In this document: in pieces, positions 1 to 64,000 of the stretch
Layout of the letters: every line of letters begins with the position of its first letter
How positions within the stretch are numbered: the first letter of the stretch is position 1
Source of the DNA: an uncultured virus (IMG/VR IMGVR_UViG_3300023175_002299)
Lineage: Duplodnaviria > Heunggongvirae > Uroviricota > Caudoviricetes
Direction: 5' to 3' (one strand)
Length of the DNA stretch: 64,000 nucleotides
IMG/VR virus record: IMGVR_UViG_3300023175_002299
Coordinates: 1-64,000 of that record
Position numbers and translations under genes: made by a program
Notes under the pieces: model-generated
What the model was told of the DNA's origin: nothing
What the model saw: only the letters and a program-made list of their open reading frames with translations
Databases searched by the model: none

Positions 1-67
1 CAATGACGCAACCGACCCCAAAAGATACTGGCAAACCACAAGACCCCCCGCTCAACTCTACACATGC

Positions 68-685
68 ATGTTGGGTCAACTAAGACCCCACCGAGAAATG
101 ATTTTCGATCTTTTGCTGTGGAACAAATGTGTAAGTCAATACTTGACCTTTGCTGGAAAGGGTATTTACAGAGATGTCGTTGAACCTATTCGGCAAGACG
201 TAGGAAGAGTTGTTTGGTCTGGTTCAAATCAACAAAAAACTCACAGGTTTCCACCTTGGTACGATCTATGTCTATTCGATCTAGTGGTAGAGACTCACGA
301 TGACGCTACATTTTATACAGAAAAGACTTGGAAACCTTTTCTTGGAATGCGCCTCCCAATGATCTTTGGAAATTGCTTTATGATGCAACCCCTTATAGAA
401 TGGGGATTTCGTTTTCCACTCAATATCGTTGATTATTCCTATGACAACGAACCAAATCCATATCTAAGAGCTCGTGCTTTGGTGATGGAACTAAAAAGAC
501 TCAGGGAAGAAGTTGGTATGGAGAAAATACACAAAGAAACCCTTACTATTAGAAAACAAAATCAAAGACTTTGTTTTAAATTATTAGACACCATCGAACT
601 TCCTTCTGAAGTGCCAGAATTTCCAGCATATCTAGAGCATTTAGAAATATCTAAAAAATTAGGAAAACGTTTCTTATCCTATTGA
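68..685 (+). CDS. Glycosyltransferase-like protein ('TEKTWKP' family), probably 5'-truncated by the window edge
   Basis: Motif DLVVET...FYTEKTWKPFLG...GFRF...DYSYD, shared with four other ORFs in the window. Confidence 0.5.
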   Translation: MLGQLRPHREMIFDLLLWNKCVSQYLTFAGKGIYRDVVEPIRQDVGRVVWSGSNQQKTHRFPPWYDLCLFDLVVETHDDATFYTEKTWKPFLGMRLPMIFGNCFMMQPLIEWGFRFPLNIVDYSYDNEPNPYLRARALVMELKRLREEVGMEKIHKETLTIRKQNQRLCFKLLDTIELPSEVPEFPAYLEHLEISKKLGKRFLSY

Positions 686-710
686 CATTTGACTCTATCT
701 GTAGTAGTAT
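682..710 (+). promoter_or_regulatory. sigma70-type promoter for primase
   Basis: TTGACA(682-687)-17 bp-TAGTAT(705-710). Confidence 0.6.
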
Positions 711-716
711 ACTCCT

Positions 717-1754
717 ATGTTATACGTTGATGTCAAATACTTAAACTATATCTCTCATCGTTTTGAGAAATTCAAGCGCAAGAATGATTATCTCTTTAAT
801 GTGAGGTGTCCTTTTTGTGGGGATTCCAAGCGCAAACTAAATAAGATGCGTGGATACTTCTTTCGTAAAGAAAACAACATGATCTATAAGTGCCACAAGT
901 GTGGATATGGCGCATCCTTTGGTAACGTGTTGAAACAACTTGATCCAGTGTCCTACAAAGAATACTGTCTTGAAAAATATACGGAAGGCGAGAAAAAACA
1001 GTGGCAACCATCTGGATCAAACTGGACACCAAACGGACACAAACTCTTTGATACTGCTGCCGAACCACCAGAGCCAAAGGTTGTAAATCTTATAGATAAT
1101 ATAATGGACAGGGTGAGTACTCTTCCATATGATCATGAGGTTGTCGAGTATGTTGAAAGTAGGTCAATTCCAAAAACTGCATGGGACAGACTTTACTTCA
1201 TTGACAACATAAAAAATATCGTACAACTTAATGACAAATATGCGGCGAGTATCGTCACGGAGGAACCAAGATTAGCAATACCGTTCTTTGACAGACACGG
1301 CAGACTCACTGCTGTGTCTTTGCGTGCCATGCGTGGCGAAACGTTAAGATATATCCTAGTCAAAGTAAGAGAAGAAGCTCCAACTGTATTCGGTTTAGAA
1401 CAAGTTTGTGAGGATAAAATGATCACGGTTGTTGAAGGCCCGTTGGATTCTCTATTTTTAGATAACTGTATTGCTTGTGCTGGTACTTCATTTGGCAAGA
1501 TTGGGGATTTTGGATTTGATCCCGAAAAGATTCGGATTGTGTTTGATAACCAACCGAAAAACAAGGAAGTTTGTAAATTGATCGAAAAATATGTAGATCA
1601 AAATTACAATATTGTAATTTGGCCAGAAAGTATATCTCAAAAAGATATAAATGATATGGCAAGAGATGGTTTGGACGTACAGGAAATAGTGAACAACAAT
1701 ACTCACCGTGGACTGTCTGCCAAATTTAAATTCAATCAATGGAAAAAGTGTTAG
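717..1754 (+). CDS. 61: T4-like DNA primase (gp61)
   Basis: N-terminal Zn finger CPFCGD...CHKC; TOPRIM motifs VVEGPLDSLF, VFDN, KDINDM. Confidence 0.93.
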   Translation: MLYVDVKYLNYISHRFEKFKRKNDYLFNVRCPFCGDSKRKLNKMRGYFFRKENNMIYKCHKCGYGASFGNVLKQLDPVSYKEYCLEKYTEGEKKQWQPSGSNWTPNGHKLFDTAAEPPEPKVVNLIDNIMDRVSTLPYDHEVVEYVESRSIPKTAWDRLYFIDNIKNIVQLNDKYAASIVTEEPRLAIPFFDRHGRLTAVSLRAMRGETLRYILVKVREEAPTVFGLEQVCEDKMITVVEGPLDSLFLDNCIACAGTSFGKIGDFGFDPEKIRIVFDNQPKNKEVCKLIEKYVDQNYNIVIWPESISQKDINDMARDGLDVQEIVNNNTHRGLSAKFKFNQWKKC

Positions 1755-1762
1755 GAGATAAC

Positions 1763-2095
1763 ATGAAAGAGTTTTGGAATAAAGTAAAAGCTTGGTGGAT
1801 GGGTTTCGACTACAACCAAGATGGGAAGGTTGATGGAACGGATGTCAAAAACAAGGTTGATGATGTCGTTGCAGAAGCCAAGGAAACTGTTGCTGAAGTA
1901 AAAGCAGAAGTTGCAAATCGTGTTGATCGAGTCAAGGAAGAACTCGCAGACGTTAAAGATGCCGCAGCTGCTGTTGTAGATCAGGCGGGTGATGTGGTTG
2001 ACGCTGCTAAAGGTAAACCTCGCCGTGGTCGCAAACCAGGCGCCAAGAAAAAGACCGCACCCAAAAAGAAGGCTGCACCCAAGTCTAAAAACTAA
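1763..2095 (+). CDS. Hypothetical protein: EF-hand-like loop, Ala/Val/Asp helical repeat and Lys-rich tail
   Basis: AGGAG SD before ATG 1763; DYNQDGKVDGTD; C-terminal KKKTAPKKKAAPKSK. Confidence 0.6.
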   Translation: MKEFWNKVKAWWMGFDYNQDGKVDGTDVKNKVDDVVAEAKETVAEVKAEVANRVDRVKEELADVKDAAAAVVDQAGDVVDAAKGKPRRGRKPGAKKKTAPKKKAAPKSKN

Positions 2096-2112
2096 GTCAA
2101 GGATAGTATATT

Positions 2113-2799
2113 ATGTCGCATGTGAGTCTAGTCAGTCTCTCTAAACCTTCTGCAATTACTGGATGTGAAACAGCAGGACAATTGGTTTCCTATGTTGCAC
2201 GAGTAAGTAATCCAGAAAATCAAAACAATCAGGAAACTGCTCCTAGATTGTTGAGATACCTTGCAAAAAACAATCACTGGTCTCCATTTGAAATGGTACA
2301 CATTACTATGGAAATCAAAACTACCCGTGATATTGCACGACAAATCTTGAGACATAGAAGTTTTAGTTTTCAAGAATTTAGTCAAAGGTATGCCGTGAGC
2401 GAGAGTTTTATAACTCGTCCAGCAAGATTGCAAGACCCCAAGAACAGGCAGAATAGTATTCCGATTGAAAAGACTCTGACCAAACACGGGGAATCAACCC
2501 CAGAACAACGAATGGCAGAAGCTTGGAATATGAAACAACATGAATTGGTGAACAAGATCAAAGAAGTTTATCAGTGGGCTCTGAATCAGGGTATTGCAAA
2601 GGAACAGGCTAGGGCAGTTTTGCCCGAGGGTCTTACTGAAACAACACTCTATATGGCGGGTTCACTGCGATCTTGGATTCATTACTGTGAACTCCGCCGT
2701 GCAAACGGAACACAGAAAGAACACATGGATGTTGCTGATAAGTGTTGGGATATTATTGGTCTTCATTTTCCAGAAGTGGTTGAGGCACTAAATGAGTAG
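2113..2799 (+). CDS. thyX: Flavin-dependent thymidylate synthase
   Basis: HWSPFE and ThyX motif RHRSFSFQEFSQRY; AKEQARAVLP; TQKEH. Confidence 0.96.
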   Translation: MSHVSLVSLSKPSAITGCETAGQLVSYVARVSNPENQNNQETAPRLLRYLAKNNHWSPFEMVHITMEIKTTRDIARQILRHRSFSFQEFSQRYAVSESFITRPARLQDPKNRQNSIPIEKTLTKHGESTPEQRMAEAWNMKQHELVNKIKEVYQWALNQGIAKEQARAVLPEGLTETTLYMAGSLRSWIHYCELRRANGTQKEHMDVADKCWDIIGLHFPEVVEALNE

Positions 2800-3610
2800 A
2801 AAATTTTTTCGGTACAAAGCTTTTGAAAGAATTTTTAAATCTACTGAGGATAATCAGGATACCATTAGTCGAGTAGAAGATAAAATAAAATATCACAACC
2901 CCCAATCATATAATCGAAAAAGTCCGATTACATTGAACTGGGTTTCTACTGACAGTGAGGAAGAGTACAATAAAAACTTTGAAAAACGAAAAAACGAACT
3001 AGAAAAATATGGGTGGTTGGGAACAACCATTAATTATGATCTGAATAGTTACGGATTTCGTGATGAAGAGTTTTATGAATCTCCAAACAGTATTGTAGCA
3101 ACTGGAGAGTGTTTTACGTTTGGCACTGGTTTACACGAAACTCAAATATGGCCTTCCATGTTGGAGTGGGAAACTAAAACAAAAGTGTGGAATTTGGGAC
3201 TGCCAACTGCACCAATGGATGTCACTTTTAGAGCTCTATATTCTTGGCTCCCGATTATAAAACCCAAAATGGTTTTACTTTTGGAGAACAGCCAATTAGG
3301 AAGGGAAGTGTTCACCAATGAAAATGCTGAACCCATTGGATTTTGGTCACCAGAATCTTGGAAACAAGATTTAGCTGCCGATAAAGTAGAGAGATATATA
3401 TCAAGACAGAAGAACCTAATGGCAATCAGTGAACTGTGTCACCAACACAACATAGAATTGAGAACCATATCTGCTGTTGAAAGGCATCATATTGGTATGA
3501 ATGCTTGGAAAAACAACGAGAATGAAAAATTTGCGGCATCAAGAGATTTGATGCATCCAGGCTTGCACTTTCAGCAAGACCTAACAACGAGATGGTTAAG
3601 GGAAATTTAA
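2792..3610 (+). CDS. SGNH/GDSL-like hypothetical protein
   Basis: NSYGFR...GECFTFGTG...NLG...RDLMHPG; paralog of 56934..57764. Confidence 0.5.
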   Translation: MSRKFFRYKAFERIFKSTEDNQDTISRVEDKIKYHNPQSYNRKSPITLNWVSTDSEEEYNKNFEKRKNELEKYGWLGTTINYDLNSYGFRDEEFYESPNSIVATGECFTFGTGLHETQIWPSMLEWETKTKVWNLGLPTAPMDVTFRALYSWLPIIKPKMVLLLENSQLGREVFTNENAEPIGFWSPESWKQDLAADKVERYISRQKNLMAISELCHQHNIELRTISAVERHHIGMNAWKNNENEKFAASRDLMHPGLHFQQDLTTRWLREI

Positions 3611-5410
3611 ATGGCAAAACAAGACTGCATGGGTATTCAGATAGATTTATCTCGGGATGAACTTTTTGACAAACTTGGAATACAAAGACTCAAAGAAAGT
3701 TACATGCGAGATGACGAAGTATCTCCCCAAGAGAGATTTGCTTTTGTCAGTAAGACGTTTGGTTCTAATCTAGAACATGCACAAAGACTGTATGAGTATT
3801 CTAGTAAACACTGGCTGTCATACTCTACCCCCATTCTGTCTTTCGGTAGATCGAAGAAGGGTATGCCTATCTCTTGTTTTCTCAATTATATTAATGATAC
3901 AGCAGAAGGACTGGTGGAGAATTTAAGTGAGACTAATTGGTTGTCTATGCTCGGTGGTGGGGTTGGTATTGGATTCGGTATCCGTGCTAGTGATGACAAG
4001 TCTGTTGGTGTCATGCCTCATCTTAAAACCTATGACGCCTCTTGTTTGGCTTACAGGCAAGGTCGTACCCGCCGTGGTTCTTATGCTACATATCTCGACA
4101 TCTCTCATCCCGATGTAGTTGTATTTTTGGAGATGCGTAAACCCACTGGTGATCAGAACTGGCGGTGCCTAAATCTGCATCACGGTATTAATATCAGTGA
4201 CCGATTTATGGAACTGATTGAACGTTGCATGACAGACCCAGAGGCGGATGACGGGTGGAACTTGATTGACCCGCACTCGGGTGAAGTGCGTGACACGGTT
4301 TCAGCGAAGGCACTGTGGCAAAAGATTCTTGAACTACGCATGGAGACAGGTGAACCATATCTACACTTTGTTGATACCAGTAATAGGAATTTGCCAGAGT
4401 TTCAAAAGGCATTGGGTCTAAAGATTCACCAGTCTAATCTCTGTTCAGAAATTATTCTTCCCACCAATAAAGAAAGAACTGCGGTTTGTTGTCTATCTTC
4501 AGTCAATCTGGAGTACTATGATGCATGGTCTAAGGATAACAATTTTCTAAAAGATATTGCAGAGATGTTGGACAATGTGTTACAATACTTTATTGATAAT
4601 GCACCCAAAGAAGTTGGTAGAGCAAAATTTTCTGCAATGCGTGAAAGAAGTATTGGTGTTGGGGCGTTGGGATTCCATGCATATTTGCAGAAAAAGAATA
4701 TCCCTTGGGAAAGTCCCACTGCAAAGGGGACAAACCTAAGAATATTCAGACTGATTAGGAGTAAGTTAGATGACGCAAATTTGGAACTCGGTAAAGACCG
4801 AGGTGAAGCGCCTGATGCAACAGGCACAGGACGAAGATTTAGCCACGTTATGGCTATCGCTCCCAATGCTAGTAGTAGTATTATCATGGGTAACACTTCA
4901 CCGTCTATTGAACCTTATAGGGCTAACGCCTACCGTCAGGACACACTTAGCGGTGCGTATCTCAACAAAAATAAGCATTTGGACAATCTCATTAAAAATA
5001 AAATTGAAGAAAATCCAAAAATCGATTATGACGAAACTTGGTCGTCAATAATTGCAAACGATGGGTCTGTACAACATCTAAACTTTCTAAGTGATTGGGA
5101 GAAAGATGTTTACAAAACATCGATGGAGATTGACCAGAGATGGGTAATCGAACATGCGGCAGATAGACAGTCATTTATTGACCAAGCACAGTCACTTAAT
5201 TTATTTTTCCGTCCAGATGTAAACATCAAGTATCTACATGCTGTACATTTCTTGGCATGGAAACACGGTTTGAAAACACTTTACTACTGCCGATCAGAAA
5301 AACTAGGTAAGGCAGACAGAGTATCAAAGAGGATTGAACGAGAAGTAATCAAGGAGATTGATATGCAATCTCTGATTGATGAAAACTCATGTTTAGCATG
5401 TGAGGGTTGA
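3611..5410 (+). CDS. nrdA: Ribonucleotide reductase class Ia alpha subunit (short, no ATP cone evident)
   Basis: PISCFL, SNLCSEI, IAPNASSS, KTLYYCRS, C-terminal CLACEG. Confidence 0.96.
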   Translation: MAKQDCMGIQIDLSRDELFDKLGIQRLKESYMRDDEVSPQERFAFVSKTFGSNLEHAQRLYEYSSKHWLSYSTPILSFGRSKKGMPISCFLNYINDTAEGLVENLSETNWLSMLGGGVGIGFGIRASDDKSVGVMPHLKTYDASCLAYRQGRTRRGSYATYLDISHPDVVVFLEMRKPTGDQNWRCLNLHHGINISDRFMELIERCMTDPEADDGWNLIDPHSGEVRDTVSAKALWQKILELRMETGEPYLHFVDTSNRNLPEFQKALGLKIHQSNLCSEIILPTNKERTAVCCLSSVNLEYYDAWSKDNNFLKDIAEMLDNVLQYFIDNAPKEVGRAKFSAMRERSIGVGALGFHAYLQKKNIPWESPTAKGTNLRIFRLIRSKLDDANLELGKDRGEAPDATGTGRRFSHVMAIAPNASSSIIMGNTSPSIEPYRANAYRQDTLSGAYLNKNKHLDNLIKNKIEENPKIDYDETWSSIIANDGSVQHLNFLSDWEKDVYKTSMEIDQRWVIEHAADRQSFIDQAQSLNLFFRPDVNIKYLHAVHFLAWKHGLKTLYYCRSEKLGKADRVSKRIEREVIKEIDMQSLIDENSCLACEG

Positions 5411-6051
5411 TGATGTCATCACTGAAAGGCGTGTTTGGTATAAGTAATCTTATCCCAAGAGACAAAAGAATTGCTGTACTTGTTTCTGGGGGGTGGGATA
5501 GTGCTTGTCTATGGACTATCGCAAAAGCTACATGTAATACACGGGGACAGGAGTGCATTCCTTTTACCGTACCAAAGTTAGATGGCGCAGTTTATTATGC
5601 CAACAAGGTACTTGATGCAACTTGTAAATTCCTAAATACTCCTGTTATGGAAACTACCATAGTTGGTAGTATCGATAGTGAAAACCCTTCTGATTATGTG
5701 ACAAGTGGAGCTTATGAAATAATAGAGGGCGGCCACGCCGATTTTATTTTAAACGCTAAAAACGCATATCCTCCGAATCAAAGAGATATGTTGCCAGACG
5801 GATACCCATTACCAAACGATAGATTTGAACCAACAGAAGAAGAGAAAAAATATGTAGCACATCCTTTTGCAACGTGGACAAAGGATAGAACTATTAAGTT
5901 GGGATTTGATTTAGGAATTGCTGATATTATAATGCCCATAACACATAGTTGTACGGAACGTGACAGAGGTAGATGTAATAGTTGTTGGTGGTGTAAAGAG
6001 AGGGAATGGGGTTTTAAAGAAATAGGAGAGGTAGATACCGGCAATGAGTAA
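5407..6051 (+). CDS. QueC-like PP-loop ATPase
   Basis: VLVSGGWDSA PP-loop; C-terminal THSC-x7-C-x2-C-x2-C-x-ER Zn motif. Confidence 0.65.
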   Translation: MMMSSLKGVFGISNLIPRDKRIAVLVSGGWDSACLWTIAKATCNTRGQECIPFTVPKLDGAVYYANKVLDATCKFLNTPVMETTIVGSIDSENPSDYVTSGAYEIIEGGHADFILNAKNAYPPNQRDMLPDGYPLPNDRFEPTEEEKKYVAHPFATWTKDRTIKLGFDLGIADIIMPITHSCTERDRGRCNSCWWCKEREWGFKEIGEVDTGNE

Positions 6052-6250
6052 AGTAAGAATTTTATCAAGAGACGACTGTAAATTTTGTTCTGATGCTAAA
6101 GGATTTTTAATGGGGATGGAAGTGGATTTTGTCGAAGAGCATCAACCCGAGGGCCGTGTGCCGCAAATATATATCGATGACTATCATGTTGGTGGTTACG
6201 AAGAATTAATTAAATTTTCTATGTCCCCAGAGTGGGACAGATACTTCTAA
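6044..6250 (+). CDS. Glutaredoxin
   Basis: CKFC, VPQIYI, VGGYEEL; lies between nrdA and nrdB. Confidence 0.88.
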   Translation: MSKVRILSRDDCKFCSDAKGFLMGMEVDFVEEHQPEGRVPQIYIDDYHVGGYEELIKFSMSPEWDRYF

Positions 6251-6259
6251 GGAGAGAGT

Positions 6260-7240
6260 GTGAAAACCGATTTAACACAAGAAAGAACTTACTTCAAACC
6301 ATTCAACTATCCTTGGGCATACGAGGCGTGGTTGAAACATGAACAGTCTCATTGGTTGCACACTGAAGTTCCCATGGCAGAAGATGTAAAAGACTGGAAA
6401 AACAAATTATCAAAAGAAGAACAGGCGTTTCTTACTAACATCTTTCGTTTCTTTACGCAGGGTGACATTGATGTTGCCGGTGGTTATGTAACAAACTATC
6501 TGCCATATTTTCCACAACCAGAAGTACGCATGATGCTCGCAGGATTTGCTGCAAGAGAGGCATTACATGTTGCGGCTTATTCTCACCTCATTGAAACACT
6601 CGGAATGCCAGAGTCAACATACAATGAATTCCTTGAGTATGAAGCAATGCGTGATAAGCATGATTACTTTACAGACCTATCAAATCAGAATGGCACCAAG
6701 GAATCAGTAGCAACAAACATTGCCGCATTCTCTGCGTTTACTGAGGGTATGCAGTTGTTCTCCTCTTTCATTATGTTGTTGAACTTTCCACGACACGGTA
6801 AGATGAAGGGCATGGGCCAGATTGTTACTTGGTCTATTGTAGACGAAACAATGCACGCCGAGTCTATGATCAAACTGTTCCGCACATATGTAGAAGAGAA
6901 TCTTGAACTGTGGAACGACAAATTGAAGTCATCTATTTACACCATTGCAGAAAAGATGGTTGCACTGGAAGACAAGTTTATTGATCTCGCATTTGCCATG
7001 GGCCCAATGGAGGGACTATCAAACGAAGATGTTAAAAAATATATTCGTTACATTGCAGACCGCAGATTGATCTCTCTTGGTATGAAGGGTATCTTCAAGG
7101 TGAAGAAGAATCCTCTGCTTTGGGTCGAGGAAATGATTAATGCTCCTACTCACACAAACTTCTTTGAGAACAGAGCAACAGACTATGCCCGTGGTGCATT
7201 GTCTGGTGACTGGGGAGATGTATGGGGGTCAGCAGCATGA
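6260..7240 (+). CDS. nrdB: Ribonucleotide reductase class Ia beta subunit
   Basis: FFTQGD, EALH..AY, EGMQLFSSF, DETMH, NFFE di-iron/tyrosyl motifs. Confidence 0.96.
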   Translation: MKTDLTQERTYFKPFNYPWAYEAWLKHEQSHWLHTEVPMAEDVKDWKNKLSKEEQAFLTNIFRFFTQGDIDVAGGYVTNYLPYFPQPEVRMMLAGFAAREALHVAAYSHLIETLGMPESTYNEFLEYEAMRDKHDYFTDLSNQNGTKESVATNIAAFSAFTEGMQLFSSFIMLLNFPRHGKMKGMGQIVTWSIVDETMHAESMIKLFRTYVEENLELWNDKLKSSIYTIAEKMVALEDKFIDLAFAMGPMEGLSNEDVKKYIRYIADRRLISLGMKGIFKVKKNPLLWVEEMINAPTHTNFFENRATDYARGALSGDWGDVWGSAA

Positions 7241-7419
7241 GACCGATATACATTGAGTGCGACAGATGCGAAGCAACATACCATGTAAAACATGATATGT
7301 CAGAAGATCACTACCAAGTAACTTATTGTACTTTTTGTGGCGATGGATTGGACGACTATTATGATCCCAATCAACGTGAACTTGAATTTGAAGATGAAGA
7401 GGATTATATAGACTGGTGA
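7237..7419 (+). CDS. Small zinc-ribbon protein with acidic tail
   Basis: CDRC...CTFCG; ATGA overlap with the nrdB stop. Confidence 0.6.
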   Translation: MRPIYIECDRCEATYHVKHDMSEDHYQVTYCTFCGDGLDDYYDPNQRELEFEDEEDYIDW

Positions 7420-7832
7420 TGAATAAATTTGATTATGCACACATGGAAGCAGCAGAAGTATACGCTAAACTGTCTTCCGCTGAAAGACTGCAAGTTGGGT
7501 GTATCATTGTAAAAGACAATCGCATTATTAGTATCGGATACAATGGTATGCCCAGCGGGTGGGACAACATATGTGAAATTGATAACGTAACCAAACCAGA
7601 AGTACTTCATGCAGAAACAAATGCAATCGCAAAGGTTGCTAGATCAAATGAAAGTTGTGTTGGTGCTTCTTTATATACTACGCACGAACCATGCATTGAC
7701 TGCGCCAAGTTGATCTATCAGTCTGGTGTATCAAATGTATTTTGGAGACATCCTTATCCGAAAGGTTCTGCTGGTCTAGATTTTTTGAGAAAGTGTAATA
7801 TAGAATGTTCTTGTATAGAATCAAAAACTTAG
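7416..7832 (+). CDS. cd: dCMP deaminase
   Basis: GYNG, HAETNAI, PCIDC. Confidence 0.93.
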   Translation: MMNKFDYAHMEAAEVYAKLSSAERLQVGCIIVKDNRIISIGYNGMPSGWDNICEIDNVTKPEVLHAETNAIAKVARSNESCVGASLYTTHEPCIDCAKLIYQSGVSNVFWRHPYPKGSAGLDFLRKCNIECSCIESKT

Positions 7833-8317
7833 TAACCGAAGAAGAATTAGAAACTTATCGAAATATAGCATTATCCTCTGAGTGGTACGATCACGAGATA
7901 GACGAAAACGGTGTTGTACGCAAAGGTGGAAAAGAAGGAAAAAATTATAATCTCTTGGTTTTACCTAGACACCATAGAACTTCTGTACAGATTGCTTCTA
8001 GGTATGGATTCAAACCGTCTCATGTTGCCATGATAAAGTCTCCCCCAAACAGTAAAACAGATTTGCATGTCGATAATAAGTTAAGACATGTGAACTTTAC
8101 TTTTCCTCTTTTTTTGGATGCCAGAGATATTTGGCATCAGGTAGATGAAGAAACATATGAACACATAACATACCATTATCCTTGTTTAATAAATGCTTCT
8201 GTGCCGCACAAGGCATCATATCATGGGGATAAAGATTCTTACGTTTTACAAATATCTACAACGATGTCATGGTCTGACACGATACATCATTTAAACAAGA
8301 GACAATTGATCCTATGA
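7805..8317 (+). CDS. Putative 2OG-Fe(II) oxygenase/cupin-fold protein
   Basis: LHVD...INASVPH HxD...H triad. Confidence 0.5.
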   Translation: MFLYRIKNLVTEEELETYRNIALSSEWYDHEIDENGVVRKGGKEGKNYNLLVLPRHHRTSVQIASRYGFKPSHVAMIKSPPNSKTDLHVDNKLRHVNFTFPLFLDARDIWHQVDEETYEHITYHYPCLINASVPHKASYHGDKDSYVLQISTTMSWSDTIHHLNKRQLIL

Positions 8318-8913
8318 ATGATATCCGTGGTTTTATGTTACCGGCTGATTCTGCCGCTATATATAATATATGTTCTAAATTTAAAGACAGTGAATATGTT
8401 TTTGTCTACGAGATTGGGACATTGTACGGAAAGAGTGCAGTAACCTTTGATGATGCACTGAAGGGAGTGGAACATCACATCGTAACAGTAGATGTGTGTG
8501 AAGGTTGGCAAGGCCCAACGGAAGAGATGATTGAAGAACTGGGTCTAGATGATAATTTTAAAGAAGAGGTTATTAGAAACAGAAGCACTCCACAAGAACA
8601 GTTTGAAGAAATACACAAGAATATTCTGAATAGGGATATTACATTTATGGTACATAGGTGGAGTAAATGGGACACCCCGCCGGATAGATCACCCAACATA
8701 GTTTTCTATGATGGTTCTCATTCGTATGAAGAAACAAAAGATGTTCTTGATTATTGGTCTAAGTGTATGCGATCTGGTGGTGTAATTGCTATCGATGATT
8801 ACAACTGTGGTCAGTGGCATGATTTAAAAAGGGCGGTTGATGAGTTTTGTGAACAAAATAATTACGAAATAACATCTTACCAAGATTCAAAAATAGTTTC
8901 TATAACACTTTAA
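8314..8913 (+). CDS. Class I SAM-dependent methyltransferase (Methyltransf_24-like)
   Basis: EIGTLYGKS, FYDGSHSYE, GGVIAIDDY. Confidence 0.8.
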   Translation: MNDIRGFMLPADSAAIYNICSKFKDSEYVFVYEIGTLYGKSAVTFDDALKGVEHHIVTVDVCEGWQGPTEEMIEELGLDDNFKEEVIRNRSTPQEQFEEIHKNILNRDITFMVHRWSKWDTPPDRSPNIVFYDGSHSYEETKDVLDYWSKCMRSGGVIAIDDYNCGQWHDLKRAVDEFCEQNNYEITSYQDSKIVSITL

Positions 8914-8923
8914 GGGAAAGACA

Positions 8924-9589
8924 ATGATTATAGATTTTTTTGATAATGAATTGGAGTGGAATGAAAATGCATTTCGTCCAACAACTACTAGCAAAGAGTT
9001 TGCTAAGTTTGTTCCAGTTGAAGGAAAGGATGTCTTGGATGTTGGATGTGGGATTGGTGCTATCGGTATCGAGTTTTCCAAACGTGGTGCTAACTCTGTT
9101 GTGGGCATTGACATCAGCGAAGAACATATTAGGTTGTCAGAAGAAAACATTGCAAGGAATGATGTCGAGAATATGACAGTAATCAAGAGTGATATGTTTG
9201 AAGAGGTGCCGTTGGACTCTTCATACGATGTTATTGCTAGTGATGTTAGTGGCATAGACCAACCAATTGTTGACGTAACCAATTGGTTTCCAGATGGTGT
9301 TCCCAGTCATTCCAGTCAGTATATTGTTGAAGCAATAAGACGATCTAAGTATTTTTTGAAACCTGGCGGAGAATTTTATTTCACATACTGTACTTTCAGT
9401 GACCAAGATACAATAGAAAGAGTTTGTGATGCGATGTATCCTAATTCTTGGGAAGTGGTATACGAGAAGTTAGTACCATTCTCTCCAGAACTTAACGACA
9501 ATCTAGAGTTGGCAAAACAGTATGAACCACTTTCCAAAAAGGGTAGCCGACATCTTTGGTATTTGTGGATAGTAAAATGTCAAAACTAA
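8924..9589 (+). CDS. Class I SAM-dependent methyltransferase
   Basis: VLDVGCGIG, VVGIDIS, LKPGG. Confidence 0.85.
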   Translation: MIIDFFDNELEWNENAFRPTTTSKEFAKFVPVEGKDVLDVGCGIGAIGIEFSKRGANSVVGIDISEEHIRLSEENIARNDVENMTVIKSDMFEEVPLDSSYDVIASDVSGIDQPIVDVTNWFPDGVPSHSSQYIVEAIRRSKYFLKPGGEFYFTYCTFSDQDTIERVCDAMYPNSWEVVYEKLVPFSPELNDNLELAKQYEPLSKKGSRHLWYLWIVKCQN

Positions 9590-9703
9590 AAAACTATACA
9601 AAGAAACCTAAGATCAAAGAAGTGCCAAGAGAAGAGGCCTTTGAAAGATTATGGGGTGATGGCAAGACCATAAATAGTAACTCAACAGTGCAAGAGTTAC
9701 CAG

Positions 9704-10051
9704 ATGGTTATGACTACGAAGAAGAGAAAGAGAAAGCCTTCCTTAAAGAAGACACATAGAGTTTACTGCACATACTTTCCCGATGGCAGATATTATATCG
9801 GGTACTCATGCAAACCACAAAACTTGTATGAAAAATATTATGGCAGTTCTACAATAGTAAAAGAGTATGAAGGTGAGTTGACGAAAGAGACTATCGCCGA
9901 GTTTGATCAGAAGTCCCACGCAAAGATGCAGGAATTCCTGTTACAGTGGCAACAACGTGAAGACGATAAATGTCTAAACGACATGTTGAACATTAGATTG
10001 AGGCGAAGTCACTTAACATCATTTACACCAGTGGAGTGGAAACCAAAGTGA
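9704..10051 (+). CDS. Small GIY-YIG-like protein
   Basis: VYCTY...YYIGYS...YYGSS...E...N; CATAAATA late-promoter-like site at 9669-9676. Confidence 0.5.
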   Translation: MVMTTKKRKRKPSLKKTHRVYCTYFPDGRYYIGYSCKPQNLYEKYYGSSTIVKEYEGELTKETIAEFDQKSHAKMQEFLLQWQQREDDKCLNDMLNIRLRRSHLTSFTPVEWKPK

Positions 10052-10779
10052 CAAATCATGTTTTTATATTCGGTGGCCCAAGAAACGGTTCTTGGCACTA
10101 TCATTATTCTAGGTGCAAATCTGATCCATTGCTATATGGTGGAACGGAGAACTTAGATTGGTCGGGAAGTAATACAAGAAAATTTGGTGACACGGTTTAC
10201 AGTGGAACCAGTTTTAGACAACAAAAAGATGATATATTTCCTCTACTCCAGTTTGAAGAAGTGACTTTGCCTGGAGTATTCTTTGAAAATTGTTTTTTGC
10301 AGTCTCCAGAAAACTTTATGCACAATATTGATATCATCGAAAGACACGGCAGGAAAGCAATATGTAAAGGGTATGAACATACATATGGACTTTCTGACAT
10401 CTATGATCACGAAAAAGTTTATATAAAGAGACCCCTTGTTGATCAATGGAAGTCCTATGCTATTTGTCATATCACAAAGAAGTGGCAATGGGAAGAAGGT
10501 GACAAGATGCCAGACTCGGAAATCTCTATGGCAGACACAAACAAAGAAAGTGTGAGAGAACTTTTTCTCAATAGAATGACAACCGTTTATAATTTTTATG
10601 GGTTGCATAAAGACTTATCCGAATTTACAGTTTTGGATTACTCTGATGTCGTATCAATGCCCAATGACAGTCCTTTGATACCAACGCCAAAACCAAAACT
10701 ATCATCTGAAGTGAATGACTACATACATGACTTGAGTAAGTTTGATAATCTTTTAGAATTAGAGGCGAAATTCTTTTAA
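10036..10779 (+). CDS. Sulfotransferase-like (P-loop) hypothetical protein
   Basis: N-terminal IFGGPRNGS; later KRPLVDQWKSY resembling the 3'-phosphate-binding motif. Confidence 0.35.
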   Translation: METKVTNHVFIFGGPRNGSWHYHYSRCKSDPLLYGGTENLDWSGSNTRKFGDTVYSGTSFRQQKDDIFPLLQFEEVTLPGVFFENCFLQSPENFMHNIDIIERHGRKAICKGYEHTYGLSDIYDHEKVYIKRPLVDQWKSYAICHITKKWQWEEGDKMPDSEISMADTNKESVRELFLNRMTTVYNFYGLHKDLSEFTVLDYSDVVSMPNDSPLIPTPKPKLSSEVNDYIHDLSKFDNLLELEAKFF

Positions 10780-11714
10780 TGGCATTTCTACTACTATTAG
10801 TTTTTTCTGCGTTATCCGTTTCCGCAGTTGCTGGTTACTTCTCAATAATTGGATTAACGGCTATATTCCCCGCAGTTTTTGCGGAGATTGTGACTATGGG
10901 TGCAGTACTAGAGGTAGCAAAACTGGTCACTGCATCTTGGTTGTATAGAAACTGGAGTACCGCCGGAGTTTTACTCAAAAGTTACTTTACTGTTGCGGTG
11001 GTAGTACTATCCATTGTAACTAGTATAGGAATCTTTGGATTCTTATCAAAGGCTCACATTGAACAGACCGTGAATGCGGGAGGAAATAATGAATTACAGA
11101 TCGAGACCTTGGAACGCCGCATTGCGTATCAGCAAACGATTATCAAAGACGCAGAAACAGTACTGGAACAACTTGACTCCACAGTTGCAACGCTCATTGA
11201 ATATGACAGAATTAGAGGTGATACGGGTGCGATTGCGACACGGAATTCGCAAAAAGAGGAAAGGGACAGTCTCAACCAGCAGATCACTGCTGCGTACTCT
11301 GCTATTGAAGAATCACAAACTGCCCTCTTACCACTTCAGAAAGAACAGTTATCACTTGAGGCGGAAGTTGGGCCTCTAAAATACATTGCGGAGTTAATTT
11401 ATGGAGACGAAGCACAAGATCATTTTGATGCAGCTGTCCGCTGGATTATTATCCTTATTGTTTTGGTATTCGATCCTCTCGCTATTCTTCTGGTTGTTTC
11501 AGCAAACATGACATTCATGCAAAGGAGGGGTGAGAGTATAACTTTTATGAAAGAGGAAGATTTGATCAAAGATATACCAGACTACGGCATGGAAATGTCT
11601 GATAAAGAGGAAGTAGAACTGACCAACTCCGAAGTAGATCAATTTAGAAGACTAGATAAAGGACTAAGGAAAAAACTCGGTTGGTTAATCGATAAGGCTA
11701 AAACTGATGAGTAA
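10779..11714 (+). CDS. Membrane protein with coiled-coil domain
   Basis: Three N-terminal hydrophobic segments, heptad-rich middle, C-terminal TM segment (FDPLAILL). Confidence 0.7.
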   Translation: MAFLLLLVFSALSVSAVAGYFSIIGLTAIFPAVFAEIVTMGAVLEVAKLVTASWLYRNWSTAGVLLKSYFTVAVVVLSIVTSIGIFGFLSKAHIEQTVNAGGNNELQIETLERRIAYQQTIIKDAETVLEQLDSTVATLIEYDRIRGDTGAIATRNSQKEERDSLNQQITAAYSAIEESQTALLPLQKEQLSLEAEVGPLKYIAELIYGDEAQDHFDAAVRWIIILIVLVFDPLAILLVVSANMTFMQRRGESITFMKEEDLIKDIPDYGMEMSDKEEVELTNSEVDQFRRLDKGLRKKLGWLIDKAKTDE

Positions 11715-12789
11715 ATTATTTGTCAATGGATGTTCCATTAGTCTGGGAGCAGAGTTGGGAGAAGAGACACGATATTATGACACGGAAAAAAAGGAACCGT
11801 ATCAGTGGGTAGACACGAAGTATAGAAGAGAGAAGAGATGGTCAACTCTTTTGTCTCAAAAATTAAACACTGGTGTAGTAAATATTTCAAGGGGAGCAGG
11901 ATCAAATCCAAGAACTTGGAGAACGACTCTTGATTTTTTCAACAAACCACAAAACATTGAATACGATGGGATAGCAGTTATTCAATTGACTGGCCCAGAG
12001 AGATTTCAAATTCCTATCAATGAAAGATTTTTAAATTTGTGGGAACCAACATACCCATGTGAAGAATGTGATGGGGTCAGGGGTCACCACACCGATGGGG
12101 ATTTCAATGAGTGGGCAAAGGGTGGTGTCTACAGTCCAGACGATGATGACCTTGATCCAGTCATAGAGGAGTATTCACACTGGAATCAACATAGCATACA
12201 AAGTTTGTTTTCAGAAAACATAGAACAAAGACATTTTGTGAATATGAAAACAGAAGTGATTGGCAATCACAAATTCAATTCTCCAATACATCAAGTTTTA
12301 GATACTTTGAGATATGTTGAATCGCTCGTTTATTTTTTCCGTGCTAAAAGAATTCCTTGTTACATGTGGGATGCTTTAGGTAACTTGCGTCTAATGAACG
12401 TGGTTTTGGATGGATTGAAAGTAGTAGAAGAATCAGAAACATGTGGGGCACTCTCTAGGTATATAAGAGAAGGCAACAGGTATATGCAGATCATCGATCT
12501 ATTTTGTGATGGAGAAGAGTTTTGGGGCATGGATAAAAAAATCCAAGAAAAATACTATTTGTTCTTGCGTGAAACTAAATTATATGATAAAATATACAAT
12601 AAGATTAATTCGGTCAAGTCTATGCCGGAGATGTCTCAAACAGACTTTGGTGATATGTTCCTCAACAAAACTCATCCATCGTTTGTTGGAAAAATGCCTG
12701 GTGGCCACCCAGATGAAAAGTGCCACGAGGCAATAGCTACTAAACTATATGATGAAATCATGGAGAAAAAACTATGGAGTTTGCGATGA
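11707..12789 (+). CDS. SGNH-like protein
   Basis: NGCSISLG...NISRGAGSN...GHPDEKCH. Confidence 0.55.
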   Translation: MSKLFVNGCSISLGAELGEETRYYDTEKKEPYQWVDTKYRREKRWSTLLSQKLNTGVVNISRGAGSNPRTWRTTLDFFNKPQNIEYDGIAVIQLTGPERFQIPINERFLNLWEPTYPCEECDGVRGHHTDGDFNEWAKGGVYSPDDDDLDPVIEEYSHWNQHSIQSLFSENIEQRHFVNMKTEVIGNHKFNSPIHQVLDTLRYVESLVYFFRAKRIPCYMWDALGNLRLMNVVLDGLKVVEESETCGALSRYIREGNRYMQIIDLFCDGEEFWGMDKKIQEKYYLFLRETKLYDKIYNKINSVKSMPEMSQTDFGDMFLNKTHPSFVGKMPGGHPDEKCHEAIATKLYDEIMEKKLWSLR

Positions 12790-13013
12790 ATAAACAAGAG
12801 GTGATTGATGTGCTGGTCAACGGTACTGCTAATATTCTCTACAAAAAGAAGGATGGTACGGAACGTGTTGTGAAGGCCACTCTACAGGAGTCGGTTGTTC
12901 CTGCTACTAGTGGCACTAGCACTCAAAAAGATACCCACGTTACCGTATTCGATGTGGAAAAGTCCCAGTGGCGATCACTAATCATTGACAATATTATTCA
13001 TTTTGTTAAGTAA
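12786..13013 (+). CDS. Small SH3/WYL-like beta-barrel protein
   Basis: YKKKDGTERVVKATL...VFDVEKSQWRS, typical of T4-like phages. Confidence 0.65.
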   Translation: MNKQEVIDVLVNGTANILYKKKDGTERVVKATLQESVVPATSGTSTQKDTHVTVFDVEKSQWRSLIIDNIIHFVK

Positions 13014-13019
13014 AACCTA

Positions 13020-13049
13020 TTGACATATGCGGCTCCTCTGTGGTACTAT
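13020..13049 (+). promoter_or_regulatory. sigma70-type promoter
   Basis: TTGACA-18 bp-TACTAT with TG extension. Confidence 0.6.
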
Positions 13050-13075
13050 ATAATAGTAATACAAAGGAGTCCATT

Positions 13076-13564
13076 ATGGCCACCCAAACTAAACCAAAAA
13101 CCAGACGTAGGCGCAAACCTATGTCAGAAGAACAACGTGCCGCTGCTGCGGAACGTCTCAAAATGGCACGAGAGAAACGTGCCAAAACCAACCCACCAAC
13201 GTACAAAAATGTACACCCAGACGTACTGGCCAAACCAGATGACGATCCGTTATCATTTGCCAAAGTGAAGTCGTGGATAAAGGCTAACAAAGAGAAGTTG
13301 CCTGCCCTACGACAACAGGTAAGACAAGGTGTCAAGGGTTCCATATCTGAGGAATGCGTGATTAAGTCTTACATTGCATACATGGAGGCATACCTAAAGA
13401 ACGGTGATTGGATCGCTGACTACTATGGTGAGAACATGGAAAAAAGAATGGTTCGCACTTGTGTAGCAATGGCATACGACAAAGATGGTAATCCAAAACG
13501 GGACAGAGGAACTTACTATCCCGATCTTGGAATAGTGTGGGGAATGGAAGATGATATTAGTTGA
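13076..13564 (+). CDS. Basic hypothetical protein upstream of rnh
   Basis: AAGGAG SD before ATG 13076; Arg/Lys-rich N-terminus. Confidence 0.6.
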   Translation: MATQTKPKTRRRRKPMSEEQRAAAAERLKMAREKRAKTNPPTYKNVHPDVLAKPDDDPLSFAKVKSWIKANKEKLPALRQQVRQGVKGSISEECVIKSYIAYMEAYLKNGDWIADYYGENMEKRMVRTCVAMAYDKDGNPKRDRGTYYPDLGIVWGMEDDIS

Positions 13565-14429
13565 TTATAATCAAATCAGTATCAGTAATCTGATGGCTGA
13601 GTTGAACAAACGACAAACCGAAGAGATTGATTTTGATTTGGTGCGTCACATGATCCTCAATACGATTCGCAGTTATAGAACACGTTGGGGCAAAGAGTAT
13701 GGTGAAGTTGTTATCGCATGTGATAACCGCCGATACTGGCGCAGAAAAGTATTTCCAAACTACAAAGCAAGCCGCAAAAAAGTGAGAGAAGATAGTGGAT
13801 ATGATTGGTCTACTATCTTTGAGTGTCTCGGCCAAGTCAAACAAGAACTGGCAGAGTATATGCCCTATCCAGTCATTGATGTCAATGGTGCAGAGGCAGA
13901 CGATGTGATCGGCACACTCGCTGAGTATAGTCAGACATCTGACAAGTCTGGTTTGTTTGAGTCTGCTGAACCATTCTTGATTGTGTCTGCTGACCACGAC
14001 TTCCAACAATTACAAAAGTGGGAGAACGTATCACAGTGGAGTCCTATCCGCAAGAAGTTTGTGAAGATTGATAAACCTGCCAGTGAAATACTCATGGAAC
14101 ACATTATCACTGGCGACAAGGGTGATGGTGTGCCAAACATTCTCAGTGATGACGATGTTTTTACCAATAACAAACGACAAAGACCGATCCGCAAAACTCT
14201 TATTGCTGAATGGAAGACAATGAAACCAGAAGAGTGGGTTACTGGTGACATGGTAGAAGGATACATTCGTAACAAGACGATGGTTGATCTGTCACAGACG
14301 CCACAAGAAATAAAAGATGACATCATCTCACAATATGAACTCCAAAAGAACAAGGGGCGTGATGATGTGTATAAGTATTTTAGTAAATTTAATTTGCATC
14401 GTTTAATTGAAAACGTAAAGGATTTTTAA
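13551..14429 (+). CDS. rnh: T4-like RNase H (5'-3' exonuclease)
   Basis: ILVDYNQI, YWRRKVFPNYKASR, EADDVIG, SADHDFQQL, GDKGDGVPN. Confidence 0.93.
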   Translation: MILVDYNQISISNLMAELNKRQTEEIDFDLVRHMILNTIRSYRTRWGKEYGEVVIACDNRRYWRRKVFPNYKASRKKVREDSGYDWSTIFECLGQVKQELAEYMPYPVIDVNGAEADDVIGTLAEYSQTSDKSGLFESAEPFLIVSADHDFQQLQKWENVSQWSPIRKKFVKIDKPASEILMEHIITGDKGDGVPNILSDDDVFTNNKRQRPIRKTLIAEWKTMKPEEWVTGDMVEGYIRNKTMVDLSQTPQEIKDDIISQYELQKNKGRDDVYKYFSKFNLHRLIENVKDF

Positions 14430-14430
14430 A

Positions 14431-14925
14431 ATGAAGTTTAGACAAACAAACGAAGGTTTTGAGTGGGTATTCAAGGGCGAATCTGTCGAGGATCAAGTTG
14501 CCAGACTGAAGTCTTGGGCTAAAACCAATCAAACCCTTGTGCCACTTGTACGCATTGGGGTTGGTGCTCAGAAAGTAGAGTGGAATCTACCAGAAGGACA
14601 ACCAGAGACACTTAAAATCAAAGAAGATATTCCAGATGGTATGGGTGAAACAACCATTCAGTTGGAGTGGCGCAGAGTGTCGCAGTTTTTCACTGAAGGC
14701 AGTAACATGAATAAACTGAGAGATTGGAAACGTGAGACCCAGTGGTTGCAGATTCTTGAGGGTGTACACCACAAAGAAGCAAAGATACTTACAGCAGTGA
14801 AAGATGGAAAACTGCTAGAGTTGTATCCCGATCTAGAAAAATTAATGGAACCGCTTGGTATTACAGAATATAACAAACCAACACCGGCCAAGAAGAAGAG
14901 AGCTCCCCGCAAGAAAAAGTCATGA
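14431..14925 (+). CDS. Conserved T4-like hypothetical protein
   Basis: KRETQWLQILEGVHHKEAKILTAVKD pattern; follows rnh. Confidence 0.55.
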   Translation: MKFRQTNEGFEWVFKGESVEDQVARLKSWAKTNQTLVPLVRIGVGAQKVEWNLPEGQPETLKIKEDIPDGMGETTIQLEWRRVSQFFTEGSNMNKLRDWKRETQWLQILEGVHHKEAKILTAVKDGKLLELYPDLEKLMEPLGITEYNKPTPAKKKRAPRKKKS

Positions 14926-15335
14926 TAGATTCTAATTATGTAAAGAAGAGAGTGTCGAGGGGCATTCTCCACATTGAGAAGGCTTTACTACTATTCATTG
15001 TTGCTGGTACGGTGTGGGCTGCTGGGTATGATATTGTTGGCATGTTTGGTCAACAAGGCAAAATGGCTCTCGCTGATCTTTTCTTGTTGTTCATTTATGC
15101 TGAGATACTTGGCATGGTGGGTGCATTCTATAATGACCACAGAATACCAGTCACGCTTCCTATCATTATCGCAATTACCGCATTGACTCGTATGATTGTA
15201 TTGACCACGAAGGGAACCGAACCAGTGAACATAATTTACGAGAGTCTCGGCATTTTTGTGTTGGCAATATCTGCATTCATACTCAGTTATAAAGACAAAC
15301 TATCACTAGAAAAAGTAAATTTGAGGAAATCCTAA
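14922..15335 (+). CDS. psiE: Phosphate-starvation-inducible PsiE-family membrane protein
   Basis: Four TM segments; LLFIYAEILGMV...IPVTLPIIIAITALTR. Confidence 0.8.
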   Translation: MIDSNYVKKRVSRGILHIEKALLLFIVAGTVWAAGYDIVGMFGQQGKMALADLFLLFIYAEILGMVGAFYNDHRIPVTLPIIIAITALTRMIVLTTKGTEPVNIIYESLGIFVLAISAFILSYKDKLSLEKVNLRKS

Positions 15336-15337
15336 AA

Positions 15338-15532
15338 ATGAAAGAACAGATTAAAACAACATTGAGCTCTTTCTTTGTTGCTATGCGTGATCGTCATATG
15401 ACTAATGCTAGAATTCTGACAGAAAAATCTGTTGGTGTTGCTGAACACCCAGATGTCATGCAGACCATTGAAGAAGAACTTGGTAGGGCAGCAGAGTATC
15501 AAGACAAACTAGAAATGTTAGAAAAACTCTAA
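15338..15532 (+). CDS. Small conserved phage hypothetical protein
   Basis: VGVAEHPDVMQTIEEEL...Y.DKLEML pattern. Confidence 0.55.
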   Translation: MKEQIKTTLSSFFVAMRDRHMTNARILTEKSVGVAEHPDVMQTIEEELGRAAEYQDKLEMLEKL

Positions 15533-16053
15533 TGTCTAGAGCATCAAGATTCTTTTTGTTTCAAACCAGAAATGAATTTTGGATTGTAGACGAAAACTCT
15601 CTGCAACTTGTACCCAAACCCAGAGAATTGATTATTAAACAATCAACGGTGGAGGGTGTGCGAGAGTATGTTATTACTTACAACAAAAAGGATTGGCCCA
15701 TAGTTGATAAATGCAGAGACAGAACTGCATGGCACACACCAGAGGGCAGAGAACGGATTCGCCAAGCAAAACTAGGTGACAAACACCCCCACAAAAATGG
15801 TTTGAGTGAAGACCACAAAAAGAAAATATCCGAGACAATGAAGGGCACACGGCAGGGAGAGTTTAATCCCATGTATGGGCGTAAACACTCACTAGAAACA
15901 CTCGCCAAGATTCGCCAGAAGGCGTATGAGAGACCCAAGATGCGCTGGTGTGTCGAACCCACGGGAAAAATGCATCTTGTCAGGGCGGATTCCGACATCC
16001 CAGAAGACTGGCAATGGGGCCGATTTTACGACAAATACCGCCCAGTATCGTAA
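15532..16053 (+). CDS. NUMOD3 DNA-binding-motif protein
   Basis: HTPEGRERIRQAKLG, SEDHKKKISETMKG, NPMYGRKHSLETLAKI. Confidence 0.7.
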   Translation: MSRASRFFLFQTRNEFWIVDENSLQLVPKPRELIIKQSTVEGVREYVITYNKKDWPIVDKCRDRTAWHTPEGRERIRQAKLGDKHPHKNGLSEDHKKKISETMKGTRQGEFNPMYGRKHSLETLAKIRQKAYERPKMRWCVEPTGKMHLVRADSDIPEDWQWGRFYDKYRPVS

Positions 16054-16164
16054 GCCCTTGATTTTATTGAAGAAAATAATTTCAACTTTTTTGCTTTATC
16101 CTTTTGAATCAATGGCTTACAGAGGCAGCTTTTTCTTGACTTCTGCTTCCAGATGGCTTATAAT
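16051..16164 (+). promoter_or_regulatory. Early promoter cassette with two IHF-consensus boxes
   Basis: WATCAANNNNTTR at 16051-16063 (-) and 16107-16119 (+); TTGACT(16136)-17 bp-TATAAT(16159). Confidence 0.75.
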
Positions 16165-16175
16165 GGCCACATAAG

Positions 16176-16433
16176 ATGATGAAAGAGAGAGTGAATATGG
16201 TTATTGATTTTGTTGGTGCTCAGGATGGTGGTCTGGTCTTCTTTGGCGATGCTGCTGATCCTATTGGTTATGGTTCTACTGTCGAAGAATGTGCAGAGAT
16301 TATCGCAAAAAATGGTCTCGCTTCTCAGGTATCAGGATCGTCTTCAATGGACTTTGCCAGTGAAGAGGGTTTTGAAAATGATGATGATGCCATGATCATG
16401 TTCCGCAACGCAATCAAATTGTCAGGGGTTTAA
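16176..16433 (+). CDS. Hypothetical early protein
   Basis: First ORF after the early promoter; acidic. Confidence 0.55.
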   Translation: MMKERVNMVIDFVGAQDGGLVFFGDAADPIGYGSTVEECAEIIAKNGLASQVSGSSSMDFASEEGFENDDDAMIMFRNAIKLSGV

Positions 16434-16436
16434 TTT

Positions 16437-16865
16437 ATGAAAGTTGTTATCTACACTCAGTTTATGGAAAACTATGGCGCCCACGATTGGGACGGTAAGG
16501 GTGAGTGCCCGCAGTACTGGAAGTCTAAGGGCGGCTCTTGCTTTGTTGTAGAGGCTTCGTTGGAGCAGGCCATGTCTGGCCAGTTTTTCACTGATGTGGC
16601 TAAGTGCATCGAGTATCGCAATGATTATGCTGAAGAGTATATTGTTGGCGAAAACCTAGTCGATGATATCGACTTTGACCCCGCTACAGTTGTAGAAGAG
16701 TGGGATACCGCTATCTACGCTGAACTCGTTGATGGCAAGTTGTCTTGCCGTGAGGATGTAAAGGACTATACTATGGCTCGCAATATCGTTGGTGAGCGCA
16801 CATGGTCGCAGGATGAAAACGGCCGATATGATGTGGCCCTAGAAAAATTTGAGGAGGCCGCTTGA
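16437..16865 (+). CDS. Hypothetical early protein (ENYGAHDWDG...YWKSKGG type)
   Basis: Intact ORF; motif recalled from aquatic T4-like phages. Confidence 0.6.
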   Translation: MKVVIYTQFMENYGAHDWDGKGECPQYWKSKGGSCFVVEASLEQAMSGQFFTDVAKCIEYRNDYAEEYIVGENLVDDIDFDPATVVEEWDTAIYAELVDGKLSCREDVKDYTMARNIVGERTWSQDENGRYDVALEKFEEAA

Positions 16866-17446
16866 AAAACAAATTTATTTTAACCGACTGTGATGGGGTT
16901 TGCCTTGATTGGGAGACCGCATTCATGGGATGGTGTAGGCACAATGGAATGGTTCCCGTGGAGGGATACCAGTTGATGTACAAAATCAACGAAAGGTTTA
17001 ACATTACCCCAGAAGAGGGGAAGAGACTTACCAACCAATTCAACAGCAGTGCCGCTATTGGTTTTCTGCCACCTTTGCGTGATGCCCAATGGTTCATTCG
17101 CAAATTGTTTGAACAACATGGATACCTATTTGTTGCCGTGACTAGTCTTCATAGTGATCCGTATGCACAGGAATTGCGAACTCAAAACCTACGAAAATTA
17201 TTTGGTGATGCCTTTGTTGGGTTTCATTATCTAGACTGTGGTGCTGATAAAGATGAAATCCTTGAACGATTGTCGCATAAATATTATGGAGCACCGTGGA
17301 TTGAAGACAAACCAGTAAACGCAGATGTTGGTGCTGAGTTTGGATTCAATTCATTCCTAATGGAACACGGCCATAATATGGATTATCAGGGGCCGGCAAC
17401 GATTGTCAAAAGTTGGGAGCAACTATATGACATTCTGAAAGGATAA
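16862..17446 (+). CDS. HAD-superfamily phosphatase / 5'-nucleotidase-like
   Basis: LTDCDGV motif I, VTS motif II, WIEDKPVN motif IV. Confidence 0.8.
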   Translation: MKNKFILTDCDGVCLDWETAFMGWCRHNGMVPVEGYQLMYKINERFNITPEEGKRLTNQFNSSAAIGFLPPLRDAQWFIRKLFEQHGYLFVAVTSLHSDPYAQELRTQNLRKLFGDAFVGFHYLDCGADKDEILERLSHKYYGAPWIEDKPVNADVGAEFGFNSFLMEHGHNMDYQGPATIVKSWEQLYDILKG

Positions 17447-17449
17447 CAA

Positions 17450-17683
17450 ATGATCACACTTGAACAGGTTATTATCATACTAGTTTGTATGGGAGGTTGC
17501 TCCTATACTAGTTACAAGGCTGGATTTAAACAAGGCGGTATGATTCATGGTGCGGTCTATATGGCTGTAGTGGAAGAATTTCTTTCTCGTAAAATGGGCA
17601 AGGAATGGTTTGCAACTACATTTGGAAAGGATAATAAAATCTTTACAAGGTTTTTGGAAAGAGAATTGTCGGAAGATGATTGA
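17450..17683 (+). CDS. Hypothetical protein with N-terminal TM segment
   Basis: ORF in the operon; hydrophobic N-terminus. Confidence 0.45.
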   Translation: MITLEQVIIILVCMGGCSYTSYKAGFKQGGMIHGAVYMAVVEEFLSRKMGKEWFATTFGKDNKIFTRFLERELSEDD

Positions 17684-17748
17684 GTTTTTATTATATGTTG
17701 CTGGTGGGATTGTTTTTGTCCTTTGGTGGCACATAAAAGGGGAAGAAG

Positions 17749-18114
17749 ATGTATGAGTACAAAGTAATCATTGACAGATGGGTTGATGGTGATACCGTTG
17801 ATGTGCATATCGATCTAGGTTTTGGAGTCTGGCTCAATGATCAAAGAGTCAGACTTTATGGTATTAACACGCCAGAAAGTCGTACCAGAGATTTGGAAGA
17901 AAAGAAATTGGGTCTTGCTGCAAAAGATTACTGTGTGAACTTTTGCCCAGAAGGCGAGACTGCCGTTCTTAAAACAAAAACATATGATGCCAAGGGCAAG
18001 TATGGTCGTATCCTTGGTGAGATTTGGTCAGACAAAGAATACGCTGATCAGTCATTGAATGAATACTTGGTGGAAAAGGGACATGCAGTCAGATACTTCG
18101 GCGGAAAAAGATAA
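17749..18114 (+). CDS. Thermonuclease (SNase-like)
   Basis: VDGDTVD, VRLYGINTPE, GKYGRILG, LVEKGHA. Confidence 0.88.
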   Translation: MYEYKVIIDRWVDGDTVDVHIDLGFGVWLNDQRVRLYGINTPESRTRDLEEKKLGLAAKDYCVNFCPEGETAVLKTKTYDAKGKYGRILGEIWSDKEYADQSLNEYLVEKGHAVRYFGGKR

Positions 18115-19081
18115 TTATATTATTACTGGTGGATGTTCTTTTACGGCACACACAGACAAAAAAACTTTATCATGGGCCAGACAACTAGAATCTGAATTAG
18201 GAAGAGATTCTGTTATCCATGCTGCACAGATGGGTTCTGGAAATCAGATCATCTGTGATCGTTTATGTTATGAACTATCAAAACCAGAGAGAAGAAAAAA
18301 TGCTGCTGGTGTGGTAGTGATGTGGTCATCGCCATTTAGAAAAGAATTCTTGTTCACTCACGAAGACCCAGACTGGAGAGATATCTACAATGGGTTAAGG
18401 AAAGAACAGCAGACTACTTTTACCAATTATTTCCTCACCGAAAATAATGAGAAAATAAAACACCCGATGTCGAATTGGTTGATCATTGGGGGTGGTTATG
18501 GTATATGGGATTTTGGTATACCGTCATTAGATAGACGCATTAGGTCTTATTTCGATAACAATTTTAGCAAAGCACAATGTTATGTTGACACATGTCGTGC
18601 CATAATTACTCTACAGTCTTTGTGCAAATCCTATGGCGTACCTTTGATGAACATGTGTTGGCAGAATATATTTCACGATGTACACGTTAGACCAACAGAT
18701 GAAATTCATGGCAACGGCGATAGAAACTTAATCTCTGGACAAGCAACTATGGGTTGGTTGGCTAGAAGACTGTGGGACAACACAGAAAAAACTACAACGC
18801 CGTTGCCAGAAAATATGAAGGCAGAATTCAAAAACAAAAGAATTGAAAAGATGTATCCAGACTGTAAACATTGGATGGATATGATTGATTGGGACACTTG
18901 GTTTTTTTATGAGAACGACAGCGTTGTTCAAGGTGGACTACAAGAATTTAGATATTGGGAGTGTGGTGATTTTGCAGAAAATCTGATGTATCACCCGCCT
19001 ACTGATGTCCAAAATGCATGGATGAAATTGGTTAAAAAGGAACTGATTAAACGTGGCATGATAGGAGATAATAATGAATAA
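18059..19081 (+). CDS. SGNH-like protein
   Basis: TGGCSFT...GSGNQII...VMWS...YHPP. Confidence 0.55.
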   Translation: MNTWWKRDMQSDTSAEKDNYIITGGCSFTAHTDKKTLSWARQLESELGRDSVIHAAQMGSGNQIICDRLCYELSKPERRKNAAGVVVMWSSPFRKEFLFTHEDPDWRDIYNGLRKEQQTTFTNYFLTENNEKIKHPMSNWLIIGGGYGIWDFGIPSLDRRIRSYFDNNFSKAQCYVDTCRAIITLQSLCKSYGVPLMNMCWQNIFHDVHVRPTDEIHGNGDRNLISGQATMGWLARRLWDNTEKTTTPLPENMKAEFKNKRIEKMYPDCKHWMDMIDWDTWFFYENDSVVQGGLQEFRYWECGDFAENLMYHPPTDVQNAWMKLVKKELIKRGMIGDNNE

Positions 19082-19190
19082 GACTGTCACTGGTCAAATG
19101 TGTATGGGCGCATTGTGCGTTATGGGTGCTTGGGTATTTTATAAACTTGGGTTAGAATTGTGGTGTCTAGCATATGGGATGTTCATGTGA
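19074..19190 (+). CDS. Small hydrophobic protein (38 aa, not in ORF track)
   Basis: GGAG SD; MNKTVTGQMCMGALCVMGAWVFYKLGLELWCLAYGMFM; GTGA overlap with the next gene. Confidence 0.45.
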   Translation: MNKTVTGQMCMGALCVMGAWVFYKLGLELWCLAYGMFM

Positions 19191-20686
19191 TTAAAATTAG
19201 ATGGTATGTTTTTGTGGTATTTCTGTTCATGGCATGGTTTGCTGGTGCAGCGTATGCCGAAGAACTTTATGAGATTGTCGTGGAGGCGGCACCTCGCCAG
19301 ACATTTGAACCCAAACCAAACTTAGATTTCACTGTCGCTGAGATTCTTGATCCTAGTCAATCATTCACTCAAGGTGGGTATGGTGGTTTCGCTGGATATC
19401 GTGAACGAGGGCAACAGACTATTCACTCGCAGATATATCGCAACGGAATCCCAGTCAACGATTCTGGTACGGGTTGGTATGACTTTGCTCACGATATCCC
19501 CACAGGCGGCGAGAGAATCACGCTGGTGCAGGGTTCTAACTCTACAATCTATGGTTCTGGTTCACTCGCTGGAACTGTTTTTATCAACGATACGTTTGAT
19601 AATCGTTTTATGATTCGTGCCGGATCAAAGAGTGCCATGACGCACATATCAAGTGACTTGGGTTTTTCTTTCACGGCATTTGGTGCTAACAATGATTCGG
19701 TCAGGTCTGACAATGACGAAGACGACATGTACAAAAATTATACGGTGCGTGGAGAGTACGGCAATTTCAATTTAGTTTATACTGACTATTCCTATGACTA
19801 CGATAGGTGCTACCAGCCTACCTTTGATGAGAATTTTGTCATGACACTATTTTCTGATGAGTGTAAACAGGAAGGCAACCGTGGCACAGTATCGTACAAT
19901 GATGAGAATATAACAGTTGGCTACAGTTGGAACAATGCTGACTTCCCCAATGAGGGCAGTGGTTATGAAAGTAAGTCGCAACGATTCTACACTGATGCTA
20001 GACAGATGTTTTATGATGTGTTGATCGGTGCGACAATCAACGCAGAAAGATTCGCAGGACAAACCAGAGAACGGGTCGAGGCGTATGCTGAGTACGGTGG
20101 TTTTTCTGTTAGAACTGACGGTGACAATGTAGTTGCCAGAGTTGGGTTTTCGGTTCCCCTGCTCACTGGTATTAATGTCGCCATAGGATCATCTTATCGG
20201 GAACCAACACTATATGAAGAGAACGGAGACGCTTACGTTATGTCGAACAACAATCTAAATCCAGAAGAATCTGCCGGTATTGATATCTCACTGGGCCCAG
20301 TAACGGCATTCGCATATAATTTTGATGAGGGTATTACCTACAATTTTGAAAACAATCAGTTTCAGAATACGGGCGACTACTCTACCAGTGGTGTGCGATT
20401 CCAAGACAATTACACTTTTGGTGATGTGAACTTTTCGGTATTCGCTGGGTACACTGACAGTGATCAGCCATTTGTATCGGAGTGGAAAGGTTCTGTGACC
20501 GCTGAGTGGAAAGACTTCACGACTCAGATCAATAGCAATCAGTGGGCAACCACAATTGACTTTACCTATGAGAACAGTGGATTTTTTGCTACGGTGAGCA
20601 ATCTCACTGATGAAGTCTATGAAATCCAGTACGGGTATCCCGTTGGGGGTGTCGAGTTTCATGTTGGGTATCAGCATGGATACTGA
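19187..20686 (+). CDS. TonB-dependent outer-membrane receptor-like protein
   Basis: Signal peptide ending AYA; EIVVEA TonB-box-like; plug signature ERITLVQGSNSTIYGSGSLAGTVFI; YREPTLYE, NLNPEES, NLTDEVYE; aromatic C-terminus. Confidence 0.8.
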   Translation: MIKIRWYVFVVFLFMAWFAGAAYAEELYEIVVEAAPRQTFEPKPNLDFTVAEILDPSQSFTQGGYGGFAGYRERGQQTIHSQIYRNGIPVNDSGTGWYDFAHDIPTGGERITLVQGSNSTIYGSGSLAGTVFINDTFDNRFMIRAGSKSAMTHISSDLGFSFTAFGANNDSVRSDNDEDDMYKNYTVRGEYGNFNLVYTDYSYDYDRCYQPTFDENFVMTLFSDECKQEGNRGTVSYNDENITVGYSWNNADFPNEGSGYESKSQRFYTDARQMFYDVLIGATINAERFAGQTRERVEAYAEYGGFSVRTDGDNVVARVGFSVPLLTGINVAIGSSYREPTLYEENGDAYVMSNNNLNPEESAGIDISLGPVTAFAYNFDEGITYNFENNQFQNTGDYSTSGVRFQDNYTFGDVNFSVFAGYTDSDQPFVSEWKGSVTAEWKDFTTQINSNQWATTIDFTYENSGFFATVSNLTDEVYEIQYGYPVGGVEFHVGYQHGY

Positions 20687-20860
20687 CAAAGTTTTGCGTG
20701 CCATGTACCATGCTGATCTTGCCGTGATGGAAGGTGCTAATAAACCTCTGATCACTTATGAAGAGTGGTACGCAAAAAGACCGTGGATATACGAAAGTCC
20801 AGATAAGGGCGAAACCGTGTATCGCCGTAAGTTTGGTGACAAAAAGAGAGAACAAATTAG

Positions 20861-21853
20861 GTGAACGTAGTTTCTTCTGATGATAAAAATGTTTACATAT
20901 CATGCCTATTAGCAAGGGATGCTGATGGCCACCGAACTGTAGATAATGATGCTCTCAAAGAGATAGTATCCGAACACGGCAAGGACAAAAAATATACTTT
21001 GTTCAATTTGTGGGAAGAGATAGTGCGATTTGTTGACATTTCTTTCGTGGAAGAGAATTCTGATATATCTTTTTGCATCGAAGACAATTCTTTTCGTGAT
21101 ATGAATCATACTCTGCCTAGAAATATGTATCACGGCAAAAACCCTTACTATTTTTTGTATCTAACAATATCTCATGGCAAGACACATGTAAATCAAGAGA
21201 TCACTATTCCGTTTTGTTTTCTTAACGGCAAATCTAGACCCTTTAGACAGAAATTATGGGACAAGGTGGAGAAAGATGGACTGATCAATCAGTATTGTTC
21301 TTTTTTACGGAACGGGGTGTTCGCTGATATAGAATTCAATATTGCCGATAGTTTGAAACAACCAGACATGGTAACGAAAATTGCTTTCAATCCTGCTGAA
21401 TTTTATGATAGAGTATTGATAGATGTTTATGTTGAACCAGAGGTAAATACGTTGAGGTTTACCGAAAAAACATGGAAACCTCTGCTACATGAAAAGATTG
21501 CATTCGGATTTTCGGCACAGAACTATTATCGCAATTTGAAGTGGTTGGGGTTCAAGATGCACGATAACGTTATTGACTATTCTTTTGACAGTATAGAAGA
21601 TAATGAAGAAAGACTTGAAGGATTTTATGAACAGTTTAAAAAATTGCTAAATATTAAACTGTCCGATTTGGTAGAGATAACAGATACGGAGAGAATGCAT
21701 AATCGAAAGAGATGTTTAACATTAATTCAGAATGCTGAGGTTCCAGAGTTACCAATATTTGAAACCAAGGATTTTTTTGAATTACAAAAGCGTGATGCTA
21801 GAGGAATGATTGATTGGCCTAGAGGAAAAGTATATGAGTGGCAAGGGAAGTAG
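20861..21853 (+). CDS. Glycosyltransferase-like protein ('TEKTWKP' family)
   Basis: FCFLNGKSRPFR...FTEKTWKP...GFK...IDYSFD. Confidence 0.5.
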   Translation: MNVVSSDDKNVYISCLLARDADGHRTVDNDALKEIVSEHGKDKKYTLFNLWEEIVRFVDISFVEENSDISFCIEDNSFRDMNHTLPRNMYHGKNPYYFLYLTISHGKTHVNQEITIPFCFLNGKSRPFRQKLWDKVEKDGLINQYCSFLRNGVFADIEFNIADSLKQPDMVTKIAFNPAEFYDRVLIDVYVEPEVNTLRFTEKTWKPLLHEKIAFGFSAQNYYRNLKWLGFKMHDNVIDYSFDSIEDNEERLEGFYEQFKKLLNIKLSDLVEITDTERMHNRKRCLTLIQNAEVPELPIFETKDFFELQKRDARGMIDWPRGKVYEWQGK

Positions 21854-22121
21854 ACCGAGACCCTATTCGGTAGACAATGAAACGTTTGCTAGTAATTGGG
21901 ATCGGATTTTTAGTAAGAAATCTGGTATGGTAGGCAGAATGAAGTACGCCATCAAAGTATCGACCAATGACTCTTTTTATTATATCACTGAAGACACGGG
22001 TTCCTGTGCTGATTTGGTGGTAGAATTGTTCGAAACAAGAGAAGAAGCAGAGGAAACAGCCAACACTATTCGTGCTGCTGGATGTGGTGGTACAGTAGAA
22101 ATCATACAGTGGTTAGATTAA
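21834..22121 (+). CDS. Hypothetical protein (MSGKGSRPRP...NWDRIF type)
   Basis: Intact ORF with SD. Confidence 0.5.
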   Translation: MSGKGSRPRPYSVDNETFASNWDRIFSKKSGMVGRMKYAIKVSTNDSFYYITEDTGSCADLVVELFETREEAEETANTIRAAGCGGTVEIIQWLD

Positions 22122-22128
22122 TTTTGTA

Positions 22129-22157
22129 TTGACTTCCGATACAAAAGATGATAAGAT
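22129..22157 (+). promoter_or_regulatory. sigma70-type promoter
   Basis: TTGACT-17 bp-TAAGAT. Confidence 0.55.
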
Positions 22158-22190
22158 TTAATCTTAGATTGTTCAAGTAAGGAATTTATC

Positions 22191-23911
22191 ATGAAAATTG
22201 AAGTAGGAAAAGAGTACACCATTCACCCGATGTACAAAAAGAGTTTTGACCAGTGGGAAGTATGGAAAGATAACGAGAGCGGTGACCGTTGCCGAGTTGA
22301 GTCTAACTTTCGATCTGGTGCATATATCGTAAAGATCACCAACGAAGAAGAGAAAGAACTGCTCGAGTCTTATCTTGATGAGAGTGCTAGTGGTCAATGT
22401 GAACCAGAGTGCGAATTCTCCGAGTTTGAAATGGTAGACTATTTCGATGAGTGTGCCTGTTTCTACTATCCCATACTGACCGAGAATTCTCCTCTGTCTG
22501 ATGAATGGTTAGATGAAGAACTGTGCGAAAATGGAACCAGTTGGTTCTTTGACAACAATTGGGATCACGAATATACAGAGGTGTTTATGGGTTTGCCCTT
22601 GACTGCCGATGAGGTTGACCCCGACAACCGATATCAAACGAGGTTTTGATCATGAGTGAAGAAAAGTATGTGTGGCATCGCCCTCACAAGTCCGAAGAGT
22701 ATTATGAAAGCCAAATCTGTGACCAAGTATGGGAACAGATCACTGAGCATTTTGGTGTTGGAGAGATTACTGAAATCACTCCAGACCAAGTGAAAGAGAT
22801 TGAAGAGTGGCGTGAAGAGAATCTGAGCGAGTACAGTGTACTTCAAGTAGGATTCTCAAACTTCATTCAGCAGTGGGAATCAGAACGATGGGAAGCTGGT
22901 CTAGACGATGGGTGAAACATGGGTGAAACATGAGTAAAAACTTTGTTGAAATTGACGCAGACCCTTGGTTGACTGCCGAGGGCAATATCGCAACCGAAGT
23001 GTACTTTGGGACGGCTTGTGAAGCGGCTTATACCAAATCCGTGACACTAAAAGATTTAATCGACAAGGAACTGGAATCTTTTATCAGTCCCAGAACTCTT
23101 AAAATCGATGAGTATCACGCCGATGATACAAAAAACCTTATTAAATCTTTAAAAAGTGCTGTTAAGTATGCTGAGAAACGTGCGAAGGAACTGGGCTATG
23201 AAAAATAGATATGGTGATGAGTATCATTGGGAAAAACTCAATGACAAAGAATACCAGTTTCACATGACTGGTACTTCAATGAACCACTGTCGTTTTGGTG
23301 GTAAAAAGGGTCAGGAAGGCCTTGATCCGAATGATCTCGGTATGTTTGACCCCAGCGGCGGCCCGTATGTTGCAGTTGGTTCTAAGATTTACTTTGATGA
23401 GAAAGGTGATGAACCTTTGATTGTGGAACGCATTCGTAGTACCGATGAAGGTATCTTCGTAGAGGTGAAGTTATGAGTCAGTCAATATTCGATCTAGAAC
23501 AACAAATAATGGAATGCTGGAATGTTACCAGAGACATTGAGTTGGTAACACAACATCTCGTAGATCATTCAGATGGATATAGTGATGATGATATCATGAA
23601 CAAATACATGGCTATCAAGGATTTATATGAGATCAAATTTGATGCTATGTGGAGAACATTTGAGACCGTCTGCGAGGAATATCATGAAGGACAACGTAAA
23701 GCGAGCGCTGTACGAAGCAACGACTGATACGGGAATTGCCGCAATGGTAAACATTCCGTTGAACTTTGTCCTATTGTATGTGTGCATTGATCTGTACAAT
23801 CTGCCAACCGTGTGGACTTCTGTGATTATGACAACACTATTCACAATGTATGCCATAACGAGAAAAACATTTATCAGACTTTATTTCCAAAGGAAACACG
23901 ATGTCCTATGA
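22191..23911 (+). other. Run of small, mostly acidic hypothetical genes (22191-22649, 22646-22915, 22930-23208, ~23198-23476, 23473-23727, ~23684-23911)
   Basis: Abutting or overlapping + strand ORFs behind the 22129 promoter. Confidence 0.55.
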
Positions 23912-24401
23912 TCAAAGCATAGGTGATAATCATAGAAGAATCGCATGGTATAAAGAACATTTCACTGGATTTGACGTTATCGTTGAACTGGGAGTTGCCA
24001 CGGGATATACTTCCAAGGTTCTTATTGAGTGCGCCAGAAAGAAAGTTTACGGTGTAGACTTCTCCCCTGATTTAGATGTTGAACATTTATATTCTTATGC
24101 TTCAGAACGTGGAATAGAATATGAGTTTATAAACAAAGGCACTGAAAACACTAATCCCATTGAATGTGATGTGCTGTATATAGATGCTGATCACACAGAA
24201 GAAGCCGCATATTCAGATTTAACTCGCTTTGCCCCTAAGACAAAAACGTATATAGGATTACATGACACCAGCCCCGCATTGAGAAACATGGGATTTGGTG
24301 TAGACTTAGCAATAATCAGATTCCTAAAAGAGAATCCACAATGGGAAATATTTTATGAAGACACAAAAACGTGTGGTCTAACAGTACTGAAGAGAGCCTG
24401 A
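23901..24401 (+). CDS. Class I SAM-dependent methyltransferase (Methyltransf_24-like)
   Basis: VELGVATGYTS, LYIDADH, LHDT, CGLTVLKR. Confidence 0.8.
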   Translation: MSYDQSIGDNHRRIAWYKEHFTGFDVIVELGVATGYTSKVLIECARKKVYGVDFSPDLDVEHLYSYASERGIEYEFINKGTENTNPIECDVLYIDADHTEEAAYSDLTRFAPKTKTYIGLHDTSPALRNMGFGVDLAIIRFLKENPQWEIFYEDTKTCGLTVLKRA

Positions 24402-24408
24402 AGAGACT

Positions 24409-24828
24409 ATGCTAACGCTGTGGGGAGAAGATAATACGATAGAAACAAAAATTTGTCGTGATTGTAATATAGAGAAAGCAATAGAAGAATTTGAACCAAA
24501 CAGAAGGTTTTATAGTAAAGATAACCCAAATGGCAGAGTTGTTCGTAGACCGTCTTGTAGGACTTGCCGATCAAAGAAAAAAACTATAAAAAGGTCTCAA
24601 TCTAAACATTGGAAAAGACCCCAAACGTTTGAATGCCCCGTATGTAAACATGTATACGATGGATCATATGCTAGACTAGATCATTGCCACGATACGGGTA
24701 ATGTTCGTGGATGGCTATGTGATAATTGTAATACGGGATTCGGTAAATTCAGAGAAGATATAGGTATACTTAGAAATGCTGTGAGATATTTGGAAGGTTC
24801 TATACATGAGGTGCTTTGTGGTGAATAG
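24409..24828 (+). CDS. Endonuclease VII-family (His-Me finger) nuclease
   Basis: CPVC...LDHCHDTGNVRGWLCDNCNTGFG; N-terminal CxxC pairs. Confidence 0.85.
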   Translation: MLTLWGEDNTIETKICRDCNIEKAIEEFEPNRRFYSKDNPNGRVVRRPSCRTCRSKKKTIKRSQSKHWKRPQTFECPVCKHVYDGSYARLDHCHDTGNVRGWLCDNCNTGFGKFREDIGILRNAVRYLEGSIHEVLCGE

Positions 24829-24896
24829 TGGGAAATAGTGGTTATCTAAATCCGCACGGCGACAGCTGCTGAGCGATTCGCTGAGGTTTAAAAGCC

Positions 24897-24925
24897 AGGC
24901 TACCATACTTTTCCCCCAATGTCAA
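24897..24925 (-). promoter_or_regulatory. Minus-strand sigma70-type promoter with no obvious downstream gene
   Basis: On the - strand, TTGACA-17 bp-TAGCCT with TG extension. Confidence 0.45.
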
Positions 24926-24970
24926 GGGCAAAAAAGCACATTTTTTTCTCGCTTTTTTCGCCAAAGCCCC

Positions 24971-24999
24971 TTGACAACTGCCCCAGCCATCTGTATAAT
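24971..24999 (+). promoter_or_regulatory. Consensus sigma70 early promoter
   Basis: TTGACA-17 bp-TATAAT with upstream A/T tracts. Confidence 0.85.
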
Positions 25000-25031
25000 T
25001 GTATTTGTACCTTTTGAGAGAGTAAAGCCTT

Positions 25032-25355
25032 ATGAATATTGATGCCCTTTTTGACGCCATTGCTACTGACTACCAACGCTGGCACAGCCGCTCAGAGTAT
25101 GCTAAGGACGATGATTTTGAGTCATTTCGTGCCAAGTTGTCAGTCGAAGAGGGCCGCAAATACCTCAAGGTGATAAAGACCGATGGCCAGACTATGGTGT
25201 GGGGTTTCATTCAGAAGGCAGATGACAAACAGTTTCGTGCTGGTGACATCTTGAAGGCCGCTAGTTGGTCTGCCCCTGCCAGAAACAAGGCTCGTGGTAA
25301 TGTGTTGGAAGGGGATTTTAGTTGGGTTCGCTGGACAGGGCCGGAGTATCTATGA
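25032..25355 (+). CDS. Conserved phage early hypothetical protein
   Basis: GRKYLKV...GDILKAASWSAPARNKARGN...WTGPEYL. Confidence 0.7.
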   Translation: MNIDALFDAIATDYQRWHSRSEYAKDDDFESFRAKLSVEEGRKYLKVIKTDGQTMVWGFIQKADDKQFRAGDILKAASWSAPARNKARGNVLEGDFSWVRWTGPEYL

Positions 25356-25594
25356 TGAATAACGTTAAGGGTTCTTTTATTGAAAAGGATGTGAAGGGTC
25401 GCCACTGGTATGAGGCCAATGATGAGTTGGACGATATGACAACGCCATGGCAGTTCCCCCACAAGTTAATTACTAATGATGGCTTTCGATATGCCAACAT
25501 TAAGGCCACTGTCGCTGAGATTGCCATAGATGAAGACGAGTATGGCTACCCAGTGATCGAAAAGTGGCAGATATACAGTCACAAATTTAGTTGA
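25352..25594 (+). CDS. Hypothetical protein
   Basis: ATGA-coupled ORF. Confidence 0.5.
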   Translation: MMNNVKGSFIEKDVKGRHWYEANDELDDMTTPWQFPHKLITNDGFRYANIKATVAEIAIDEDEYGYPVIEKWQIYSHKFS

Positions 25595-25632
25595 GTTTCT
25601 CCTGCCGTGGGTGTGGTGTCCATGGCCTTGAT

Positions 25633-25673
25633 GGGATGTGGTTTTTTCTTTCTCCTCCCCACATCCCTTTTTT
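25633..25673 (+). terminator. Intrinsic terminator with a long pyrimidine loop
   Basis: GGGATGTGG/CCACATCCC 9-bp stem followed by T6. Confidence 0.7.
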
Positions 25674-25741
25674 ATTATAGGTAGGCAATATTAATGACAG
25701 AAATAGTATACGCAACCGTTGGATTTTGGCTATTAATACTC

Positions 25742-25771
25742 TTGACAGATGCCTTAATTTAGTGGTATAAT
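25742..25771 (+). promoter_or_regulatory. sigma70-type promoter
   Basis: TTGACA-18 bp-TATAAT with TG extension. Confidence 0.7.
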
Positions 25772-25857
25772 TTATTTTTAAAAGGTGAACCGGCCTTGAC
25801 CTTGGCCATAGCCAAAACGGCCGACCTTAACTTTAACTTAACGAAAGGAAGTTGATA

Positions 25858-26100
25858 ATGACTAATCGTGAGAAAATCCTAGCCGCATTCCAGAACGGTG
25901 AGCAGTTGACCGCTAAGCAGATTGCCTCTCGCTTCGGTGTCGGTGATGCTGTGCGTGAAGTGAACCGTCTGCGCCATGAGGGCTACGCTATCTATCTGAA
26001 CAGCGTGAAGACCTCTAAGGGCGTCAGCAAGAAGTTTCGCCTCGGCACTCCGAGTCGTGCTGTGGTGGCCGCTGGCTACCGTGCTCTGTCTGCTGCCTAA
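25858..26100 (+). CDS. Winged helix-turn-helix DNA-binding protein
   Basis: LTAKQIASRFGV...VNRLRHEGYAIY...FRLG. Confidence 0.7.
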   Translation: MTNREKILAAFQNGEQLTAKQIASRFGVGDAVREVNRLRHEGYAIYLNSVKTSKGVSKKFRLGTPSRAVVAAGYRALSAA

Positions 26101-26214
26101 GTAGGCTCTAGGGGGCGAGAGCCGGGCCTATGCTTTGGGCCGGGCTCTCTGGCCCTTACTAGGGCATCTGGCATCCCCCTATATACATTAGTTAAAAGCG
26201 TTTTTTAAAATTTT

Positions 26215-26631
26215 TTGCCCAGAATTTTTTTGCCCCACAGGATTTGCGTGAAAACCCCAAAGATATTCAAATACAGGCTAAAAAGGCGCAGATTAGATAA
26301 ACTCCGAATCATCTATGAGACGGGGTATATTCATGAGATGTGGGTGTACAATCTGAAAGTATCTAAGGACGGGAGTTATTCTTGGAGACACTATGACGAG
26401 AGTAACAGAATAATTGATCTTCAGCCGGATAAGATTATATCCATATTTGTTATAAAGCAGAAGAAAGCATTTTATTGGTCTCTCAAAAGAACTCCTCCCA
26501 AGAGAAAACCCAAGGTTGTTATAGATAACTTTAAACCACCACCAAAACCCGAGTATGTGCCACAGTTTCAGAGTCCTAGTTTGAAGAAAGTGGTTGAACA
26601 AACAAAGGAACAGAATGATTTTGGATACTGA
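26215..26631 (+). CDS. Hypothetical basic protein (start uncertain)
   Basis: Open frame filling the gap before the tRNA. Confidence 0.4.
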   Translation: MPRIFLPHRICVKTPKIFKYRLKRRRLDKLRIIYETGYIHEMWVYNLKVSKDGSYSWRHYDESNRIIDLQPDKIISIFVIKQKKAFYWSLKRTPPKRKPKVVIDNFKPPPKPEYVPQFQSPSLKKVVEQTKEQNDFGY

Positions 26632-26634
26632 AAA

Positions 26635-26710
26635 GCCGGTTTAGCTCAGTAGGTAGAGCAACTGATTTGTAATCAGTAGGTCGTGGGTTCGATTCCTACA
26701 ACCGGCACCA
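26635..26710 (+). tRNA. tRNA-Thr(UGU)
   Basis: GCCGGTT acceptor pairing with AACCGGC-ACCA; D arm TAGCTCAGTAGGTAGAGC; anticodon loop TTTGTAA; T loop GTTCGATTC; 76 nt with encoded CCA. Confidence 0.97.
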
Positions 26711-26822
26711 TTTTGGGGGCGAATGTAGAGGTGGGGTTGCAACCCGATTCCCCACGAATAGCAGATAAACGACACCCTCTACATTCACCTTTTGCTTAAA
26801 TATTAATTTTTCGGAAAGTACT

Positions 26823-27053
26823 ATGTCTAAACTTAACCCACCACCCAAGTTACCACCATTAAGTGCAAACTTAAAGTTACTTGTAGAACATTACTTTGCA
26901 TATCGTGATGGTGAGTACATTGTCAAGGCCGAAGAGTTTCCAAGGTTTCTTGCACAACTTGAAGAAAATACTGTGCAGCCATCACAGGTTGAAGGGTACA
27001 ATAAGACGGCAGAAGAACTGCTCAAAATTCTCAACGGGAATCATATCGGATGA
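26823..27053 (+). CDS. Hypothetical protein
   Basis: Intact ORF, coupled to an unlisted 58-aa ORF at 27050-27226. Confidence 0.5.
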   Translation: MSKLNPPPKLPPLSANLKLLVEHYFAYRDGEYIVKAEEFPRFLAQLEENTVQPSQVEGYNKTAEELLKILNGNHIG

Positions 27054-27222
27054 GACCAAGGATCAGAGTAAGATATCATCATTGGACTAAACCTGACAAA
27101 GAGTATACTGTCGAGGGATTGGAAGTGCCAACTAATCCTCAAAGTGATCGTGTGGTTATCGAACGTGATGACGGGACATATGAAGACATTTTGAAATCAA
27201 CCATATTGGAGACAACGAGATT

Positions 27223-27501
27223 ATGACTGAACATCCGCATATGCCAGACGAAAGACCCGATGATAGATGGTATCCTGAGAATCTGGACTGGTACGTTAAG
27301 TGGGCCGCATCCGTTTTAATACTGCTCTCGCTAGCATTTCGTGCTGCGGGGCCAGAATATAGACCCTATGATTTGTTCTTTGGAACTGTCGGTGTGGCAC
27401 TCTGGTTATGGGTGTCTGTGATGTGGAAGGATCGGGCTTTGATTATGTTGAATGCGGTTTCCTTGTTTATGTTGCTAACTGCGATTCTTCGGGAGTGGTA
27501 G
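27223..27501 (+). CDS. Small three-TM membrane protein
   Basis: DWYVKWAAS...WLWVSVMWKDRALIMLN. Confidence 0.65.
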   Translation: MTEHPHMPDERPDDRWYPENLDWYVKWAASVLILLSLAFRAAGPEYRPYDLFFGTVGVALWLWVSVMWKDRALIMLNAVSLFMLLTAILREW

Positions 27502-27540
27502 GGTGAATTTCGGCGCTGAACCTTCGGAGAGAAATAAACT

Positions 27541-28389
27541 ATGAGAATCTTGGTGACGGGGGATTCCGTTTCGGCAGGTGAATGGGATGTAGTGGGAGAC
27601 CGATCAAACATAATCGGGATTAACACAATAAACTCTCACAGGGGTGTTGCCGAGTTTCTTTCCAATGCCGGTCATGAGGTTTTCAGGCAATCTTTCCCAG
27701 GCGGTTCCAACGCCCTTGCAATTGATATGTTGTGCCGTGACAAACCAGCATATCTTCAACCAGAGTACGATTCATCGACATGGGGGCCAAGACTTTGCCC
27801 ATACATTATTGCCGATGAATTTGATTATGACACGGAACCCTATAGGAATTCATTGGATGTAATTGTTTTCTTTTGGACGGGCCCTTTGAGGTCGATAGTC
27901 GATTCCACGCAATTTGATTTATTTTTGGAGTCTTATCAGAGTCAAGGAGCAATAACATGGCAAATGATGCAGGCCTGGAATCAATTGTGTATTCACCAAG
28001 ACTTGTTTAAACTGATCGGTTTGCACAATAACATAATACTGCTTGGCGGACAAGAGGATTTACCAGAGATTGATTTCAACCAGTTTGCTGACAGTGGTCT
28101 AAGGACAATACCGAGTCTTATAGAATTATGCTACCCAGAACTAGATAGGCCAGAATGGATGGATACCGTCTATTTTGGATGGGGAAACAATAATTTGCGT
28201 CTGAATAAAGGATTGGACATAAAGATAAAGTACACGGGATCACGTTATGACGAGAAGACATTGGACGTTCTAATAAAGTCGGTAAATTTTTGGAAACAGG
28301 TTAAAAATAAAAATACCGTTGCAAAAGATGCTCACCCCGACAGAAAATGTCATGAAATTTTAGCAAATAAAATTTTGGAGATGTTGTAG
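27541..28389 (+). CDS. SGNH-like protein
   Basis: TGDSVSAGEW...FPGGSN...FFWTGP...DAHPDRKCH. Confidence 0.6.
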   Translation: MRILVTGDSVSAGEWDVVGDRSNIIGINTINSHRGVAEFLSNAGHEVFRQSFPGGSNALAIDMLCRDKPAYLQPEYDSSTWGPRLCPYIIADEFDYDTEPYRNSLDVIVFFWTGPLRSIVDSTQFDLFLESYQSQGAITWQMMQAWNQLCIHQDLFKLIGLHNNIILLGGQEDLPEIDFNQFADSGLRTIPSLIELCYPELDRPEWMDTVYFGWGNNNLRLNKGLDIKIKYTGSRYDEKTLDVLIKSVNFWKQVKNKNTVAKDAHPDRKCHEILANKILEML

Positions 28390-29249
28390 TGGCTAAGTTT
28401 TTTATCACGGGTGACAGTAATGCTTGTGGAGAGTGGGGGCATGAAGACTCTCCACAATATGGCCACAAAGTCTCAACTAGAGGATATGTGGTTACTCACA
28501 CTGGTACACAACACTGGTTGACAGAGGCAGGGCATTTTGCAATAAGGCAGGGATTCCCAGGCGGATCAAATCACACCGCAATGAATCATTTAGAAAACGG
28601 AATGTTTTATGCTACTCAACATCATGGCATCAAACTTGAAGATGACAGGGCAAAGATGTCTTGTGATGTACATGGTTTTGGTGATTCTTGGAAAACAATT
28701 GAAGACTTTGATGCAATCATCTTTTTTTGGAGTGGGCCTTGTAGAGATATTCCATCTATGATAACAGACCCCAGTATATTTTTGTTAGAACAAAGTAAAA
28801 CTGGCGGCATCACCATTGATAAATGGGGACATTGGAATGAACTTCTAAGTTTTATGATGGTGTCTAGGATGATATTATTCTCATCAAAAAAACGAATCCC
28901 ACTGTACTTGATTGGTGCTCAACAAAAACTACCACCTTGGGTATATGATTTCAAAAATGAATATTTTATTCCATTGATTAGGAGCGTAGTAGAACTATGC
29001 CATCCAGATATAAGCATTCCAAGATACACCGATTTTCAAGTTGGTGCTAGGTGGAAAACAGATGGCGTAGATTCTTTTAAGAAGGACGGCCGAAATCACT
29101 TTTCCGAGGAAATGATGGATTTGATTTTAGATGTTACCAACAATTATTGGCCCAAATTGGCGTCTAGTCATGTCTCAAATGACGCTCACCCAGACCGATG
29201 GGCCCACAAAAAAGTGACAGATTTGATATTAGAATCAATTAATTTCTAA
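28389..29249 (+). CDS. SGNH-like protein, tandem paralog of the previous gene
   Basis: TGDSNACGEW...FPGGSN...FFWSGP...DAHPDRWAH. Confidence 0.6.
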   Translation: MAKFFITGDSNACGEWGHEDSPQYGHKVSTRGYVVTHTGTQHWLTEAGHFAIRQGFPGGSNHTAMNHLENGMFYATQHHGIKLEDDRAKMSCDVHGFGDSWKTIEDFDAIIFFWSGPCRDIPSMITDPSIFLLEQSKTGGITIDKWGHWNELLSFMMVSRMILFSSKKRIPLYLIGAQQKLPPWVYDFKNEYFIPLIRSVVELCHPDISIPRYTDFQVGARWKTDGVDSFKKDGRNHFSEEMMDLILDVTNNYWPKLASSHVSNDAHPDRWAHKKVTDLILESINF

Positions 29250-29388
29250 GTCCTTGATTTTATTGAAGAAAAAAATCGTTATGAATCAACAACTTACAAT
29301 TTTTTTGAACTTTTTTCGCTTTTCCTTATTTTTCAATGGCTTACGGAGGCAGCTTTTTCTTGACATCTGCCCCGAGGGCTGTCATAAT
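29247..29388 (+). promoter_or_regulatory. Early promoter cassette with IHF-consensus boxes (second copy)
   Basis: Boxes at 29247-29259 (-), 29284-29296 (+), 29331-29343 (1 mismatch); TTGACA(29360)-17 bp-CATAAT(29383). Confidence 0.75.
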
Positions 29389-29422
29389 ATGTACTGTAAC
29401 GTTGATTGAGAGAGAGAAAATT

Positions 29423-29794
29423 ATGGCTTACATGAATCAAGAACGCAAAAAGCAGCTCGCCCCAGGCATCAAGTCTGTTCTTAACAAGTACGGTGTCAAG
29501 GGTTCGATTGCTGTCCGTGACCATATGGTATTGGTCGTGAATCTCAAGTCTGGTGCTGTTGACTTCCAGAAAGATTACACTGGCGAAGGCGCCCATCATT
29601 ACCAGATCAATCCTTACTGGTTCGAAAAGCATTACACAGGTAAGGCAAAGAAGTTTCTACAGGAACTTTTGGCTGCCATGCGTGGTAATCTCTGGTATGA
29701 CAATTCCGATGCCATGGTTGACTACTTTGACACTGCCTATTATATGGATGTCAATGTCGGTCAGTGGAATAAAGAATATGAGGTGACTGCCTAA
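29423..29794 (+). CDS. Conserved phage early hypothetical protein
   Basis: MAYMNQERKK...DNSDAMVDYFDTAYY...GQWNKEY. Confidence 0.65.
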   Translation: MAYMNQERKKQLAPGIKSVLNKYGVKGSIAVRDHMVLVVNLKSGAVDFQKDYTGEGAHHYQINPYWFEKHYTGKAKKFLQELLAAMRGNLWYDNSDAMVDYFDTAYYMDVNVGQWNKEYEVTA

Positions 29795-29960
29795 TGATTC
29801 GTTTTATTTTTGGTTTGCTTCTTCTTTTGGGTGCTGTTGGTACGTTGGATACCGATCCAACGGCCTCCCTACTTAATTATACTTTCCTAAGCATTATCGG
29901 TTTGTTTATAATGTCTTGGCCAGTGCTGGACGGAACTTTTGATTTGGGGGATAAATAATT

Positions 29961-30218
29961 ATGCGTGATACGATTTGGTGGGACTCTGAGTCTTATAACG
30001 GCAGAGGTTGGAAATCTGAGTGGGGCAGCGATCAGTGCGATCAAGGCACACAACTTTATTATGGCCCAACCAGTAAAAGATCGGAGCCGTGTGATGGGTG
30101 TTCCAACTACAAAAATTGTATGGATGCCGCTGTCCAATGTCAAGCTTTTCGTAATTGGATTAATGCCGGCAATTACAAAGACAAGGATGTTCTGAGAAAT
30201 TTAAAACAGATATCATAG
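29961..30218 (+). CDS. Small Cys-rich hypothetical protein
   Basis: PCDGC...C...C. Confidence 0.45.
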   Translation: MRDTIWWDSESYNGRGWKSEWGSDQCDQGTQLYYGPTSKRSEPCDGCSNYKNCMDAAVQCQAFRNWINAGNYKDKDVLRNLKQIS

Positions 30219-30227
30219 GAGTCTATT

Positions 30228-30566
30228 ATGAAATTTCTTATTTCAGCTGTTGTTGCGATGTCCCTGCTTTCTGCGAACTCTGCTTTCGCTTTGGGAAAAC
30301 GTGAAGAAGGTGTACTGATTGGTTTGGGTTCTGCCATTCTGGTTGGTTCGGTTCTAAAAGATCGCCGTTCTGGCGGTTCTTATGGTGAGTACGGTGATTA
30401 TCGATATAATGATCGTGCAGAATTCCCGCCCTTCCGATGTAATGCTAACTCTGTGCAGTGTGCATACGAACGAGGTGTTTGGGAACGTGAGTACGAAATC
30501 TGGAAACGTGAAAAAGATCGTGCTTATCGATGTGGACGATATGGTGAATGTGGAGAGGTGCAGTAA
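30228..30566 (+). CDS. Exported hypothetical protein (signal peptide, glycine-zipper-like segment)
   Basis: MKFLISAVVAMSLLSANSAFA; GVLIGLGSAILVG. Confidence 0.55.
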   Translation: MKFLISAVVAMSLLSANSAFALGKREEGVLIGLGSAILVGSVLKDRRSGGSYGEYGDYRYNDRAEFPPFRCNANSVQCAYERGVWEREYEIWKREKDRAYRCGRYGECGEVQ

Positions 30567-30629
30567 TGAGTAAGATGGGTCAATTCGTTTTGGAATGTCA
30601 AACCGCAGCCGAAGAGGCTTACGCCACTG

Positions 30630-31217
30630 GTGCTGATGTTGAGGTTGTTATTGAAGATCAGTTTTCGGATAGACCCTATCTTGTCTCCTACGCCAAGGAA
30701 GTGGCTAAAGATTACTTGTGGGAGGAAATTCCTTTTGAGTAAAATTTCGGTATTGGTTCGTGGTGGAAACAGTTTCCAAAAACATGTCGTCAATCAGTGT
30801 GTCGATTGGTGTACTCGCAATCTCATGCCAGATGTCAGACGCATTTATATTGATGTTCATCTGAAGAACATTCCTGATGCAGATGGATACTGCGAGAATA
30901 TCGCCCTTGAGAAAGAAGATTTTGTTGGTTCTTCGCCACGCACATTCAAACTTCAGATTAATAAAACCCTACATTTTATGGAGATGGTTTCTACCATCAT
31001 TCATGAGATGGTTCACGTTAAACAATACGTTAATCGTGAACTAAATGACAACCATTCAGCAATTAAGTGGAAGTCACGACACTGCTCATATAATATGAGC
31101 TACGAAGATCAGCCTTGGGAGAAAGAGGCATTTCGATTGCAGGATAGACTGTTGTCGCCACTTTTGACCGAGGTTGAGTTTTCAACCAACGTGGATCGGA
31201 ATGGATTCAAAAAATGA
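30630..31217 (+). CDS. HExxH zinc metallopeptidase-like protein (true start probably ~30735)
   Basis: TIIHEMVHVKQY...YEDQPWEKEA. Confidence 0.75.
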   Translation: MLMLRLLLKISFRIDPILSPTPRKWLKITCGRKFLLSKISVLVRGGNSFQKHVVNQCVDWCTRNLMPDVRRIYIDVHLKNIPDADGYCENIALEKEDFVGSSPRTFKLQINKTLHFMEMVSTIIHEMVHVKQYVNRELNDNHSAIKWKSRHCSYNMSYEDQPWEKEAFRLQDRLLSPLLTEVEFSTNVDRNGFKK

Positions 31218-32458
31218 GATACGAAGCATATCTTTATCAATACACTCACATTCCAACCGGCCGAATTTATATTGGAATTCATAAGGGAATGATCTCTGAT
31301 GAATACAATCACTCTTCTACGGATGAAGAGTTTGCTTCCTTACTACGAAATAGTCGTGAGGATTTTTGTTATGAAATACTACTGACAGGTAGTTACAACA
31401 CAATGCGAAACGAGGAGCATAAAATGTTGAAAGCAGTGAACGCAAAGTCTAACCCCATGTACTTTAACAAGTCGAATGGGTCACCCGCTAGTAAAGGGAT
31501 CAACCGAGAAGCAGTAAAAGAACTCGCTGATGATATCATGAGTCGTGAAGGTGTTCTTACTGATGCAAAAGAAATTCTGAAATCTGCGAAATTACAGGTT
31601 CGTGCAGCTGATGATCGTAACCATAAACTAGCTATTCAGAATGCCATTGATGATGCACATGGTGATACAGTGGGACTTGGATTGCGTGCCGTTTTGCTTG
31701 ACGAGTATTACGATGAATCTGACCCAGAGTACGGTGTTGATGGTTCTCTTATGGTCGGCGGAAACCATTCTACAGAAGGCACCGCTGATTCAAAACATGG
31801 TAAGGATATTCCTACTGTCCGTGTTCCTCGTGAAGAGTGGGAACATCTAAATGATACTGAAATTGATTATTTGGGTATGCATCTAAACAAACCCGAAAGT
31901 GTCATTGATCCAAAACGCAATCAACCAGATGATCTTAACAAGATGATTGAAACGATGTACTTCAACGAACATGTCGATCCTCTCAGTGATGAAATGCTAG
32001 AGATTCTTGTTGACCTTAACATTCCCCGCCGCAATGCAAAGAACATCGCTAAGAAGGCAAAGAAATTGATTGAGGTGCAAGAAATGAATATGGTTGGACA
32101 GAAAATGATTGACTATAACGTTGAACCGCACAAATCAAAACTTGCCGAAAAGATTAGTCAGTTGCGTGCTGATGGATCAACTCTCGCCTACACAATTACT
32201 TCTGGTTCTGGTGGCAGTTTGCAAACTCTGTTGCGAAACGTCAAAGATGATTTGATTGAGGGACAACACAACACGGTCAAAGTATTGGTTCGCCATGCTC
32301 TTCCTAGTTTTTATGAAGAATGGAACAATGGTCAAAAGGGAATTGAAAACCAAGAGATGTTTACTTGGGCTCTTGAACCCCGTGGATTAAGTGTTGAGTT
32401 TTTCAATCTTCCTCACATCCAAAAAGATGTCCAGTTTGCAACAATGGATTTGGACTAA
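31214..32458 (+). CDS. Protein with N-terminal GIY-YIG-like domain and long C-terminal region of unknown function
   Basis: YLYQY...GRIYIGIH...Y.HSS...E...YFNKSNG. Confidence 0.55.
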   Translation: MRYEAYLYQYTHIPTGRIYIGIHKGMISDEYNHSSTDEEFASLLRNSREDFCYEILLTGSYNTMRNEEHKMLKAVNAKSNPMYFNKSNGSPASKGINREAVKELADDIMSREGVLTDAKEILKSAKLQVRAADDRNHKLAIQNAIDDAHGDTVGLGLRAVLLDEYYDESDPEYGVDGSLMVGGNHSTEGTADSKHGKDIPTVRVPREEWEHLNDTEIDYLGMHLNKPESVIDPKRNQPDDLNKMIETMYFNEHVDPLSDEMLEILVDLNIPRRNAKNIAKKAKKLIEVQEMNMVGQKMIDYNVEPHKSKLAEKISQLRADGSTLAYTITSGSGGSLQTLLRNVKDDLIEGQHNTVKVLVRHALPSFYEEWNNGQKGIENQEMFTWALEPRGLSVEFFNLPHIQKDVQFATMDLD

Positions 32459-32479
32459 AAAAAGGGGCGAAAGCCCCTT
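32457..32479 (-). terminator. Intrinsic terminator (T-run on - strand; may be bidirectional)
   Basis: AAGGGGC-GAAA-GCCCCTT hairpin preceded by A7 on the + strand. Confidence 0.75.
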
Positions 32480-32516
32480 GACTTAAACTCATTTTTTTGT
32501 TAAACTTGTATAAATA
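32478..32516 (+). promoter_or_regulatory. Tandem sigma70 promoter and T4 late promoter
   Basis: TTGACT(32478)-17 bp-TAAACT(32501); TATAAATA at 32509-32516. Confidence 0.65.
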
Positions 32517-32520
32517 ATCG

Positions 32521-32700
32521 GACATACGGTTGCGGTTCCTGAGCATGACCCCACCCAGACCTACCTTAAACTGCTCCGTCAGATAGACGTTAAACGTTGG
32601 GCGCCCTGAGCAACGGCGGTAGAACAGACCAAGGAAAAACTGCTCCCTCCCAGCTATCGGGAGCGTAACAGGAACCTGAGCATGTTCCGATAAACTGCTC
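32521..32700 (+). ncRNA. Putative ncRNA of three tandem pseudoknot-like units
   Basis: Three CCTGAGCA...AAACTGCTC units, each with a flanking stem of different sequence but preserved pairing; GC-rich intergenic region with upstream promoters. Confidence 0.7.
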
Positions 32701-32707
32701 ATTTTCT

Positions 32708-33775
32708 TTATATGTCATAATACTTCACAAACACACTACTGTTCTCCGTTGCGGATGATGCGTAGGAGTATATTTTACTCGCCACTTTGTTTTTGTTTGT
32801 TGAAGTAGAAACCTCGTGTGCATAATATACACTCAGATACTTGGACATCCACCAAGTCGGATCGACTGCAGCCAACCCCTTTGTTTTTGCAATTACCTCT
32901 GTTTGTTTTTCTTTATTTGTTGTCCCAGCAATCTTTTTGTACATGGTTGCAAATTTGCGTAAAACTGTGTCAGTTGGTTTTAGGTTTGGATTGAATTGAT
33001 TGGGGGGAGTTACAGTAACGCCTCCAGATTTTGCCTGTTCAACCAAAAGACCCCCACCAATTTTACCACCGGCTGCTGACTTTCCTTTTACCTCACCCTG
33101 CCATGATGATGTTACTGCTCTAGAAGAAAAGTTTCTTAACTGAATGTCAAAATCCTTTCCGTCAGAAGTTACGGTTAGATAAACATCTTTCGATGCAGTA
33201 ACGTCTGTCATTGGTTTGACTTCTTTGAATTTTGCAGTTATTTTATTATTGCCATCGTTATATACTTTGGTTTTCACCTGTCCCTTTGGGACTTTTTTCA
33301 ATGAAATGCCGATGAGTTTTTTTGCATTGTATTGATCTAATACAAAATCATTGTACTCTTGTAGGTTCTTGCAGTTGGTTTTCTGGGTATATCCAGCCTT
33401 GATCGCCCAGATGTCTGCTGGATTCCATTTGTCATCACCTGTCATCCCAGAACCAGTCTTATACTTTCTCCACTCTCTGTAGATTCCTTCTACTTTCTGA
33501 CTGCCTCTGTGGAAGGTGTACCCGCTTCTGATTTGGTAGTCTTTGAAAAATTTGTTTGCAGTTGCAATGATACTATAACTGTACCCCGCATCACCTTTGA
33601 ATTGATCCATGCATTCTTTTAAAGTTCTGTCGCAATCTGCACTTTTTGTATTTGACGCTTTAATTTCAAAAAGACTTTCAAGGTCTCTTCCCTTTTCTTG
33701 TCTGGCTGCACAAGCGTAAGCCTGCAACGACTCATAGAGTGCTGTTATCTCTGCTCCTGCTCCCGACTGCGCCAT
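32708..33775 (-). CDS. Putative PD-(D/E)XK-fold (restriction-endonuclease-like) nuclease
   Basis: Early helix Glu (LYESLQ), DKWNPADIWAI, LIGISLKK. Confidence 0.55.
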   Translation of the reverse strand: MAQSGAGAEITALYESLQAYACAARQEKGRDLESLFEIKASNTKSADCDRTLKECMDQFKGDAGYSYSIIATANKFFKDYQIRSGYTFHRGSQKVEGIYREWRKYKTGSGMTGDDKWNPADIWAIKAGYTQKTNCKNLQEYNDFVLDQYNAKKLIGISLKKVPKGQVKTKVYNDGNNKITAKFKEVKPMTDVTASKDVYLTVTSDGKDFDIQLRNFSSRAVTSSWQGEVKGKSAAGGKIGGGLLVEQAKSGGVTVTPPNQFNPNLKPTDTVLRKFATMYKKIAGTTNKEKQTEVIAKTKGLAAVDPTWWMSKYLSVYYAHEVSTSTNKNKVASKIYSYASSATENSSVFVKYYDI

Positions 33776-33791
33776 TATTCTTCACCCATTT

Positions 33792-34280
33792 TTATTGTCC
33801 CGCCAGTGGGTTCTCCAAGGCTTCTTGAATTTGATCTTGGATAGATTTTCTTATTTCGCTGAGTTCCTTGGAAGTACCCTTTTCCAATTCATACAGTCTT
33901 TTATCGGTATCCCTAACGTCTGCGAACAGACCTTGTAGATCACCGTCTATCCTATTTATACTTTCACGCATAACGTCCGTGGTTTGATCCAACGCATCTG
34001 TCTTTGCTTCTATCTCTTGTCCTAGAGCTTCGATGGTTGATCTTTGCGCCAGGATGGTTGTGTTTTGCGAGTTTACTGTTTCTTCAAGCACAGCGATACT
34101 CTGCTCGATTCCTGAGAGGTCTGGTGCTACATATTCTTGGATTTGTTCTTTCATATCCATGTAATCTTTGTAGACTTCAAACCCCCCGTACAACACACCT
34201 ACTGCGGAAGATAAGGCCATACCTACTGCGAGCATTTTGCCGCCCTTGAAGGTTACTCCCCCAATTTCTATTTCTGCCAT
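33792..34280 (-). CDS. Membrane-anchored coiled-coil protein
   Basis: N-terminal TM, heptad-rich body, C-terminal ALENPLAGQ. Confidence 0.65.
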   Translation of the reverse strand: MAEIEIGGVTFKGGKMLAVGMALSSAVGVLYGGFEVYKDYMDMKEQIQEYVAPDLSGIEQSIAVLEETVNSQNTTILAQRSTIEALGQEIEAKTDALDQTTDVMRESINRIDGDLQGLFADVRDTDKRLYELEKGTSKELSEIRKSIQDQIQEALENPLAGQ

Positions 34281-36499
34281 TAGTATTGACTCCTAATTAG
34301 TTCTTGCATTGTTCCGTGATTTTCTGAGAACATTTTATAATGCGACTTTACGTTGTCGGTCAACACGATATTACCATAAACCTGTTCTTGTGTATACATG
34401 TCTTGTTTGTATGTTGGTGTTTTGTCATAATATGCCGACATATCAGTTCCAGATGCTATTTGTTGCAATACAGCAGTCTGTCCAATTGCCGCTTCGTTTG
34501 AATTTTCCAGATTTTTCTGTCTTATACGTTCAGCTAGTCTCTCTGCCAAGGACTGTTCTTCTATTGGAATCACTGTTTCCACCATTCCGCTAGACGTTTG
34601 CACTGGTATGATAGCAAATCCTATTGGAGCCAAGTCTCCCAATGCAAGATTTTGTTCAACATTCTGTGCATCTGACTCTGTTTGTTCATTTTCTGATACA
34701 CTTTCTGTATTATTTGATACACTTCCTGTCATCATTGCAAAGGAAGCGTTGTCAGAACCGAACAAAAACTGTTCTGGTGACATATATTGACCAGAATTTT
34801 CAGTCTCGGAGATCAAATTTTCTGTCTGTTGGGTAAATTCTTGCGAATTTGACTCACTTGTTGCTGGATCATCGGTAAATTCTTGCGAATTTGACCCAAT
34901 TGCAGACTCACTTACACTCAAATTTGAAGTATTTTGGGAATTTTGGGAAGAAGATGCACTTTCTTCTCTTAAATTTGAAACTAGTTTAGCAGTTTGTGCT
35001 AAAACTAGTGATGTTGCATCAACTTTTGCTGTTGCAACTACTTTTTCGGTCACTGGAACCAACTCAACCTTGTCTAATTCGACTTCTTCTTCCAAAACCT
35101 TCTCTTCAAGAACCTCAACAACTTCCATTTCTTCTAAAATTACTAATTCTTCTTCTATTTGGTCTTCTATTTGGTCTTCTAAAATCTTTTCTTCATTCAC
35201 CTTTCCGTCATTTGCAACCAATTCTTCTGTGTCCACTAATTCAGTTTGTTCATTATTAATGAACACTTCTTCAGAATGAACATCCTTATCGTCAAATTTT
35301 ACAAATTTTTCATCTTGTATAGTCTGAGTATACGAATCCTCTGAAGTGTAAACTGTTTCCTCAATACCATCCATGTTAAAACTAGTGCCGTCATCACTTC
35401 CGTCATCGACACCAGAAAAATCATCTTTAGTATCGTCTACTTTAAACATTTCCTCGTCAATGTAGCCGGGACACAACATGTCATATTGTGGGTCTAGTGT
35501 ACAGTTGTACTCAAACAATGCTTCCTTGTAGCCTGGACATGTATCTTTGTAAAGTGAATCCAACGAACACTGTAGGTCGTGATAAGCTTCTGCATAGCCA
35601 GGACACCCAGAATCATACAATGGATCGGCAGAACATTGTTGTTCGTAGTATGCTTGTTCGTAGCCTGGACATTGCGTATCGTAAAGAGGATTCTGTTCGC
35701 ATTGTTGATTGAAGTATGCTTCCTCATATCCTTCACACGATGAATCGTTTAGTGGGTTACTACAATCGGGCCCAGAGGTGTAACCTCCGTCTTCCCCGTA
35801 CCATGCGTAATATGTGTTACCTTCTACTTCATAAGTTTCAGATGCAAAGTTGCCAATGTGATCTGTTGTCATACCGCCTTCTTGGGCAGTCTTGTAAAAC
35901 AATTCGTTTACTTCATCGTAGACGTTACCATTTAAACTTGTCGTGTCACCTGTAAATCCAATCCATACATTATGATTTGTAATATTGACATCTGCATAAT
36001 GAAAGTCAAACGAACCATCGGGCCATAGTTGAACACCAAATGTGTTTAGATTGTTAGTGCCGAATTCTGTTATGTTCTGCCAGAGAAATGCAGTGCCGTC
36101 TTTACCTGTCTCATAAAAGTAACCTGAGTCTGGTATACTAGTGTCATGCCGCAAGTCTGTCCACAAAGGGGCAAGCATGTAAGAAAAGGTTCCTCCTATG
36201 CCGCCTGGAAAAAACCCATTACAACATCCATTATTGTATGTGGTTGGGTTTCCAAATGAATTCGCTGGATCGTAGAACAAGATGAATCCGTTACTAGACA
36301 TCCAGGCGTCTGTGAATACTCCGCCATAATAAGGAAAGGTATGACCCAAGTTGATGTGAACGGTGCCGTCATCGACACCATCCATTACTTGAGTTTGTGC
36401 TTCAGCGTAATTTGCGGCCCATAGAAAACCAACCGCAATACTAGTAACAAATAGCTTCGTCAGGATATCTTTCACAGAATTCTTCCTTTGAGTAGACAT
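34280..36499 (-). CDS. Exported protein: NIDO-like domain, five Cys repeats, acidic low-complexity region (start probably GTG ~36476)
   Basis: Signal peptide ending AEA; INLGHTFPYYG...MSSNGFILF...LAPLWTDL; C-x2-[DN]PLYD-x2-CPGY repeats. Confidence 0.65.
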   Translation of the reverse strand: MSTQRKNSVKDILTKLFVTSIAVGFLWAANYAEAQTQVMDGVDDGTVHINLGHTFPYYGGVFTDAWMSSNGFILFYDPANSFGNPTTYNNGCCNGFFPGGIGGTFSYMLAPLWTDLRHDTSIPDSGYFYETGKDGTAFLWQNITEFGTNNLNTFGVQLWPDGSFDFHYADVNITNHNVWIGFTGDTTSLNGNVYDEVNELFYKTAQEGGMTTDHIGNFASETYEVEGNTYYAWYGEDGGYTSGPDCSNPLNDSSCEGYEEAYFNQQCEQNPLYDTQCPGYEQAYYEQQCSADPLYDSGCPGYAEAYHDLQCSLDSLYKDTCPGYKEALFEYNCTLDPQYDMLCPGYIDEEMFKVDDTKDDFSGVDDGSDDGTSFNMDGIEETVYTSEDSYTQTIQDEKFVKFDDKDVHSEEVFINNEQTELVDTEELVANDGKVNEEKILEDQIEDQIEEELVILEEMEVVEVLEEKVLEEEVELDKVELVPVTEKVVATAKVDATSLVLAQTAKLVSNLREESASSSQNSQNTSNLSVSESAIGSNSQEFTDDPATSESNSQEFTQQTENLISETENSGQYMSPEQFLFGSDNASFAMMTGSVSNNTESVSENEQTESDAQNVEQNLALGDLAPIGFAIIPVQTSSGMVETVIPIEEQSLAERLAERIRQKNLENSNEAAIGQTAVLQQIASGTDMSAYYDKTPTYKQDMYTQEQVYGNIVLTDNVKSHYKMFSENHGTMQELIRSQY

Positions 36500-37520
36500 T
36501 GTAGGCTGTGTCTGGATTATCTTTCAACCTTCCGTCAACTGCTTTCTTGTCATATGCACCCGTAGGCATTCTGTCTTTGTTTACGTCCCAAGACTGTATT
36601 GCTTCGTCACCTAACGCACCCTCAAACGGACAAGGTGTTCCAGCCATTCTCATGGCATTCCACACTCTTTCATCTTGACACATTAAGGAAACCGCCGCAA
36701 CTTTCATTCCCATGTCATACAGGGTCTTTGAAAGTTTGATTCTCTCACAGTTCATATCTCTAACAGATTTGCCACCAGAAATACCGAATATCTGAGTTTG
36801 TACTGCACCACTTATACCAGTAGTACACAGGTCTTGAGAATAAGAAGAACCAATGCTCGGTGCGATTGCACTGGGCGGGGGAGACTTAATTGTAGTCTCT
36901 GATTTGGTTACATTTTCGTTTCTATTGATATTCTCATTCTTGGTATTGACGTTAGAATTAGAATTGCTTTCACTGTAATTGTTATTGGTATTATTGTTGG
37001 TATTGGTGTTGTCAGAAGTACTGGTGCTATTTGTGTTACTGTTTACATTCTGATTGATGTCAGATGTGCTAGAACTAGTACTAGTATTAATGTTGGTGTT
37101 CGTATTATTGTTTGTATTGTTGCTAGTACTGGTCGAGGTGTTGATATTAGTATTAGTATTAGTATTGTTGTTGGTGTTATTACTAGTACTATTGATTGTT
37201 GTGTTGTTAGTATTAGTATTATTGTTGGTGTTGTTACTAGTACTAGTGTTGTTATTATAATTTGTATTGGTGCTAGTGTTGGTGTTCACATTAGTATTAG
37301 TATTTGTGTTCGTACTCGTACTAGTACTTGTGTTGGTGTTGTTATTTGTGTTAGTATTAGTATTGGTGTTTGTGCTAGTACTAGTGTTATCAGTCGTGGT
37401 GTTGTTGTTGATGTTAGTCGTTGTTGACCCGTCATCCGTTTGGCCGAATGCTGCCTCACAACTGACCAGAAGTGCTACCGTGATAAAAAAAGCATAAAAA
37501 AAGTGCTTATGCGAATGCAT
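36441..37520 (-). CDS. Exported Asn/Thr/Ser-rich protein with C-terminal Cys-containing domain
   Basis: Signal peptide; ~170 aa N/T/S low-complexity tract; PPPSAIAPS...DLC...NCERIKLSK...LMCQD...TPCP. Confidence 0.75.
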   Translation of the reverse strand: MHSHKHFFYAFFITVALLVSCEAAFGQTDDGSTTTNINNNTTTDNTSTSTNTNTNTNTNNNTNTSTSTSTNTNTNTNVNTNTSTNTNYNNNTSTSNNTNNNTNTNNTTINSTSNNTNNNTNTNTNINTSTSTSNNTNNNTNTNINTSTSSSTSDINQNVNSNTNSTSTSDNTNTNNNTNNNYSESNSNSNVNTKNENINRNENVTKSETTIKSPPPSAIAPSIGSSYSQDLCTTGISGAVQTQIFGISGGKSVRDMNCERIKLSKTLYDMGMKVAAVSLMCQDERVWNAMRMAGTPCPFEGALGDEAIQSWDVNKDRMPTGAYDKKAVDGRLKDNPDTAYNVYSKEEFCERYPDEAICY

Positions 37521-37545
37521 ATTACTCTCTCCCCTAAGAAAAGAC

Positions 37546-37579
37546 TTGACATTTGGGTTCTCTCTATGGTATATTTATA
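37546..37579. promoter_or_regulatory. Overlapping oppositely oriented promoters: sigma70 (+) and T4 late (-)
   Basis: + strand TTGACA(37546)-18 bp-TATATT(37570); - strand TATAAATA at 37579-37572. Confidence 0.65.
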
Positions 37580-37601
37580 ATAATTACTTTAATGGGAGAG
37601 A

Positions 37602-37928
37602 ATGAATATGACAGTTTTTCATACCAATACCAAACCCCGTAAAAAGAAGCCTCGTGGAAAAGGATGGCAGAACAAGGTGTATTATCAGAAAATGAAAAAA
37701 CCTGAGTTCACCGAGTATGTTGCTCCACAAACTTTTTACAGATCGGCTGATCATCGTGATAAATATCCTAGTGTAGATAGTTTTGGTTCTGCTGATGCAT
37801 GTTCAAAGAAAGAACCAATGAAATACACGGGTACACTAATTAAAGGCATTGCTACGATGCATAAATCTAATGCGGTGCCAGTTATTGATCAACAACAAGC
37901 GGAAGATATCTCCCGAATGAGAAGGTAA
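37602..37928 (+). CDS. Conserved T4-like hypothetical protein
   Basis: YTGTLIKGIATMHKSNAVPV...ISRMRR. Confidence 0.7.
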   Translation: MNMTVFHTNTKPRKKKPRGKGWQNKVYYQKMKKPEFTEYVAPQTFYRSADHRDKYPSVDSFGSADACSKKEPMKYTGTLIKGIATMHKSNAVPVIDQQQAEDISRMRR

Positions 37929-38638
37929 TGAAACCAACTCCAAACTCACTACTTGCTGGACAAGTAATTGCACAACTTTCAGTATTAGGAATGTTCTTTG
38001 CTACTCCGATGGAGTGGGCTATTACATTCTTTATGTATTGCGGTATCATGTTGGGTATCACAGTAGGATATCATAGGTATTGGTCTCACTATTGTTTTAC
38101 TGCTCCAAATTGGTTTGTTTATTTGATGACCTTTTTTGCTCACATCATGATGGTTGGGCCAGCACTAGCATGGGCAGCACAACACCGAGAACACCACAAG
38201 TTTGCTGATACAGAAAAAGACCCACACTCGCCTGAGTATCGTGGATTTATTCGTTGTTATTTTTCTCAGGTAAAATCTTTACCTAGAATGAAGTTTGTCA
38301 CTGATCTGTTGAGAAATGACTTTCTAAAAGCGCAACACCGATATTACTGGCATGTTATTGTTGTGTGGGCTGCAACACTCTTCCTAATTGATCCATTTGC
38401 AGTGATCTATGCATGGTTGGCCCCAGCAGGATTTGCTAAACTCATCGGATCAATTGTCTTTATACACTCTCACCGTGGAGGAAAACCCAGAAGCGATCAT
38501 TGGTTGGGTATTGCTACTCTTGGAGAAGGATATCACTCAAATCATCACAAACAACCGTGGGACTGGCAGTTTCACAAGTATGATGTGGGTGGCATGTTGA
38601 TAGGTTTGTTTGAGGACACTTTTAGGATTTCAAAATGA
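37928..38638 (+). CDS. Membrane fatty-acid desaturase (delta-9-like)
   Basis: His boxes HRYWSH, HREHH, GEGYHSNHH; DPHSP; TM segments. Confidence 0.9.
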   Translation: MKPTPNSLLAGQVIAQLSVLGMFFATPMEWAITFFMYCGIMLGITVGYHRYWSHYCFTAPNWFVYLMTFFAHIMMVGPALAWAAQHREHHKFADTEKDPHSPEYRGFIRCYFSQVKSLPRMKFVTDLLRNDFLKAQHRYYWHVIVVWAATLFLIDPFAVIYAWLAPAGFAKLIGSIVFIHSHRGGKPRSDHWLGIATLGEGYHSNHHKQPWDWQFHKYDVGGMLIGLFEDTFRISK

Positions 38639-39366
38639 ATTTAGTTAATCATGATTATATTGAATTTCCTTTTGTGGAATTTGATTTTTCCATCTGTGAA
38701 AGAATACCCTACAAACACCAACTGGAAACTCATCCACACATGCCAAAACATGTGTTGCAACACATTTGCAGCATGATTCCAGAAGATGAACTGAAAGAAA
38801 TTATTGATACCAGTTATTATTTTCTCACGGATACATATGGAGAAAAGTCTGTACAATCTCAATCGGACAAAAAAATATTGATTGAAGATTTCCCCTTTAA
38901 CGAGATACACGATAGAGCAAAATTAACTGTACAACACTATCTAGAGTCTGCACAAGGATCGTTTACTTTTTTGTTCGGAAATAATCAATACAGACCCCCA
39001 ACCGCAAAACTTTTTCAACACGCCCATGCGGTAAACTTTATTGAAGGTGTTGAAAATAGAAGAACGTTTACGGTCATCTATCCATTGAAACAAGATTTGC
39101 CAGTCACGGAAAAGTTTCATATATTTCATACCGACAACACTCCTTGGGTAGAGAACAAGGACTTATACCATATGTTAAGGTTACCATTTATAACTCCTGT
39201 CCCAGATGAAGGTGTTGTTAGTATAGACTTTCCAAAAAAAGGTGAAATGTTATTGTTAGAATTCAATTCTGTAAATGGTGTACATTGGATTGATGGATTG
39301 GATGAAAATAATTATATGTGTCACGTTTTCGATGCAGCTATTTTGAGAGAACCTTTCCATGCTTAA
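38635..39366 (+). CDS. Hypothetical protein, possibly 2OG-Fe(II)/cupin fold
   Basis: HAH...FTVIYPL...FNSVNGVHWI. Confidence 0.35.
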   Translation: MNLVNHDYIEFPFVEFDFSICERIPYKHQLETHPHMPKHVLQHICSMIPEDELKEIIDTSYYFLTDTYGEKSVQSQSDKKILIEDFPFNEIHDRAKLTVQHYLESAQGSFTFLFGNNQYRPPTAKLFQHAHAVNFIEGVENRRTFTVIYPLKQDLPVTEKFHIFHTDNTPWVENKDLYHMLRLPFITPVPDEGVVSIDFPKKGEMLLLEFNSVNGVHWIDGLDENNYMCHVFDAAILREPFHA

Positions 39367-40057
39367 GAAAAGACAGTTGCCTGCCTGTGCGCCAATTCCA
39401 AATATTAAGTTTGATATTGGGATGATGAAAGAAGAATTGTCTCGTATAGGAGACAAGTGGCAGAATATTTACGATGCAAACCCAGGCATAACCAAGTTGC
39501 ACGATCAGGGTTTCCTTGCACAGATTTACAGCACTCTTCATGAAATACCTCTGATGTCAATGTCTCCAGAAAATATGAAGAAGGCAGAAGAGTTTGAAAT
39601 TACTGATATTGGTAAATCAAAAATTGAGAGGGTGAGAAACAAATCCGCAAAGGGTGACAATTTACCACCAACTGCAAATGAAATGTTGTGGGACTATCCT
39701 TTGGAAGATTATACTGGGAGTTATTTTGAAAAGGCTATTACAGAAAATTTCAAAGCAGAAGTGTGTCGTGCTAGGATACACTTACTGGAGCCAGGCAAAG
39801 ATATCTCGCCCCATATTGACTATGATCCTTCTTATGGCGTTCGTGTCATTTGTCCCATATCAGGTACAGAAGGGACAACAAACTTTTTTTGGTATAATGG
39901 TGAGAAACAATCTTACAATCTCAAAGCGGATGGGTCAGTCTACTTCTTAAATACAGGATTTAGACATTCCGTGGAGAATCGTGGAACGGAGAATAGAGTT
40001 GCTTTGGTATGGACATTGAAATCCCAAGAAGACATCGAATGTCTGGCTTTGAAATAA
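39359..40057 (+). CDS. Aspartyl/asparaginyl beta-hydroxylase-like 2OG-Fe(II) oxygenase
   Basis: LEPGKDISPHIDYD...NTGFRHSVENRGTENRVALV. Confidence 0.75.
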   Translation: MLKKRQLPACAPIPNIKFDIGMMKEELSRIGDKWQNIYDANPGITKLHDQGFLAQIYSTLHEIPLMSMSPENMKKAEEFEITDIGKSKIERVRNKSAKGDNLPPTANEMLWDYPLEDYTGSYFEKAITENFKAEVCRARIHLLEPGKDISPHIDYDPSYGVRVICPISGTEGTTNFFWYNGEKQSYNLKADGSVYFLNTGFRHSVENRGTENRVALVWTLKSQEDIECLALK

Positions 40058-40626
40058 CCACATACGCCCCAGATAAAAAATCAGAAGTAGAAACTTTTAG
40101 AGAATTGTCCTTTGCAGAGGGCAACGATAGTTTAGCTTATGACAAGTATGATCCCGATAACATTGATGGGGAAACTTGGTTGGTTTATGTAGATGGTGAA
40201 CTTGCATGTATTAGTGTGGCAGAATCCAGTCATTACACCAGCGACCCAGAAATATCCGCAAGAATATGTAGACTTCACATTGCAAAGAAGTTTAGACCAG
40301 CATGGTTGGGTATACCAATTCTACCCTATCAGATAGAATGGGCTAGACAAAGGGGGTTTAAGGTGTTATACTTTACTCATGATATCAACAATCGTGCGAT
40401 AAATTTGATGTACCAACATAAAAGATTTGGTGCCGCAGTTACCCCGTTGCAAAAACAAATCAAGGATATGTGGCATAGTGATTGGTATAAAGCATTGAAA
40501 ACAGACGATAGATATTTCTTTCAAGTCGATTCAAATAGTGATCTACTGCAATACATCTATTATTGGACATTAGAAGATGGGTTTGTTTGGAATCCAGTTT
40601 CTAATGTTGTTAGGAGAACATCTTGA
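40009..40626 (+). CDS. GNAT-like acyltransferase
   Basis: ARICRLHIAKKFR...QIEWARQRGFKVLYFT...N. Confidence 0.5.
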   Translation: MDIEIPRRHRMSGFEITTYAPDKKSEVETFRELSFAEGNDSLAYDKYDPDNIDGETWLVYVDGELACISVAESSHYTSDPEISARICRLHIAKKFRPAWLGIPILPYQIEWARQRGFKVLYFTHDINNRAINLMYQHKRFGAAVTPLQKQIKDMWHSDWYKALKTDDRYFFQVDSNSDLLQYIYYWTLEDGFVWNPVSNVVRRTS

Positions 40627-41216
40627 TTTTTTCTATTGATACAATGTCTTCTTGGTTTAATTATATGAGAGAAAACCCAGACGACAGACGATTCCTAGAA
40701 TGTTTTTGGGATACCCAATTACAAAGCAAAGAAAGAGTAATTGAACTCTACCCAGAATTCTTGCACGGCCCATGTTATATCTTCGGTGGGTGGTATGGCG
40801 TCCTTGCAAAGATGATTGAAGATAACAGGTTTGTCTCTGATGTCAACTCTATTGATGTTGATGCAAAGTGTGAAGAAGTCGGCAACAAATATTTTTCTAG
40901 TCAGTTTGTTAATTTTATTACTGCCGACATGAAAAACTTTTCTTACGACAAAGACCCAGATGTTGTTATCAATACAAGTACGGAACACGTTGATCAAGAA
41001 ACTTTTGATTCTTGGTATAACAATATTCCAGACGGTACTTTTGTTATCATGCAAGGCAACAATTTAATCATACCAGAACACATAAGACCCTTTAATAATT
41101 TAGATGATTTTGTTATGCGAAACAAGTGTTCGGTGACACACGCAGAGGAAATGGAACTGCCGGGCCCAAACAATACAACATATAAAAGATTTACGGTGAC
41201 AGGTTACAAAGAATGA
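40623..41216 (+). CDS. SAM-dependent methyltransferase-like protein
   Basis: IFGGWYGVLA, SIDVD, VVINTSTEH. Confidence 0.6.
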   Translation: MIFSIDTMSSWFNYMRENPDDRRFLECFWDTQLQSKERVIELYPEFLHGPCYIFGGWYGVLAKMIEDNRFVSDVNSIDVDAKCEEVGNKYFSSQFVNFITADMKNFSYDKDPDVVINTSTEHVDQETFDSWYNNIPDGTFVIMQGNNLIIPEHIRPFNNLDDFVMRNKCSVTHAEEMELPGPNNTTYKRFTVTGYKE

Positions 41217-41959
41217 AAATTGCTATAGTTGGTTATGGTTTTGTTGGTAAATCAACGGAATTGCTTTTTAGTGAACATGAGTGTTTGATACACGATCCAG
41301 CTTTGGGTTATGAAATTAAATCTTGGTCTGATGTTCAATATACTTTTATTTGTGTTCCAACTCCTATTAATGATTTTACCAAAAAGGGTTTGTCAAAATC
41401 TGTAGTCAAGGATGCTATTAGGGAAGTTAGGAGTAAAACTAGCAAATCAAACCGTGGTGGTAAGATTGTTGTCAGAAGCACTCTAGGCCCAGATCAATTG
41501 GAAGATGATTGGATTTACATGCCGGAGTTTTTGAGAGAAAATCACTGGAAAGAGGATACAATGGATCATCGCAAATCGGTGATAATTGGTGCTAGTGATG
41601 AAGAAGATTTTTTTGCCCTTCAGTACGCTTTGCCATTCATGAAAACCGCTCATCGTGTCTCACCCAGAGAAGCTGCGATATATAAGATGAGTAGAAATTC
41701 TTTACTTGCAGCTAGAGTCATGTTTGCAAATCATGTTTATGATGTTTGTGAAAAAAATGGTGCCGATTACAATAATATAAAAAAATTGTATGTGGTTGAG
41801 AATGAATTTGGTTGGACACATTGGGATGTCCCCGGCCCAGATGGTAAACGTGGATTTGGGGGCAAGTGTCTACCAAAAGACACAAAACATTTTGCAAATT
41901 TGATTTCTGATAAAAACATGTTCACCCAAATTTTAGAAGACAATGAAAACTCCCGTTGA
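41213..41959 (+). CDS. UDP-glucose/GDP-mannose dehydrogenase family (short form)
   Basis: IVGYGFVG, FICVPTP, VVRST, PEFLRE, GFGGKCLPKD. Confidence 0.88.
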   Translation: MKIAIVGYGFVGKSTELLFSEHECLIHDPALGYEIKSWSDVQYTFICVPTPINDFTKKGLSKSVVKDAIREVRSKTSKSNRGGKIVVRSTLGPDQLEDDWIYMPEFLRENHWKEDTMDHRKSVIIGASDEEDFFALQYALPFMKTAHRVSPREAAIYKMSRNSLLAARVMFANHVYDVCEKNGADYNNIKKLYVVENEFGWTHWDVPGPDGKRGFGGKCLPKDTKHFANLISDKNMFTQILEDNENSR

Positions 41960-43250
41960 ATATTACAAAGAGTTGCAGGACAGGTACGATAAAGTCGGGC
42001 CTGGATTTTGTGTGCTCAAATGGCATCATTTGGAAATGCATCTCAGTTCTGCTCAAAGTCATTCTTGTTTCCATTGTCCACAAAGACACATAGATTTGGA
42101 AGAAGACTTCCACAACACAGAACAAAAGATGCGACAAAGAAAAACAATGCTGGAAGGTGGTCGCCCAGTGGAGTGTTTTTATTGTTGGAATGTTGAAGAC
42201 AGTGGTTCTATTAGTCCGAGGATTGCATTAACTCCAATATACACGGAGATGCAATCAGATATTATTGAGACTACTGCTAGGATGCAGTGGGACGAACCAG
42301 TATATCCAAAATACTTGGAGATGAGTTTTAGTAACAAGTGTCAGATGAAGTGCAGTTATTGTTCCACGCAGAACAGTTCTTCATTGCACGAAGAAATCAA
42401 AAAATTTGGCGAGTATCCTTTGATACACCCAGAAAACAATTCCCAGTATGTTTCTCATGGAAGAGAAAACTTGTGGCCAGAAAACAGTGAAATGTATGAC
42501 AAGTTTTGGAAGTGGATAAGAGAAGCAGTCATGCACTTACAAGTAATTAGGATTACTGGCGGCGAACCTTTGTTGAGCGAACATACATTCAAACTGGCAA
42601 AGTTTATTCGCAATCATCCCAACGGAGAAAATATTGCATTTCATGTCAACAGCAACCTATCTGTTTCTACGAGACGGGTTGATAGAATAATAAAAACCAT
42701 GTCCGAGATGAAGTCACCCAAGATTTATGCCAGTGTTGATACTTTGGGTGAACAGGCAGAATGGATTCGCCACGGACTGAATTGGAAAACATTTGAAATC
42801 AATCTGGTTCAAATTTTGAATGCTAGTATTCCAGTTGGATTAATGGTAACATTTAATCTCCTGAGTATTCCTAAGTTCAAAGAATTTCTTGGATATGTTT
42901 TGGAATTAAAAAGACTTGGCGATGTAAAACTTGATACTCCTTATATGACAAATCCCAAACATCTTTCTGCTTTAATACTTGACGACAATATGATGAATAT
43001 GTTGAAAGATGCTGAAAAATTCATGGAACAGAATACGGATGACGGCGACAATTTAAAATTTAATTCTGGTGAGTTGCAAAAATTTAAAACTGTTGTTAAA
43101 TGGGTAGAAAAAAATAGGTTTGTTGAAGAAGACCTAAATACTCATAGAAAAGATTTTAAACTTTTTGTCGATGAACACGATAAACGCAGAAATGTTAGTT
43201 GGCATGATGCGTTTCCAGAATTACAATATTTTTATGATGAGATATCATGA
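41943..43250 (+). CDS. Radical SAM protein 1 (N-terminal twitch/SPASM-like Cys cluster)
   Basis: CQMKCSYC; ITGGEP; FCVLKW...SCFHC...ECFYCW. Confidence 0.88.
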   Translation: MKTPVEYYKELQDRYDKVGPGFCVLKWHHLEMHLSSAQSHSCFHCPQRHIDLEEDFHNTEQKMRQRKTMLEGGRPVECFYCWNVEDSGSISPRIALTPIYTEMQSDIIETTARMQWDEPVYPKYLEMSFSNKCQMKCSYCSTQNSSSLHEEIKKFGEYPLIHPENNSQYVSHGRENLWPENSEMYDKFWKWIREAVMHLQVIRITGGEPLLSEHTFKLAKFIRNHPNGENIAFHVNSNLSVSTRRVDRIIKTMSEMKSPKIYASVDTLGEQAEWIRHGLNWKTFEINLVQILNASIPVGLMVTFNLLSIPKFKEFLGYVLELKRLGDVKLDTPYMTNPKHLSALILDDNMMNMLKDAEKFMEQNTDDGDNLKFNSGELQKFKTVVKWVEKNRFVEEDLNTHRKDFKLFVDEHDKRRNVSWHDAFPELQYFYDEIS

Positions 43251-44626
43251 CACAAACCAATGAACACTGGATTGAAGTACTAAAAGAAAAACGAATTAAG
43301 ATCAACGAGATTAGTCCGTCTTTTTGTTCTGCTAAGTGGTTGCAAACTACTTTGATGTTGCAGAACGGATACAATCATTCTTGTCACCATCCATCTCCAC
43401 ACAAAATCCCTGTTGCAGAGATTAAAATCAATCCTGCTGCTTTGCACAATAGCAATTATAAAAAACAGCAAAGAATAAAAATGATTAATGGAGAGAGGCC
43501 TCGTGAGTGTGACTATTGTTGGAGAATAGAAGATCAGGACAAGGATCATTTTTCTGATCGTCATTACAAGACTTCTGATTGGTGGGCTTGGGACAAGGTT
43601 GATGTCATTGCAACCAGTGATCCCACGGAAGATGTGTACCCGACTTACCTTGAGGTGTCTTTTAGTAACGCATGTAACTTTGCCTGCGCTTATTGTTCAC
43701 CAGAGATATCCTCAACGTGGATGAAAGACATTGAGTCTAATGGTGAGTATCCAGTGCAGTTTGGTTCTCACAATTTAGACTATTTGAGAGAGACAGAAAA
43801 GTTTCCTTACAAACACTCTGATCCCAATCCATATGTTGATGCTTTCTGGGATTGGTTTCCAGAAGCACTTCCGCATCTAAAAGTTTTCCGAATCACTGGT
43901 GGCGAACCCACCATGAGTAAAGATGTCTGGAAGGTGTTGGACTATATTTACGATAACGCCCAACCAGAACTGTCTATTGCAATCAATAGTAATTTGGGAA
44001 CTGATCCTCGACTCATACAGAAACTTATTGATTCTGTGAACAAGGTGAAGGACAAGGTAAAACAAATTGAAATTTACACAAGTTGTGAGGCAACGGGTAG
44101 ACAGGCAGAGTATGCCAGAGATGGGTTGGATTATGGATACTGGTATGCAAACGTACAACGAGTTTTGAATGAGACTGATGCCAATGTTGCAATCATGACA
44201 ACACTCAACATTCTCAGTCTGCCCACGTTTTGTAACTTCATCGAAGACATTATGAAACTCAGAGTGGAATTCAATAGAGACCTTGCACATAACAGAGTAC
44301 CCCTAAGTGTGAATTATCTTAGATTTCCCCCTCACTTGCAATGCACTTTACTTGATAAGATAACGAGAATATCTTATGCTAGTGATATTGAAAACTTGGC
44401 GGAGTCTTGGTTGAAGTATTACTCGCCAGATAAGTTTGCCAGAATTTATCTTGAAGAGTTTGACCAAATACAAAGATTCTGTGAGTATCTTAGAATTACC
44501 GAAGTCGCTGATAAACATAGAGGTGATTTTGTCAAGTACATAACCGAGTATGACAAGAGAAGACAGAAAGATTTTAGAAACACTTTTCCACAGTATGCAC
44601 ATTTGTTAGAGGATTGGGATGAGTAA
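43247..44626 (+). CDS. Radical SAM protein 2
   Basis: CNFACAYC; ITGGEP; FCSAKW...SCHHP...ECDYCW. Confidence 0.9.
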   Translation: MTQTNEHWIEVLKEKRIKINEISPSFCSAKWLQTTLMLQNGYNHSCHHPSPHKIPVAEIKINPAALHNSNYKKQQRIKMINGERPRECDYCWRIEDQDKDHFSDRHYKTSDWWAWDKVDVIATSDPTEDVYPTYLEVSFSNACNFACAYCSPEISSTWMKDIESNGEYPVQFGSHNLDYLRETEKFPYKHSDPNPYVDAFWDWFPEALPHLKVFRITGGEPTMSKDVWKVLDYIYDNAQPELSIAINSNLGTDPRLIQKLIDSVNKVKDKVKQIEIYTSCEATGRQAEYARDGLDYGYWYANVQRVLNETDANVAIMTTLNILSLPTFCNFIEDIMKLRVEFNRDLAHNRVPLSVNYLRFPPHLQCTLLDKITRISYASDIENLAESWLKYYSPDKFARIYLEEFDQIQRFCEYLRITEVADKHRGDFVKYITEYDKRRQKDFRNTFPQYAHLLEDWDE

Positions 44627-46112
44627 AGAATTTGACTTGATTAAGTATCGAAAAGATATTCTTGATACAAAATCTGAAAGTTTCTGTGGTGCTAAGTGGT
44701 ATAATGCTACAACTTGGCTAGGCAGTGGTACTACCGCTTCTTGTCATCACCCTCCAGCACATAAGATTCCATTAGAAGAGATTGCTGTAGACCCATCTGC
44801 TATTCATAACACTCGCCACAAGAAGGCGATGCGTAAGATGATGCAGAGAGGAGAACGACCACGAGAATGTGAGTACTGCTGGAAAGTGGAAGACATGGGC
44901 AAAGATGCCGTGTCTGATCGTGTGTTTAAATCTATCATCTATTCAAATGCAGACTTACAGAAAGCATATGAAATGGATCACAATGAAAGTGTTGATCTGA
45001 AAACATTTGAGATTGCATTTGACCGTACTTGTCAGTTGGCTTGTTCTTATTGCAATGCATCTTTCTCTACAACATGGGCAAAAGATATCACCAAGAAGGG
45101 TGCGTATCAGAACATGGTGTCGGATGGTGCAGCTGCGTTTCAACAAGACGGCGCATGGGCAGAACCATATGCAAAAGATGAAGACAATCCATACATTAAG
45201 GCTTTTTGGGATTGGTGGGAAGACGGATTATCTGACAGTCTAGAAGAGTTGCGTATTACTGGTGGTGAACCACTGATGTCTGACCAAGTGTGGAAGTTGT
45301 TCGACTGGTTCAATGATAATCCCAGCAAGATGCGTTTTGCTATTAACTCAAATCTCATGGCAAAAGATAGTTTGATTGACCGACTAATTGAACGAAGTCA
45401 AGGTGTCAATGACTTTCATTTGTATACTAGTTGTGAAGCGACTGGACTACAAGCGGATTACATTCGTGACGGACTGCACTACGATACATGGAAGAAAAAC
45501 ATGTACAAGATTATGGACAACTGTAATCTGAAGGGACTGAATATTATGATGACCATCAATAGTCTGTGCTTGTTTAGTATCACCGAGTTCCTTGATGATG
45601 TCTATGAGATGAAGTTACATACTGGCACAAAAGCACCTGTTGTTAGTGTGAACTTGTTACGTTTTCCAAGTTTTCAATCACCGCTCGCACTCCCAGATCA
45701 TATAAAAGACTATCTGCGGGAACAGTTGGAAGATTGGTATAACGCAGTCAAAGAGCAACCACTGTGGCACGATTTCGAGAAGGCAAGCATCGAAAGACTG
45801 ATTGACTATCTTGTTACAGTTGATGCACCACACAGACGCACCAGCGACAAGATGACTCTGTGGAGAGACTTTAAAACTTTCTTCAAACAGTATGATGAGA
45901 GACGAAATAAGTCACTCAATGTATTTCCAGAAATTCTTACTGACTGGGTTGATACTATTCCAGATACAGAGACGATTGCCGTAAAGTTGGTTGATGGTGA
46001 CAGTACAAGACAATATGACGATGACCCCGATCTGAAAAAGATTGCAGAGGAAGAGGGGTGGGTGTTGAAACCAGACAATAAAAACATAGACGATCCATTA
46101 GCAGAGTACTAA
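44619..46112 (+). CDS. Radical SAM protein 3
   Basis: CQLACSYC; ITGGEP; FCGAKW...SCHHP...ECEYCW. Confidence 0.9.
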   Translation: MSKEFDLIKYRKDILDTKSESFCGAKWYNATTWLGSGTTASCHHPPAHKIPLEEIAVDPSAIHNTRHKKAMRKMMQRGERPRECEYCWKVEDMGKDAVSDRVFKSIIYSNADLQKAYEMDHNESVDLKTFEIAFDRTCQLACSYCNASFSTTWAKDITKKGAYQNMVSDGAAAFQQDGAWAEPYAKDEDNPYIKAFWDWWEDGLSDSLEELRITGGEPLMSDQVWKLFDWFNDNPSKMRFAINSNLMAKDSLIDRLIERSQGVNDFHLYTSCEATGLQADYIRDGLHYDTWKKNMYKIMDNCNLKGLNIMMTINSLCLFSITEFLDDVYEMKLHTGTKAPVVSVNLLRFPSFQSPLALPDHIKDYLREQLEDWYNAVKEQPLWHDFEKASIERLIDYLVTVDAPHRRTSDKMTLWRDFKTFFKQYDERRNKSLNVFPEILTDWVDTIPDTETIAVKLVDGDSTRQYDDDPDLKKIAEEEGWVLKPDNKNIDDPLAEY

Positions 46113-46113
46113 A

Positions 46114-46656
46114 ATGATATTTCAAAAAATTAATTTCAACTATGATCTGAATAAGTTTTTAAATGGTGACTTCTCTCAACATTTTGGCAGTTGTATTTCT
46201 TATCAAAAAAGAGAACAGACGGACATTCATGAAACTATTGGAGATGGATTTCCAGAATCTTACCATGAAGACAATACAAGAATACAACAAATTTGGTGGA
46301 CGGAAGATGACATTGATTATAAGGAGATAGGAAGTCTTTTAAACATTGATGTGAAAACAATCAGTGCAATTCTTCAACCGCCTGGAAATGTTGTTACTTT
46401 ACACAGGGATACTTTTTTCAAATTTAAAAATCTCTATCCAGATGATAATAGACCAAAAGTCAGGGCAAATATATTCTTAGAAGACTGGCAAGTAGGACAT
46501 TTTCTTCAGTACAAACATGGGGATGACTGGGTTAGTTGTACTCATTGGAATGCTGGTGAGGGGTATTTGTGGGACAGCGAACCACTCCACCTAAGTTGCA
46601 ACGCTGGGTTGACAAACAAATATACTTTACAAGTCAGCGGATTTTATGATGTTTGA
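46114..46656 (+). CDS. 2OG-Fe(II) oxygenase-like protein
   Basis: QPPGNVVTLHRD...WDSEPLHLSCNAG...LQVSG. Confidence 0.65.
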   Translation: MIFQKINFNYDLNKFLNGDFSQHFGSCISYQKREQTDIHETIGDGFPESYHEDNTRIQQIWWTEDDIDYKEIGSLLNIDVKTISAILQPPGNVVTLHRDTFFKFKNLYPDDNRPKVRANIFLEDWQVGHFLQYKHGDDWVSCTHWNAGEGYLWDSEPLHLSCNAGLTNKYTLQVSGFYDV

Positions 46657-47647
46657 AGGTGAGGGTACTGCTGATCCAGCAGGATATTGTATGTTCATTG
46701 ACGGGGTTATGTACCCAATATACGGACAAACCCTAATCAATGGATATAAGTTGGCTACTGGAGAAGCTCGTGATAGTATTGTAAATATTTATATGCCACA
46801 AGAGATTGAAATAGCTTATAGAGACCCAAATGACAACGAGATAAAATTCCTAGATGTAAACAAAATGCCATGTAAAGTATTTTCTCTGATTGACGCCAGA
46901 GTATATTACTGGTGGTGGATGTATGTTTTTTGGTACTATATGTTACATCAAGGAAAAGACTACCAGATTTCTGAAGAGATTTTTTGGAAAGACATAGAAA
47001 AAAATTTAAATTCTGACCATGATATTTCATTTATTACTATGTGGGCTAGGAGAAGGCCCCACAGAGATGTTTTGTGGAAAAAAATATCTCCTATTATTAA
47101 TGAGTATTGTAAGTATCATGCTGGAGAAAAATTAAACGTTTATAAAATTGTTAAGTGGTATTCAGAGAGGGAATTGTGCCCAGAATTTTATCCGAGAGTT
47201 TTGATTGATTTTGTTACCGAAACAGATGAAAATGTAATTTTTTTAACAGAGAAAACTTTTAGGCCAATTGTATATGGAAAGATTCCTTTGATTTATGCAG
47301 CACCAAAAACTTACCAAAGGTTGTTTATGTGTGGATATACGCCACACCCAGAAATTGATTACTCTTTCGATAGGGTTATTGATAACGAAAAACGTGGTGA
47401 AATGATAATAGAACAACTTGATAATTTGATTAATACATATGAAGTTTCTGAATTATCGGATATTACTAGAGAAATAAGATTGAAAAATTTTGAATGGGCT
47501 TTCAATTTTGCAAAAACTGATACTGGGCCTCCTCCATTTCCGAAACACATCCCCAGACCATGGCCAACTATGATTGAATCGGTTTTTTTGATACATGAAA
47601 AATTTAAAGAAATGGAAATTCCAGAGGGTTTGATTCTTGAAAGATAA
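46646..47647 (+). CDS. Glycosyltransferase-like protein ('TEK' family)
   Basis: RRPHR...DFVTET...FLTEKTFRP...IDYSFD. Confidence 0.5.
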   Translation: MMFEGEGTADPAGYCMFIDGVMYPIYGQTLINGYKLATGEARDSIVNIYMPQEIEIAYRDPNDNEIKFLDVNKMPCKVFSLIDARVYYWWWMYVFWYYMLHQGKDYQISEEIFWKDIEKNLNSDHDISFITMWARRRPHRDVLWKKISPIINEYCKYHAGEKLNVYKIVKWYSERELCPEFYPRVLIDFVTETDENVIFLTEKTFRPIVYGKIPLIYAAPKTYQRLFMCGYTPHPEIDYSFDRVIDNEKRGEMIIEQLDNLINTYEVSELSDITREIRLKNFEWAFNFAKTDTGPPPFPKHIPRPWPTMIESVFLIHEKFKEMEIPEGLILER

Positions 47648-48938
47648 TCCCTACTTCTGTACTGCACCGTGGACTCACACATACGTCTCCCCGCAAGGAG
47701 AACGTAGACTTTGTTGTGCTAGCAGAGAAGAGGCCTCATTTCAAAAACAGTATATTGATAGCGGAACCGCAAAGGGTAAGTTTGAACCAGTATCATTAGA
47801 AGAACACTGGAACAGCGATTACATGAAAGACATTCGTAAAAGAATGTTGGCCGGCGAACGTTTGCCCCAATGCGAAGTTTGTAATGATCAGATATTGAAC
47901 TTGCACACATATAAAAAATATTTCACGGAAACCTTGTTTCCGCATAAAGTGGAAAGTATAATATCCAATACATCGCCAGATGGTTACTATAGTGACCATC
48001 CAGTTTCATATGACTATAGAATATCTAATCTATGCAACTTTAAGTGTAGGATGTGTGGCGAACAATTGTCCAGCAGTTGGGAAGCTGAGAAAAAGAAACT
48101 CAACCTCATTGATATAACAGAAGAACCTTGGTTGGAACCCAATACGAGAAAACAAATCGGCAATTTTCAAAAAGAAGTTTTAGAAGAAGAATTGCAACGT
48201 GCTGTTGACAACGAAACGATAGAAGAGATTTATTGGGTTGGTGGGGAACCTCTAATGTGGGAACGTCACTGGACTGTCATGCAACAACTTGTTGATAGTG
48301 GTCACTCAAAAAATGTTACGGTAAGATATAATACGAATTTGAGTAGAACATCATTTAACGGGTCTCACCTCTATGACTTACTGCCGCACTTTAAGAAAGT
48401 AAACATTTGTGCAAGTATTGACGGAGCGTATACCGTTGGGGAATATATCAGAGACGGGTTGAAGTGGAATGAGTGGATCGAAAACTTTCAAGAGGGATTG
48501 TTTTTGATCGACCAGTTTGGTGATGATGCAATGGTGTTTGATGTAACGTTGACAACGCCCGGCCTGTTCTATCTGAAGGATTTGTTTCATGAAGCATTCA
48601 GACTGAATGTAAAGTCATACTTCAAGTTTACTTTTGCATTTGACCCATCTGTTGTAATGAGTCCGATGTGTTTGCCAAAACATATTTCAAAACCACTTTG
48701 TGAAAGTCTCATCTCGGATTTAGCACCATACACCACTTGGAAGAATCGTGTGTATACTGACTCTTTGAACAACCTAATAAATAGACAGTCATTTGATGAA
48801 CAATGGCCAGAAACATATTGTGATGGGTTAAAACGTGGCAAATCCTTTCAAGAATTTCTAGACGAAAAAAGAAATAGTTGTATTACATTTAGAGATACGC
48901 TGTATGGTGATGCAGTGGATTGGTGGGATAATATATGA
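47637..48938 (+). CDS. Radical SAM protein 4
   Basis: CNFKCRMC; VGGEP; FCTAPWTH...LCC...CEVC. Confidence 0.9.
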   Translation: MKDNPYFCTAPWTHTYVSPQGERRLCCASREEASFQKQYIDSGTAKGKFEPVSLEEHWNSDYMKDIRKRMLAGERLPQCEVCNDQILNLHTYKKYFTETLFPHKVESIISNTSPDGYYSDHPVSYDYRISNLCNFKCRMCGEQLSSSWEAEKKKLNLIDITEEPWLEPNTRKQIGNFQKEVLEEELQRAVDNETIEEIYWVGGEPLMWERHWTVMQQLVDSGHSKNVTVRYNTNLSRTSFNGSHLYDLLPHFKKVNICASIDGAYTVGEYIRDGLKWNEWIENFQEGLFLIDQFGDDAMVFDVTLTTPGLFYLKDLFHEAFRLNVKSYFKFTFAFDPSVVMSPMCLPKHISKPLCESLISDLAPYTTWKNRVYTDSLNNLINRQSFDEQWPETYCDGLKRGKSFQEFLDEKRNSCITFRDTLYGDAVDWWDNI

Positions 48939-49456
48939 AATTAATAATTGCAAATTATAGAACTGGTTCTACTACCTTTTCTCTTCTCCTCGGAGGAGAT
49001 GGTGATGAATGGTTGCACAACACCGTTTGTGATTATAGACCACCCACACCAGAGTTGGACGTATATAAAGTAATTCCAGATCAGTTTCATTATGATAGAT
49101 ATTACGAACAATTTAAAAAAGATTATCTAGAAAATGCTGATGAAATATACTACACTCTGAGAGAGGATGTTTCCAATCAAATTAAGTCACATGCCTATTG
49201 TGGAATTTCAAATGATTGGCATCCGTGGCAAAAGCTTACAGAACCAGATTGGGATGCGGATATGCAAGTTTCATTGGAATACTCTTTTAAAGTAATACTG
49301 AAGTGTCTGGAGTGGCAGTCAAAAATATATAAAGAATTTGGTGGAAAACTTGTTTGGTTGGAGGATCGCAATGACGGGGAAAAATATACTAGAAGATTGG
49401 ATTTAGATCAACCAGATGTAAATGTTAATATTGATGTAAAAGGTATGTTCCTGTGA
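48935..49456 (+). CDS. Sulfotransferase-like (P-loop) hypothetical protein
   Basis: IIANYRTGST; LREDVSNQIKS. Confidence 0.4.
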   Translation: MKLIIANYRTGSTTFSLLLGGDGDEWLHNTVCDYRPPTPELDVYKVIPDQFHYDRYYEQFKKDYLENADEIYYTLREDVSNQIKSHAYCGISNDWHPWQKLTEPDWDADMQVSLEYSFKVILKCLEWQSKIYKEFGGKLVWLEDRNDGEKYTRRLDLDQPDVNVNIDVKGMFL

Positions 49457-50721
49457 GTAAAACTTTTTGTCCACTTCCGTGGAATCACTTAGCAACACAC
49501 CCACACGGTGTTTGCACCCTATGTTGCGAATCAGAACAACAGGATGGCATTTCTCAAGCTTTCAACGACTATGGACATGGAAGAAAACTGATCACACTAC
49601 AGAATGTTGATGACTTTTCTAAGATTACCAATTCTGATAGTTTTAGCAAAGTCAGGAAAAAAATGTTAAACGGAGAACAACCCGTTGAGTGTAGAAAGTG
49701 CTGGGATTTGGAGAGTGTCGGTGTCAAGAGTAAACGATACTATGAAAGTCGTAGAGTCCCTATGGATGTTGAATACGCTAAGAGTATCACAAACGAAGAT
49801 GGAACACTTAAAGAAGTCAATTATGAATTTGTTGAATTGCGTTTGGGTAACCACTGCAATGTACAGTGTCGTACATGCAATCCATATTCTAGCTCTCGGT
49901 GGATGAAAGATTGGGATGTAATTTACCCAGAACGTCCGGCACTACCAGAGATGATGAGTCAGAAAAATTTCAACTGGCCTTTGGATCAGGGCTTTTGGGA
50001 TAAACTGATAACAAGATGCGACAAACTCAAAGTATTGTATATCAATGGTGGCGAACCATTCATTGTTGATAAACATATGGATTTTCTGTCAACTCTGGTT
50101 GATATGGGATTGGCCAAAAATGTTGAAATAGTTTATTCGACAAATTGCACCGTGGTGAACAAGGACTACGAAGAAATTTGGAAGAATTTTAAACACGTTC
50201 AGTTTATGTTGTCCATTGATGATGTTGGCGACAGGAATGAATATATCAGAACATTTACCAAGTGGGAAAAGGTTTTAGAGTTTGTCACTTGGATGATGAG
50301 TATGACTGCTAGATATAAAAACATTAATTACAATATCTTGCAGACGGTATCTACATATAATGTCTACTATGTACCAGAGTTCTATGAATTTTTCAAGGAT
50401 AAGGTTCCTCTGAGGGGTCACCCCCTAGAAGATTCATCTTTGCATATTAGTCATAACTTTGTGAATGATCCAGAACACTTTGATTGCAGGGTTTTGCCAA
50501 AAGAAGTTCAAAAAGTTGTTTTGCAGAGACTTGAAGGATATCAGGGATACAACGATATAAAAAATTATCTCAGTGTCGATGGTGAAAATAGATGGGGCGG
50601 CGGAGTATCAGGAAACATGAAAATGTTTTTTGAAAAAACCAGATCAATGGACGAGTTGAGAAAACAGTCCTTTGAAAAAACTTTTCCAGAACTTTATGAA
50701 TTGATAAAAGATTATGAGTAA
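49453..50721 (+). CDS. Radical SAM protein 5
   Basis: CNVQCRTC; NGGEP; FCPLPWNH...LCC...CRKCW. Confidence 0.9.
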   Translation: MSKTFCPLPWNHLATHPHGVCTLCCESEQQDGISQAFNDYGHGRKLITLQNVDDFSKITNSDSFSKVRKKMLNGEQPVECRKCWDLESVGVKSKRYYESRRVPMDVEYAKSITNEDGTLKEVNYEFVELRLGNHCNVQCRTCNPYSSSRWMKDWDVIYPERPALPEMMSQKNFNWPLDQGFWDKLITRCDKLKVLYINGGEPFIVDKHMDFLSTLVDMGLAKNVEIVYSTNCTVVNKDYEEIWKNFKHVQFMLSIDDVGDRNEYIRTFTKWEKVLEFVTWMMSMTARYKNINYNILQTVSTYNVYYVPEFYEFFKDKVPLRGHPLEDSSLHISHNFVNDPEHFDCRVLPKEVQKVVLQRLEGYQGYNDIKNYLSVDGENRWGGGVSGNMKMFFEKTRSMDELRKQSFEKTFPELYELIKDYE

Positions 50722-51958
50722 AGGAAAAAATAATCCCACAAAGACAAAGATAAAGAACGACAATCTTTGTATTATACCTTGGATACATTTGCATACATGG
50801 CCAAACGGGTCAGTATACCCATGTTGCATTTCTCCAATGGAACACCGTGTAGGCAATCTAAACGAAAAAAGTCTTCAAGAAATATTCAACGATGACAAGA
50901 TGAAAAAAATTCGTCTTGAGATGTTGGATAACAAAAGACCCGAAAGTTGCCAGAGGTGTTACATACAAGAAGACTGCGGCGCTCACTCTTTTAGAATGAG
51001 TTCAAACAGAGATTTTAATCAACATAGTGATTTGATAGAATCTACCAACGATGATGGTTCCGTTGACGAGATTAGATTGTCTTACTGGGACTTTCGGTTT
51101 TCAAACGTTTGCAATTTTAAGTGCAGAAGTTGTGGGCCTCAGTTGAGTACGGGATGGTACAGTGATACTAAGAAAATTGCAGAGATGGAAACTGGCAGAA
51201 AATTTTTGCCAGATGATATTCCCAGAGAAGTACACTTTGATTTGTGGGAAGACATACAACCTTACTTTGAAGATGTAGAAATCATTTACTTTGCTGGTGG
51301 TGAACCATTGATCATGGAAGAACACTATCGCATCTTGAAAAAACTTGATGAGATGGGTAGACACGATGTGCAGATTAGATACAACACGAATTTCAGTGAG
51401 ATGCGATACAAGGACTTGCATGTTCTTGAATATTGGCCGAAATTCAAAAACGTCAGTGTTGGTGCTAGTATTGACGGAATGAAAGAACAGGGTGAACTCA
51501 TTCGCAGTGGTTTCAAGTGGGATCAGTTTGTTCAGAACAGAGAAAAGATGAAAGAACTTTGTCCTCATGTTGACTTTTATGTAAACTGTACGGTCAGTGT
51601 TCAAAATGCATTTCATTGCATCAAGTTTCATCAAGCCTTATTTGATCAAGAATTTATATCTGGTTTAGATAAGTTTCATGTGAATCCTGTTATGGAACCC
51701 CCTCTCCTAAGTTTACAAATTCTTCCGATAGAAACCAAGAAAATGTTGACAACTCAATATAGAATACACGTTGACATGTTGAAGAAATATGGCCATAATG
51801 CTGTTGCAAATGATTTTGAATCTCTGATGACATTCATGAATTCAGAAGATAGACAAGATTTGATAAAACCATTTTTACATAAAATGGAAACCTTAGATAT
51901 TATTAGAAACGAAGACTTTTTTAAGACCTTCCCAGAACTAGAGGTTTTGCGTGGATAA
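50714..51958 (+). CDS. Radical SAM protein 6
   Basis: CNFKCRSC; AGGEP; CIIPWIH...GSVYPCC...CQRC. Confidence 0.9.
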   Translation: MSKGKNNPTKTKIKNDNLCIIPWIHLHTWPNGSVYPCCISPMEHRVGNLNEKSLQEIFNDDKMKKIRLEMLDNKRPESCQRCYIQEDCGAHSFRMSSNRDFNQHSDLIESTNDDGSVDEIRLSYWDFRFSNVCNFKCRSCGPQLSTGWYSDTKKIAEMETGRKFLPDDIPREVHFDLWEDIQPYFEDVEIIYFAGGEPLIMEEHYRILKKLDEMGRHDVQIRYNTNFSEMRYKDLHVLEYWPKFKNVSVGASIDGMKEQGELIRSGFKWDQFVQNREKMKELCPHVDFYVNCTVSVQNAFHCIKFHQALFDQEFISGLDKFHVNPVMEPPLLSLQILPIETKKMLTTQYRIHVDMLKKYGHNAVANDFESLMTFMNSEDRQDLIKPFLHKMETLDIIRNEDFFKTFPELEVLRG

Positions 51959-53117
51959 AATTTGTTTACTGCCTTGGATACACACCGAGTTTACTACAGA
52001 AGGTACTGCCAAACCATGTTGTTTATATCGTGGTGAACCAATGGGGAATCTCAAAGAAGAATCCTTGATGGACATTTGGAGTGGCGAAAAGTACAATAAT
52101 CTGCGACAAGAATTTCTTGATGGAAAAATGCCTTCTGGTTGTGCTATGTGTTGGCAGAACGAAGATGCTGGATACAAGTCAAAAAGATTGCAAGATATCG
52201 ACAGGTTTTCTAATCATGTAGACAAAATAGGAAAAGATATAACTCCCCCAGTTTATCTTGATTTAAAGTTTGGTACATTGTGTAATCTAAAATGTCGATC
52301 TTGTGGAAGTGTAAACTCTTCCAGTTGGAAGGCAGATGAAATTAAAATGTACGGAAGAGTGCTTGATAACAAAGATGCTTTGTGGGTGAAAAAGAATCCT
52401 GGCGTCTGGGAAGAACTTGATAAAATTATGCCGACAGTAGAACATATGGATTTTACTGGTGGAGAACCTTTTATGATAGATCAACATTTTGATCTGTTGC
52501 GACATGCAGTTGATTCTGGTTATGCCAAGAACATTGCCATACATTACAATACAAACGGAACAATTAGACCCCCCAAAGAAATATTTGATCTGTGGAAAGA
52601 ATTTAAACACTGTGAAATCATGTTCAGTATAGATGGCGTTGGAGAACAATTTGAGTATATTCGCAGTGGTGCTGTGTGGGATGAGGTTTGGGAAAACTTC
52701 AATCATTTCAAATCCCATAAATTTCTCAACATACAAATATGTCATACTGTTAGTTTGTTTAACGTATATTATTTGAATGATTTTGTAGAAACATTTGATG
52801 GTAATAACATTTATTTCAATTTGTTGCACTTCCCCAGACAATATTGTGTTCGTAATATGCCAGATTCCAGCAAAGATAAAGTTCGTGAGAAAATTATAAA
52901 TATTCCCAACACCGATGCCATTATAAACTTTATGATGCAAGAGGCCGAACACGATAAGTTAGACTTGGGTTTCATTGCGGTGACAGAAAGACTTGACTCA
53001 GTAAGAGAAGAAGACTACAAAAAAACTTTTCCAGAATTTTATGAGATTTTAGTAGATGGCGGCATCAGAAACAGACCTTGGGAATATCCAGACTTTATTA
53101 CAAAAAGTTCTGGATGA
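51951..53117 (+). CDS. Radical SAM protein 7
   Basis: CNLKCRSC; TGGEP; CLLPWIH...PCC...CAMCW. Confidence 0.9.
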   Translation: MDKICLLPWIHTEFTTEGTAKPCCLYRGEPMGNLKEESLMDIWSGEKYNNLRQEFLDGKMPSGCAMCWQNEDAGYKSKRLQDIDRFSNHVDKIGKDITPPVYLDLKFGTLCNLKCRSCGSVNSSSWKADEIKMYGRVLDNKDALWVKKNPGVWEELDKIMPTVEHMDFTGGEPFMIDQHFDLLRHAVDSGYAKNIAIHYNTNGTIRPPKEIFDLWKEFKHCEIMFSIDGVGEQFEYIRSGAVWDEVWENFNHFKSHKFLNIQICHTVSLFNVYYLNDFVETFDGNNIYFNLLHFPRQYCVRNMPDSSKDKVREKIINIPNTDAIINFMMQEAEHDKLDLGFIAVTERLDSVREEDYKKTFPEFYEILVDGGIRNRPWEYPDFITKSSG

Positions 53118-54765
53118 AGTACAATCTCTTAGAAAAGAGATATCTGTACTTAAAACTAATCCCAGAAAAATTTCTAACCAACCCCCTATCCTCTGGTTTG
53201 ATAAACTGCCCCCTATAAGGGAGTTGGCTAAAGGCGAATATCCACAAAAAAATAGTTCATCAGACCCACATAATAAAGTTTGTTTCGGCCCTACTGATAT
53301 TGTTGACCTTTATGAAAGAATGGGCATTCCATTTGAAATGAAAGATATTTCTGATTGGAATGATACTTACGTTGACAGAGACAACCTTTATTTCATAGAA
53401 ATTGTACAAGTACATGTGAACGTAGAAGACATTTTCTGTGGATGTAATCATCATGCCTTGCAGATGGTTAGAGAAAGAAAGATGGCAATGGTTTTCTGGT
53501 TTCCGCACGAGGGATTTGGGATGGCATCTTTGAGAGATGTTGTCAACGATAATCCTTGGATGACTAGACTTGTTAAAAAAATTGTAGATTATGACCTAAG
53601 TGGAGGAGTACATTATTTTATCTACGGTGATTTTAATGTACAAAAAAACTTTGACAGGTGGAAGAGGGCCAATCCAGAAATAGAATTTGAATTTAAAAAA
53701 TGTTTTGGCATTGATTTTTTCCATGAACATTACTTCAAACAATATGTTTCCAGAACTTGTTGGAGATTCAATCCTTCCCACAACTTTGATAAGTACAAAT
53801 CTGTTGAAAGTTTTGGTGATTATCATTGTTCCAAACATCGAGATGCTTACATCGAGTTTGAAGATTTACCAGAACAAGTTAAAAAATCTAAACAAGATAC
53901 CAATAAACCCGGCTGGCCTAGATTGCAATGGGCAGACGAATATAGAGATATCAGACTTGATGAAGTTATGGCAGATGTCCCCCCGGCCACGGAAAAAGAA
54001 AGAGATTTGATCTGCCTGAATGCAAGAGTAAGACCCCATAGACCAGTAATTGTCTCTGAATTATTTAGATTGGGATATGACAATAATAACTCTTACATTA
54101 GTTTTTTAGCCAGAGACGAGAACCCAGAAGAACATCCAGAACTTTATTGGAAGTTCAAATATTTTTATACTAAATCTGAATACAGGGAAGATACTATAGA
54201 AGATTGGGTTTCTAACGAGTGGACTGCGCCCAACACGATCATGGAATTTGAAACACAACGAGAATTTTTCTATAAATTTTGGCATAAAAATGATATTATA
54301 TCTATTGACATCAATACGGACTCGGTGACCAAAGATGATAGAAGGATCACGTTGGATCACTACAGAAAATCATTTTTTGCTTTAGTTAGTGAAACTCTTT
54401 TCGGTTTAGATGATAGTAATTGTTTGCAGATTACAGAGAAGATTTATAAGTGTTTTGCTTATAGAATTCCATTCATGGTAGTGGGTTCACCAGGCACATT
54501 AGAACACCTCAGAGATATGGGGTACGAAACATTTCCAGAAATGTTTGATGAGACGTATGATTCTATTTTAAACCCGAAGAAAAGAATGTCACATATTATT
54601 AGAAATTTAGAAAGATGGAAAACACTAACCCATGCAGAAAAATTTAGACTGTACGAGTCGGTCAGACCTAAACTCTATAGAAACTACGAACATTTTAAAA
54701 ACTGTTCTTCTGTTCGTATCGCTGAACATAGAAATATTTTTAATGAACTAAGATTATATGACTGA
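53056..54765 (+). CDS. Glycosyltransferase-like protein ('TEK' family, long form)
   Basis: CLNARVRPHR...LVSET...ITEKIYK...PFMVVGSPG...GYETF...FDETYD. Confidence 0.5.
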   Translation: MAASETDLGNIQTLLQKVLDEVQSLRKEISVLKTNPRKISNQPPILWFDKLPPIRELAKGEYPQKNSSSDPHNKVCFGPTDIVDLYERMGIPFEMKDISDWNDTYVDRDNLYFIEIVQVHVNVEDIFCGCNHHALQMVRERKMAMVFWFPHEGFGMASLRDVVNDNPWMTRLVKKIVDYDLSGGVHYFIYGDFNVQKNFDRWKRANPEIEFEFKKCFGIDFFHEHYFKQYVSRTCWRFNPSHNFDKYKSVESFGDYHCSKHRDAYIEFEDLPEQVKKSKQDTNKPGWPRLQWADEYRDIRLDEVMADVPPATEKERDLICLNARVRPHRPVIVSELFRLGYDNNNSYISFLARDENPEEHPELYWKFKYFYTKSEYREDTIEDWVSNEWTAPNTIMEFETQREFFYKFWHKNDIISIDINTDSVTKDDRRITLDHYRKSFFALVSETLFGLDDSNCLQITEKIYKCFAYRIPFMVVGSPGTLEHLRDMGYETFPEMFDETYDSILNPKKRMSHIIRNLERWKTLTHAEKFRLYESVRPKLYRNYEHFKNCSSVRIAEHRNIFNELRLYD

Positions 54766-55789
54766 TTATTTTACGAATGGGCCATCAATAAAATCTGGCA
54801 ACAACCAGATTACAGATTTTGACAGGGTTTTTTTCAAAAGGATTCTTGAACTTATACCAGATGATGTTTGTCTTATTGATACCACTTGGATAAATGATCC
54901 AATAACATTTCAAAAATTTGTTGATTGGCAAATTACTACAGACAAAAAAAGAGCATTTCTATATTCTGGTATGGATTGGATGAATACACACTGCGAACCA
55001 GTGTGTACTGCTGCTCATATATTTCTACAATATAGATTTGATTGCACTCATATTGGAAACACTTCTGAGGGACACTATTTCAGTTTTTGGGTTGAATTTA
55101 TAGATTTTTACAAAAAATATTTTTTTGATGAATGCTACACATCAAAACCAAATTTACAATATCATTTTATGTGTTTAAATAACAAACCCAATGATCATAG
55201 AAGGCACTTGTTAAATAAGATTTTTGAACAAGAAACAATTTATAAAAAAGGAAACATATCTGTATTACAAAGAGACGCCGGATACAATTTTGAACACCCA
55301 ATTATTCTTGAAGAAAATAGACCACCAGAACTGGTAAATATGTTTTATGACCACGAAGTTTTATCTGACAAACATATAGCAAATGATATAATTTCTCTGG
55401 GAGACCCAACGCATTGGAACTCCCACTTTGTCAATGTTGTTACGGAAAGTGCTGCTCATACAGATGTTTTTCTGAGCGAAAAGATTTTTAAACCAATTAT
55501 AGGATTAAGACCTTTTCTTGCTTTGGGGGATAGAAACTTATACCCAAAACTAAGAGAATTTGGATTCGATACTTTTGAAGATTTGTTTCCCAATGTTGGA
55601 CTTGATGTTGATAGAGATCAAAGAACTGACAACTTGGTAAAGGATTTAAAAAAGGTGTGCCTTACTCCCATAGAAGAACTTGACAGAATTTATTCTTCCA
55701 TATATAATAGGTTGGAAAATAATCGTAATCTAATGATAGAATTAATCACAAAAAACAAACAATGGATAGAGGATTTGAAAACATTATGA
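54758..55789 (+). CDS. Glycosyltransferase-like protein ('SEK' variant)
   Basis: CLNNKPNDHR...VVTES...FLSEKIFKP...GFDTF. Confidence 0.5.
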   Translation: MTDYFTNGPSIKSGNNQITDFDRVFFKRILELIPDDVCLIDTTWINDPITFQKFVDWQITTDKKRAFLYSGMDWMNTHCEPVCTAAHIFLQYRFDCTHIGNTSEGHYFSFWVEFIDFYKKYFFDECYTSKPNLQYHFMCLNNKPNDHRRHLLNKIFEQETIYKKGNISVLQRDAGYNFEHPIILEENRPPELVNMFYDHEVLSDKHIANDIISLGDPTHWNSHFVNVVTESAAHTDVFLSEKIFKPIIGLRPFLALGDRNLYPKLREFGFDTFEDLFPNVGLDVDRDQRTDNLVKDLKKVCLTPIEELDRIYSSIYNRLENNRNLMIELITKNKQWIEDLKTL

Positions 55790-56946
55790 AAATTGGTTTT
55801 ATTGGATTTGGCAAACTGGGTCAACCCTGTGGAGAGGTGATTGCAGAGAAAGGACACGATGTTGTAGCTTATGATGTTGCAACGATTGACACCGATATTG
55901 ATATGCGACCAACGATCAAAGATACTGTTGCAGATAGAGATATTGTTTTTGTCGCTGTCCCCACCCCACACGATCCAGAATATGGCGGAGAGACTCCAAC
56001 ATATCACTTACCACCAAAAGACTTTGGATATGGGATTGTTCAACATGTTATAGAAGAAGCAAATAATCATATGAACAAGGATCAGTTGCTTGTTCTTATC
56101 AGTACTGTTTTGCCTGGCACTGTACGCAGAGAATTTGTACCTCTAGTCACAAACACTCGATTTGTATATAATCCCTACCTTATTGCCATGGGAACTGTTG
56201 CATGGGATATGGTGAATCCAGAGATGGTTATGATCGGCACTGAAGATGGTACTGAAACTGGTGATGCAAAAGAACTCAAAGAGTTTTATGAGTCTATTAT
56301 GGAAAACGACCCACGATATGTAATAGGTACATGGGATGAGTGCGAGTGCATCAAAGTATTTTACAATACGTTTATCAGTGCGAAGATCGGTTTGGTAAAC
56401 ATGATACAAGATGTTGCAGAACAACAGGGTAATATTGATGTGGATGTTGTTGCAAATGCTTTGAGAGATAGTACTCAGAGGATTATGGGGCCTGGGTACA
56501 TGAAGCCTGGGATGGGTGATGGTGGTGCATGTCATCCCAGAGACAACATTGCACTTAGATTCATGTCTGACAATCTATCCTTGGGATATGATCTTTTTGC
56601 AGAGATTATGAAAGCCAGAGATGTTCAAGCAGAAAATATGGCTAGAGCAATTTGTGAACACGGGTATGAAGTTTATTTCACTTCCGATTCCTACAAACCA
56701 CATGTAGATTATACAAATGGTAGTTATAGTCTTTTGGTGCAACATTATGTCGAAAAATTTAATACTAATGTAACCAAAGACATAGATCAAGCAGATGTTA
56801 TTGTAAGAGTGCATGAGTCCGATGAAATTAATGAAGAAGAATTAGTCCCAGGCGTAGTTATTTTTGATCCTTGGAGAACGTATGAATTAAAAACTAAATC
56901 CCATATTGTAGTCCATTATGGTAATACTAGGTCATGCAAAAAATAA
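55786..56946 (+). CDS. UDP-glucose/GDP-mannose dehydrogenase family
   Basis: IGFIGFGKLG, FVAVPTP, ISTVLPGT, GDGGACHPRDN. Confidence 0.9.
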   Translation: MKIGFIGFGKLGQPCGEVIAEKGHDVVAYDVATIDTDIDMRPTIKDTVADRDIVFVAVPTPHDPEYGGETPTYHLPPKDFGYGIVQHVIEEANNHMNKDQLLVLISTVLPGTVRREFVPLVTNTRFVYNPYLIAMGTVAWDMVNPEMVMIGTEDGTETGDAKELKEFYESIMENDPRYVIGTWDECECIKVFYNTFISAKIGLVNMIQDVAEQQGNIDVDVVANALRDSTQRIMGPGYMKPGMGDGGACHPRDNIALRFMSDNLSLGYDLFAEIMKARDVQAENMARAICEHGYEVYFTSDSYKPHVDYTNGSYSLLVQHYVEKFNTNVTKDIDQADVIVRVHESDEINEEELVPGVVIFDPWRTYELKTKSHIVVHYGNTRSCKK

Positions 56947-57764
56947 AATGTGTTCCTACAGAACATAATACTGCATTTGGGTTGTCCGGCATAGGCGCTG
57001 CTGGTGATCTACATTTTAATACCGTATTAGAATGGTTTCCCACTGACGAAAAAAGTTTGTATGAAGAAAACTTTTTAAAATACCCAGAAATTATGAAAAG
57101 ATGGGAGAACGTTGATATAACCTATGAAATTAACGAGTATGGTTTTCGGTCTCCTTCTTTTTATGACTCTGATAATAATATAGTTTTTCTAGGATGCAGT
57201 ATTACTACTGGTATTGGGTTGCCCCTTGAAAAAACTTTTGCATATTCGATATCCAAAAAACTGGGAATGAATTTATGTAACCTTTCTGTACCAGGCAGAT
57301 CAAATGATACTTGTTATAGATTGGGGTCTTTTTGGATACCAATATTAAAACCAAAACTTGTTATATGTTTTGTAGTATCTAAATCGAGAAAGGAAATTAA
57401 AATTTCTAATGGAAATGGAGATATATCATTTTATCACAATTTTCTTCCAGCAAAATCCGATGAAACAAAAATTTTAAATTCCGACTTCGGAGATTTTTAT
57501 GCACAATGGTGTCTCAATGAGGAAAATCTAAATTATAATATGCAAAAAAATATGGATGCTTTGGAAACGGTATGTTCTAGAAACGGTTCCAAATTTTATT
57601 GTTTTGATGAGGTCTTTATTACTGAGAAATACCTCAATCCAGCTGGAAGACTTCATTTGGGGGGTTTGAAATATCGTGCTAGAGATTTACTGCATCCAGG
57701 CGAACAAGAAAACGAATTTATCACAAAAACAATTTTAGGAGAACTGGGATATGAAAAAAATTAA
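56934..57764 (+). CDS. SGNH-like protein
   Basis: NEYGFRS...LGCSITTG...NLSVPGRSND...RDLLHPG. Confidence 0.55.
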   Translation: MQKIKCVPTEHNTAFGLSGIGAAGDLHFNTVLEWFPTDEKSLYEENFLKYPEIMKRWENVDITYEINEYGFRSPSFYDSDNNIVFLGCSITTGIGLPLEKTFAYSISKKLGMNLCNLSVPGRSNDTCYRLGSFWIPILKPKLVICFVVSKSRKEIKISNGNGDISFYHNFLPAKSDETKILNSDFGDFYAQWCLNEENLNYNMQKNMDALETVCSRNGSKFYCFDEVFITEKYLNPAGRLHLGGLKYRARDLLHPGEQENEFITKTILGELGYEKN

Positions 57765-57873
57765 AAAGTTTTTTCTCGGTATAAAACAAAAGTTTGACGA
57801 TTGGAAAATGCGCCGAAGAATAAAAAAGAAAATGAAAGAAATTAGGGAGAGAGACCCATTTATCTATGATTAA
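57751..57873 (+). CDS. Small basic protein ending DPFIYD (40 aa, not in ORF track)
   Basis: AGGAG upstream; MKKIKKFFLGIKQKFDDWKMRRRIKKKMKEIRERDPFIYD; overlaps both neighbours. Confidence 0.6.
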   Translation: MKKIKKFFLGIKQKFDDWKMRRRIKKKMKEIRERDPFIYD

Positions 57874-59296
57874 TTGGGGGATCAGTGCTGGTTATCATGA
57901 CGCAGCTCTTTCTGTCATAAAAGATGGGGAGATAGTTTTTGCTAGCCATGCAGAAAGATACTCTGGTTACAAGAATGACAAATATTTAAATGATAATTTG
58001 TTGAATGATGCTTTGCAGTATGGGGAACCAGATAAAATGTACTGGTATGAGAACCCCATACTCAAAGCTACTAGAAGGTTGTATTCCAGACAACCAAATC
58101 CTTGGGTAAATCCAAGGTCTTATTTTGACAAATTAAAATATCAACCAACGTGCAAAATAAAGTGGGGGAATCATCACCGTAGTCATTTTGCAGCTGGGTA
58201 TTACACTAGACCATTTGATGATTGTGCTACTCTTGTTATTGATGCAATTGGTGAGTGGGTTACTACTTCCATCTGGGATAATGACAAATTAGTTTGGTCT
58301 AGGAAATATCCAAATTCTCTCGGTTTGTTCTACTCTGCTTTTACTGATAGGGTTGGATTGAAGGCAAATGAGGATGAATATATTCTAATGGGAATGTCTG
58401 CCTATGGAGACAAATATAGATTTTCAAAGGAAATATCAGATTTACTTGCAAACAAAACACCATTTCATCGTGGAGTAAAATGGTGGAGACCAGAATTAGA
58501 ACCAGAAGACTATTTTGATGTTGCTGCTGGAGTGCAATCCGTATATGAAAAATGGTTGGGTGCTCTTTTACATTTAACAGCAGAACTAACTCGCAAAAGA
58601 GATTTGGTTTTTATGGGTGGATGTGCTCTAAACTGTCTTGCCAATAGATTGTTACCAGATTTTTTTAGAAAATATTGGATAATGCCCAATCCAGGCGATG
58701 CTGGGTCTTCTCTTGGAGCAGTTCTTGCTGGTACAAAACAGAGAGTTGATTTTAAAACTGCCTATTTGGGACACGACATCAAAGGAGAATATCCAGTCGA
58801 TGCAGTACTTCATGAATTGATGACATCTGGGATGGTCGGAGTAGCTTCTGGTAGAGCTGAATTTGGCCCTCGTGCTTTGGGTAATCGGTCTCTGTTGGCT
58901 GATCCTAGAGGCCAAGATATGAAAGATAAAGTAAACTCAATAAAAAGACGACAGGAGTTTAGACCTTTTGCTCCAGTGATTAGACAGTGTGATGCACAAC
59001 ACCACTTCGATGTTGATGTCTTTTTTAATTCTCCATACATGCAAGAAGTTGTTAGGTGTAAAGAACCAGAAAAATATCCAGCAATAGTACATAAGGATGG
59101 TACTAGTAGAGTGCAGACAGTAAGTTATGCACATCATCCAGAATTATATGTGTTGCTTACTAAGTGGTATGAGGAAACTGGATGTCCAATGTTGCTCAAT
59201 ACTAGTTTGAACATAAAGGGTAAACCAATTGTAAATAATAGAATTGATGCTGATGTATTTGAAAATTTCTATGGAGTAAAAGTGTGTACCCCGTAA
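57866..59296 (+). CDS. Carbamoyltransferase (NodU/CmcH/TobZ family)
   Basis: HDAA, HHRSH, IDAIGE, GGCALN, GDAG, EFGPRALGNRSLLADPR, FRPFAP, LNTSLN. Confidence 0.93.
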   Translation: MINWGISAGYHDAALSVIKDGEIVFASHAERYSGYKNDKYLNDNLLNDALQYGEPDKMYWYENPILKATRRLYSRQPNPWVNPRSYFDKLKYQPTCKIKWGNHHRSHFAAGYYTRPFDDCATLVIDAIGEWVTTSIWDNDKLVWSRKYPNSLGLFYSAFTDRVGLKANEDEYILMGMSAYGDKYRFSKEISDLLANKTPFHRGVKWWRPELEPEDYFDVAAGVQSVYEKWLGALLHLTAELTRKRDLVFMGGCALNCLANRLLPDFFRKYWIMPNPGDAGSSLGAVLAGTKQRVDFKTAYLGHDIKGEYPVDAVLHELMTSGMVGVASGRAEFGPRALGNRSLLADPRGQDMKDKVNSIKRRQEFRPFAPVIRQCDAQHHFDVDVFFNSPYMQEVVRCKEPEKYPAIVHKDGTSRVQTVSYAHHPELYVLLTKWYEETGCPMLLNTSLNIKGKPIVNNRIDADVFENFYGVKVCTP

Positions 59297-60135
59297 AATA
59301 CTTGGATGACGTAATAAAGATAAATGGTATTCATTTTTATGGATGTTCTTTTACTGCTGGAGAAGAACTAGCAAATGAAGAATTTTTGCCCCTAATTGGA
59401 AAATGCGAAGACTCAGACCAACGTGAGTTATTGAGACAAAAACACGAAAAGATAGAAAAACAACTTGCGTATCCACAACACCTTTGTAATAAATTGGGAA
59501 TAACTAATGTTTACAATAGAGGTCAAAGGGGCAACTCTATTGATAATATGCGATCACAATTTTTCAATGATGTAATTCATGAAAAAATTTCTGATACACA
59601 TCTCTGTATGTTTGGAACTACTGGGTTTTTTCGAGAAGTTGGTTTTCATTCACTAGAACATTGGGCAGAAATTGGCAGGAGTAACATAGACGAAAGATAT
59701 AGGGGATGTGCTTTCAATAGAGTCGTTCCCACCCATCACGATAGAGGGGGTGATCATGAGTTTGCTTTAAAATATTTCAGAGAAAGACACTCATGGATTC
59801 ATTTTTATGAGTATATGAATAATCTCAGAGACATTTTGTATATTGCTAACAGGAATAATATACCTGTTATTTTTGTTGAGTGTCTTGAAAGAATTAATGT
59901 ACAATATTTTGAAAAAGTTTATTTGAAGAAACATGAACAACTTAAACACCTTGATTATGAATACAAAGATAATCTTCTTTTTATCGAAAAAGAGATAAAT
60001 AGACATATGATAACGGATAAGGGTTTCTCTGAATATAATGATAAACATGGAGACAAGCGAATGCCCAGAGGACATCCGTGTTTACAGGCTCACATAGAGT
60101 GGGGAGAGCATTTAGCTGATTGTTTAAAAGTATAA
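59284..60135 (+). CDS. SGNH-like protein
   Basis: YGCSFTAG...NRGQRGNS...GHPCLQAH. Confidence 0.55.
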   Translation: MYPVKYLDDVIKINGIHFYGCSFTAGEELANEEFLPLIGKCEDSDQRELLRQKHEKIEKQLAYPQHLCNKLGITNVYNRGQRGNSIDNMRSQFFNDVIHEKISDTHLCMFGTTGFFREVGFHSLEHWAEIGRSNIDERYRGCAFNRVVPTHHDRGGDHEFALKYFRERHSWIHFYEYMNNLRDILYIANRNNIPVIFVECLERINVQYFEKVYLKKHEQLKHLDYEYKDNLLFIEKEINRHMITDKGFSEYNDKHGDKRMPRGHPCLQAHIEWGEHLADCLKV

Positions 60136-60140
60136 GAAAA

Positions 60141-60449
60141 ATGAAAGACAATGTAATAAAGTTTCCTAATAAAAGATCATCCGAACCAACTGGATATAGA
60201 ATCAATTTATATACAGAGGACGACATTTCAATTGTTTTGATATGCTTAAATATATCAGATGATATGGATGACAATAAGAAATGGGTTCGCAAAGACTTGC
60301 GAACTATGGAACCAGAATTTGCCATAGATAGAATGAGGATGTGTTTGGACAGTCCAATTTTTTCCGATCCATTCAAACGGAATATACTTAGAATTATTAA
60401 TTCAACTGAAATACTCCCACTATCTGCTTTGCACTCGGAATTTTCATAA
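60141..60449 (+). CDS. Hypothetical protein
   Basis: MKDNVIKFP start motif; intact ORF. Confidence 0.5.
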   Translation: MKDNVIKFPNKRSSEPTGYRINLYTEDDISIVLICLNISDDMDDNKKWVRKDLRTMEPEFAIDRMRMCLDSPIFSDPFKRNILRIINSTEILPLSALHSEFS

Positions 60450-60458
60450 ATACATTTA

Positions 60459-60617
60459 ATGATAAGACACTTAACCGAAAACAAAGTATCTTACCTCTCA
60501 CACCTTTACAGGGCATGGAGTTGTTCTTTTGCCCTCTTTATTCACGGATTATTTCCGTGTCTTCTCCAAGACTACGCTTCAAAAAAACTCACCTCACAGG
60601 AGGATCAAACCCCATAG
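60459..60617 (+). CDS. Small hydrophobic protein (52 aa, not in ORF track)
   Basis: MIRHLTENKVSYLSHL...FIHGLFP...AS; follows CATAAATA at 60445-60452. Confidence 0.45.
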   Translation: MIRHLTENKVSYLSHLYRAWSCSFALFIHGLFPCLLQDYASKKLTSQEDQTP

Positions 60618-60663
60618 TATTGTTATAGCCTAAAATTAATTAATCAAGAGTCAGGAAACAACT

Positions 60664-61422
60664 ATGCCAAAACGAAAATCTAATCTTCATCTGATTGAGG
60701 ACAGCCAAAATCAAAGGAACGGTTCGCCTAGTACTGGACTGAAGATGCGAATAGAAGATTTAGTTACTATTGATGCAATGACAGAAACACAGGGTCAATT
60801 CTTCTCTCAGTATCAATCTGGTTCAAAAGCAATGATATTACACGGTGCTGCTGGTACAGGAAAAACCTTTATTGCACTATACAAGGCACTAGAAGAAGTT
60901 TTAAATAAAGGGGGGTTTTACAAGAAAGTTATATTAGTACGATCAGCAGTTCCTTCCAGAGAAATCGGACACTTGCCTGGAGACGAAAAAGAAAAATCCG
61001 AAGTTTATATGAGTCCGTACATTTCCATGTGCGAAGAACTCTTTCCCACCAAACAACAGGCCTTTCAAAGGTTAGTCGAACAAAAATATCTTGATTTCAT
61101 GATCACATCTTTTGTCCGTGGACTAACACTAGACAACACCATTGTTATCGTTGACGAATGTCAAAACATGAATGATATGGAACTCAATTCCATCATGACC
61201 AGAGTCGGAGTCAATAGTAAGATTATCTTCTGTGGTGATTTCAGACAGACTGATCTTTATAAAAACAGAAACGACATGTCTGGTTTGCAGAAGTTTATGG
61301 TGATTGCCGAAAATATGCCTTCTTTCAGAATGTTTGAATTCGACACTGACGATATTGTTCGCAGCGATCTCGTCAAAGAATATCTAATTGCGAGAATGAA
61401 ATACGAAGATTCAGCCGCTTGA
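60664..61422 (+). CDS. phoH: PhoH family ATPase
   Basis: GAAGTGKT, GHLPGD, RGLTLD, VDECQN, GDFRQTD, DIVRS. Confidence 0.95.
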   Translation: MPKRKSNLHLIEDSQNQRNGSPSTGLKMRIEDLVTIDAMTETQGQFFSQYQSGSKAMILHGAAGTGKTFIALYKALEEVLNKGGFYKKVILVRSAVPSREIGHLPGDEKEKSEVYMSPYISMCEELFPTKQQAFQRLVEQKYLDFMITSFVRGLTLDNTIVIVDECQNMNDMELNSIMTRVGVNSKIIFCGDFRQTDLYKNRNDMSGLQKFMVIAENMPSFRMFEFDTDDIVRSDLVKEYLIARMKYEDSAA

Positions 61423-61447
61423 CATTTGGTTATAAGTATAGTATGAT
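61419..61447 (+). promoter_or_regulatory. sigma70-type promoter
   Basis: TTGACA-17 bp-TATGAT. Confidence 0.65.
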
Positions 61448-61474
61448 AGGTGAATATTTGTAGGTATCTAATTT

Positions 61475-62149
61475 ATGTTTAATCATGTTGAAAGAAGTTA
61501 TAGTCTTCCCTCGTTAATTAGGGAAAACTATGAAGGCAAAAGAATGTACAAAACCGATAGTGGTGTCAGATTCCCGTCTGTCACCACTGTCCTCGGCCAC
61601 AAAAGTAAACCAGGCATCAAGGCTTGGCGCAAACGTGTCGGTGAAGAAAAGGCAAACAGAATTAGCAAACAAGCTTCTGTTCGTGGTACGAAAATTCACG
61701 CTGTTTGCGAAGATTATGTGAATAACAAAGAGTTGAGTTTTGACAAACTCTCTTTTGTTGAAATTGATATGTTTAATAAGATGAAACCTATCATTGATAG
61801 AATCGACAACATCCATTGTGTCGAAGAGTTTCTATACAGTGAACATCTCCGTCTCGCCGGACAGTGTGACTGCATTGCAGAATTTGACGGCAGACTCTCC
61901 ATCATAGACTTCAAAACCTCATCCAAACCAAAGAAAGAACAGTATATTCAAAACTACTTTGCACAGTGTTCTGCCTATGCAATTATGTTTGAGGAACGTA
62001 CTGGCATTCCTATTGACAAAAGCGTAGTAATTATTGGTGTTCAAGACGATGAACCACAGATATTTGTCAAAAAACGAGACGATTATGTGGATTATTTACT
62101 AGAATGTCGTGATTTATATGAGGCTGAGGTATTGACATCTGCTGCCTAG
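61475..62149 (+). CDS. PD-(D/E)XK exonuclease (T4-like phage family)
   Basis: PSVTTVL, RGTKIH, AGQCDCI, IIDFKTS, QCSAYA. Confidence 0.88.
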   Translation: MFNHVERSYSLPSLIRENYEGKRMYKTDSGVRFPSVTTVLGHKSKPGIKAWRKRVGEEKANRISKQASVRGTKIHAVCEDYVNNKELSFDKLSFVEIDMFNKMKPIIDRIDNIHCVEEFLYSEHLRLAGQCDCIAEFDGRLSIIDFKTSSKPKKEQYIQNYFAQCSAYAIMFEERTGIPIDKSVVIIGVQDDEPQIFVKKRDDYVDYLLECRDLYEAEVLTSAA

Positions 62150-62166
62150 TCATGTTATTATAAATA
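62132..62166 (+). promoter_or_regulatory. Tandem sigma70 and T4 late promoter for tmRNA
   Basis: TTGACA(62132)-18 bp-TATTAT(62156); TATAAATA at 62159-62166. Confidence 0.65.
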
Positions 62167-62170
62167 TTGA

Positions 62171-62448
62171 ATCGGTCGTTGAAGTGGACTGAAAGATTGT
62201 AGGACGGGGGTGCGATTCCCCCCACCTCCACCATAAGCACATTAGGCACGGACGTACAGTGTCGAAATTAAGACTTCCTAGTGTGCTTTTGATGGGGGTG
62301 AACAGGTTCGACTGCGATTGTCTAGGAAAGGTGAGACTGATTGACTGGCAAAGTGCCAACCTAAAGTAAACGCAAACGATGACGTTTATGCTCTAGCCGC
62401 TTAAGGCTAGTGGGGTATGGGTTCCACCTTATAATCCAACGGGCCCAT
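62171..62448 (+). ncRNA. ssrA: Circularly permuted (two-piece) tmRNA, tag (A)NDDVYALAA
   Basis: T arm and acceptor 3' strand CACCTCC-ACCA end at 62233, upstream of the 5' strand GGGGGTG at 62294; G3.U70 pair; tag frame 62372-62404; outer ends approximate. Confidence 0.92.
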
Positions 62449-62469
62449 TTTTAAAAGAAGGAGAAATCA

Positions 62470-63051
62470 ATGGTATCGCCAAAGGTTTTATCTTGGACAT
62501 TTGCATTAGTTTTAATTCTTACCCCAACAGTCGCAGTACTATCTGTTAAACCAACCCCCACGAAACCACCATTAGAACCAATAACTGTTGTTGTCACACC
62601 AGCCGTGATAAAAGAAAAACTACCCGATCCAGAAGAAGTTTTCTGTCTTGCACAAAACATTTATTTTGAAGCAAGAGGCGAAGATATCGCTGGACAAATG
62701 GCTGTTGCTCATGTTACAATTAACAGAGTAAAAAATGACAAATACCCCAATACCATATGTGAAGTGGTGTATCAAGCTAAATTGAGCAAGTGGTGGTTGT
62801 CCCAAGGTAAAAAGGTTCCAATGAAACACCAATGTCAATTTAGTTGGTATTGTGATGGCAAATCAGATAAGATAACTGATTGGAAAACTTTTGATAATAT
62901 TGTTGAAGTCTCTAGACAAATTATAAAAGGATACCACGAAGACAATACAAATGGAGCAATATACTATCACGCAGATTATGTAAAACCAAAATGGTCTGAT
63001 AGTTTGCAAGTGAGTGCGGTATTTGATTCGCACATATTTTATAGGTATTAA
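62470..63051 (+). CDS. Cell wall hydrolase (SleB/Hydrolase_2 family)
   Basis: CLAQNIYFEARGE, AVAHVTINRV, CQFSWYCDG, YYHADYVKPKW, HIFY. Confidence 0.92.
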   Translation: MVSPKVLSWTFALVLILTPTVAVLSVKPTPTKPPLEPITVVVTPAVIKEKLPDPEEVFCLAQNIYFEARGEDIAGQMAVAHVTINRVKNDKYPNTICEVVYQAKLSKWWLSQGKKVPMKHQCQFSWYCDGKSDKITDWKTFDNIVEVSRQIIKGYHEDNTNGAIYYHADYVKPKWSDSLQVSAVFDSHIFYRY

Positions 63052-63912
63052 ATGGCAAAACACAATTTTATTGTTACTGGTGGATGCGGTTTCATTGGTT
63101 CCCACTTGGTAGAGGCGTTACTCTTACATGATCAAAATGTTTTGGTAGTGGATGACATGAGTGTTGGTTCTTATAAGATACCACACAAAAAAGTTCAGTA
63201 CCTACATCAAGATGTTGCAGACGTTTTTCCTGCTGGAAATTATGATGCAATTTTTCATCTTGCTGCAACTCCCAGAGTTCGCATGTCACACAAGAATCCC
63301 TACATTACTATTAAAAATAATGTAAACTCCACTCTTACTGTATGTGAGTGGGCCAGAAAATTAAAAGTTCCAATTTTCTTTGCAGCATCATCAAGCACAA
63401 AATTTTCTAACAAAGATTCTAATCCGTATACCTTTAGTAAATATACATGTGAAGAGATATTAAATTTGTATGAATCTCTTTACAAAGTTAAGTATCATAT
63501 GTTATACTTCTATAATGTTTATGGGCCAAGAGAAGCAGACTACGGAGAATATAGTACTGTAGTCAGGGCATTTAAAAGATGTGTAGAAAATGATGAACCA
63601 CTACGAGTTTTCGGTAGTGGTAAAAAAGAAAGAGATTTTACCCATGTTTATGATGTGGTTGATGGCATGTTAAAACTATTGCAAACCAGAAGAAAAACAA
63701 AACATGTTAATTTGGGTAGGGGCAAACCAGTGAGTATTTTGGAAGTAGCAAAAGCTTTTGATCACCCCATTGTCCATGAATTTGATAGACCAGGCGAGGC
63801 AGAAAAGACTATCTGTGATAGTCCTTTTATCGAATGTGAATATGATGTCCTAAAATATATTAAGGACTGGAAAGAAGATTTTTTGATGCAAAAGGAAAAA
63901 AGTAATGATTGA
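63052..63912 (+). CDS. NAD-dependent epimerase/dehydratase
   Basis: VTGGCGFIGSHL, FHLAA, YTFSK, NVYGP, RDFTHVYD. Confidence 0.92.
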   Translation: MAKHNFIVTGGCGFIGSHLVEALLLHDQNVLVVDDMSVGSYKIPHKKVQYLHQDVADVFPAGNYDAIFHLAATPRVRMSHKNPYITIKNNVNSTLTVCEWARKLKVPIFFAASSSTKFSNKDSNPYTFSKYTCEEILNLYESLYKVKYHMLYFYNVYGPREADYGEYSTVVRAFKRCVENDEPLRVFGSGKKERDFTHVYDVVDGMLKLLQTRRKTKHVNLGRGKPVSILEVAKAFDHPIVHEFDRPGEAEKTICDSPFIECEYDVLKYIKDWKEDFLMQKEKSND

Positions 63913-64000
63913 AGAAGTTAAAAAAACCGATGAGTTTCTAATAAGCAATCAACAGTTTTCTAGTGCTGTTGAGTTTTCTCAACATATTGAAAGAAAGGCT
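63905..64000 (+). CDS. Partial ORF, possibly late-transcription coactivator gp33
   Basis: MIEEVKK...EFSQHIERKA runs off the window; weak resemblance and context only. Confidence 0.3.
   Translation, partial: MIEEVKKTDEFLISNQQFSSAVEFSQHIERKA

What the first reader, a model, noticed from the sequence alone, without database searches (positions are those of the whole stretch)
32478..32700. Unannotated RNA of three tandem pseudoknot-like units with invariant CCTGAGCA / AAACTGCTC motifs and its own promoters
Seen: this GC-rich intergenic stretch has CCTGAGCA at 32538, 32605 and 32675 and AAACTGCTC at 32568, 32637 and 32692 (period ~67-70 nt). Each CTGAGCA sits in the loop of a stem whose sequence differs but whose pairing is kept: GG(T)TC/GACC, CGCC/GGCG, GGAAC/GTTCC. 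The loop GAGCA is complementary to the downstream TGCTC, giving an H-type pseudoknot with an A-rich linker. Units 1 and 2 both carry AGACC six nt before AAACTGCTC. Separate hairpins lie between units (CGTC/GACG; CTCCC/GGGAG). A sigma70 promoter and a T4 late box (TATAAATA) lie immediately upstream. Established: type III toxin-antitoxin antitoxins (ToxI) are tandem pseudoknot repeats, and phage phiTE uses ToxI mimics to escape abortive infection. Inference: a multivalent protein-binding decoy or antitoxin RNA, or an array processed into small RNAs. I cannot assign it to a known family.
Basis: partly seen in the sequence, partly recalled or inferred. Interest (0 to 1): 0.88.

Follow-up and report, generated by a model that had tools for sequence, protein, structure and literature searches.

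The report
Three-unit pseudoknot RNA of phages
A marine phage carries a small non-coding RNA gene built from three copies of a tiny knotted RNA fold that also occurs, so far uncatalogued, in many other phages and mobile elements, usually right behind a gene and often just in front of tRNAs or self-cutting RNAs.

Summary

The unit is real. It is a 33-nt H-type pseudoknot: a variable 4-6 bp stem, the loop C-CUGAGCAW-G, a linker ending in AAAC, then UGCUC. Both helices covary in an unbiased sample of 129 phage copies. Non-pairing combinations number 1 and 3 of 129.

No Rfam 15 family matches it. No paper text holds its sequence. It occurs in phage contigs, prophages and other mobile elements of many bacterial phyla and of Methanobrevibacter, at up to 8 CM matches per contig.

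It lies on the strand of, and close behind, an upstream gene. It often abuts a tRNA, a hammerhead, twister or pistol ribozyme, or the DUF2800 RNA. It is followed by ACC(A) far more often than expected.

My best reading (about 0.4) is a tRNA-acceptor-like end or punctuation module handled by host tRNA-processing or exonuclease machinery. The window holds a stand-alone three-unit array of it. The ToxI/antitoxin reading is not supported. Function is untested, and the RNA-seq was uninformative.

The parts
32462..32479 (.). GC-rich hairpin AAGGGGCGAAAGCCCCTT. It ends the + strand gene 31214-32458. The scan scores it as an intrinsic terminator for minus-strand transcripts, because the run of A before it reads as a U-run on the minus strand.
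   Evidence: terminator-like on the - strand, 7 pairs. The hairpin itself is invariant in relatives L125 and L126.
32478..32506 (+). Sigma-70-like promoter TTGACT-17-TAAACT, fused to the hairpin. The terminator/promoter composite is PeSL-like.
   Evidence: Nearly invariant in L125 and L126 although the gene upstream differs. PeSL definition taken from the abstract of PMC4122927.
32509..32516 (+). TATAAATA box, T4-late-promoter-like.
   Evidence: Conserved in L125 and L126. The box is not enriched in the window (6 against 3.76 expected). Another copy sits 5 nt before the tmRNA gene.
32531..32578 (+). Unit 1, a long-linker form. Stem GG(U)UC 32534-32538 / GACC 32547-32550, with an alternative GACC at 32557-32560. 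Loop CUGAGCAU. Pseudoknot GAGCA 32541-32545 with UGCUC 32572-32576.
   Evidence: reading. CM R1 hit of 15.0 bits, E 0.015. Kept in L125 (loop CCGAGCA) and L126 (stem AGUC/GACU).
32577..32589 (+). Spacer hairpin A, CGUC-AGAUA-GACG, directly abutting unit 1.
   Evidence: The stem is kept while the loop changes in L125, and the stem is extended to CGUCUG/CAGACG in L126.
32598..32647 (+). Unit 2, a long-linker form. Stem CGCC 32602-32605 / GGCG 32615-32618. Loop CUGAGCAAC. Pseudoknot GAGCA 32608-32612 with UGCUC 32641-32645.
   Evidence: CM R1 hit of 16.5 bits, E 0.005. L125 has GAGUA here, which keeps the pairing as a U.G wobble.
32647..32663 (+). Spacer hairpin B, CUCCC-AGCUAUC-GGGAG, 1 nt after unit 2.
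   Evidence: The stem is kept with a different loop in L126.
32668..32702 (+). Unit 3, the canonical short form. Stem GGAAC 32671-32675 / GUUCC 32684-32688. Loop CUGAGCAU. Linker GAUAAAC. Pseudoknot GAGCA 32678-32682 with UGCUC 32696-32700.
   Evidence: CM R1 hit of 43.4 bits, E 7e-11. The same form is found across the family.
32702..32709 (+). U-rich tail UUUUCUUU after unit 3. It may be the 3' end of the RNA. It overlaps the stop codon of the convergent gene.
   Evidence: Present in L125 but absent in L126. The terminator scan does not call it on the + strand.
32708..33775 (-). Convergent 355-aa gene of unknown function (phrog_1462). Its transcript, if it runs on to the hairpin at 32462-32479, carries the antisense of the whole array as a 3' UTR.
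   Evidence: The array is syntenic with this gene in L124-L126 and absent beside its more distant homologues L127-L130.

Best explanation
SHOWN. Window ~32520-32710 (+) is a non-coding stretch holding three copies of a compact H-type pseudoknot module. The copies are separated by two small hairpins and preceded by a conserved hairpin/promoter cassette.

The module has a variable 4-6 bp stem P1 closed by an invariant C-G pair. Loop 1 is CU. P2 is GAGCA paired with UGCUC. One junction base is A or U. The linker ends in the invariant AAAC.

It belongs to a very large family of phage, prophage and mobile-element RNA modules that is absent from Rfam 15.

Family members lie on the coding strand, close behind an upstream gene. 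They often directly abut a tRNA, a self-cleaving ribozyme (hammerhead, twister, pistol) or another structured RNA (DUF2800 RNA).

The knot is preceded in loop 1 by U. Its terminal pair is G-C (or A-U). It is followed by A, and by ACC(A) far more often than chance.

INFERRED. The module imitates the end of a tRNA acceptor helix: U(-1), G1-C72, A73, CCA, built as a pseudoknot as in plant-virus tRNA-like structures. It would serve as an RNA end or punctuation element read by universal host machinery. Candidates are RNase P, tRNA 3'-end trimming with CCA repair, or 3'-to-5' exonucleases that stall at it. The effect would be to delimit and stabilise individual messages of long phage transcripts.

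The window's version has its own promoter and no gene to serve. It would then be a stand-alone multivalent form: a stable decoy for the factor that reads the knot, or a precursor cut into about 70-nt pieces. It is also fully antisense to the probable 3' UTR of the convergent gene.

That the module is a real structured RNA I put at about 0.9. The mechanism given here I put at about 0.4.
For: Structure
- P1, unbiased test: 50 of 98 distinct pattern hits have 3 of 3 pairs at the predicted offset, against 0-7 at nine other offsets, with 18 stem types.
- In a degenerate-pattern sample of 129 copies, pair 11-38 reads G-C 113, A-U 10, G.U 5, A.C 1. Pair 14-35 reads C-G 85, U-A 17, U.G 24, C.A 3.
- On alignment A2, 99% of cells pair, against 25-43% when the partner is slid by 1-3 columns.

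Family size and spread
- 27 of 50 virus records carry 2-8 CM matches at E <= 0.1, mostly on one strand and clustered.
- Record titles span a dozen or more phyla, plus Methanobrevibacter.

Not known
- No Rfam family matches at the motif in the window or in 50 loci.

Context
- A same-strand ORF ends 30 nt or less upstream in 44 of 94 viral and 25 of 61 genome copies. A convergent ORF does so in 8 of 94 and 5 of 61.
- A tRNA starts 4-9 nt downstream in 12 of 109 viral and 2 of 98 genome copies. None of the 207 has a tRNA 20 nt or less upstream.
- In the unbiased sample, 10 of 128 have a tRNA-like 5' half downstream (2 look false) and 2 of 128 a hammerhead-like core. Control flanks give 0 and 0.
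- Directly downstream lie hammerhead III (50.5 and 41.2 bits), twister-P1 (54.3 and 40.6 bits), pistol (31.5 bits) and DUF2800 RNA (156, 153 and 53.6 bits).

Acceptor-end likeness
- A follows the knot in 88 of 129.
- ACC follows in 22 of 128 (1.6 expected) and ACCA in 12 of 129 (0.3 expected).
- ACC follows in 13 of 90 (0.9 expected) in the first viral set and 5 of 94 (1.1 expected) in genomes.

Window locus
- The cassette and array are kept in L125 and L126 at 84% mean column identity, although the upstream gene differs.
- There is no conserved reading frame: the phase shifts 6 and 5 times.
- Tandem arrays of 2-3 units with spacer hairpins recur in unrelated contigs G011, G002 and G006.
Against: - No experiment and no usable expression data. 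The metatranscriptome contigs over the locus are short and shallow (depth 2-4), no deeper than the flanking genes, and one spans the terminator/promoter.
- The stacked helix is mostly about 9 bp, not the 12 bp of a tRNA minihelix.
- ACC follows only about 17% of viral copies and about 5% of genome copies. In some cases the ACC belongs to the next element, for example hammerhead stem III in L178 and the start of DUF2800 RNA in L207.
- Mimicry does not explain why the P2 sequence and the AAAC linker are invariant.
- Pistol and DUF2800 RNA downstream do not create an RNA end next to the knot.
- The A.C variant of the terminal pair is not rare in absolute terms: 105 loci.
- None of 5 complete carrier phages encodes a CCA-adding enzyme, so any such step would depend on the host.
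- About seven of the tRNA cases are one homologous tRNA-Asp locus, so they are not independent.
- The window's units 1 and 2 are followed by C and a hairpin, not by A.
- The minimum-free-energy fold of the array is no better than shuffles (z -0.58). That program cannot model pseudoknots.
Confidence: 0.4

Rival explanations
1. The module is a new, very small class of self-cleaving ribozyme. It would punctuate phage transcripts as hammerhead and twister ribozymes are thought to do. The array would cut itself into unit-length pieces.
For: - The distribution resembles that of the small ribozymes. It occurs in phages, prophages, many phyla and an archaeon, in several copies flanking single small genes. 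Passages read in PMC3088659 describe the same pattern for hammerheads.
- It lies beside hammerhead, twister and pistol ribozymes and beside tRNAs.
- Unpaired positions are invariant: CU, and AAAC.
Against: - At 30-33 nt, with one small pseudoknot and no further conserved helix, it is smaller than any known class.
- It sits 1-2 nt from another ribozyme or 4-9 nt from an RNase P site. That would be redundant for a cleaver.
- No cleavage site can be named.
- No activity was tested.
Confidence: 0.12
2. The module is the binding site of a trans-acting factor. This could be a protein of host or phage, or a small ligand as in a riboswitch. The factor would set translation or stability of the gene downstream. 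The three-unit RNA would be a sponge for that factor.
For: - The P2, loop-1 and linker sequences are invariant while P1 covaries freely, as in ligand or protein pockets.
- The architecture resembles the 34-nt preQ1-I aptamer, which I recall rather than tested.
- A Shine-Dalgarno-like motif plus ATG lies within 40 nt downstream in 32 of 129 copies.
- A promoter-driven array with no ORF suits titration.
Against: - Downstream genes share no function. They include a nuclease, a Zn-ribbon protein, ferritin, WhiB, DnaB, a glycosyltransferase and a scaffold protein.
- In many copies the downstream element is a tRNA or a ribozyme, not a gene.
- In the examples read, the ribosome-binding site lies outside the knot.
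- A host-specific protein is hard to reconcile with the spread over bacteria, CPR bacteria and an archaeon.
Confidence: 0.15
3. The window's RNA acts mainly as a cis-antisense RNA. It would pair with the 3' UTR of the convergent 355-aa gene and change that message's fate. The knots would be incidental or stabilising.
For: - The only strong terminator for the minus-strand gene lies beyond the array, at 32479-32462.
- The array is syntenic with that gene in L124-L126.
Against: - Antisense action does not explain a fold conserved across thousands of unrelated loci.
- Homologues of the gene in L127-L130 lack the array.
- This reading is not exclusive of the main one.
Confidence: 0.08
4. The RNA is a ToxI-like type III antitoxin or an antitoxin mimic, used by the phage against abortive infection.
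For: Three pseudoknot-forming units in tandem on a phage. ToxI and phiTE are recalled knowledge, not tested here.
Against: - There is no near-identical tandem repeat.
- There is no toxin gene downstream or in the record.
- There is no Rfam ToxI match.
- Most relatives are single units in housekeeping positions of phage operons and prophage head modules.
Confidence: 0.03

Closest known systems
Pseudoknotted acceptor arm of plant-virus tRNA-like structures (tymovirus or tobamovirus 3' ends). Recalled knowledge.
   Same: A hairpin whose loop pairs with a 3' segment to build a stacked helix, followed by A and often CCA. The terminal G-C pair is preceded by U. It sits where RNA ends are made.
   Different: It occurs in DNA phages and mobile elements of prokaryotes. 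It is only about 33 nt, with no T-, D- or anticodon-arm mimic. The stack is about 9 bp. ACC is present in a minority of copies. No aminoacylation, CCA addition or RNase P cleavage has been shown.
MALAT1 / MEN-beta 3' triple helix followed by the tRNA-like mascRNA cut by RNase P. Recalled knowledge.
   Same: A compact A-rich tertiary fold lies at the end of a message, immediately upstream of a tRNA(-like) RNase P site.
   Different: That system is eukaryotic and nuclear, and uses a U-rich internal loop with an A tract rather than an H-type pseudoknot. Only about 7-11% of copies here precede a tRNA.
Small self-cleaving ribozymes of phages: hammerhead, twister, pistol, and HDV-like theta ribozymes (PMC3088659 passages; PMC10879173 section 7).
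   Same: Same habitats and the same habit of flanking single genes and tRNAs. Members lie physically adjacent to them.
   Different: No Rfam ribozyme model matches the unit. Theta ribozymes lie downstream of tRNAs, whereas this unit lies upstream (0 of 207 within 20 nt downstream of a tRNA). No cleavage has been shown.
preQ1-I, SAM-II and luteovirus-type compact H-type pseudoknots. Recalled knowledge.
   Same: About 30-34 nt, a 2-nt loop 1, and an A-rich loop suited to minor-groove triples.
   Different: No Rfam match. No common gene function downstream. In the examples read, the knot lies upstream of the ribosome-binding site. No slippery site was noted.
ToxI-type (type III) antitoxin RNA arrays.
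   Same: Tandem pseudoknot units in a phage-related setting.
   Different: See the membership test. The repeat identity, the toxin gene and the family model are all not met.
PeSL promoter/terminator cassettes of T4-type phages (PMC4122927 abstract; PMC2839356 seen in the search listing only).
   Same: A stem-loop fused to an early-type promoter. Different genes lie upstream of an identical cassette in relatives.
   Different: There is only one copy in this window. It drives a non-coding array rather than an ORF.

Membership tests
Type III toxin-antitoxin antitoxin RNA (ToxI-like) | Head-to-tail, near-identical repeats of about 34-45 nt | tested here: not met
   TRF finds no array. The copies are 65-76% alike over 20-25 nt and share only the two short motifs.
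Type III toxin-antitoxin antitoxin RNA (ToxI-like) | Endoribonuclease toxin gene (ToxN/AbiQ type) directly downstream on the same strand | tested here: not met
   The next gene is convergent. PF13958 gives 0 matches in the 72.7-kb record, though the control genomes were silent too. PADLOC gives no match on six of the seven flanking ORFs and only weak (under 20 bits) hits on the 162-aa ORF.
Any Rfam 15 family (including ToxI, PreQ1, HDV-like, pistol, drum, RAGATH motifs) | Covariance-model match | tested here: not met
   Nothing at the units at E <= 10 in the window. Nothing at the motif in 50 related loci at E <= 1 or 0.1.
H-type pseudoknot (structural class) | Two helices in which hairpin-loop bases pair with a downstream segment, each supported by covariation | tested here: met
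   P1: 50 of 98 at the right offset against 0-7 elsewhere. P2: non-pairing combinations 1 of 129 and 3 of 129, with 10 and 17 double changes.
tRNA-like structure with pseudoknotted acceptor arm | Helix end followed by discriminator A and CCA | tested here: inconclusive
   A follows in 88 of 129. ACC follows in 22 of 128 (1.6 expected) and ACCA in 12 of 129 (0.3 expected). This is a minority of copies, and none of the window's three units has it.
tRNA-like structure with pseudoknotted acceptor arm | Recognition by RNase P, CCA-adding enzyme or an aminoacyl-tRNA synthetase | not testable with these tools
   Needs enzyme assays.
tRNA-like structure with pseudoknotted acceptor arm | Further arms imitating the T, D or anticodon domains | tested here: not met
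   No conserved sequence or helix beyond the 33-nt core appears in alignments A1, A2 and A4.
HDV-like theta ribozymes | Cleavage site within 5 nt of the 3' end of a tRNA, that is, the ribozyme lies downstream of the tRNA (PMC10879173, section 7) | tested here: not met
   0 of 207 units lie 20 nt or less downstream of a tRNA, and 14 lie 4-9 nt upstream of one.
Self-cleaving ribozyme (any class) | Site-specific self-scission | not testable with these tools
   Only context is available.
Riboswitch | Consistent association with genes of one pathway, and an expression platform overlapping a terminator or ribosome-binding site | tested here: not met
   29 downstream proteins fall in unrelated families. 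In many copies the downstream element is a tRNA or a ribozyme.
PeSL cassette (promoter-early stem-loop) | Terminator stem-loop fused to an early sigma-70-type promoter, with unrelated genes swapped beside it | tested here: met
   (hairpin 32462-32479 and TTGACT-17-TAAACT). The upstream gene differs in L125 and L126 while the cassette is nearly invariant.
PeSL cassette (promoter-early stem-loop) | Many copies per genome | tested here: not met
   There is 1 copy in the 64-kb window at up to 3 mismatches.

The most novel reading that the evidence does not exclude
The knot is a universal 'RNA end cap' of phages and mobile elements. It would be a tRNA-acceptor-like pseudoknot that host tRNA-end machinery maintains and that 3'-to-5' exonucleases cannot pass. 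It would be placed just upstream of RNase P sites or self-cleaving ribozymes, so that each released message ends in it. That would make it a prokaryotic counterpart of the MALAT1 triple helix with mascRNA. The promoter-driven three-unit array in this window would then be a decoy, comparable to flavivirus sfRNA, that ties up the host's RNA decay or tRNA-end enzymes during infection.
Probability: 0.2. Interest if true: 0.9.

Novelty: categorically new. Interest (0 to 1): 0.82.

Why it matters
If the family is as it appears, it is one of the commonest structured RNA modules of phages. It has about 19 invariant bases and two covarying helices, yet no name and no known function.

Its habit of sitting between a gene and a tRNA or a self-cleaving ribozyme bears on an open question. 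Nobody knows what the many hammerhead, twister, pistol and HDV-like ribozymes in phage genomes are for, or how long phage transcripts are cut up and kept stable.

A 33-nt element that marks or protects RNA ends would also be a handy part for synthetic operons.

The three-unit, promoter-driven array in this window is the clearest case where the module stands alone. That makes it the natural starting point for experiments on what binds or cuts it.

Caveat: the claim of novelty rests on three negatives. Rfam 15 has no match. Two full-text searches for the motif strings returned only papers on unrelated subjects, judged from titles and abstract starts. Four keyword searches found no description. 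A catalogue of 8,495 phage RNA candidates (PMC10690425) could not be fully checked.

Tried and rejected
- Similarity search in GenBank phages with the whole locus: no match.
- Expression. 11 salt-marsh metatranscriptome runs hold small parts of the stretch. Laying X1-X4 gave only 150-390-nt contigs at depth 2-4.4. These include 32435-32602 and 32659-32848, no deeper than the flanking genes, with no ends or joints. This is uninformative about strand, ends or level.
- Minimum-free-energy fold of the array: z -0.58 against shuffles. The program cannot model pseudoknots, so the result was dropped.
- Coding. The minus strand has a 99-codon open frame over the region. The reading phase relative to L125 and L126 shifts 6 and 5 times, and the frame is broken in L126. 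Rejected.
- T4 late promoter as a general feature. In the freshwater T4-like group the box before the knot varies (TCAAAATA, AAAAAATA, ACTAAATA and others), so it is not a conserved promoter there. TATAAATA is not enriched in the window.
- 'The knot always precedes an RNA-end-making element' is too strong. Most copies are followed simply by the next gene. DUF2800 RNA and pistol do not make an end next to it.
- Knot as an intrinsic terminator. A U-run follows in only 12 of 109 viral, 18 of 98 genome and 19 of 129 sample copies. The scan calls none at unit 3.
- Selenocysteine or recoding reading of the loop UGA. In a bacterial subgroup, a 15-33-aa micro-ORF (typically about 20 aa, M-K-R-F-x-V-P-R-x-A-H-C-x-E-G-C...) ends at that UGA or 1 nt before the knot. 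Read-through frames are not conserved by eye. No Pfam or NCBIfam family matches above cut-off.
- CCA-adding enzyme in carrier phages: 0 of 5 complete records.
- PDB and Pfam searches for the two flanking proteins: nothing significant.
- BLAST of single units against named phages. One useful hit, Paracoccus phage ParKuw1, with 1 copy at 28605-28637. One weak, unexamined hit to a fecal phage record. The other hits were tRNA similarity.
- Literature. The motif strings returned only papers on unrelated subjects, judged from titles and abstract starts, none opened. Keyword searches for a ribozyme- or tRNA-associated pseudoknot motif found no description. Passages were read in PMC5737381, PMC3088659 and PMC10690425.
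- Supplements of PMC10690425: no occurrence in the files that could be searched. Files 1 and 2 held no searchable text and file 4 was not fetched by the search, so the motif may be among its 8,495 candidates.
Full report
**What is in the window**

The window is the first 64 kb of a 72.7-kb IMG/VR virus record. An identical locus lies in a complete 165.6-kb contig (L124/G050).

The phage encodes ribonucleotide reductase, primase, PhoH and eight radical-SAM paralogues. It also encodes a tRNA-Thr and a permuted tmRNA.

The finding lies between convergent genes. On the + strand is ORF 31214-32458, 414 aa, whose N-terminus resembles homing endonucleases (phrog_314). On the - strand is ORF 32708-33775, 355 aa, phrog_1462, function unknown.

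The motif pair occurs nowhere else in the record and in none of 100 shuffles.

The units are not a classical tandem repeat. TRF finds nothing, and the copies share little beyond the two motifs.

**The locus in relatives**

Seven contigs encode a relative of the 355-aa protein. L124 is identical to the window. L125 (78% aa identity) and L126 (69%) keep the whole arrangement: hairpin, TTGACx-17-TAAACT, TATAAATA, three units and two spacer hairpins.

Mean column identity over the cassette and array is 84%, although the gene upstream of the cassette is a different one. Four more distant relatives (L127-L130) lack the array.

Changes in the relatives respect the fold:
- Unit 1's stem GGUC/GACC becomes AGUC/GACU in L126.
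- Unit 2's loop GAGCA becomes GAGUA in L125, which keeps the pair as U.G.
- The spacer hairpins keep their stems while their loops change.

Indels shift the reading phase 6 and 5 times across the array. The 99-codon open frame on the minus strand is therefore not a conserved gene.

The hairpin fused to a sigma-70-type promoter, with swapped neighbours, has the architecture of the PeSL cassettes of T4-type phages (abstract of PMC4122927). It is single-copy in this window.

The scan scores the hairpin as a terminator for the minus strand. The convergent gene's message therefore probably carries the antisense of the array.

**The unit belongs to a large family**

There was a large excess of one spacing: 30 of 98 distinct hits have a gap of 10 nt.

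The three bases before CCTGAGCANG pair with the three after it in 50 of 98 distinct hits. At nine other offsets the figure is 0-7. Eighteen different stem sequences occur. This test did not select on pairing.

I built a covariance model from 45 canonical copies (alignment A1, model R1). It finds the window's unit 3 at 43.4 bits and units 1 and 2 at 15.0 and 16.5 bits. Across 50 whole virus records it finds 1-8 matches per record. Twenty-seven records have at least two at E <= 0.1, mostly on one strand and 0.3-1.3 kb apart.

To test the second helix without bias, I scanned with a degenerate pattern that allows all four combinations at two pairs. Among 129 distinct copies:

| Pair | Watson-Crick | Double change | Wobble | Mismatch |
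|---|---|---|---|---|
| 11-38 | G-C 113 | A-U 10 | G.U 5 | A.C 1 |
| 14-35 | C-G 85 | U-A 17 | U.G 24 | C.A 3 |

On alignment A2 (69 copies), 99% of cells pair. When the partner is slid by 1-3 columns the figure is 25-43%.

A result that cuts the other way: the A.C variant exists in 105 loci in all. Because A.C is 1 of 129 in the sample but 105 in total, the family probably numbers on the order of ten thousand copies in IMG/VR. This is a rough inference, and the two patterns differ in their gap rules.

The consensus minimal form is 33 nt:
- P1 of 3-7 pairs, including an invariant closing C-G.
- Loop 1, CU.
- P2, GAGCA paired with UGCUC.
- One junction base, A or U.
- A linker ending in the invariant AAAC, which can host an inserted hairpin.

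**It is not a known family**

Rfam 15 gives nothing at the units at E <= 10. It gives nothing at the motif in 50 further loci, while finding tRNAs, ribozymes and DUF2800 RNA next to it.

The motif strings returned only papers on unrelated subjects, judged from titles and abstract starts; I opened none of them. Keyword searches found no description of such a motif. I read passages of PMC5737381, PMC3088659 and PMC10690425, and section 7 of PMC10879173.

The supplements of the 8,495-candidate phage catalogue could be searched only in part. The motif may be hidden there without a name. Its shortness may explain why BLAST-seeded discovery pipelines would miss it. That last point is inference.

**Where it occurs**

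Of 122 matches, 81 have the 24-nt spacing and 67 have at least 3 stem pairs.

Record titles include Saccharibacteria and other CPR bacteria, Bacillota, Actinomycetota, Proteobacteria, Cyanobacteria, Chloroflexota, Aminicenantes, Omnitrophota, Spirochaetota, Bacteroidota and Methanobrevibacter.

Four isolate genomes carry one copy each, and a Polynucleobacter MAG carries three (only 150 candidates per genome were scored). In two Lactobacillaceae the copy lies in a prophage head module, between the minor-head and scaffold genes. In Calothrix it lies behind an ArdA-like gene.

The module is therefore a feature of phages and other mobile elements. Paracoccus phage ParKuw1 is a cultured carrier.

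**Context**

The unit follows a gene on the same strand. An open frame of at least 80 codons ends 30 nt or less upstream in 44 of 94 viral and 25 of 61 genome copies. A convergent frame ends that close to the other side in 8 of 94 and 5 of 61.

Downstream proteins are unrelated to one another, which argues against a metabolite riboswitch.

A tRNA begins 4-9 nt downstream in 12 of 109 distinct viral and 2 of 98 genome copies. None of the 207 has a tRNA 20 nt or less upstream. About seven of these are one homologous tRNA-Asp locus.

In the unbiased sample, 10 of 128 have a tRNA-like 5' half downstream (two look false by eye) and 2 of 128 a hammerhead-like core. Control flanks give 0 and 0.

Rfam places the following elements immediately after the knot, mostly 1-3 nt:

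| Element | Locus | Score |
|---|---|---|
| Hammerhead type III | L178, twice | 50.5 and 41.2 bits |
| Twister type P1 | L198, L217 | 54.3 and 40.6 bits (below gathering, E 9e-10 and 8e-6) |
| Pistol, then a tRNA | L266 | 31.5 bits (gathering 34.5) |
| DUF2800 RNA | L207, L239, L525 | 156, 153 and 53.6 bits |

Weaker hammerhead matches lie in L173 and L506.

A U-run follows in 12 of 109, 18 of 98 and 19 of 129 copies.

Tandem arrays of two or three units with spacer hairpins recur in the unrelated contigs G011, G002 and G006. The window's tandem design is therefore a recurrent one. Its own promoter and the lack of a gene to serve are what set it apart.

**The base after the knot**

A follows UGCUC in 88 of 129 sample copies.

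| Set | ACC after the knot | Expected | ACCA | Expected |
|---|---|---|---|---|
| Unbiased sample | 22 of 128 | 1.6 | 12 of 129 | 0.3 |
| First viral set | 13 of 90 | 0.9 | 4 of 90 | not computed |
| Genomes | 5 of 94 | 1.1 | 1 of 94 | not computed |

These figures come, with the expectation taken from local background. The 22 cases have varied stems and varied downstream sequence; only five are the tRNA-Asp locus.

Three features together spell the signature of a tRNA acceptor end: U(-1), G1-C72, A73, CCA. They are the invariant U just before the first P2 base, the G-C (or A-U) terminal pair, and the A and ACC(A) that follow. The helix is built as a pseudoknot, as in the tRNA-like 3' ends of tymoviruses. 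The comparison is from memory, not from a call.

**Reading**

What is shown: a real, very widespread, uncatalogued pseudoknot module, and its placement behind genes and against tRNAs, ribozymes and other folded RNAs.

What I infer, at about 0.4: it is an RNA end or punctuation element that borrows the look of a tRNA acceptor end. Universal host enzymes would cut beside it, maintain it or stall at it. Candidates are RNase P, 3' trimming with CCA repair, and 3' exonucleases.

This would explain several things:
- the spread across bacteria, CPR bacteria and an archaeon;
- the many copies flanking single small genes, as passages of PMC3088659 describe for hammerheads in prophages;
- the short, fixed distance to elements that create RNA ends.

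It leaves several things unexplained:
- the invariant P2 and AAAC sequences;
- the roughly 9-bp stack;
- the minority status of ACC;
- the copies next to pistol or DUF2800 RNA.

Rival readings are a new minimal ribozyme (0.12), a binding site for an unknown factor or ligand (0.15), a purely antisense role for this locus (0.08) and a ToxI-like antitoxin (0.03). The remainder is unassigned.

For the window itself, the array has no gene to serve. A trans role seems most likely: a decoy, or processing into unit RNAs. The antisense relation to the convergent gene would be a possible second layer.

**Limits**

No function was tested. The only expression data are shallow metatranscriptome contigs that say nothing about strand or ends. 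Several counts include homologous loci.

Noticed in passing
window 62141-62495 (Rfam 62171-62404), + strand: The phage encodes a permuted tmRNA (102.9 bits; tag peptide ANDDVYALAA). A TATAAATA box at 62159-62166 ends 5 nt before the Rfam start. So two of the window's six TATAAATA boxes sit directly in front of non-coding RNA genes. Contig G011, which has its own three-unit knot array, also gave a tmRNA match (L139 4537-4609, 47.3 bits).
   Followed up: partly
window 41943-53114, + strand: Eight of nine consecutive ORFs of 388-497 aa match radical-SAM PHROG families (ORF 46646-47644 in the run has no match). The run is followed by UDP-glucose dehydrogenase, carbamoyltransferase and nucleotide-sugar epimerase genes. 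This is an unusually large radical-SAM cluster for a phage.
   Followed up: no
L152, L185, L191, L196, L203, L206, L247, L248, L258, L264, L268, L236, L261 (bacterial MAG loci): A conserved 15-33-aa micro-ORF, typically about 20 aa, with a strong Shine-Dalgarno site (M-K-R-F-x-V-P-R-x-A-H-C-x-E-G-C...). It ends at the UGA inside the knot's loop or at a TAG 1 nt before the knot. A terminator hairpin follows 20-30 nt later in several. No Pfam or NCBIfam family matches above cut-off.
   Followed up: partly
L207 426-586, L239 142-299 (-), L525 86-144: The DUF2800 RNA motif (RF02960) starts about 2 nt after a knot in three loci (156, 153 and 53.6 bits). The knot may be an unrecognised 5' neighbour of that motif.
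   Followed up: no
L010, L019, L029, L033, L040, L041, L047, L102, L111, L116, L123 (freshwater T4-like contigs): A second conserved hairpin (GTCG-GGGGAGACAG-CGAC) and an A-rich box precede the knot. The three together form one about 75-nt cassette, found in front of different genes (SNase-like nuclease, Zn-ribbon protein, ferritin-like protein). It looks like a shuffled regulatory cassette.
   Followed up: no
window 31214-32458, + strand: This 414-aa ORF has a homing-endonuclease-like N-terminus (phrog_314, E 1e-8). It occupies the place where L125 and L126 have an unrelated gene upstream of the same cassette. That is consistent with a mobile gene inserted next to a PeSL-like site.
   Followed up: no
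L005, L028, L141, L143 (viral loci): A variant unit has an enlarged loop, CCUGAGCACCAUACUCAG. In it, CUGAG can pair with a nearby CUCAG instead of forming the pseudoknot. This is a possible alternative fold or switch.
   Followed up: no
L272 and L274 (Lactobacillaceae prophages), L080 (viral): In three siphovirus-type head modules the knot sits exactly at the boundary between the minor head protein gene and the scaffold gene. That is where expression is expected to step up.
   Followed up: partly

What the first reader, a model, noticed from the sequence alone, without database searches (positions are those of the whole stretch)
37928..60135. ~22 kb phage-encoded biosynthetic-style cluster of tailoring enzymes
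Seen: about 21 co-oriented, tightly packed genes: desaturase, two or three 2OG-Fe(II)-like oxygenases, GNAT-like, methyltransferase-like, two nucleotide-sugar dehydrogenases, seven radical SAM enzymes, three glycosyltransferase-like proteins, a sulfotransferase-like protein, two SGNH-like proteins and a carbamoyltransferase. An epimerase lies nearby (63052). Established: these families build and decorate sugars (oxidation, carbamoylation, acylation, methylation) in natural-product and surface-glycan pathways. Inference: the phage makes a heavily modified glycan or glycoconjugate for the virion, the host surface or its DNA. The product is unknown to me and does not match a phage pathway I can name.
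Basis: partly seen in the sequence, partly recalled or inferred. Interest (0 to 1): 0.85.

Follow-up and report, generated by a model that had tools for sequence, protein, structure and literature searches.

The report
Phage radical-SAM sugar-tailoring operon
An uncultured marine T4-like phage devotes about 23 kb to one tightly packed operon of seven untested iron-sulfur "radical SAM" enzymes, sugar-transferase-like, esterase-like and carbamoyl-adding enzymes plus a tiny conserved peptide; it most likely builds a heavily edited sugar decoration whose identity and target are still unknown.

Summary
The cluster is real. From 37602 to 60449 I count 25 co-oriented ORFs; 23 of 24 junctions overlap. 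It lies in a T4-like phage whose complete 165.6-kb version is in IMG/VR.

Confirmed:
- seven NF033640 "N-terminal twitch" radical SAM enzymes
- three GT-B-fold glycosyltransferase-like paralogues
- two SGNH/DUF6071-like proteins
- two atypical NDP-sugar dehydrogenases
- a NodU-family carbamoyltransferase
- a delta-9-type desaturase
- a cupin hydroxylase
- weaker GNAT and methyltransferase assignments

The sulfotransferase label and two of the "2OG" labels found no support.

Among 80 phage loci, the recurring core is five radical SAM orthogroups, GT-B proteins and the carbamoyltransferase. A 33-40-residue peptide ending RDPFIY also recurs (window 57751-57873; 49 of 52 carbamoyltransferase loci). 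The desaturase, hydroxylase, GNAT and methyltransferase arm is confined to a sub-lineage.

All products except the desaturase look soluble. The complete genome has no dCMP-hydroxymethylase family gene, so cytoplasmic glycan or glycoconjugate tailoring is the best reading and DNA modification is unlikely. The product is unknown.

This scan has met the same kind of array on other phage DNA many times. I found no paper on its chemistry.

The parts
37602..37928 (+). 108-aa basic protein, first ORF of the operon
   Evidence: phrog_27048, unknown function, E 8e-20; overlaps the next ORF by 1 nt
37928..38638 (+). Membrane fatty-acid desaturase, delta-9 type
   Evidence: PF00487 E 6e-13; His boxes HRYWSH, HREHH, HSNHH and 3 TM-like segments; homolog in 4 of 80 loci
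38635..39366 (+). 243-aa acidic protein, unknown function; weak 2OG-oxygenase lead
   Evidence: No Pfam, NCBIfam or PHROG hit; Atlas score 0.81 to viral clusters of which 31-43% carry 2OG-FeII_Oxy: a lead only
39359..40057 (+). Cupin hydroxylase of the Asp/Asn beta-hydroxylase family
   Evidence: PF05118 E 1.5e-5, 25.3 bits against cut-off 22.6; 89% identical ortholog in L012
40009..40626 (+). GNAT-like acyltransferase (weak)
   Evidence: PF00583 E 0.019; profile A10 hits PDB GNATs at E 9e-4, 2e-3 and 4e-3
40623..41216 (+). Class I SAM methyltransferase-like / aminopropyltransferase-like protein (weak)
   Evidence: Profile A5 hits 3dtn methyltransferase at E 4e-4 and spermidine synthases at E 0.017
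41213..41959 (+). Short NDP-sugar dehydrogenase-like protein (248 aa)
   Evidence: PF00984 E 5e-13, PF03721 E 2e-10; TIGR03026 at 100 bits, below cut-off 189.8; GGKCLPKD Cys motif
41943..43250 (+). N-twitch radical SAM, subgroup A (rare orthogroup: 7 of 80 loci)
   Evidence: NF033640 E 2e-87; CX3CX2C plus 4 N-terminal Cys
43247..44626 (+). N-twitch radical SAM, subgroup A (core orthogroup: 71 of 80 loci)
   Evidence: NF033640 E 1e-95
44619..46112 (+). N-twitch radical SAM, subgroup A (core orthogroup: 74 of 80 loci); 57.6% identical ortholog in Ralstonia phage RsoM2USA
   Evidence: NF033640 E 6e-89
46114..46656 (+). 180-aa protein, unknown function; variable insert
   Evidence: No family hit; absent from L012; homolog in 4 of 80 loci
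46646..47647 (+). GT-B-like paralogue (C-terminal domain shared with 53056 and 54758); variable insert
   Evidence: Cluster-1 HMM E 7e-21; blastp to 53056 E 1e-6; absent from L012
47637..48938 (+). N-twitch radical SAM, subgroup B (core orthogroup: 65 of 80 loci)
   Evidence: NF033640 E 3e-96; SPASM at residues 8-83 ahead of the radical SAM core
48935..49456 (+).
   Evidence: No hit in any library; absent from L012
49453..50721 (+). N-twitch radical SAM, subgroup B (17 of 80 loci)
   Evidence: NF033640 E 4e-105
50714..51958 (+). N-twitch radical SAM, subgroup B (core orthogroup; used as the search bait)
   Evidence: NF033640 E 1e-122; AF2 model pLDDT 87.1; Foldseek hits SkfB, anSME, CteB, viperin, SuiB, BlsE, MoaA
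51951..53117 (+). N-twitch radical SAM, subgroup B (core orthogroup: 75 of 80 loci)
   Evidence: NF033640 E 4e-111
53056..54765 (+). 569-aa GT-B-fold glycosyltransferase-like protein
   Evidence: AF2 pLDDT 86.5; VIA Z 11.3 to H. pylori alpha-1,3-FucT (rmsd 5.7, 283 aligned), 10.8 FUT9, 10.3 T4 BGT, 9.9 Gtf3; Foldseek E 4e-4; no Pfam hit
54758..55789 (+). 343-aa GT-B-like paralogue
   Evidence: Cluster-1 HMM E 5e-64; blastp to 53056 E 6e-7
55762..56946 (+). NDP-sugar dehydrogenase-like protein (394 aa)
   Evidence: PF03721 E 5e-17, PF00984 E 1.5e-15; phrog_9148 E 7e-96; TIGR03026 at 132 bits, below cut-off 189.8; homolog in 10 of 80 loci
56934..57764 (+). SGNH/DUF6071-like protein; variable insert
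   Evidence: Cluster-17 HMM E 7e-7; GCS block I in A4; absent from L012
57751..57873 (+). 40-codon micropeptide gene ending RDPFIY-D; its stop overlaps the carbamoyltransferase start
   Evidence: Motif found in 49 of 52 carbamoyltransferase loci and 5 of 28 others. 313 representative clusters at E<=1e-3. Unannotated copy in RsoM2USA.
57866..59296 (+). NodU/NolO/CmcH-family O-carbamoyltransferase
   Evidence: PF16861 E 3e-49, PF02543 E 6e-34; phrog_1601 E 7e-91; 52 of 80 loci; 47% identical to the RsoM2USA copy
59284..60135 (+). SGNH/DUF6071-like protein
   Evidence: Cluster-17 HMM E 4.5e-9; the same HMM hits the three Pfam-DUF6071 proteins of RsoM2USA at E 1e-25 to 3e-30. GCSFT block I and C-terminal GHP..H. 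Profile A4 hits GDSL protein 4rsh at E 1.9e-4.
60120..60449 (+). 109-aa protein, unknown function; last ORF of the operon
   Evidence: 77% identical ortholog in L012; 9 of 80 loci
36441..37520 (-). Divergently transcribed 359-aa protein with a signal-peptide-like start and a 180-residue Asn/Thr/Ser-rich tract (candidate glycan acceptor; speculative)
   Evidence: N 21%, T 18%, S 12%; 23 N-X-S/T sequons, 6 Cys in the C-terminal domain; found next to the operon's left end in 3 of 5 related records, the other 2 being cut off there

Best explanation
This is a late-acquired, operon-packed island of a marine T4-like phage. It works in the infected cell's cytoplasm to assemble and chemically edit a sugar-bearing product.

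Inferred division of labour:
- The two dehydrogenase-like enzymes, with the nearby epimerase, adjust nucleotide sugars.
- The three GT-B-fold proteins transfer sugars to an acceptor.
- The seven N-terminal-twitch radical SAM enzymes belong to individually conserved, non-redundant orthogroups. Each would perform a different radical C-H chemistry on the sugars, such as oxidation, epimerisation, deoxygenation or C-C/C-methyl formation.
- The carbamoyltransferase, acting together with or under control of the RDPFIY micropeptide, adds carbamate groups. The two SGNH proteins add or remove ester groups.
- The desaturase/hydroxylase/GNAT/methyltransferase arm is a lineage-specific accessory that may add and modify an acyl substituent.

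Shown here: gene content, packing, conservation, purifying selection, folds and co-occurrence.
Inferred: that the substrates are sugars, the order of steps, and the acceptor. I favour a protein (a virion fibre or the adjacent exported Asn/Thr/Ser-rich protein) over host envelope glycan, and either of these over DNA.
For: 1. Packing: 23 of 24 junctions overlap.
2. All seven radical SAMs match NF033640 end to end above the cut-off. All keep CX3CX2C, GGEP and four N-terminal Cys.
3. Orthologs are far closer than paralogues: 76-90% to L012 against 21-37% between paralogues. The RsoM2USA enzyme is 57.6% identical to 44619 but 38% and 30% to its two sisters. pN/pS is 0.09-0.22 for the radical SAMs, against 0.13 for PhoH, with dS saturated.
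4. In 80 phage loci chosen by homology to 50714 (not dereplicated, cut at 10 kb or at contig ends), these co-occur: orthogroups 43247 (71 loci), 44619 (74), 47637 (65) and 51951 (75); the GT-B family (62 loci, 159 proteins); and the carbamoyltransferase (52 loci). Gene order is conserved.
5. 53056 has a GT-B fold. All 50 VIA rows shown are GT-B proteins, nearly all glycosyltransferases (one is the pseudo-glycosyltransferase VldE), and the best is Z 11.3.
6. Vibrio phage K566 interleaves four N-twitch radical SAM genes with two GT8 genes and one GT4-like gene. RsoM2USA has one radical SAM, three DUF6071 proteins, the micropeptide and the carbamoyltransferase.
7. In bacteria, 7 of 18 examined N-twitch radical SAM loci carry GT1/GT2/GT4, carbamoyltransferase, GDSL, NDP-sugar epimerase or DegT genes.
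8. Only the desaturase has TM-like segments of any length. No flippase, polymerase or Gtr-type gene was hit.
9. Short contigs at 99% or more identity, from four metatranscriptome runs, lie scattered over the operon (8-17 of 30 bins). This is presence in RNA libraries, not proof of transcription.
Against: - No member of NF033640 has a known reaction. My literature searches found none.
- The nearest solved folds of the radical SAM model are mostly peptide- or protein-modifying enzymes (SkfB, anSME, CteB, SuiB), alongside nucleotide or sugar enzymes (viperin, BlsE, MoaA). The fold therefore does not favour sugars.
- The GT-B proteins match no Pfam glycosyltransferase family, and I did not check donor-binding residues.
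- Both dehydrogenase-like proteins score below the NDP-sugar dehydrogenase cut-off and lack a detectable C-terminal domain.
- No initiating or lipid-carrier enzyme, and no acceptor, was identified.
- 11 of 18 bacterial contexts are uninformative, and one carries a PqqD/RRE-type gene typical of peptide maturation.
- The left arm and several inserts are not conserved with the core, so 'one pathway' is not shown.
Confidence: 0.55

Rival explanations
1. Host-envelope remodelling. The operon alters the host's nucleotide-sugar pool or its LPS/capsule precursors, so that the infected cell's surface changes (superinfection exclusion or serotype conversion). This was proposed for the glycosyltransferase-rich host-recognition cluster of pelagimyophages.
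For: PMC7029224 (passages read) reports LPS-related genes, UDP-glucose 6-dehydrogenase, glycosyltransferases and radical SAM cassettes in the hypervariable host-recognition cluster of pelagimyophages, and argues for O-chain modification. The window's RNR is closest to Pelagibacter phages (56-57%), and the phage is T4-like. Bacterial homolog loci include UbiA-GT4 fusion proteins and membrane-associated glycan genes.
Against: No membrane-embedded transferase, flippase, polymerase or polyprenyl-phosphate enzyme is present in the operon; only the desaturase has clear TM segments. The same core module occurs in phages of very different hosts and habitats, with contigs up to 346 kb, in Ralstonia and Vibrio phages. 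That fits a phage-intrinsic target better than one host's O-antigen.
Confidence: 0.17
2. Peptide or protein maturation. The twitch/SPASM radical SAM enzymes modify a peptide or protein rather than sugars. Candidates are the RDPFIY micropeptide as a RiPP- or cofactor-like precursor (as in mycofactocin or PQQ, recalled) that is then glycosylated and carbamoylated, or side chains of a virion or exported protein.
For: The top structural neighbours of the 50714 model are peptide maturases: SkfB E 1.4e-6, anSME 1.2e-5, CteB, SuiB. Secondary NCBIfam hits are sactipeptide, ranthipeptide and cyclophane maturases. A conserved 33-40-aa ORF with an invariant Tyr-containing C-terminus sits in the module. 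One bacterial homolog locus has a PqqD/RRE gene next to the radical SAM. From recall: HypF, a relative of this carbamoyltransferase superfamily, carbamoylates a protein C-terminus.
Against: The micropeptide tracks the carbamoyltransferase (49 of 52 loci), not the radical SAM arrays. Four loci with 4 or more radical SAM genes and at least 5 kb on both sides have neither. No RRE/PqqD domain, protease or exporter was hit in the window. K566 has four radical SAM genes with glycosyltransferases but no peptide motif. Arrays of 5-8 distinct radical SAMs for one 33-residue peptide would be unusual.
Confidence: 0.13
3. Mosaic of unrelated auxiliary genes. The 23-kb block is a hypervariable dumping ground in which several independent small modules merely sit side by side without a common product: lipid desaturation, a hydroxylase, a radical SAM cassette, and a carbamoyltransferase pair.
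For: Low and falling G+C (0.34-0.38 against 0.39-0.44 elsewhere). Four genes are absent from a 78%-identical relative. The left-arm genes occur in only 4-9 of 80 loci and the dehydrogenase in 10. PMC7029224 describes gain of radical SAM cassettes between close relatives.
Against: Near-total translational coupling across all 25 ORFs. The core order (radical SAM, GT-B, radical SAMs, carbamoyltransferase) is conserved across dozens of divergent contigs. The left arm recurs in the same order directly upstream of the array in L012, L020, L032, L036 and L037. Mosaic growth does not exclude a shared product.
Confidence: 0.1
4. DNA hypermodification. The GT-B proteins glycosylate phage DNA as T4 beta-glucosyltransferase does, and the other enzymes tailor the attached sugar.
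For: T4 BGT is among the best structural matches of 53056 (Z 10.3). The phage is T4-like. The window also encodes DNA-methyltransferase-like proteins and nucleotide-metabolism genes.
Against: The complete genome G001 has no PF00303 member (dCMP hydroxymethylase/ThyA family), but does have ThyX and dCMP deaminase, which are routes to ordinary dTMP. The Z values of BGT, fucosyltransferases and Gtf3/GtfC lie within about 1.5 of each other, so the fold does not single out BGT.
Confidence: 0.05

Closest known systems
NCBIfam NF033640, N_Twi_rSAM (twitch domain-containing radical SAM protein)
   Same: All seven enzymes match the model end to end at 294-410 bits against a cut-off of 170. The auxiliary Cys-rich SPASM/twitch-like domain precedes the radical SAM core.
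   Different: The family is a catalogue entry with no described reaction; nothing was found in the papers searched. Here it occurs as seven old paralogues in two subgroups inside one operon.
Host-recognition cluster of pelagimyophages (Zaragoza-Solas et al. 2020, PMC7029224) and Fe-S-rich marine T4-like genomes (Nishimura et al. 2017, PMC5332604)
   Same: Marine T4-like phage. A hypervariable island holds glycosyltransferases, UDP-glucose-dehydrogenase-like genes, an Asp/Asn beta-hydroxylase and radical SAM cassettes. A Cas4-like nuclease lies nearby.
   Different: Those papers list the genes and propose O-antigen modification, without analysing the radical SAM family, the conserved core, the carbamoyltransferase-micropeptide pair or the lack of membrane machinery. 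Adjacency to tail-fibre genes is not shown in this window.
Nod-factor tailoring enzymes (NodU/NolO carbamoyltransferase, NodS methyltransferase, NodZ fucosyltransferase, NodH sulfotransferase, NodA acyltransferase); comparison recalled from general knowledge
   Same: The same kinds of decoration are encoded side by side: O-carbamoylation (best NCBIfam hit NodU), a fucosyltransferase-like GT-B fold, methyltransferase-like and acyltransferase-like proteins, and a fatty-acid desaturase.
   Different: There is no NodC-type chitin synthase, NodB or NodA homolog. NodU scores 121 bits against an equivalog cut-off of 1000. Seven radical SAM enzymes have no counterpart in Nod-factor synthesis.
Cytoplasmic glycosylation of serine-rich-repeat adhesins (Gtf3/GtfC) and virus-encoded virion glycosylation (chloroviruses, mycobacteriophages; recalled)
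   Same: Soluble GT-B enzymes; Gtf3 and GtfC are among the best fold matches (Z 9.6-9.9). An exported Asn/Thr/Ser-rich repeat protein is encoded next to the operon.
   Different: No sequence-level relation. No accessory Sec genes. Whether the neighbouring protein is glycosylated is untested.
SxtI-SxtJ-SxtK type arrangement: O-carbamoyltransferase with small adjacent ORFs (PMC2885083, passage read); Pfam SxtJ and DUF5989
   Same: A bacterial homolog locus (L130) has DUF5989 (49 aa, E 2e-25), SxtJ-like and carbamoyltransferase genes in a row. The DUF5989 protein ends ...APFIYSLF, and the phage peptide ends RDPFIY and sits directly before the carbamoyltransferase.
   Different: The phage peptide has no hydrophobic segment and does not match DUF5989 (no Pfam hit at E<=10; hhalign probability 3% over 5 columns). 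Homology is not shown. That DUF5989 corresponds to SxtK is my recollection, not a tool result.

Membership tests
NF033640 N_Twi_rSAM | Full-length match above the curated cut-off (170 bits) | tested here: met
   7 of 7 proteins, 293.7-410 bits, covering model positions about 1-398
NF033640 N_Twi_rSAM | Radical SAM CX3CX2C cluster motif and an N-terminal auxiliary Cys-rich (twitch/SPASM-like) domain | tested here: met
   CX3CX2C, GGEP and four N-terminal Cys are invariant in 7 of 7. Pfam SPASM lies N-terminal to Radical_SAM in 4 of 7.
NF033640 N_Twi_rSAM | A defined reaction or substrate | not testable with these tools
   No characterised member found: (0 papers for 'N-terminal twitch', 'N-terminal SPASM', NF033640); no PDB sequence relative at E<=0.01
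GT-B glycosyltransferase superfamily | Two Rossmann-like domains (GT-B fold) | tested here: met
   53056 model pLDDT 86.5. All 50 VIA rows are GT-B proteins, nearly all glycosyltransferases, with best Z 11.3, rmsd 5.7, 283 aligned. 54758 and 46646 share its C-terminal half.
GT-B glycosyltransferase superfamily | Sequence membership in a described GT family (for example GT10, PF00852) | tested here: not met
   No Pfam family at E<=5 for 53056, 54758 or 46646; only an Atlas lead to GT10 at 0.76
GT-B glycosyltransferase superfamily | Nucleotide-sugar binding residues / transferase activity | not tested
   Residue-level comparison with FucT or BGT active sites was not done
SGNH/GDSL hydrolase superfamily (via Pfam DUF6071) | Block I Gly-Asp/Cys-Ser near the N-terminus, a Gly/Asn block, and a C-terminal catalytic His | tested here: met
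   A4 has invariant G20, S22 and H264, nearly invariant P265, and a GxSN block. The classical DxxH is replaced by GHP...H.
SGNH/GDSL hydrolase superfamily (via Pfam DUF6071) | Profile-level relation to known members | tested here: met
   Profile A4 against PDB: GDSL protein 4rsh E 1.9e-4, further esterases E 0.011-0.05. The cluster-17 HMM links 59284 (4.5e-9) and 56934 (7e-7) with the three Pfam-DUF6071 proteins of RsoM2USA. Pfam itself gave no hit for the two window proteins.
NodU/CmcH O-carbamoyltransferase family | Carbam_trans_N and Carbam_trans_C domains above their cut-offs | tested here: met
   118.5 and 167.3 bits against cut-offs 24 and 27
NodU equivalog (NF041651) | Score at or above 1000 bits | tested here: not met
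   121.3 bits
UDP-glucose/GDP-mannose dehydrogenase family | N-terminal NAD domain, central domain with catalytic Cys, C-terminal nucleotide-sugar domain; TIGR03026 at or above 189.8 bits | tested here: not met
   The N-terminal and central domains are hit in both proteins. A Cys motif is present (GGKCLPKD in 41213; GGACHPRD seen by eye in 55762). No C-terminal domain hit was found, and TIGR03026 scores 100 and 132 bits. Both are therefore family-like but atypical.
Pelagimyophage host-recognition cluster | T4-like genome; hypervariable island holding tail fibres plus LPS-type genes | tested here: inconclusive
   Gp23 capsid hit in the complete genome and matching island content. But no tail-fibre gene was identified beside the operon, and the host is unknown.
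RiPP / peptide-derived cofactor system | Precursor peptide, RRE (PqqD-like) domain, protease or exporter | tested here: inconclusive
   A candidate peptide exists. No PqqD/RRE, protease or transporter family was hit in the window. The peptide follows the carbamoyltransferase, not the radical SAMs.
Gtr-type seroconversion / O-antigen modification modules | Membrane flippase, bactoprenol glycosyltransferase, integral-membrane transferase | tested here: not met
   No such Pfam or NCBIfam hit. Multiple TM-like segments occur only in the desaturase.
T4-type DNA glucosylation | dCMP hydroxymethylase (PF00303 family) supplying hydroxymethyl-pyrimidine | tested here: not met
   0 matches in the complete 165.6-kb genome, with the control ringing in 10 of 14 genomes. 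ThyX is present.
Pfam DUF5989 (small partner of bacterial carbamoyltransferases) | HMM match; central hydrophobic segment | tested here: not met
   0 of 7 phage peptides scanned hit DUF5989 at E<=10, while the bacterial 49-aa protein scores E 2e-25. hhalign probability 3%.

The most novel reading that the evidence does not exclude
The N-terminal-twitch radical SAM enzymes are a new class of glycan-editing catalysts. Five to eight of them per phage would each carry out a distinct radical transformation on the sugars of a phage-made glycan. That glycan would be built by novel GT-B transferases on a protein acceptor, such as the adjacent exported Asn/Thr/Ser-rich protein or a virion fibre. It would be finished by a two-component carbamoylation unit, the carbamoyltransferase plus the RDPFIY micropeptide. 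This would be a widespread, undescribed radical route to hypermodified viral glycoconjugates.
Probability: 0.3. Interest if true: 0.85.

Novelty: new variant of a known kind. Interest (0 to 1): 0.68.

Why it matters
The bait protein has 5,696 relatives at E<=1e-10 in the protein collection. Yet no reaction is known for the family.

An operon that couples five or more such enzymes to sugar transferases and a carbamoyltransferase points to unexplored enzymology. It also points to a phage-made glycoconjugate that could shape host recognition, superinfection exclusion or virion stability in abundant marine phages.

The conserved micropeptide is missed by annotation even in a cultured phage genome. 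It gives a concrete handle on how NodU-type carbamoyltransferases may be partnered or regulated.

Tried and rejected
- Megablast of the whole block against 50,697 phage records: no match.
- phmmer of 53056, 54758, 50714 and the 739-aa neighbour against PDB sequences: nothing useful.
I repeated it with an alignment of closer homologs.
- Fusion proteins: five N-terminally extended homologs (583-639 aa) were scanned with Pfam and with my neighbour-family HMMs. The extensions matched nothing, and a sixth long homolog is two radical SAM units. So I got no Rosetta-stone link to glycosyltransferases.
- Complex prediction of carbamoyltransferase plus micropeptide gave no verdict (score 0.00 against a mark of 0.32, controls not run). 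This is neither for nor against binding.
- Sigma-70-like promoters, terminators and the T4 late motif TATAAATA are not above shuffled expectation, so no transcript map is claimed.
- HMMs of the other families of the canonical jumbo-phage module (c2, c5, c6, c7, c8, c9, c10) find nothing in the window or in the complete genome. One c4 copy lies elsewhere in the genome.
- Profile of 46114 against PDB: no hit.
- hhalign of the micropeptide against DUF5989: only the 5-residue PFIY stretch aligns.
- Parts of the operon without metatranscriptome contigs carry no meaning.
- Literature searches that returned nothing on function. For some searches I saw listings only.

Full report
**Setting**

The window is part of an IMG/VR virus record of 72.7 kb, which CheckV rates 44% complete. 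A second IMG/VR contig of 165,637 bases, rated 100% complete, holds a near-identical copy of the region: three of its proteins are 100% identical, and the DNA over the whole block is not letter for letter the same. That contig encodes a T4-type major capsid protein (PF07068, E 1e-142).

Window bases 1-32,000 encode phage replication and nucleotide genes: primase, ThyX-type thymidylate synthase, both RNR subunits, dCMP deaminase, exonuclease and endonuclease VII. After the block come PhoH, a Cas4-like PD-(D/E)XK nuclease, a cell-wall hydrolase and an NDP-sugar epimerase. Beyond the window lie gp59, gp32, a B12-type radical SAM and baseplate genes.

The RNR large subunit is closest to an Alcaligenes phage (62%) and an unnamed faecal phage record (63%), followed by a series of Pelagibacter phages (55-57%). 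DNA runs holding the block are labelled salt-marsh and marine metagenomes.

**The observation**

From 37602 to 60449 there are 25 + strand ORFs. Of 24 junctions, 23 are overlaps of 1-62 nt and one is a 1-nt gap; the next gene (PhoH) follows after 214 nt. G+C falls to 0.34-0.38 in the right half, against 0.39-0.44 in the rest of the window.

Curated models confirm the following:
- the desaturase
- a cupin hydroxylase of the Asp/Asn beta-hydroxylase family
- two NDP-sugar-dehydrogenase-like proteins
- seven radical SAM enzymes
- the carbamoyltransferase

The desaturase has the HX4H, HX2HH and HX2HH boxes typical of delta-9 desaturases. It is the only product with several TM-like segments.

Both dehydrogenase-like proteins are atypical. 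They score 100 and 132 bits against a cut-off of 189.8 for TIGR03026, and no C-terminal domain is detected.

**The radical SAM enzymes**

All seven match NCBIfam NF033640 ('twitch domain-containing radical SAM protein') over its whole length, with E values from 2e-87 to 1e-122. Pfam places a SPASM domain before the radical SAM core in four of them. In all seven, four N-terminal cysteines, the CX3CX2C motif and a GGEP motif are invariant.

They form two subgroups: 41943, 43247 and 44619 against 47637, 49453, 50714 and 51951. They are old paralogues:
- Each is 76-90% identical to its ortholog in the related contig L012 but only 21-37% identical to its sisters.
- Ralstonia phage RsoM2USA carries an enzyme that is 57.6% identical to 44619.
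- pN/pS against L012 is 0.09-0.22, similar to PhoH at 0.13, with synonymous sites saturated.

So there is no sign of relaxed selection.

An AlphaFold model of 50714 (pLDDT 87.1) resembles many radical SAM enzymes of mixed substrate class. SkfB, anSME, CteB and SuiB act on peptides or proteins; viperin, BlsE and MoaA act on nucleotides or sugars. The fold therefore does not reveal the substrate. No PDB chain is related by sequence at E<=0.01.

**The proteins without Pfam hits**

GT-B-like proteins:
- 53056 (569 aa) has 26 relatives in the large protein collection, none of them named.
- With 23 of these as an alignment, it folds confidently (pLDDT 86.5) into a GT-B glycosyltransferase fold.
- VIA-align gives Z 11.3 to H. 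pylori alpha-1,3-fucosyltransferase, 10.8 to FUT9, 10.3 to T4 beta-glucosyltransferase and 9.6-9.9 to Gtf3/GtfC. All 50 rows shown are GT-B proteins, nearly all glycosyltransferases. The Foldseek best E is 4e-4.
- 54758 and 46646 share its C-terminal half.
- An HMM built from the family in other phages also hits two ORFs outside the block, at 20861-21853 and 2-685.

SGNH-like proteins:
- 59284 and 56934 belong to a divergent family. Its HMM also hits the three Pfam-DUF6071 proteins of RsoM2USA and three more window ORFs (2792, 11707, 18059).
- The alignment shows a GDS/GCS block, a GxSN block and a C-terminal His.
- Its profile finds GDSL/SGNH esterases in the PDB, with a best E of 1.9e-4.

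Weaker assignments:
- 40009 is weakly GNAT-like.
- 40623 is weakly class I methyltransferase-like.

Unassigned: 38635, 46114, 48935, 37602 and 60120.

**What is conserved elsewhere**

Close relatives L012, L013 and L009 keep the gene order at 34-90% identity. However, they lack 46114, 46646, 48935 and 56934.

I analysed 80 loci with up to 10 kb of flank. These are the 77 new loci of that scan plus L009, L012 and L013 from the two earlier scans. They were selected by that bait and not dereplicated, and many are cut by contig ends.

| Gene type (best-hit assignment) | Loci of 80 |
|---|---|
| 43247 type radical SAM | 71 |
| 44619 type radical SAM | 74 |
| 47637 type radical SAM | 65 |
| 51951 type radical SAM | 75 |
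| 41943 type radical SAM | 7 |
| 49453 type radical SAM | 17 |
| GT-B family | 62 (159 proteins) |
| Carbamoyltransferase | 52 |
| Dehydrogenase (55762 type) | 10 |
| Methyltransferase-like | 9 |
| 59284 type | 7 |
| Hydroxylase | 6 |
| GNAT-like | 6 |
| Desaturase | 4 |

Loci hold 1-8 radical SAM genes, most often 5 (30 loci) or 6 (21 loci).

In most large-phage contigs (up to 346 kb) the order is highly conserved. A tail-fibre-like protein and six families of unknown function come first. Then follow radical SAM, GT-B and four radical SAMs, one more unknown family, and the carbamoyltransferase. Those extra families are absent from this window.

This phage therefore carries a variant of a widespread module. 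It has two extra radical SAM orthogroups and a lineage-specific left arm (desaturase, hydroxylase, GNAT-like, methyltransferase-like). That arm recurs in the same order in L012, L020, L032, L036 and L037.

Cultured phages carry reduced versions:
- RsoM2USA has one radical SAM, three DUF6071 proteins and a carbamoyltransferase that is 47% identical.
- Vibrio phage K566 has four radical SAMs interleaved with two GT8 genes and one GT4-like gene.
- KVP40-like phages have two copies.

None of these is annotated with a function.

**The micropeptide**

Following a lead in earlier notes of this scan, I looked upstream of the carbamoyltransferase. I found a 40-codon ORF at 57751-57873 whose stop overlaps the carbamoyltransferase start.
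- A peptide ending in the motif RDPFIY, followed by K or D, lies within 200 nt of the called carbamoyltransferase start in 33 of 52 loci.
- It occurs somewhere in the locus in 49 of 52 carbamoyltransferase loci, against 5 of 28 loci without one. Several of those 5 are cut off right after the peptide.
- The 25 copies I aligned were chosen because they carry the motif. They share a basic helix and the invariant C-terminus.
- A profile search of 1.84 billion representatives finds 313 clusters at E<=1e-3, mostly 33-50 residues long.
- RsoM2USA has an unannotated copy between two DUF6071 genes.

In a bacterial locus (L130), the carbamoyltransferase is preceded by a DUF5989 protein of 49 residues that ends APFIYSLF, and by an SxtJ-like protein. 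[quoted passage not shown]

The resemblance is suggestive, but homology is not shown: there is no Pfam hit, and hhalign gives a probability of 3%. Whether the peptide is a subunit, a leader peptide or a substrate is open.

**Which target?**

DNA: the complete genome has no PF00303 family member, although the control rang in 10 of 14 genomes. It does have ThyX and dCMP deaminase. The hydroxymethyl-pyrimidine route used for DNA glycosylation in T4 is therefore absent.

Host envelope: no flippase, polymerase, lipid-carrier transferase or Gtr-type protein is present. This argues for a cytoplasmic acceptor or for feeding host pathways.

Bacterial contexts: bacterial homologs (234 of the 274 pattern-matched stretches encode a relative; 63 loci of 10 kb or more were analysed) usually occur as 1-8 radical SAM genes. 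For Pfam, one search listed 157 neighbour proteins from 18 loci, of which I passed 100. Results:
- 7 of 18 loci carry GT1/GT2/GT4, carbamoyltransferase, GDSL, NDP-sugar epimerase or DegT genes.
- 1 of those 7 also has a PqqD-type gene.
- The other 11 are uninformative.
- Two 'Haliscomenobacter' MAG contigs carry the full phage-type module and may be phage DNA.

A possible acceptor: directly left of the operon, on the other strand, lies a 359-aa protein. It has a signal-peptide-like start, a 180-residue Asn/Thr/Ser tract with 23 N-X-S/T sequons, and a Cys-containing C-terminal domain. Homologs sit in the same place in 3 of 5 related records, and the other two contigs end at the operon edge. It is a possible glycan acceptor, but conserved position among close relatives is weak evidence.

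**Expression**

Four metatranscriptome runs (salt marsh, coded X16-X19) contain short contigs at 99% or more identity scattered over 8-17 of 30 bins of the operon. This shows presence in RNA libraries. DNA carry-over cannot be excluded, and no transcript structure can be read from contigs.

**Verdict**

The finding is real, and the sugar-tailoring interpretation is the best available at a confidence of about 0.55. The block is better described as a conserved radical SAM / GT-B / carbamoyltransferase / micropeptide core with lineage-specific additions.

Its presence in marine T4-like phages has been mentioned in print without a function (PMC5332604, PMC7029224; passages only). Earlier notes of this scan describe the same kind of array on other phage DNA many times, including a near-identical phage.

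The chemistry of the radical SAM family, the product and the acceptor remain unknown. Supplementary tables of the two phage papers were not consulted and may list these genes.

Noticed in passing
window 36441-37520 (-): A 359-aa protein with a signal-peptide-like N-terminus, a 180-residue Asn/Thr/Ser low-complexity tract (23 N-X-S/T sequons) and a Cys-containing C-terminal domain. It is transcribed divergently from the operon. It keeps this position in 3 of 5 related records; the other two are cut off there.
   Followed up: partly
window 34280-36499 (-), 33792-34280 (-), 32708-33775 (-): Three more minus-strand genes lie between the replication genes and the operon: a 739-aa protein with a signal-peptide-like start, a 162-aa coiled-coil protein and a 355-aa protein (phrog_1462). 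None has a family or PDB match, and whether they are fibre or surface proteins is open.
   Followed up: partly
window 2-685, 20861-21853, 2792-3610, 11707-12789, 18059-19081 (+): Further paralogues of the operon's GT-B-like family (2 ORFs) and SGNH/DUF6071-like family (3 ORFs) are scattered among the replication genes. The complete genome has 5 GT-B-like and 7 SGNH-like copies in all.
   Followed up: partly
L016 11168-11278 (+) (Ralstonia phage RsoM2USA, MG752970.1): An unannotated 36-codon ORF of the RDPFIY micropeptide family lies in the gap between annotated genes RsoM2USA_201 and _200, upstream of the carbamoyltransferase.
   Followed up: yes
G000 65959-67464 (L018 5959-7464, +), beyond the window: An eighth radical SAM enzyme of a different class (B12-binding domain plus radical SAM, 501 aa) sits after gp32 and before the baseplate genes.
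   Followed up: no
L130 2163-7849 (-) (Crocinitomicaceae chromosome): A bacterial locus with three N-twitch radical SAM genes also encodes a 1080-aa UbiA-prenyltransferase/GT4 fusion, a 49-aa DUF5989 protein, an SxtJ-like protein and a carbamoyltransferase in a row. GDSL and PhyH genes are nearby.
   Followed up: partly
L107 and L109 (contigs of one 'Haliscomenobacter sp.' MAG): Two contigs of 183 kb and 148 kb carry the complete phage-type module, including the micropeptide. They look like jumbo-phage DNA binned into a bacterial MAG, or prophages.
   Followed up: no
window 5407-6051, 8314-9589, 23901-24401 (+): A weak QueC-like hit and several DNA/tRNA-methyltransferase-like ORFs lie among the nucleotide-metabolism genes. 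They are possible minor DNA-modification functions unrelated to the operon.
   Followed up: no
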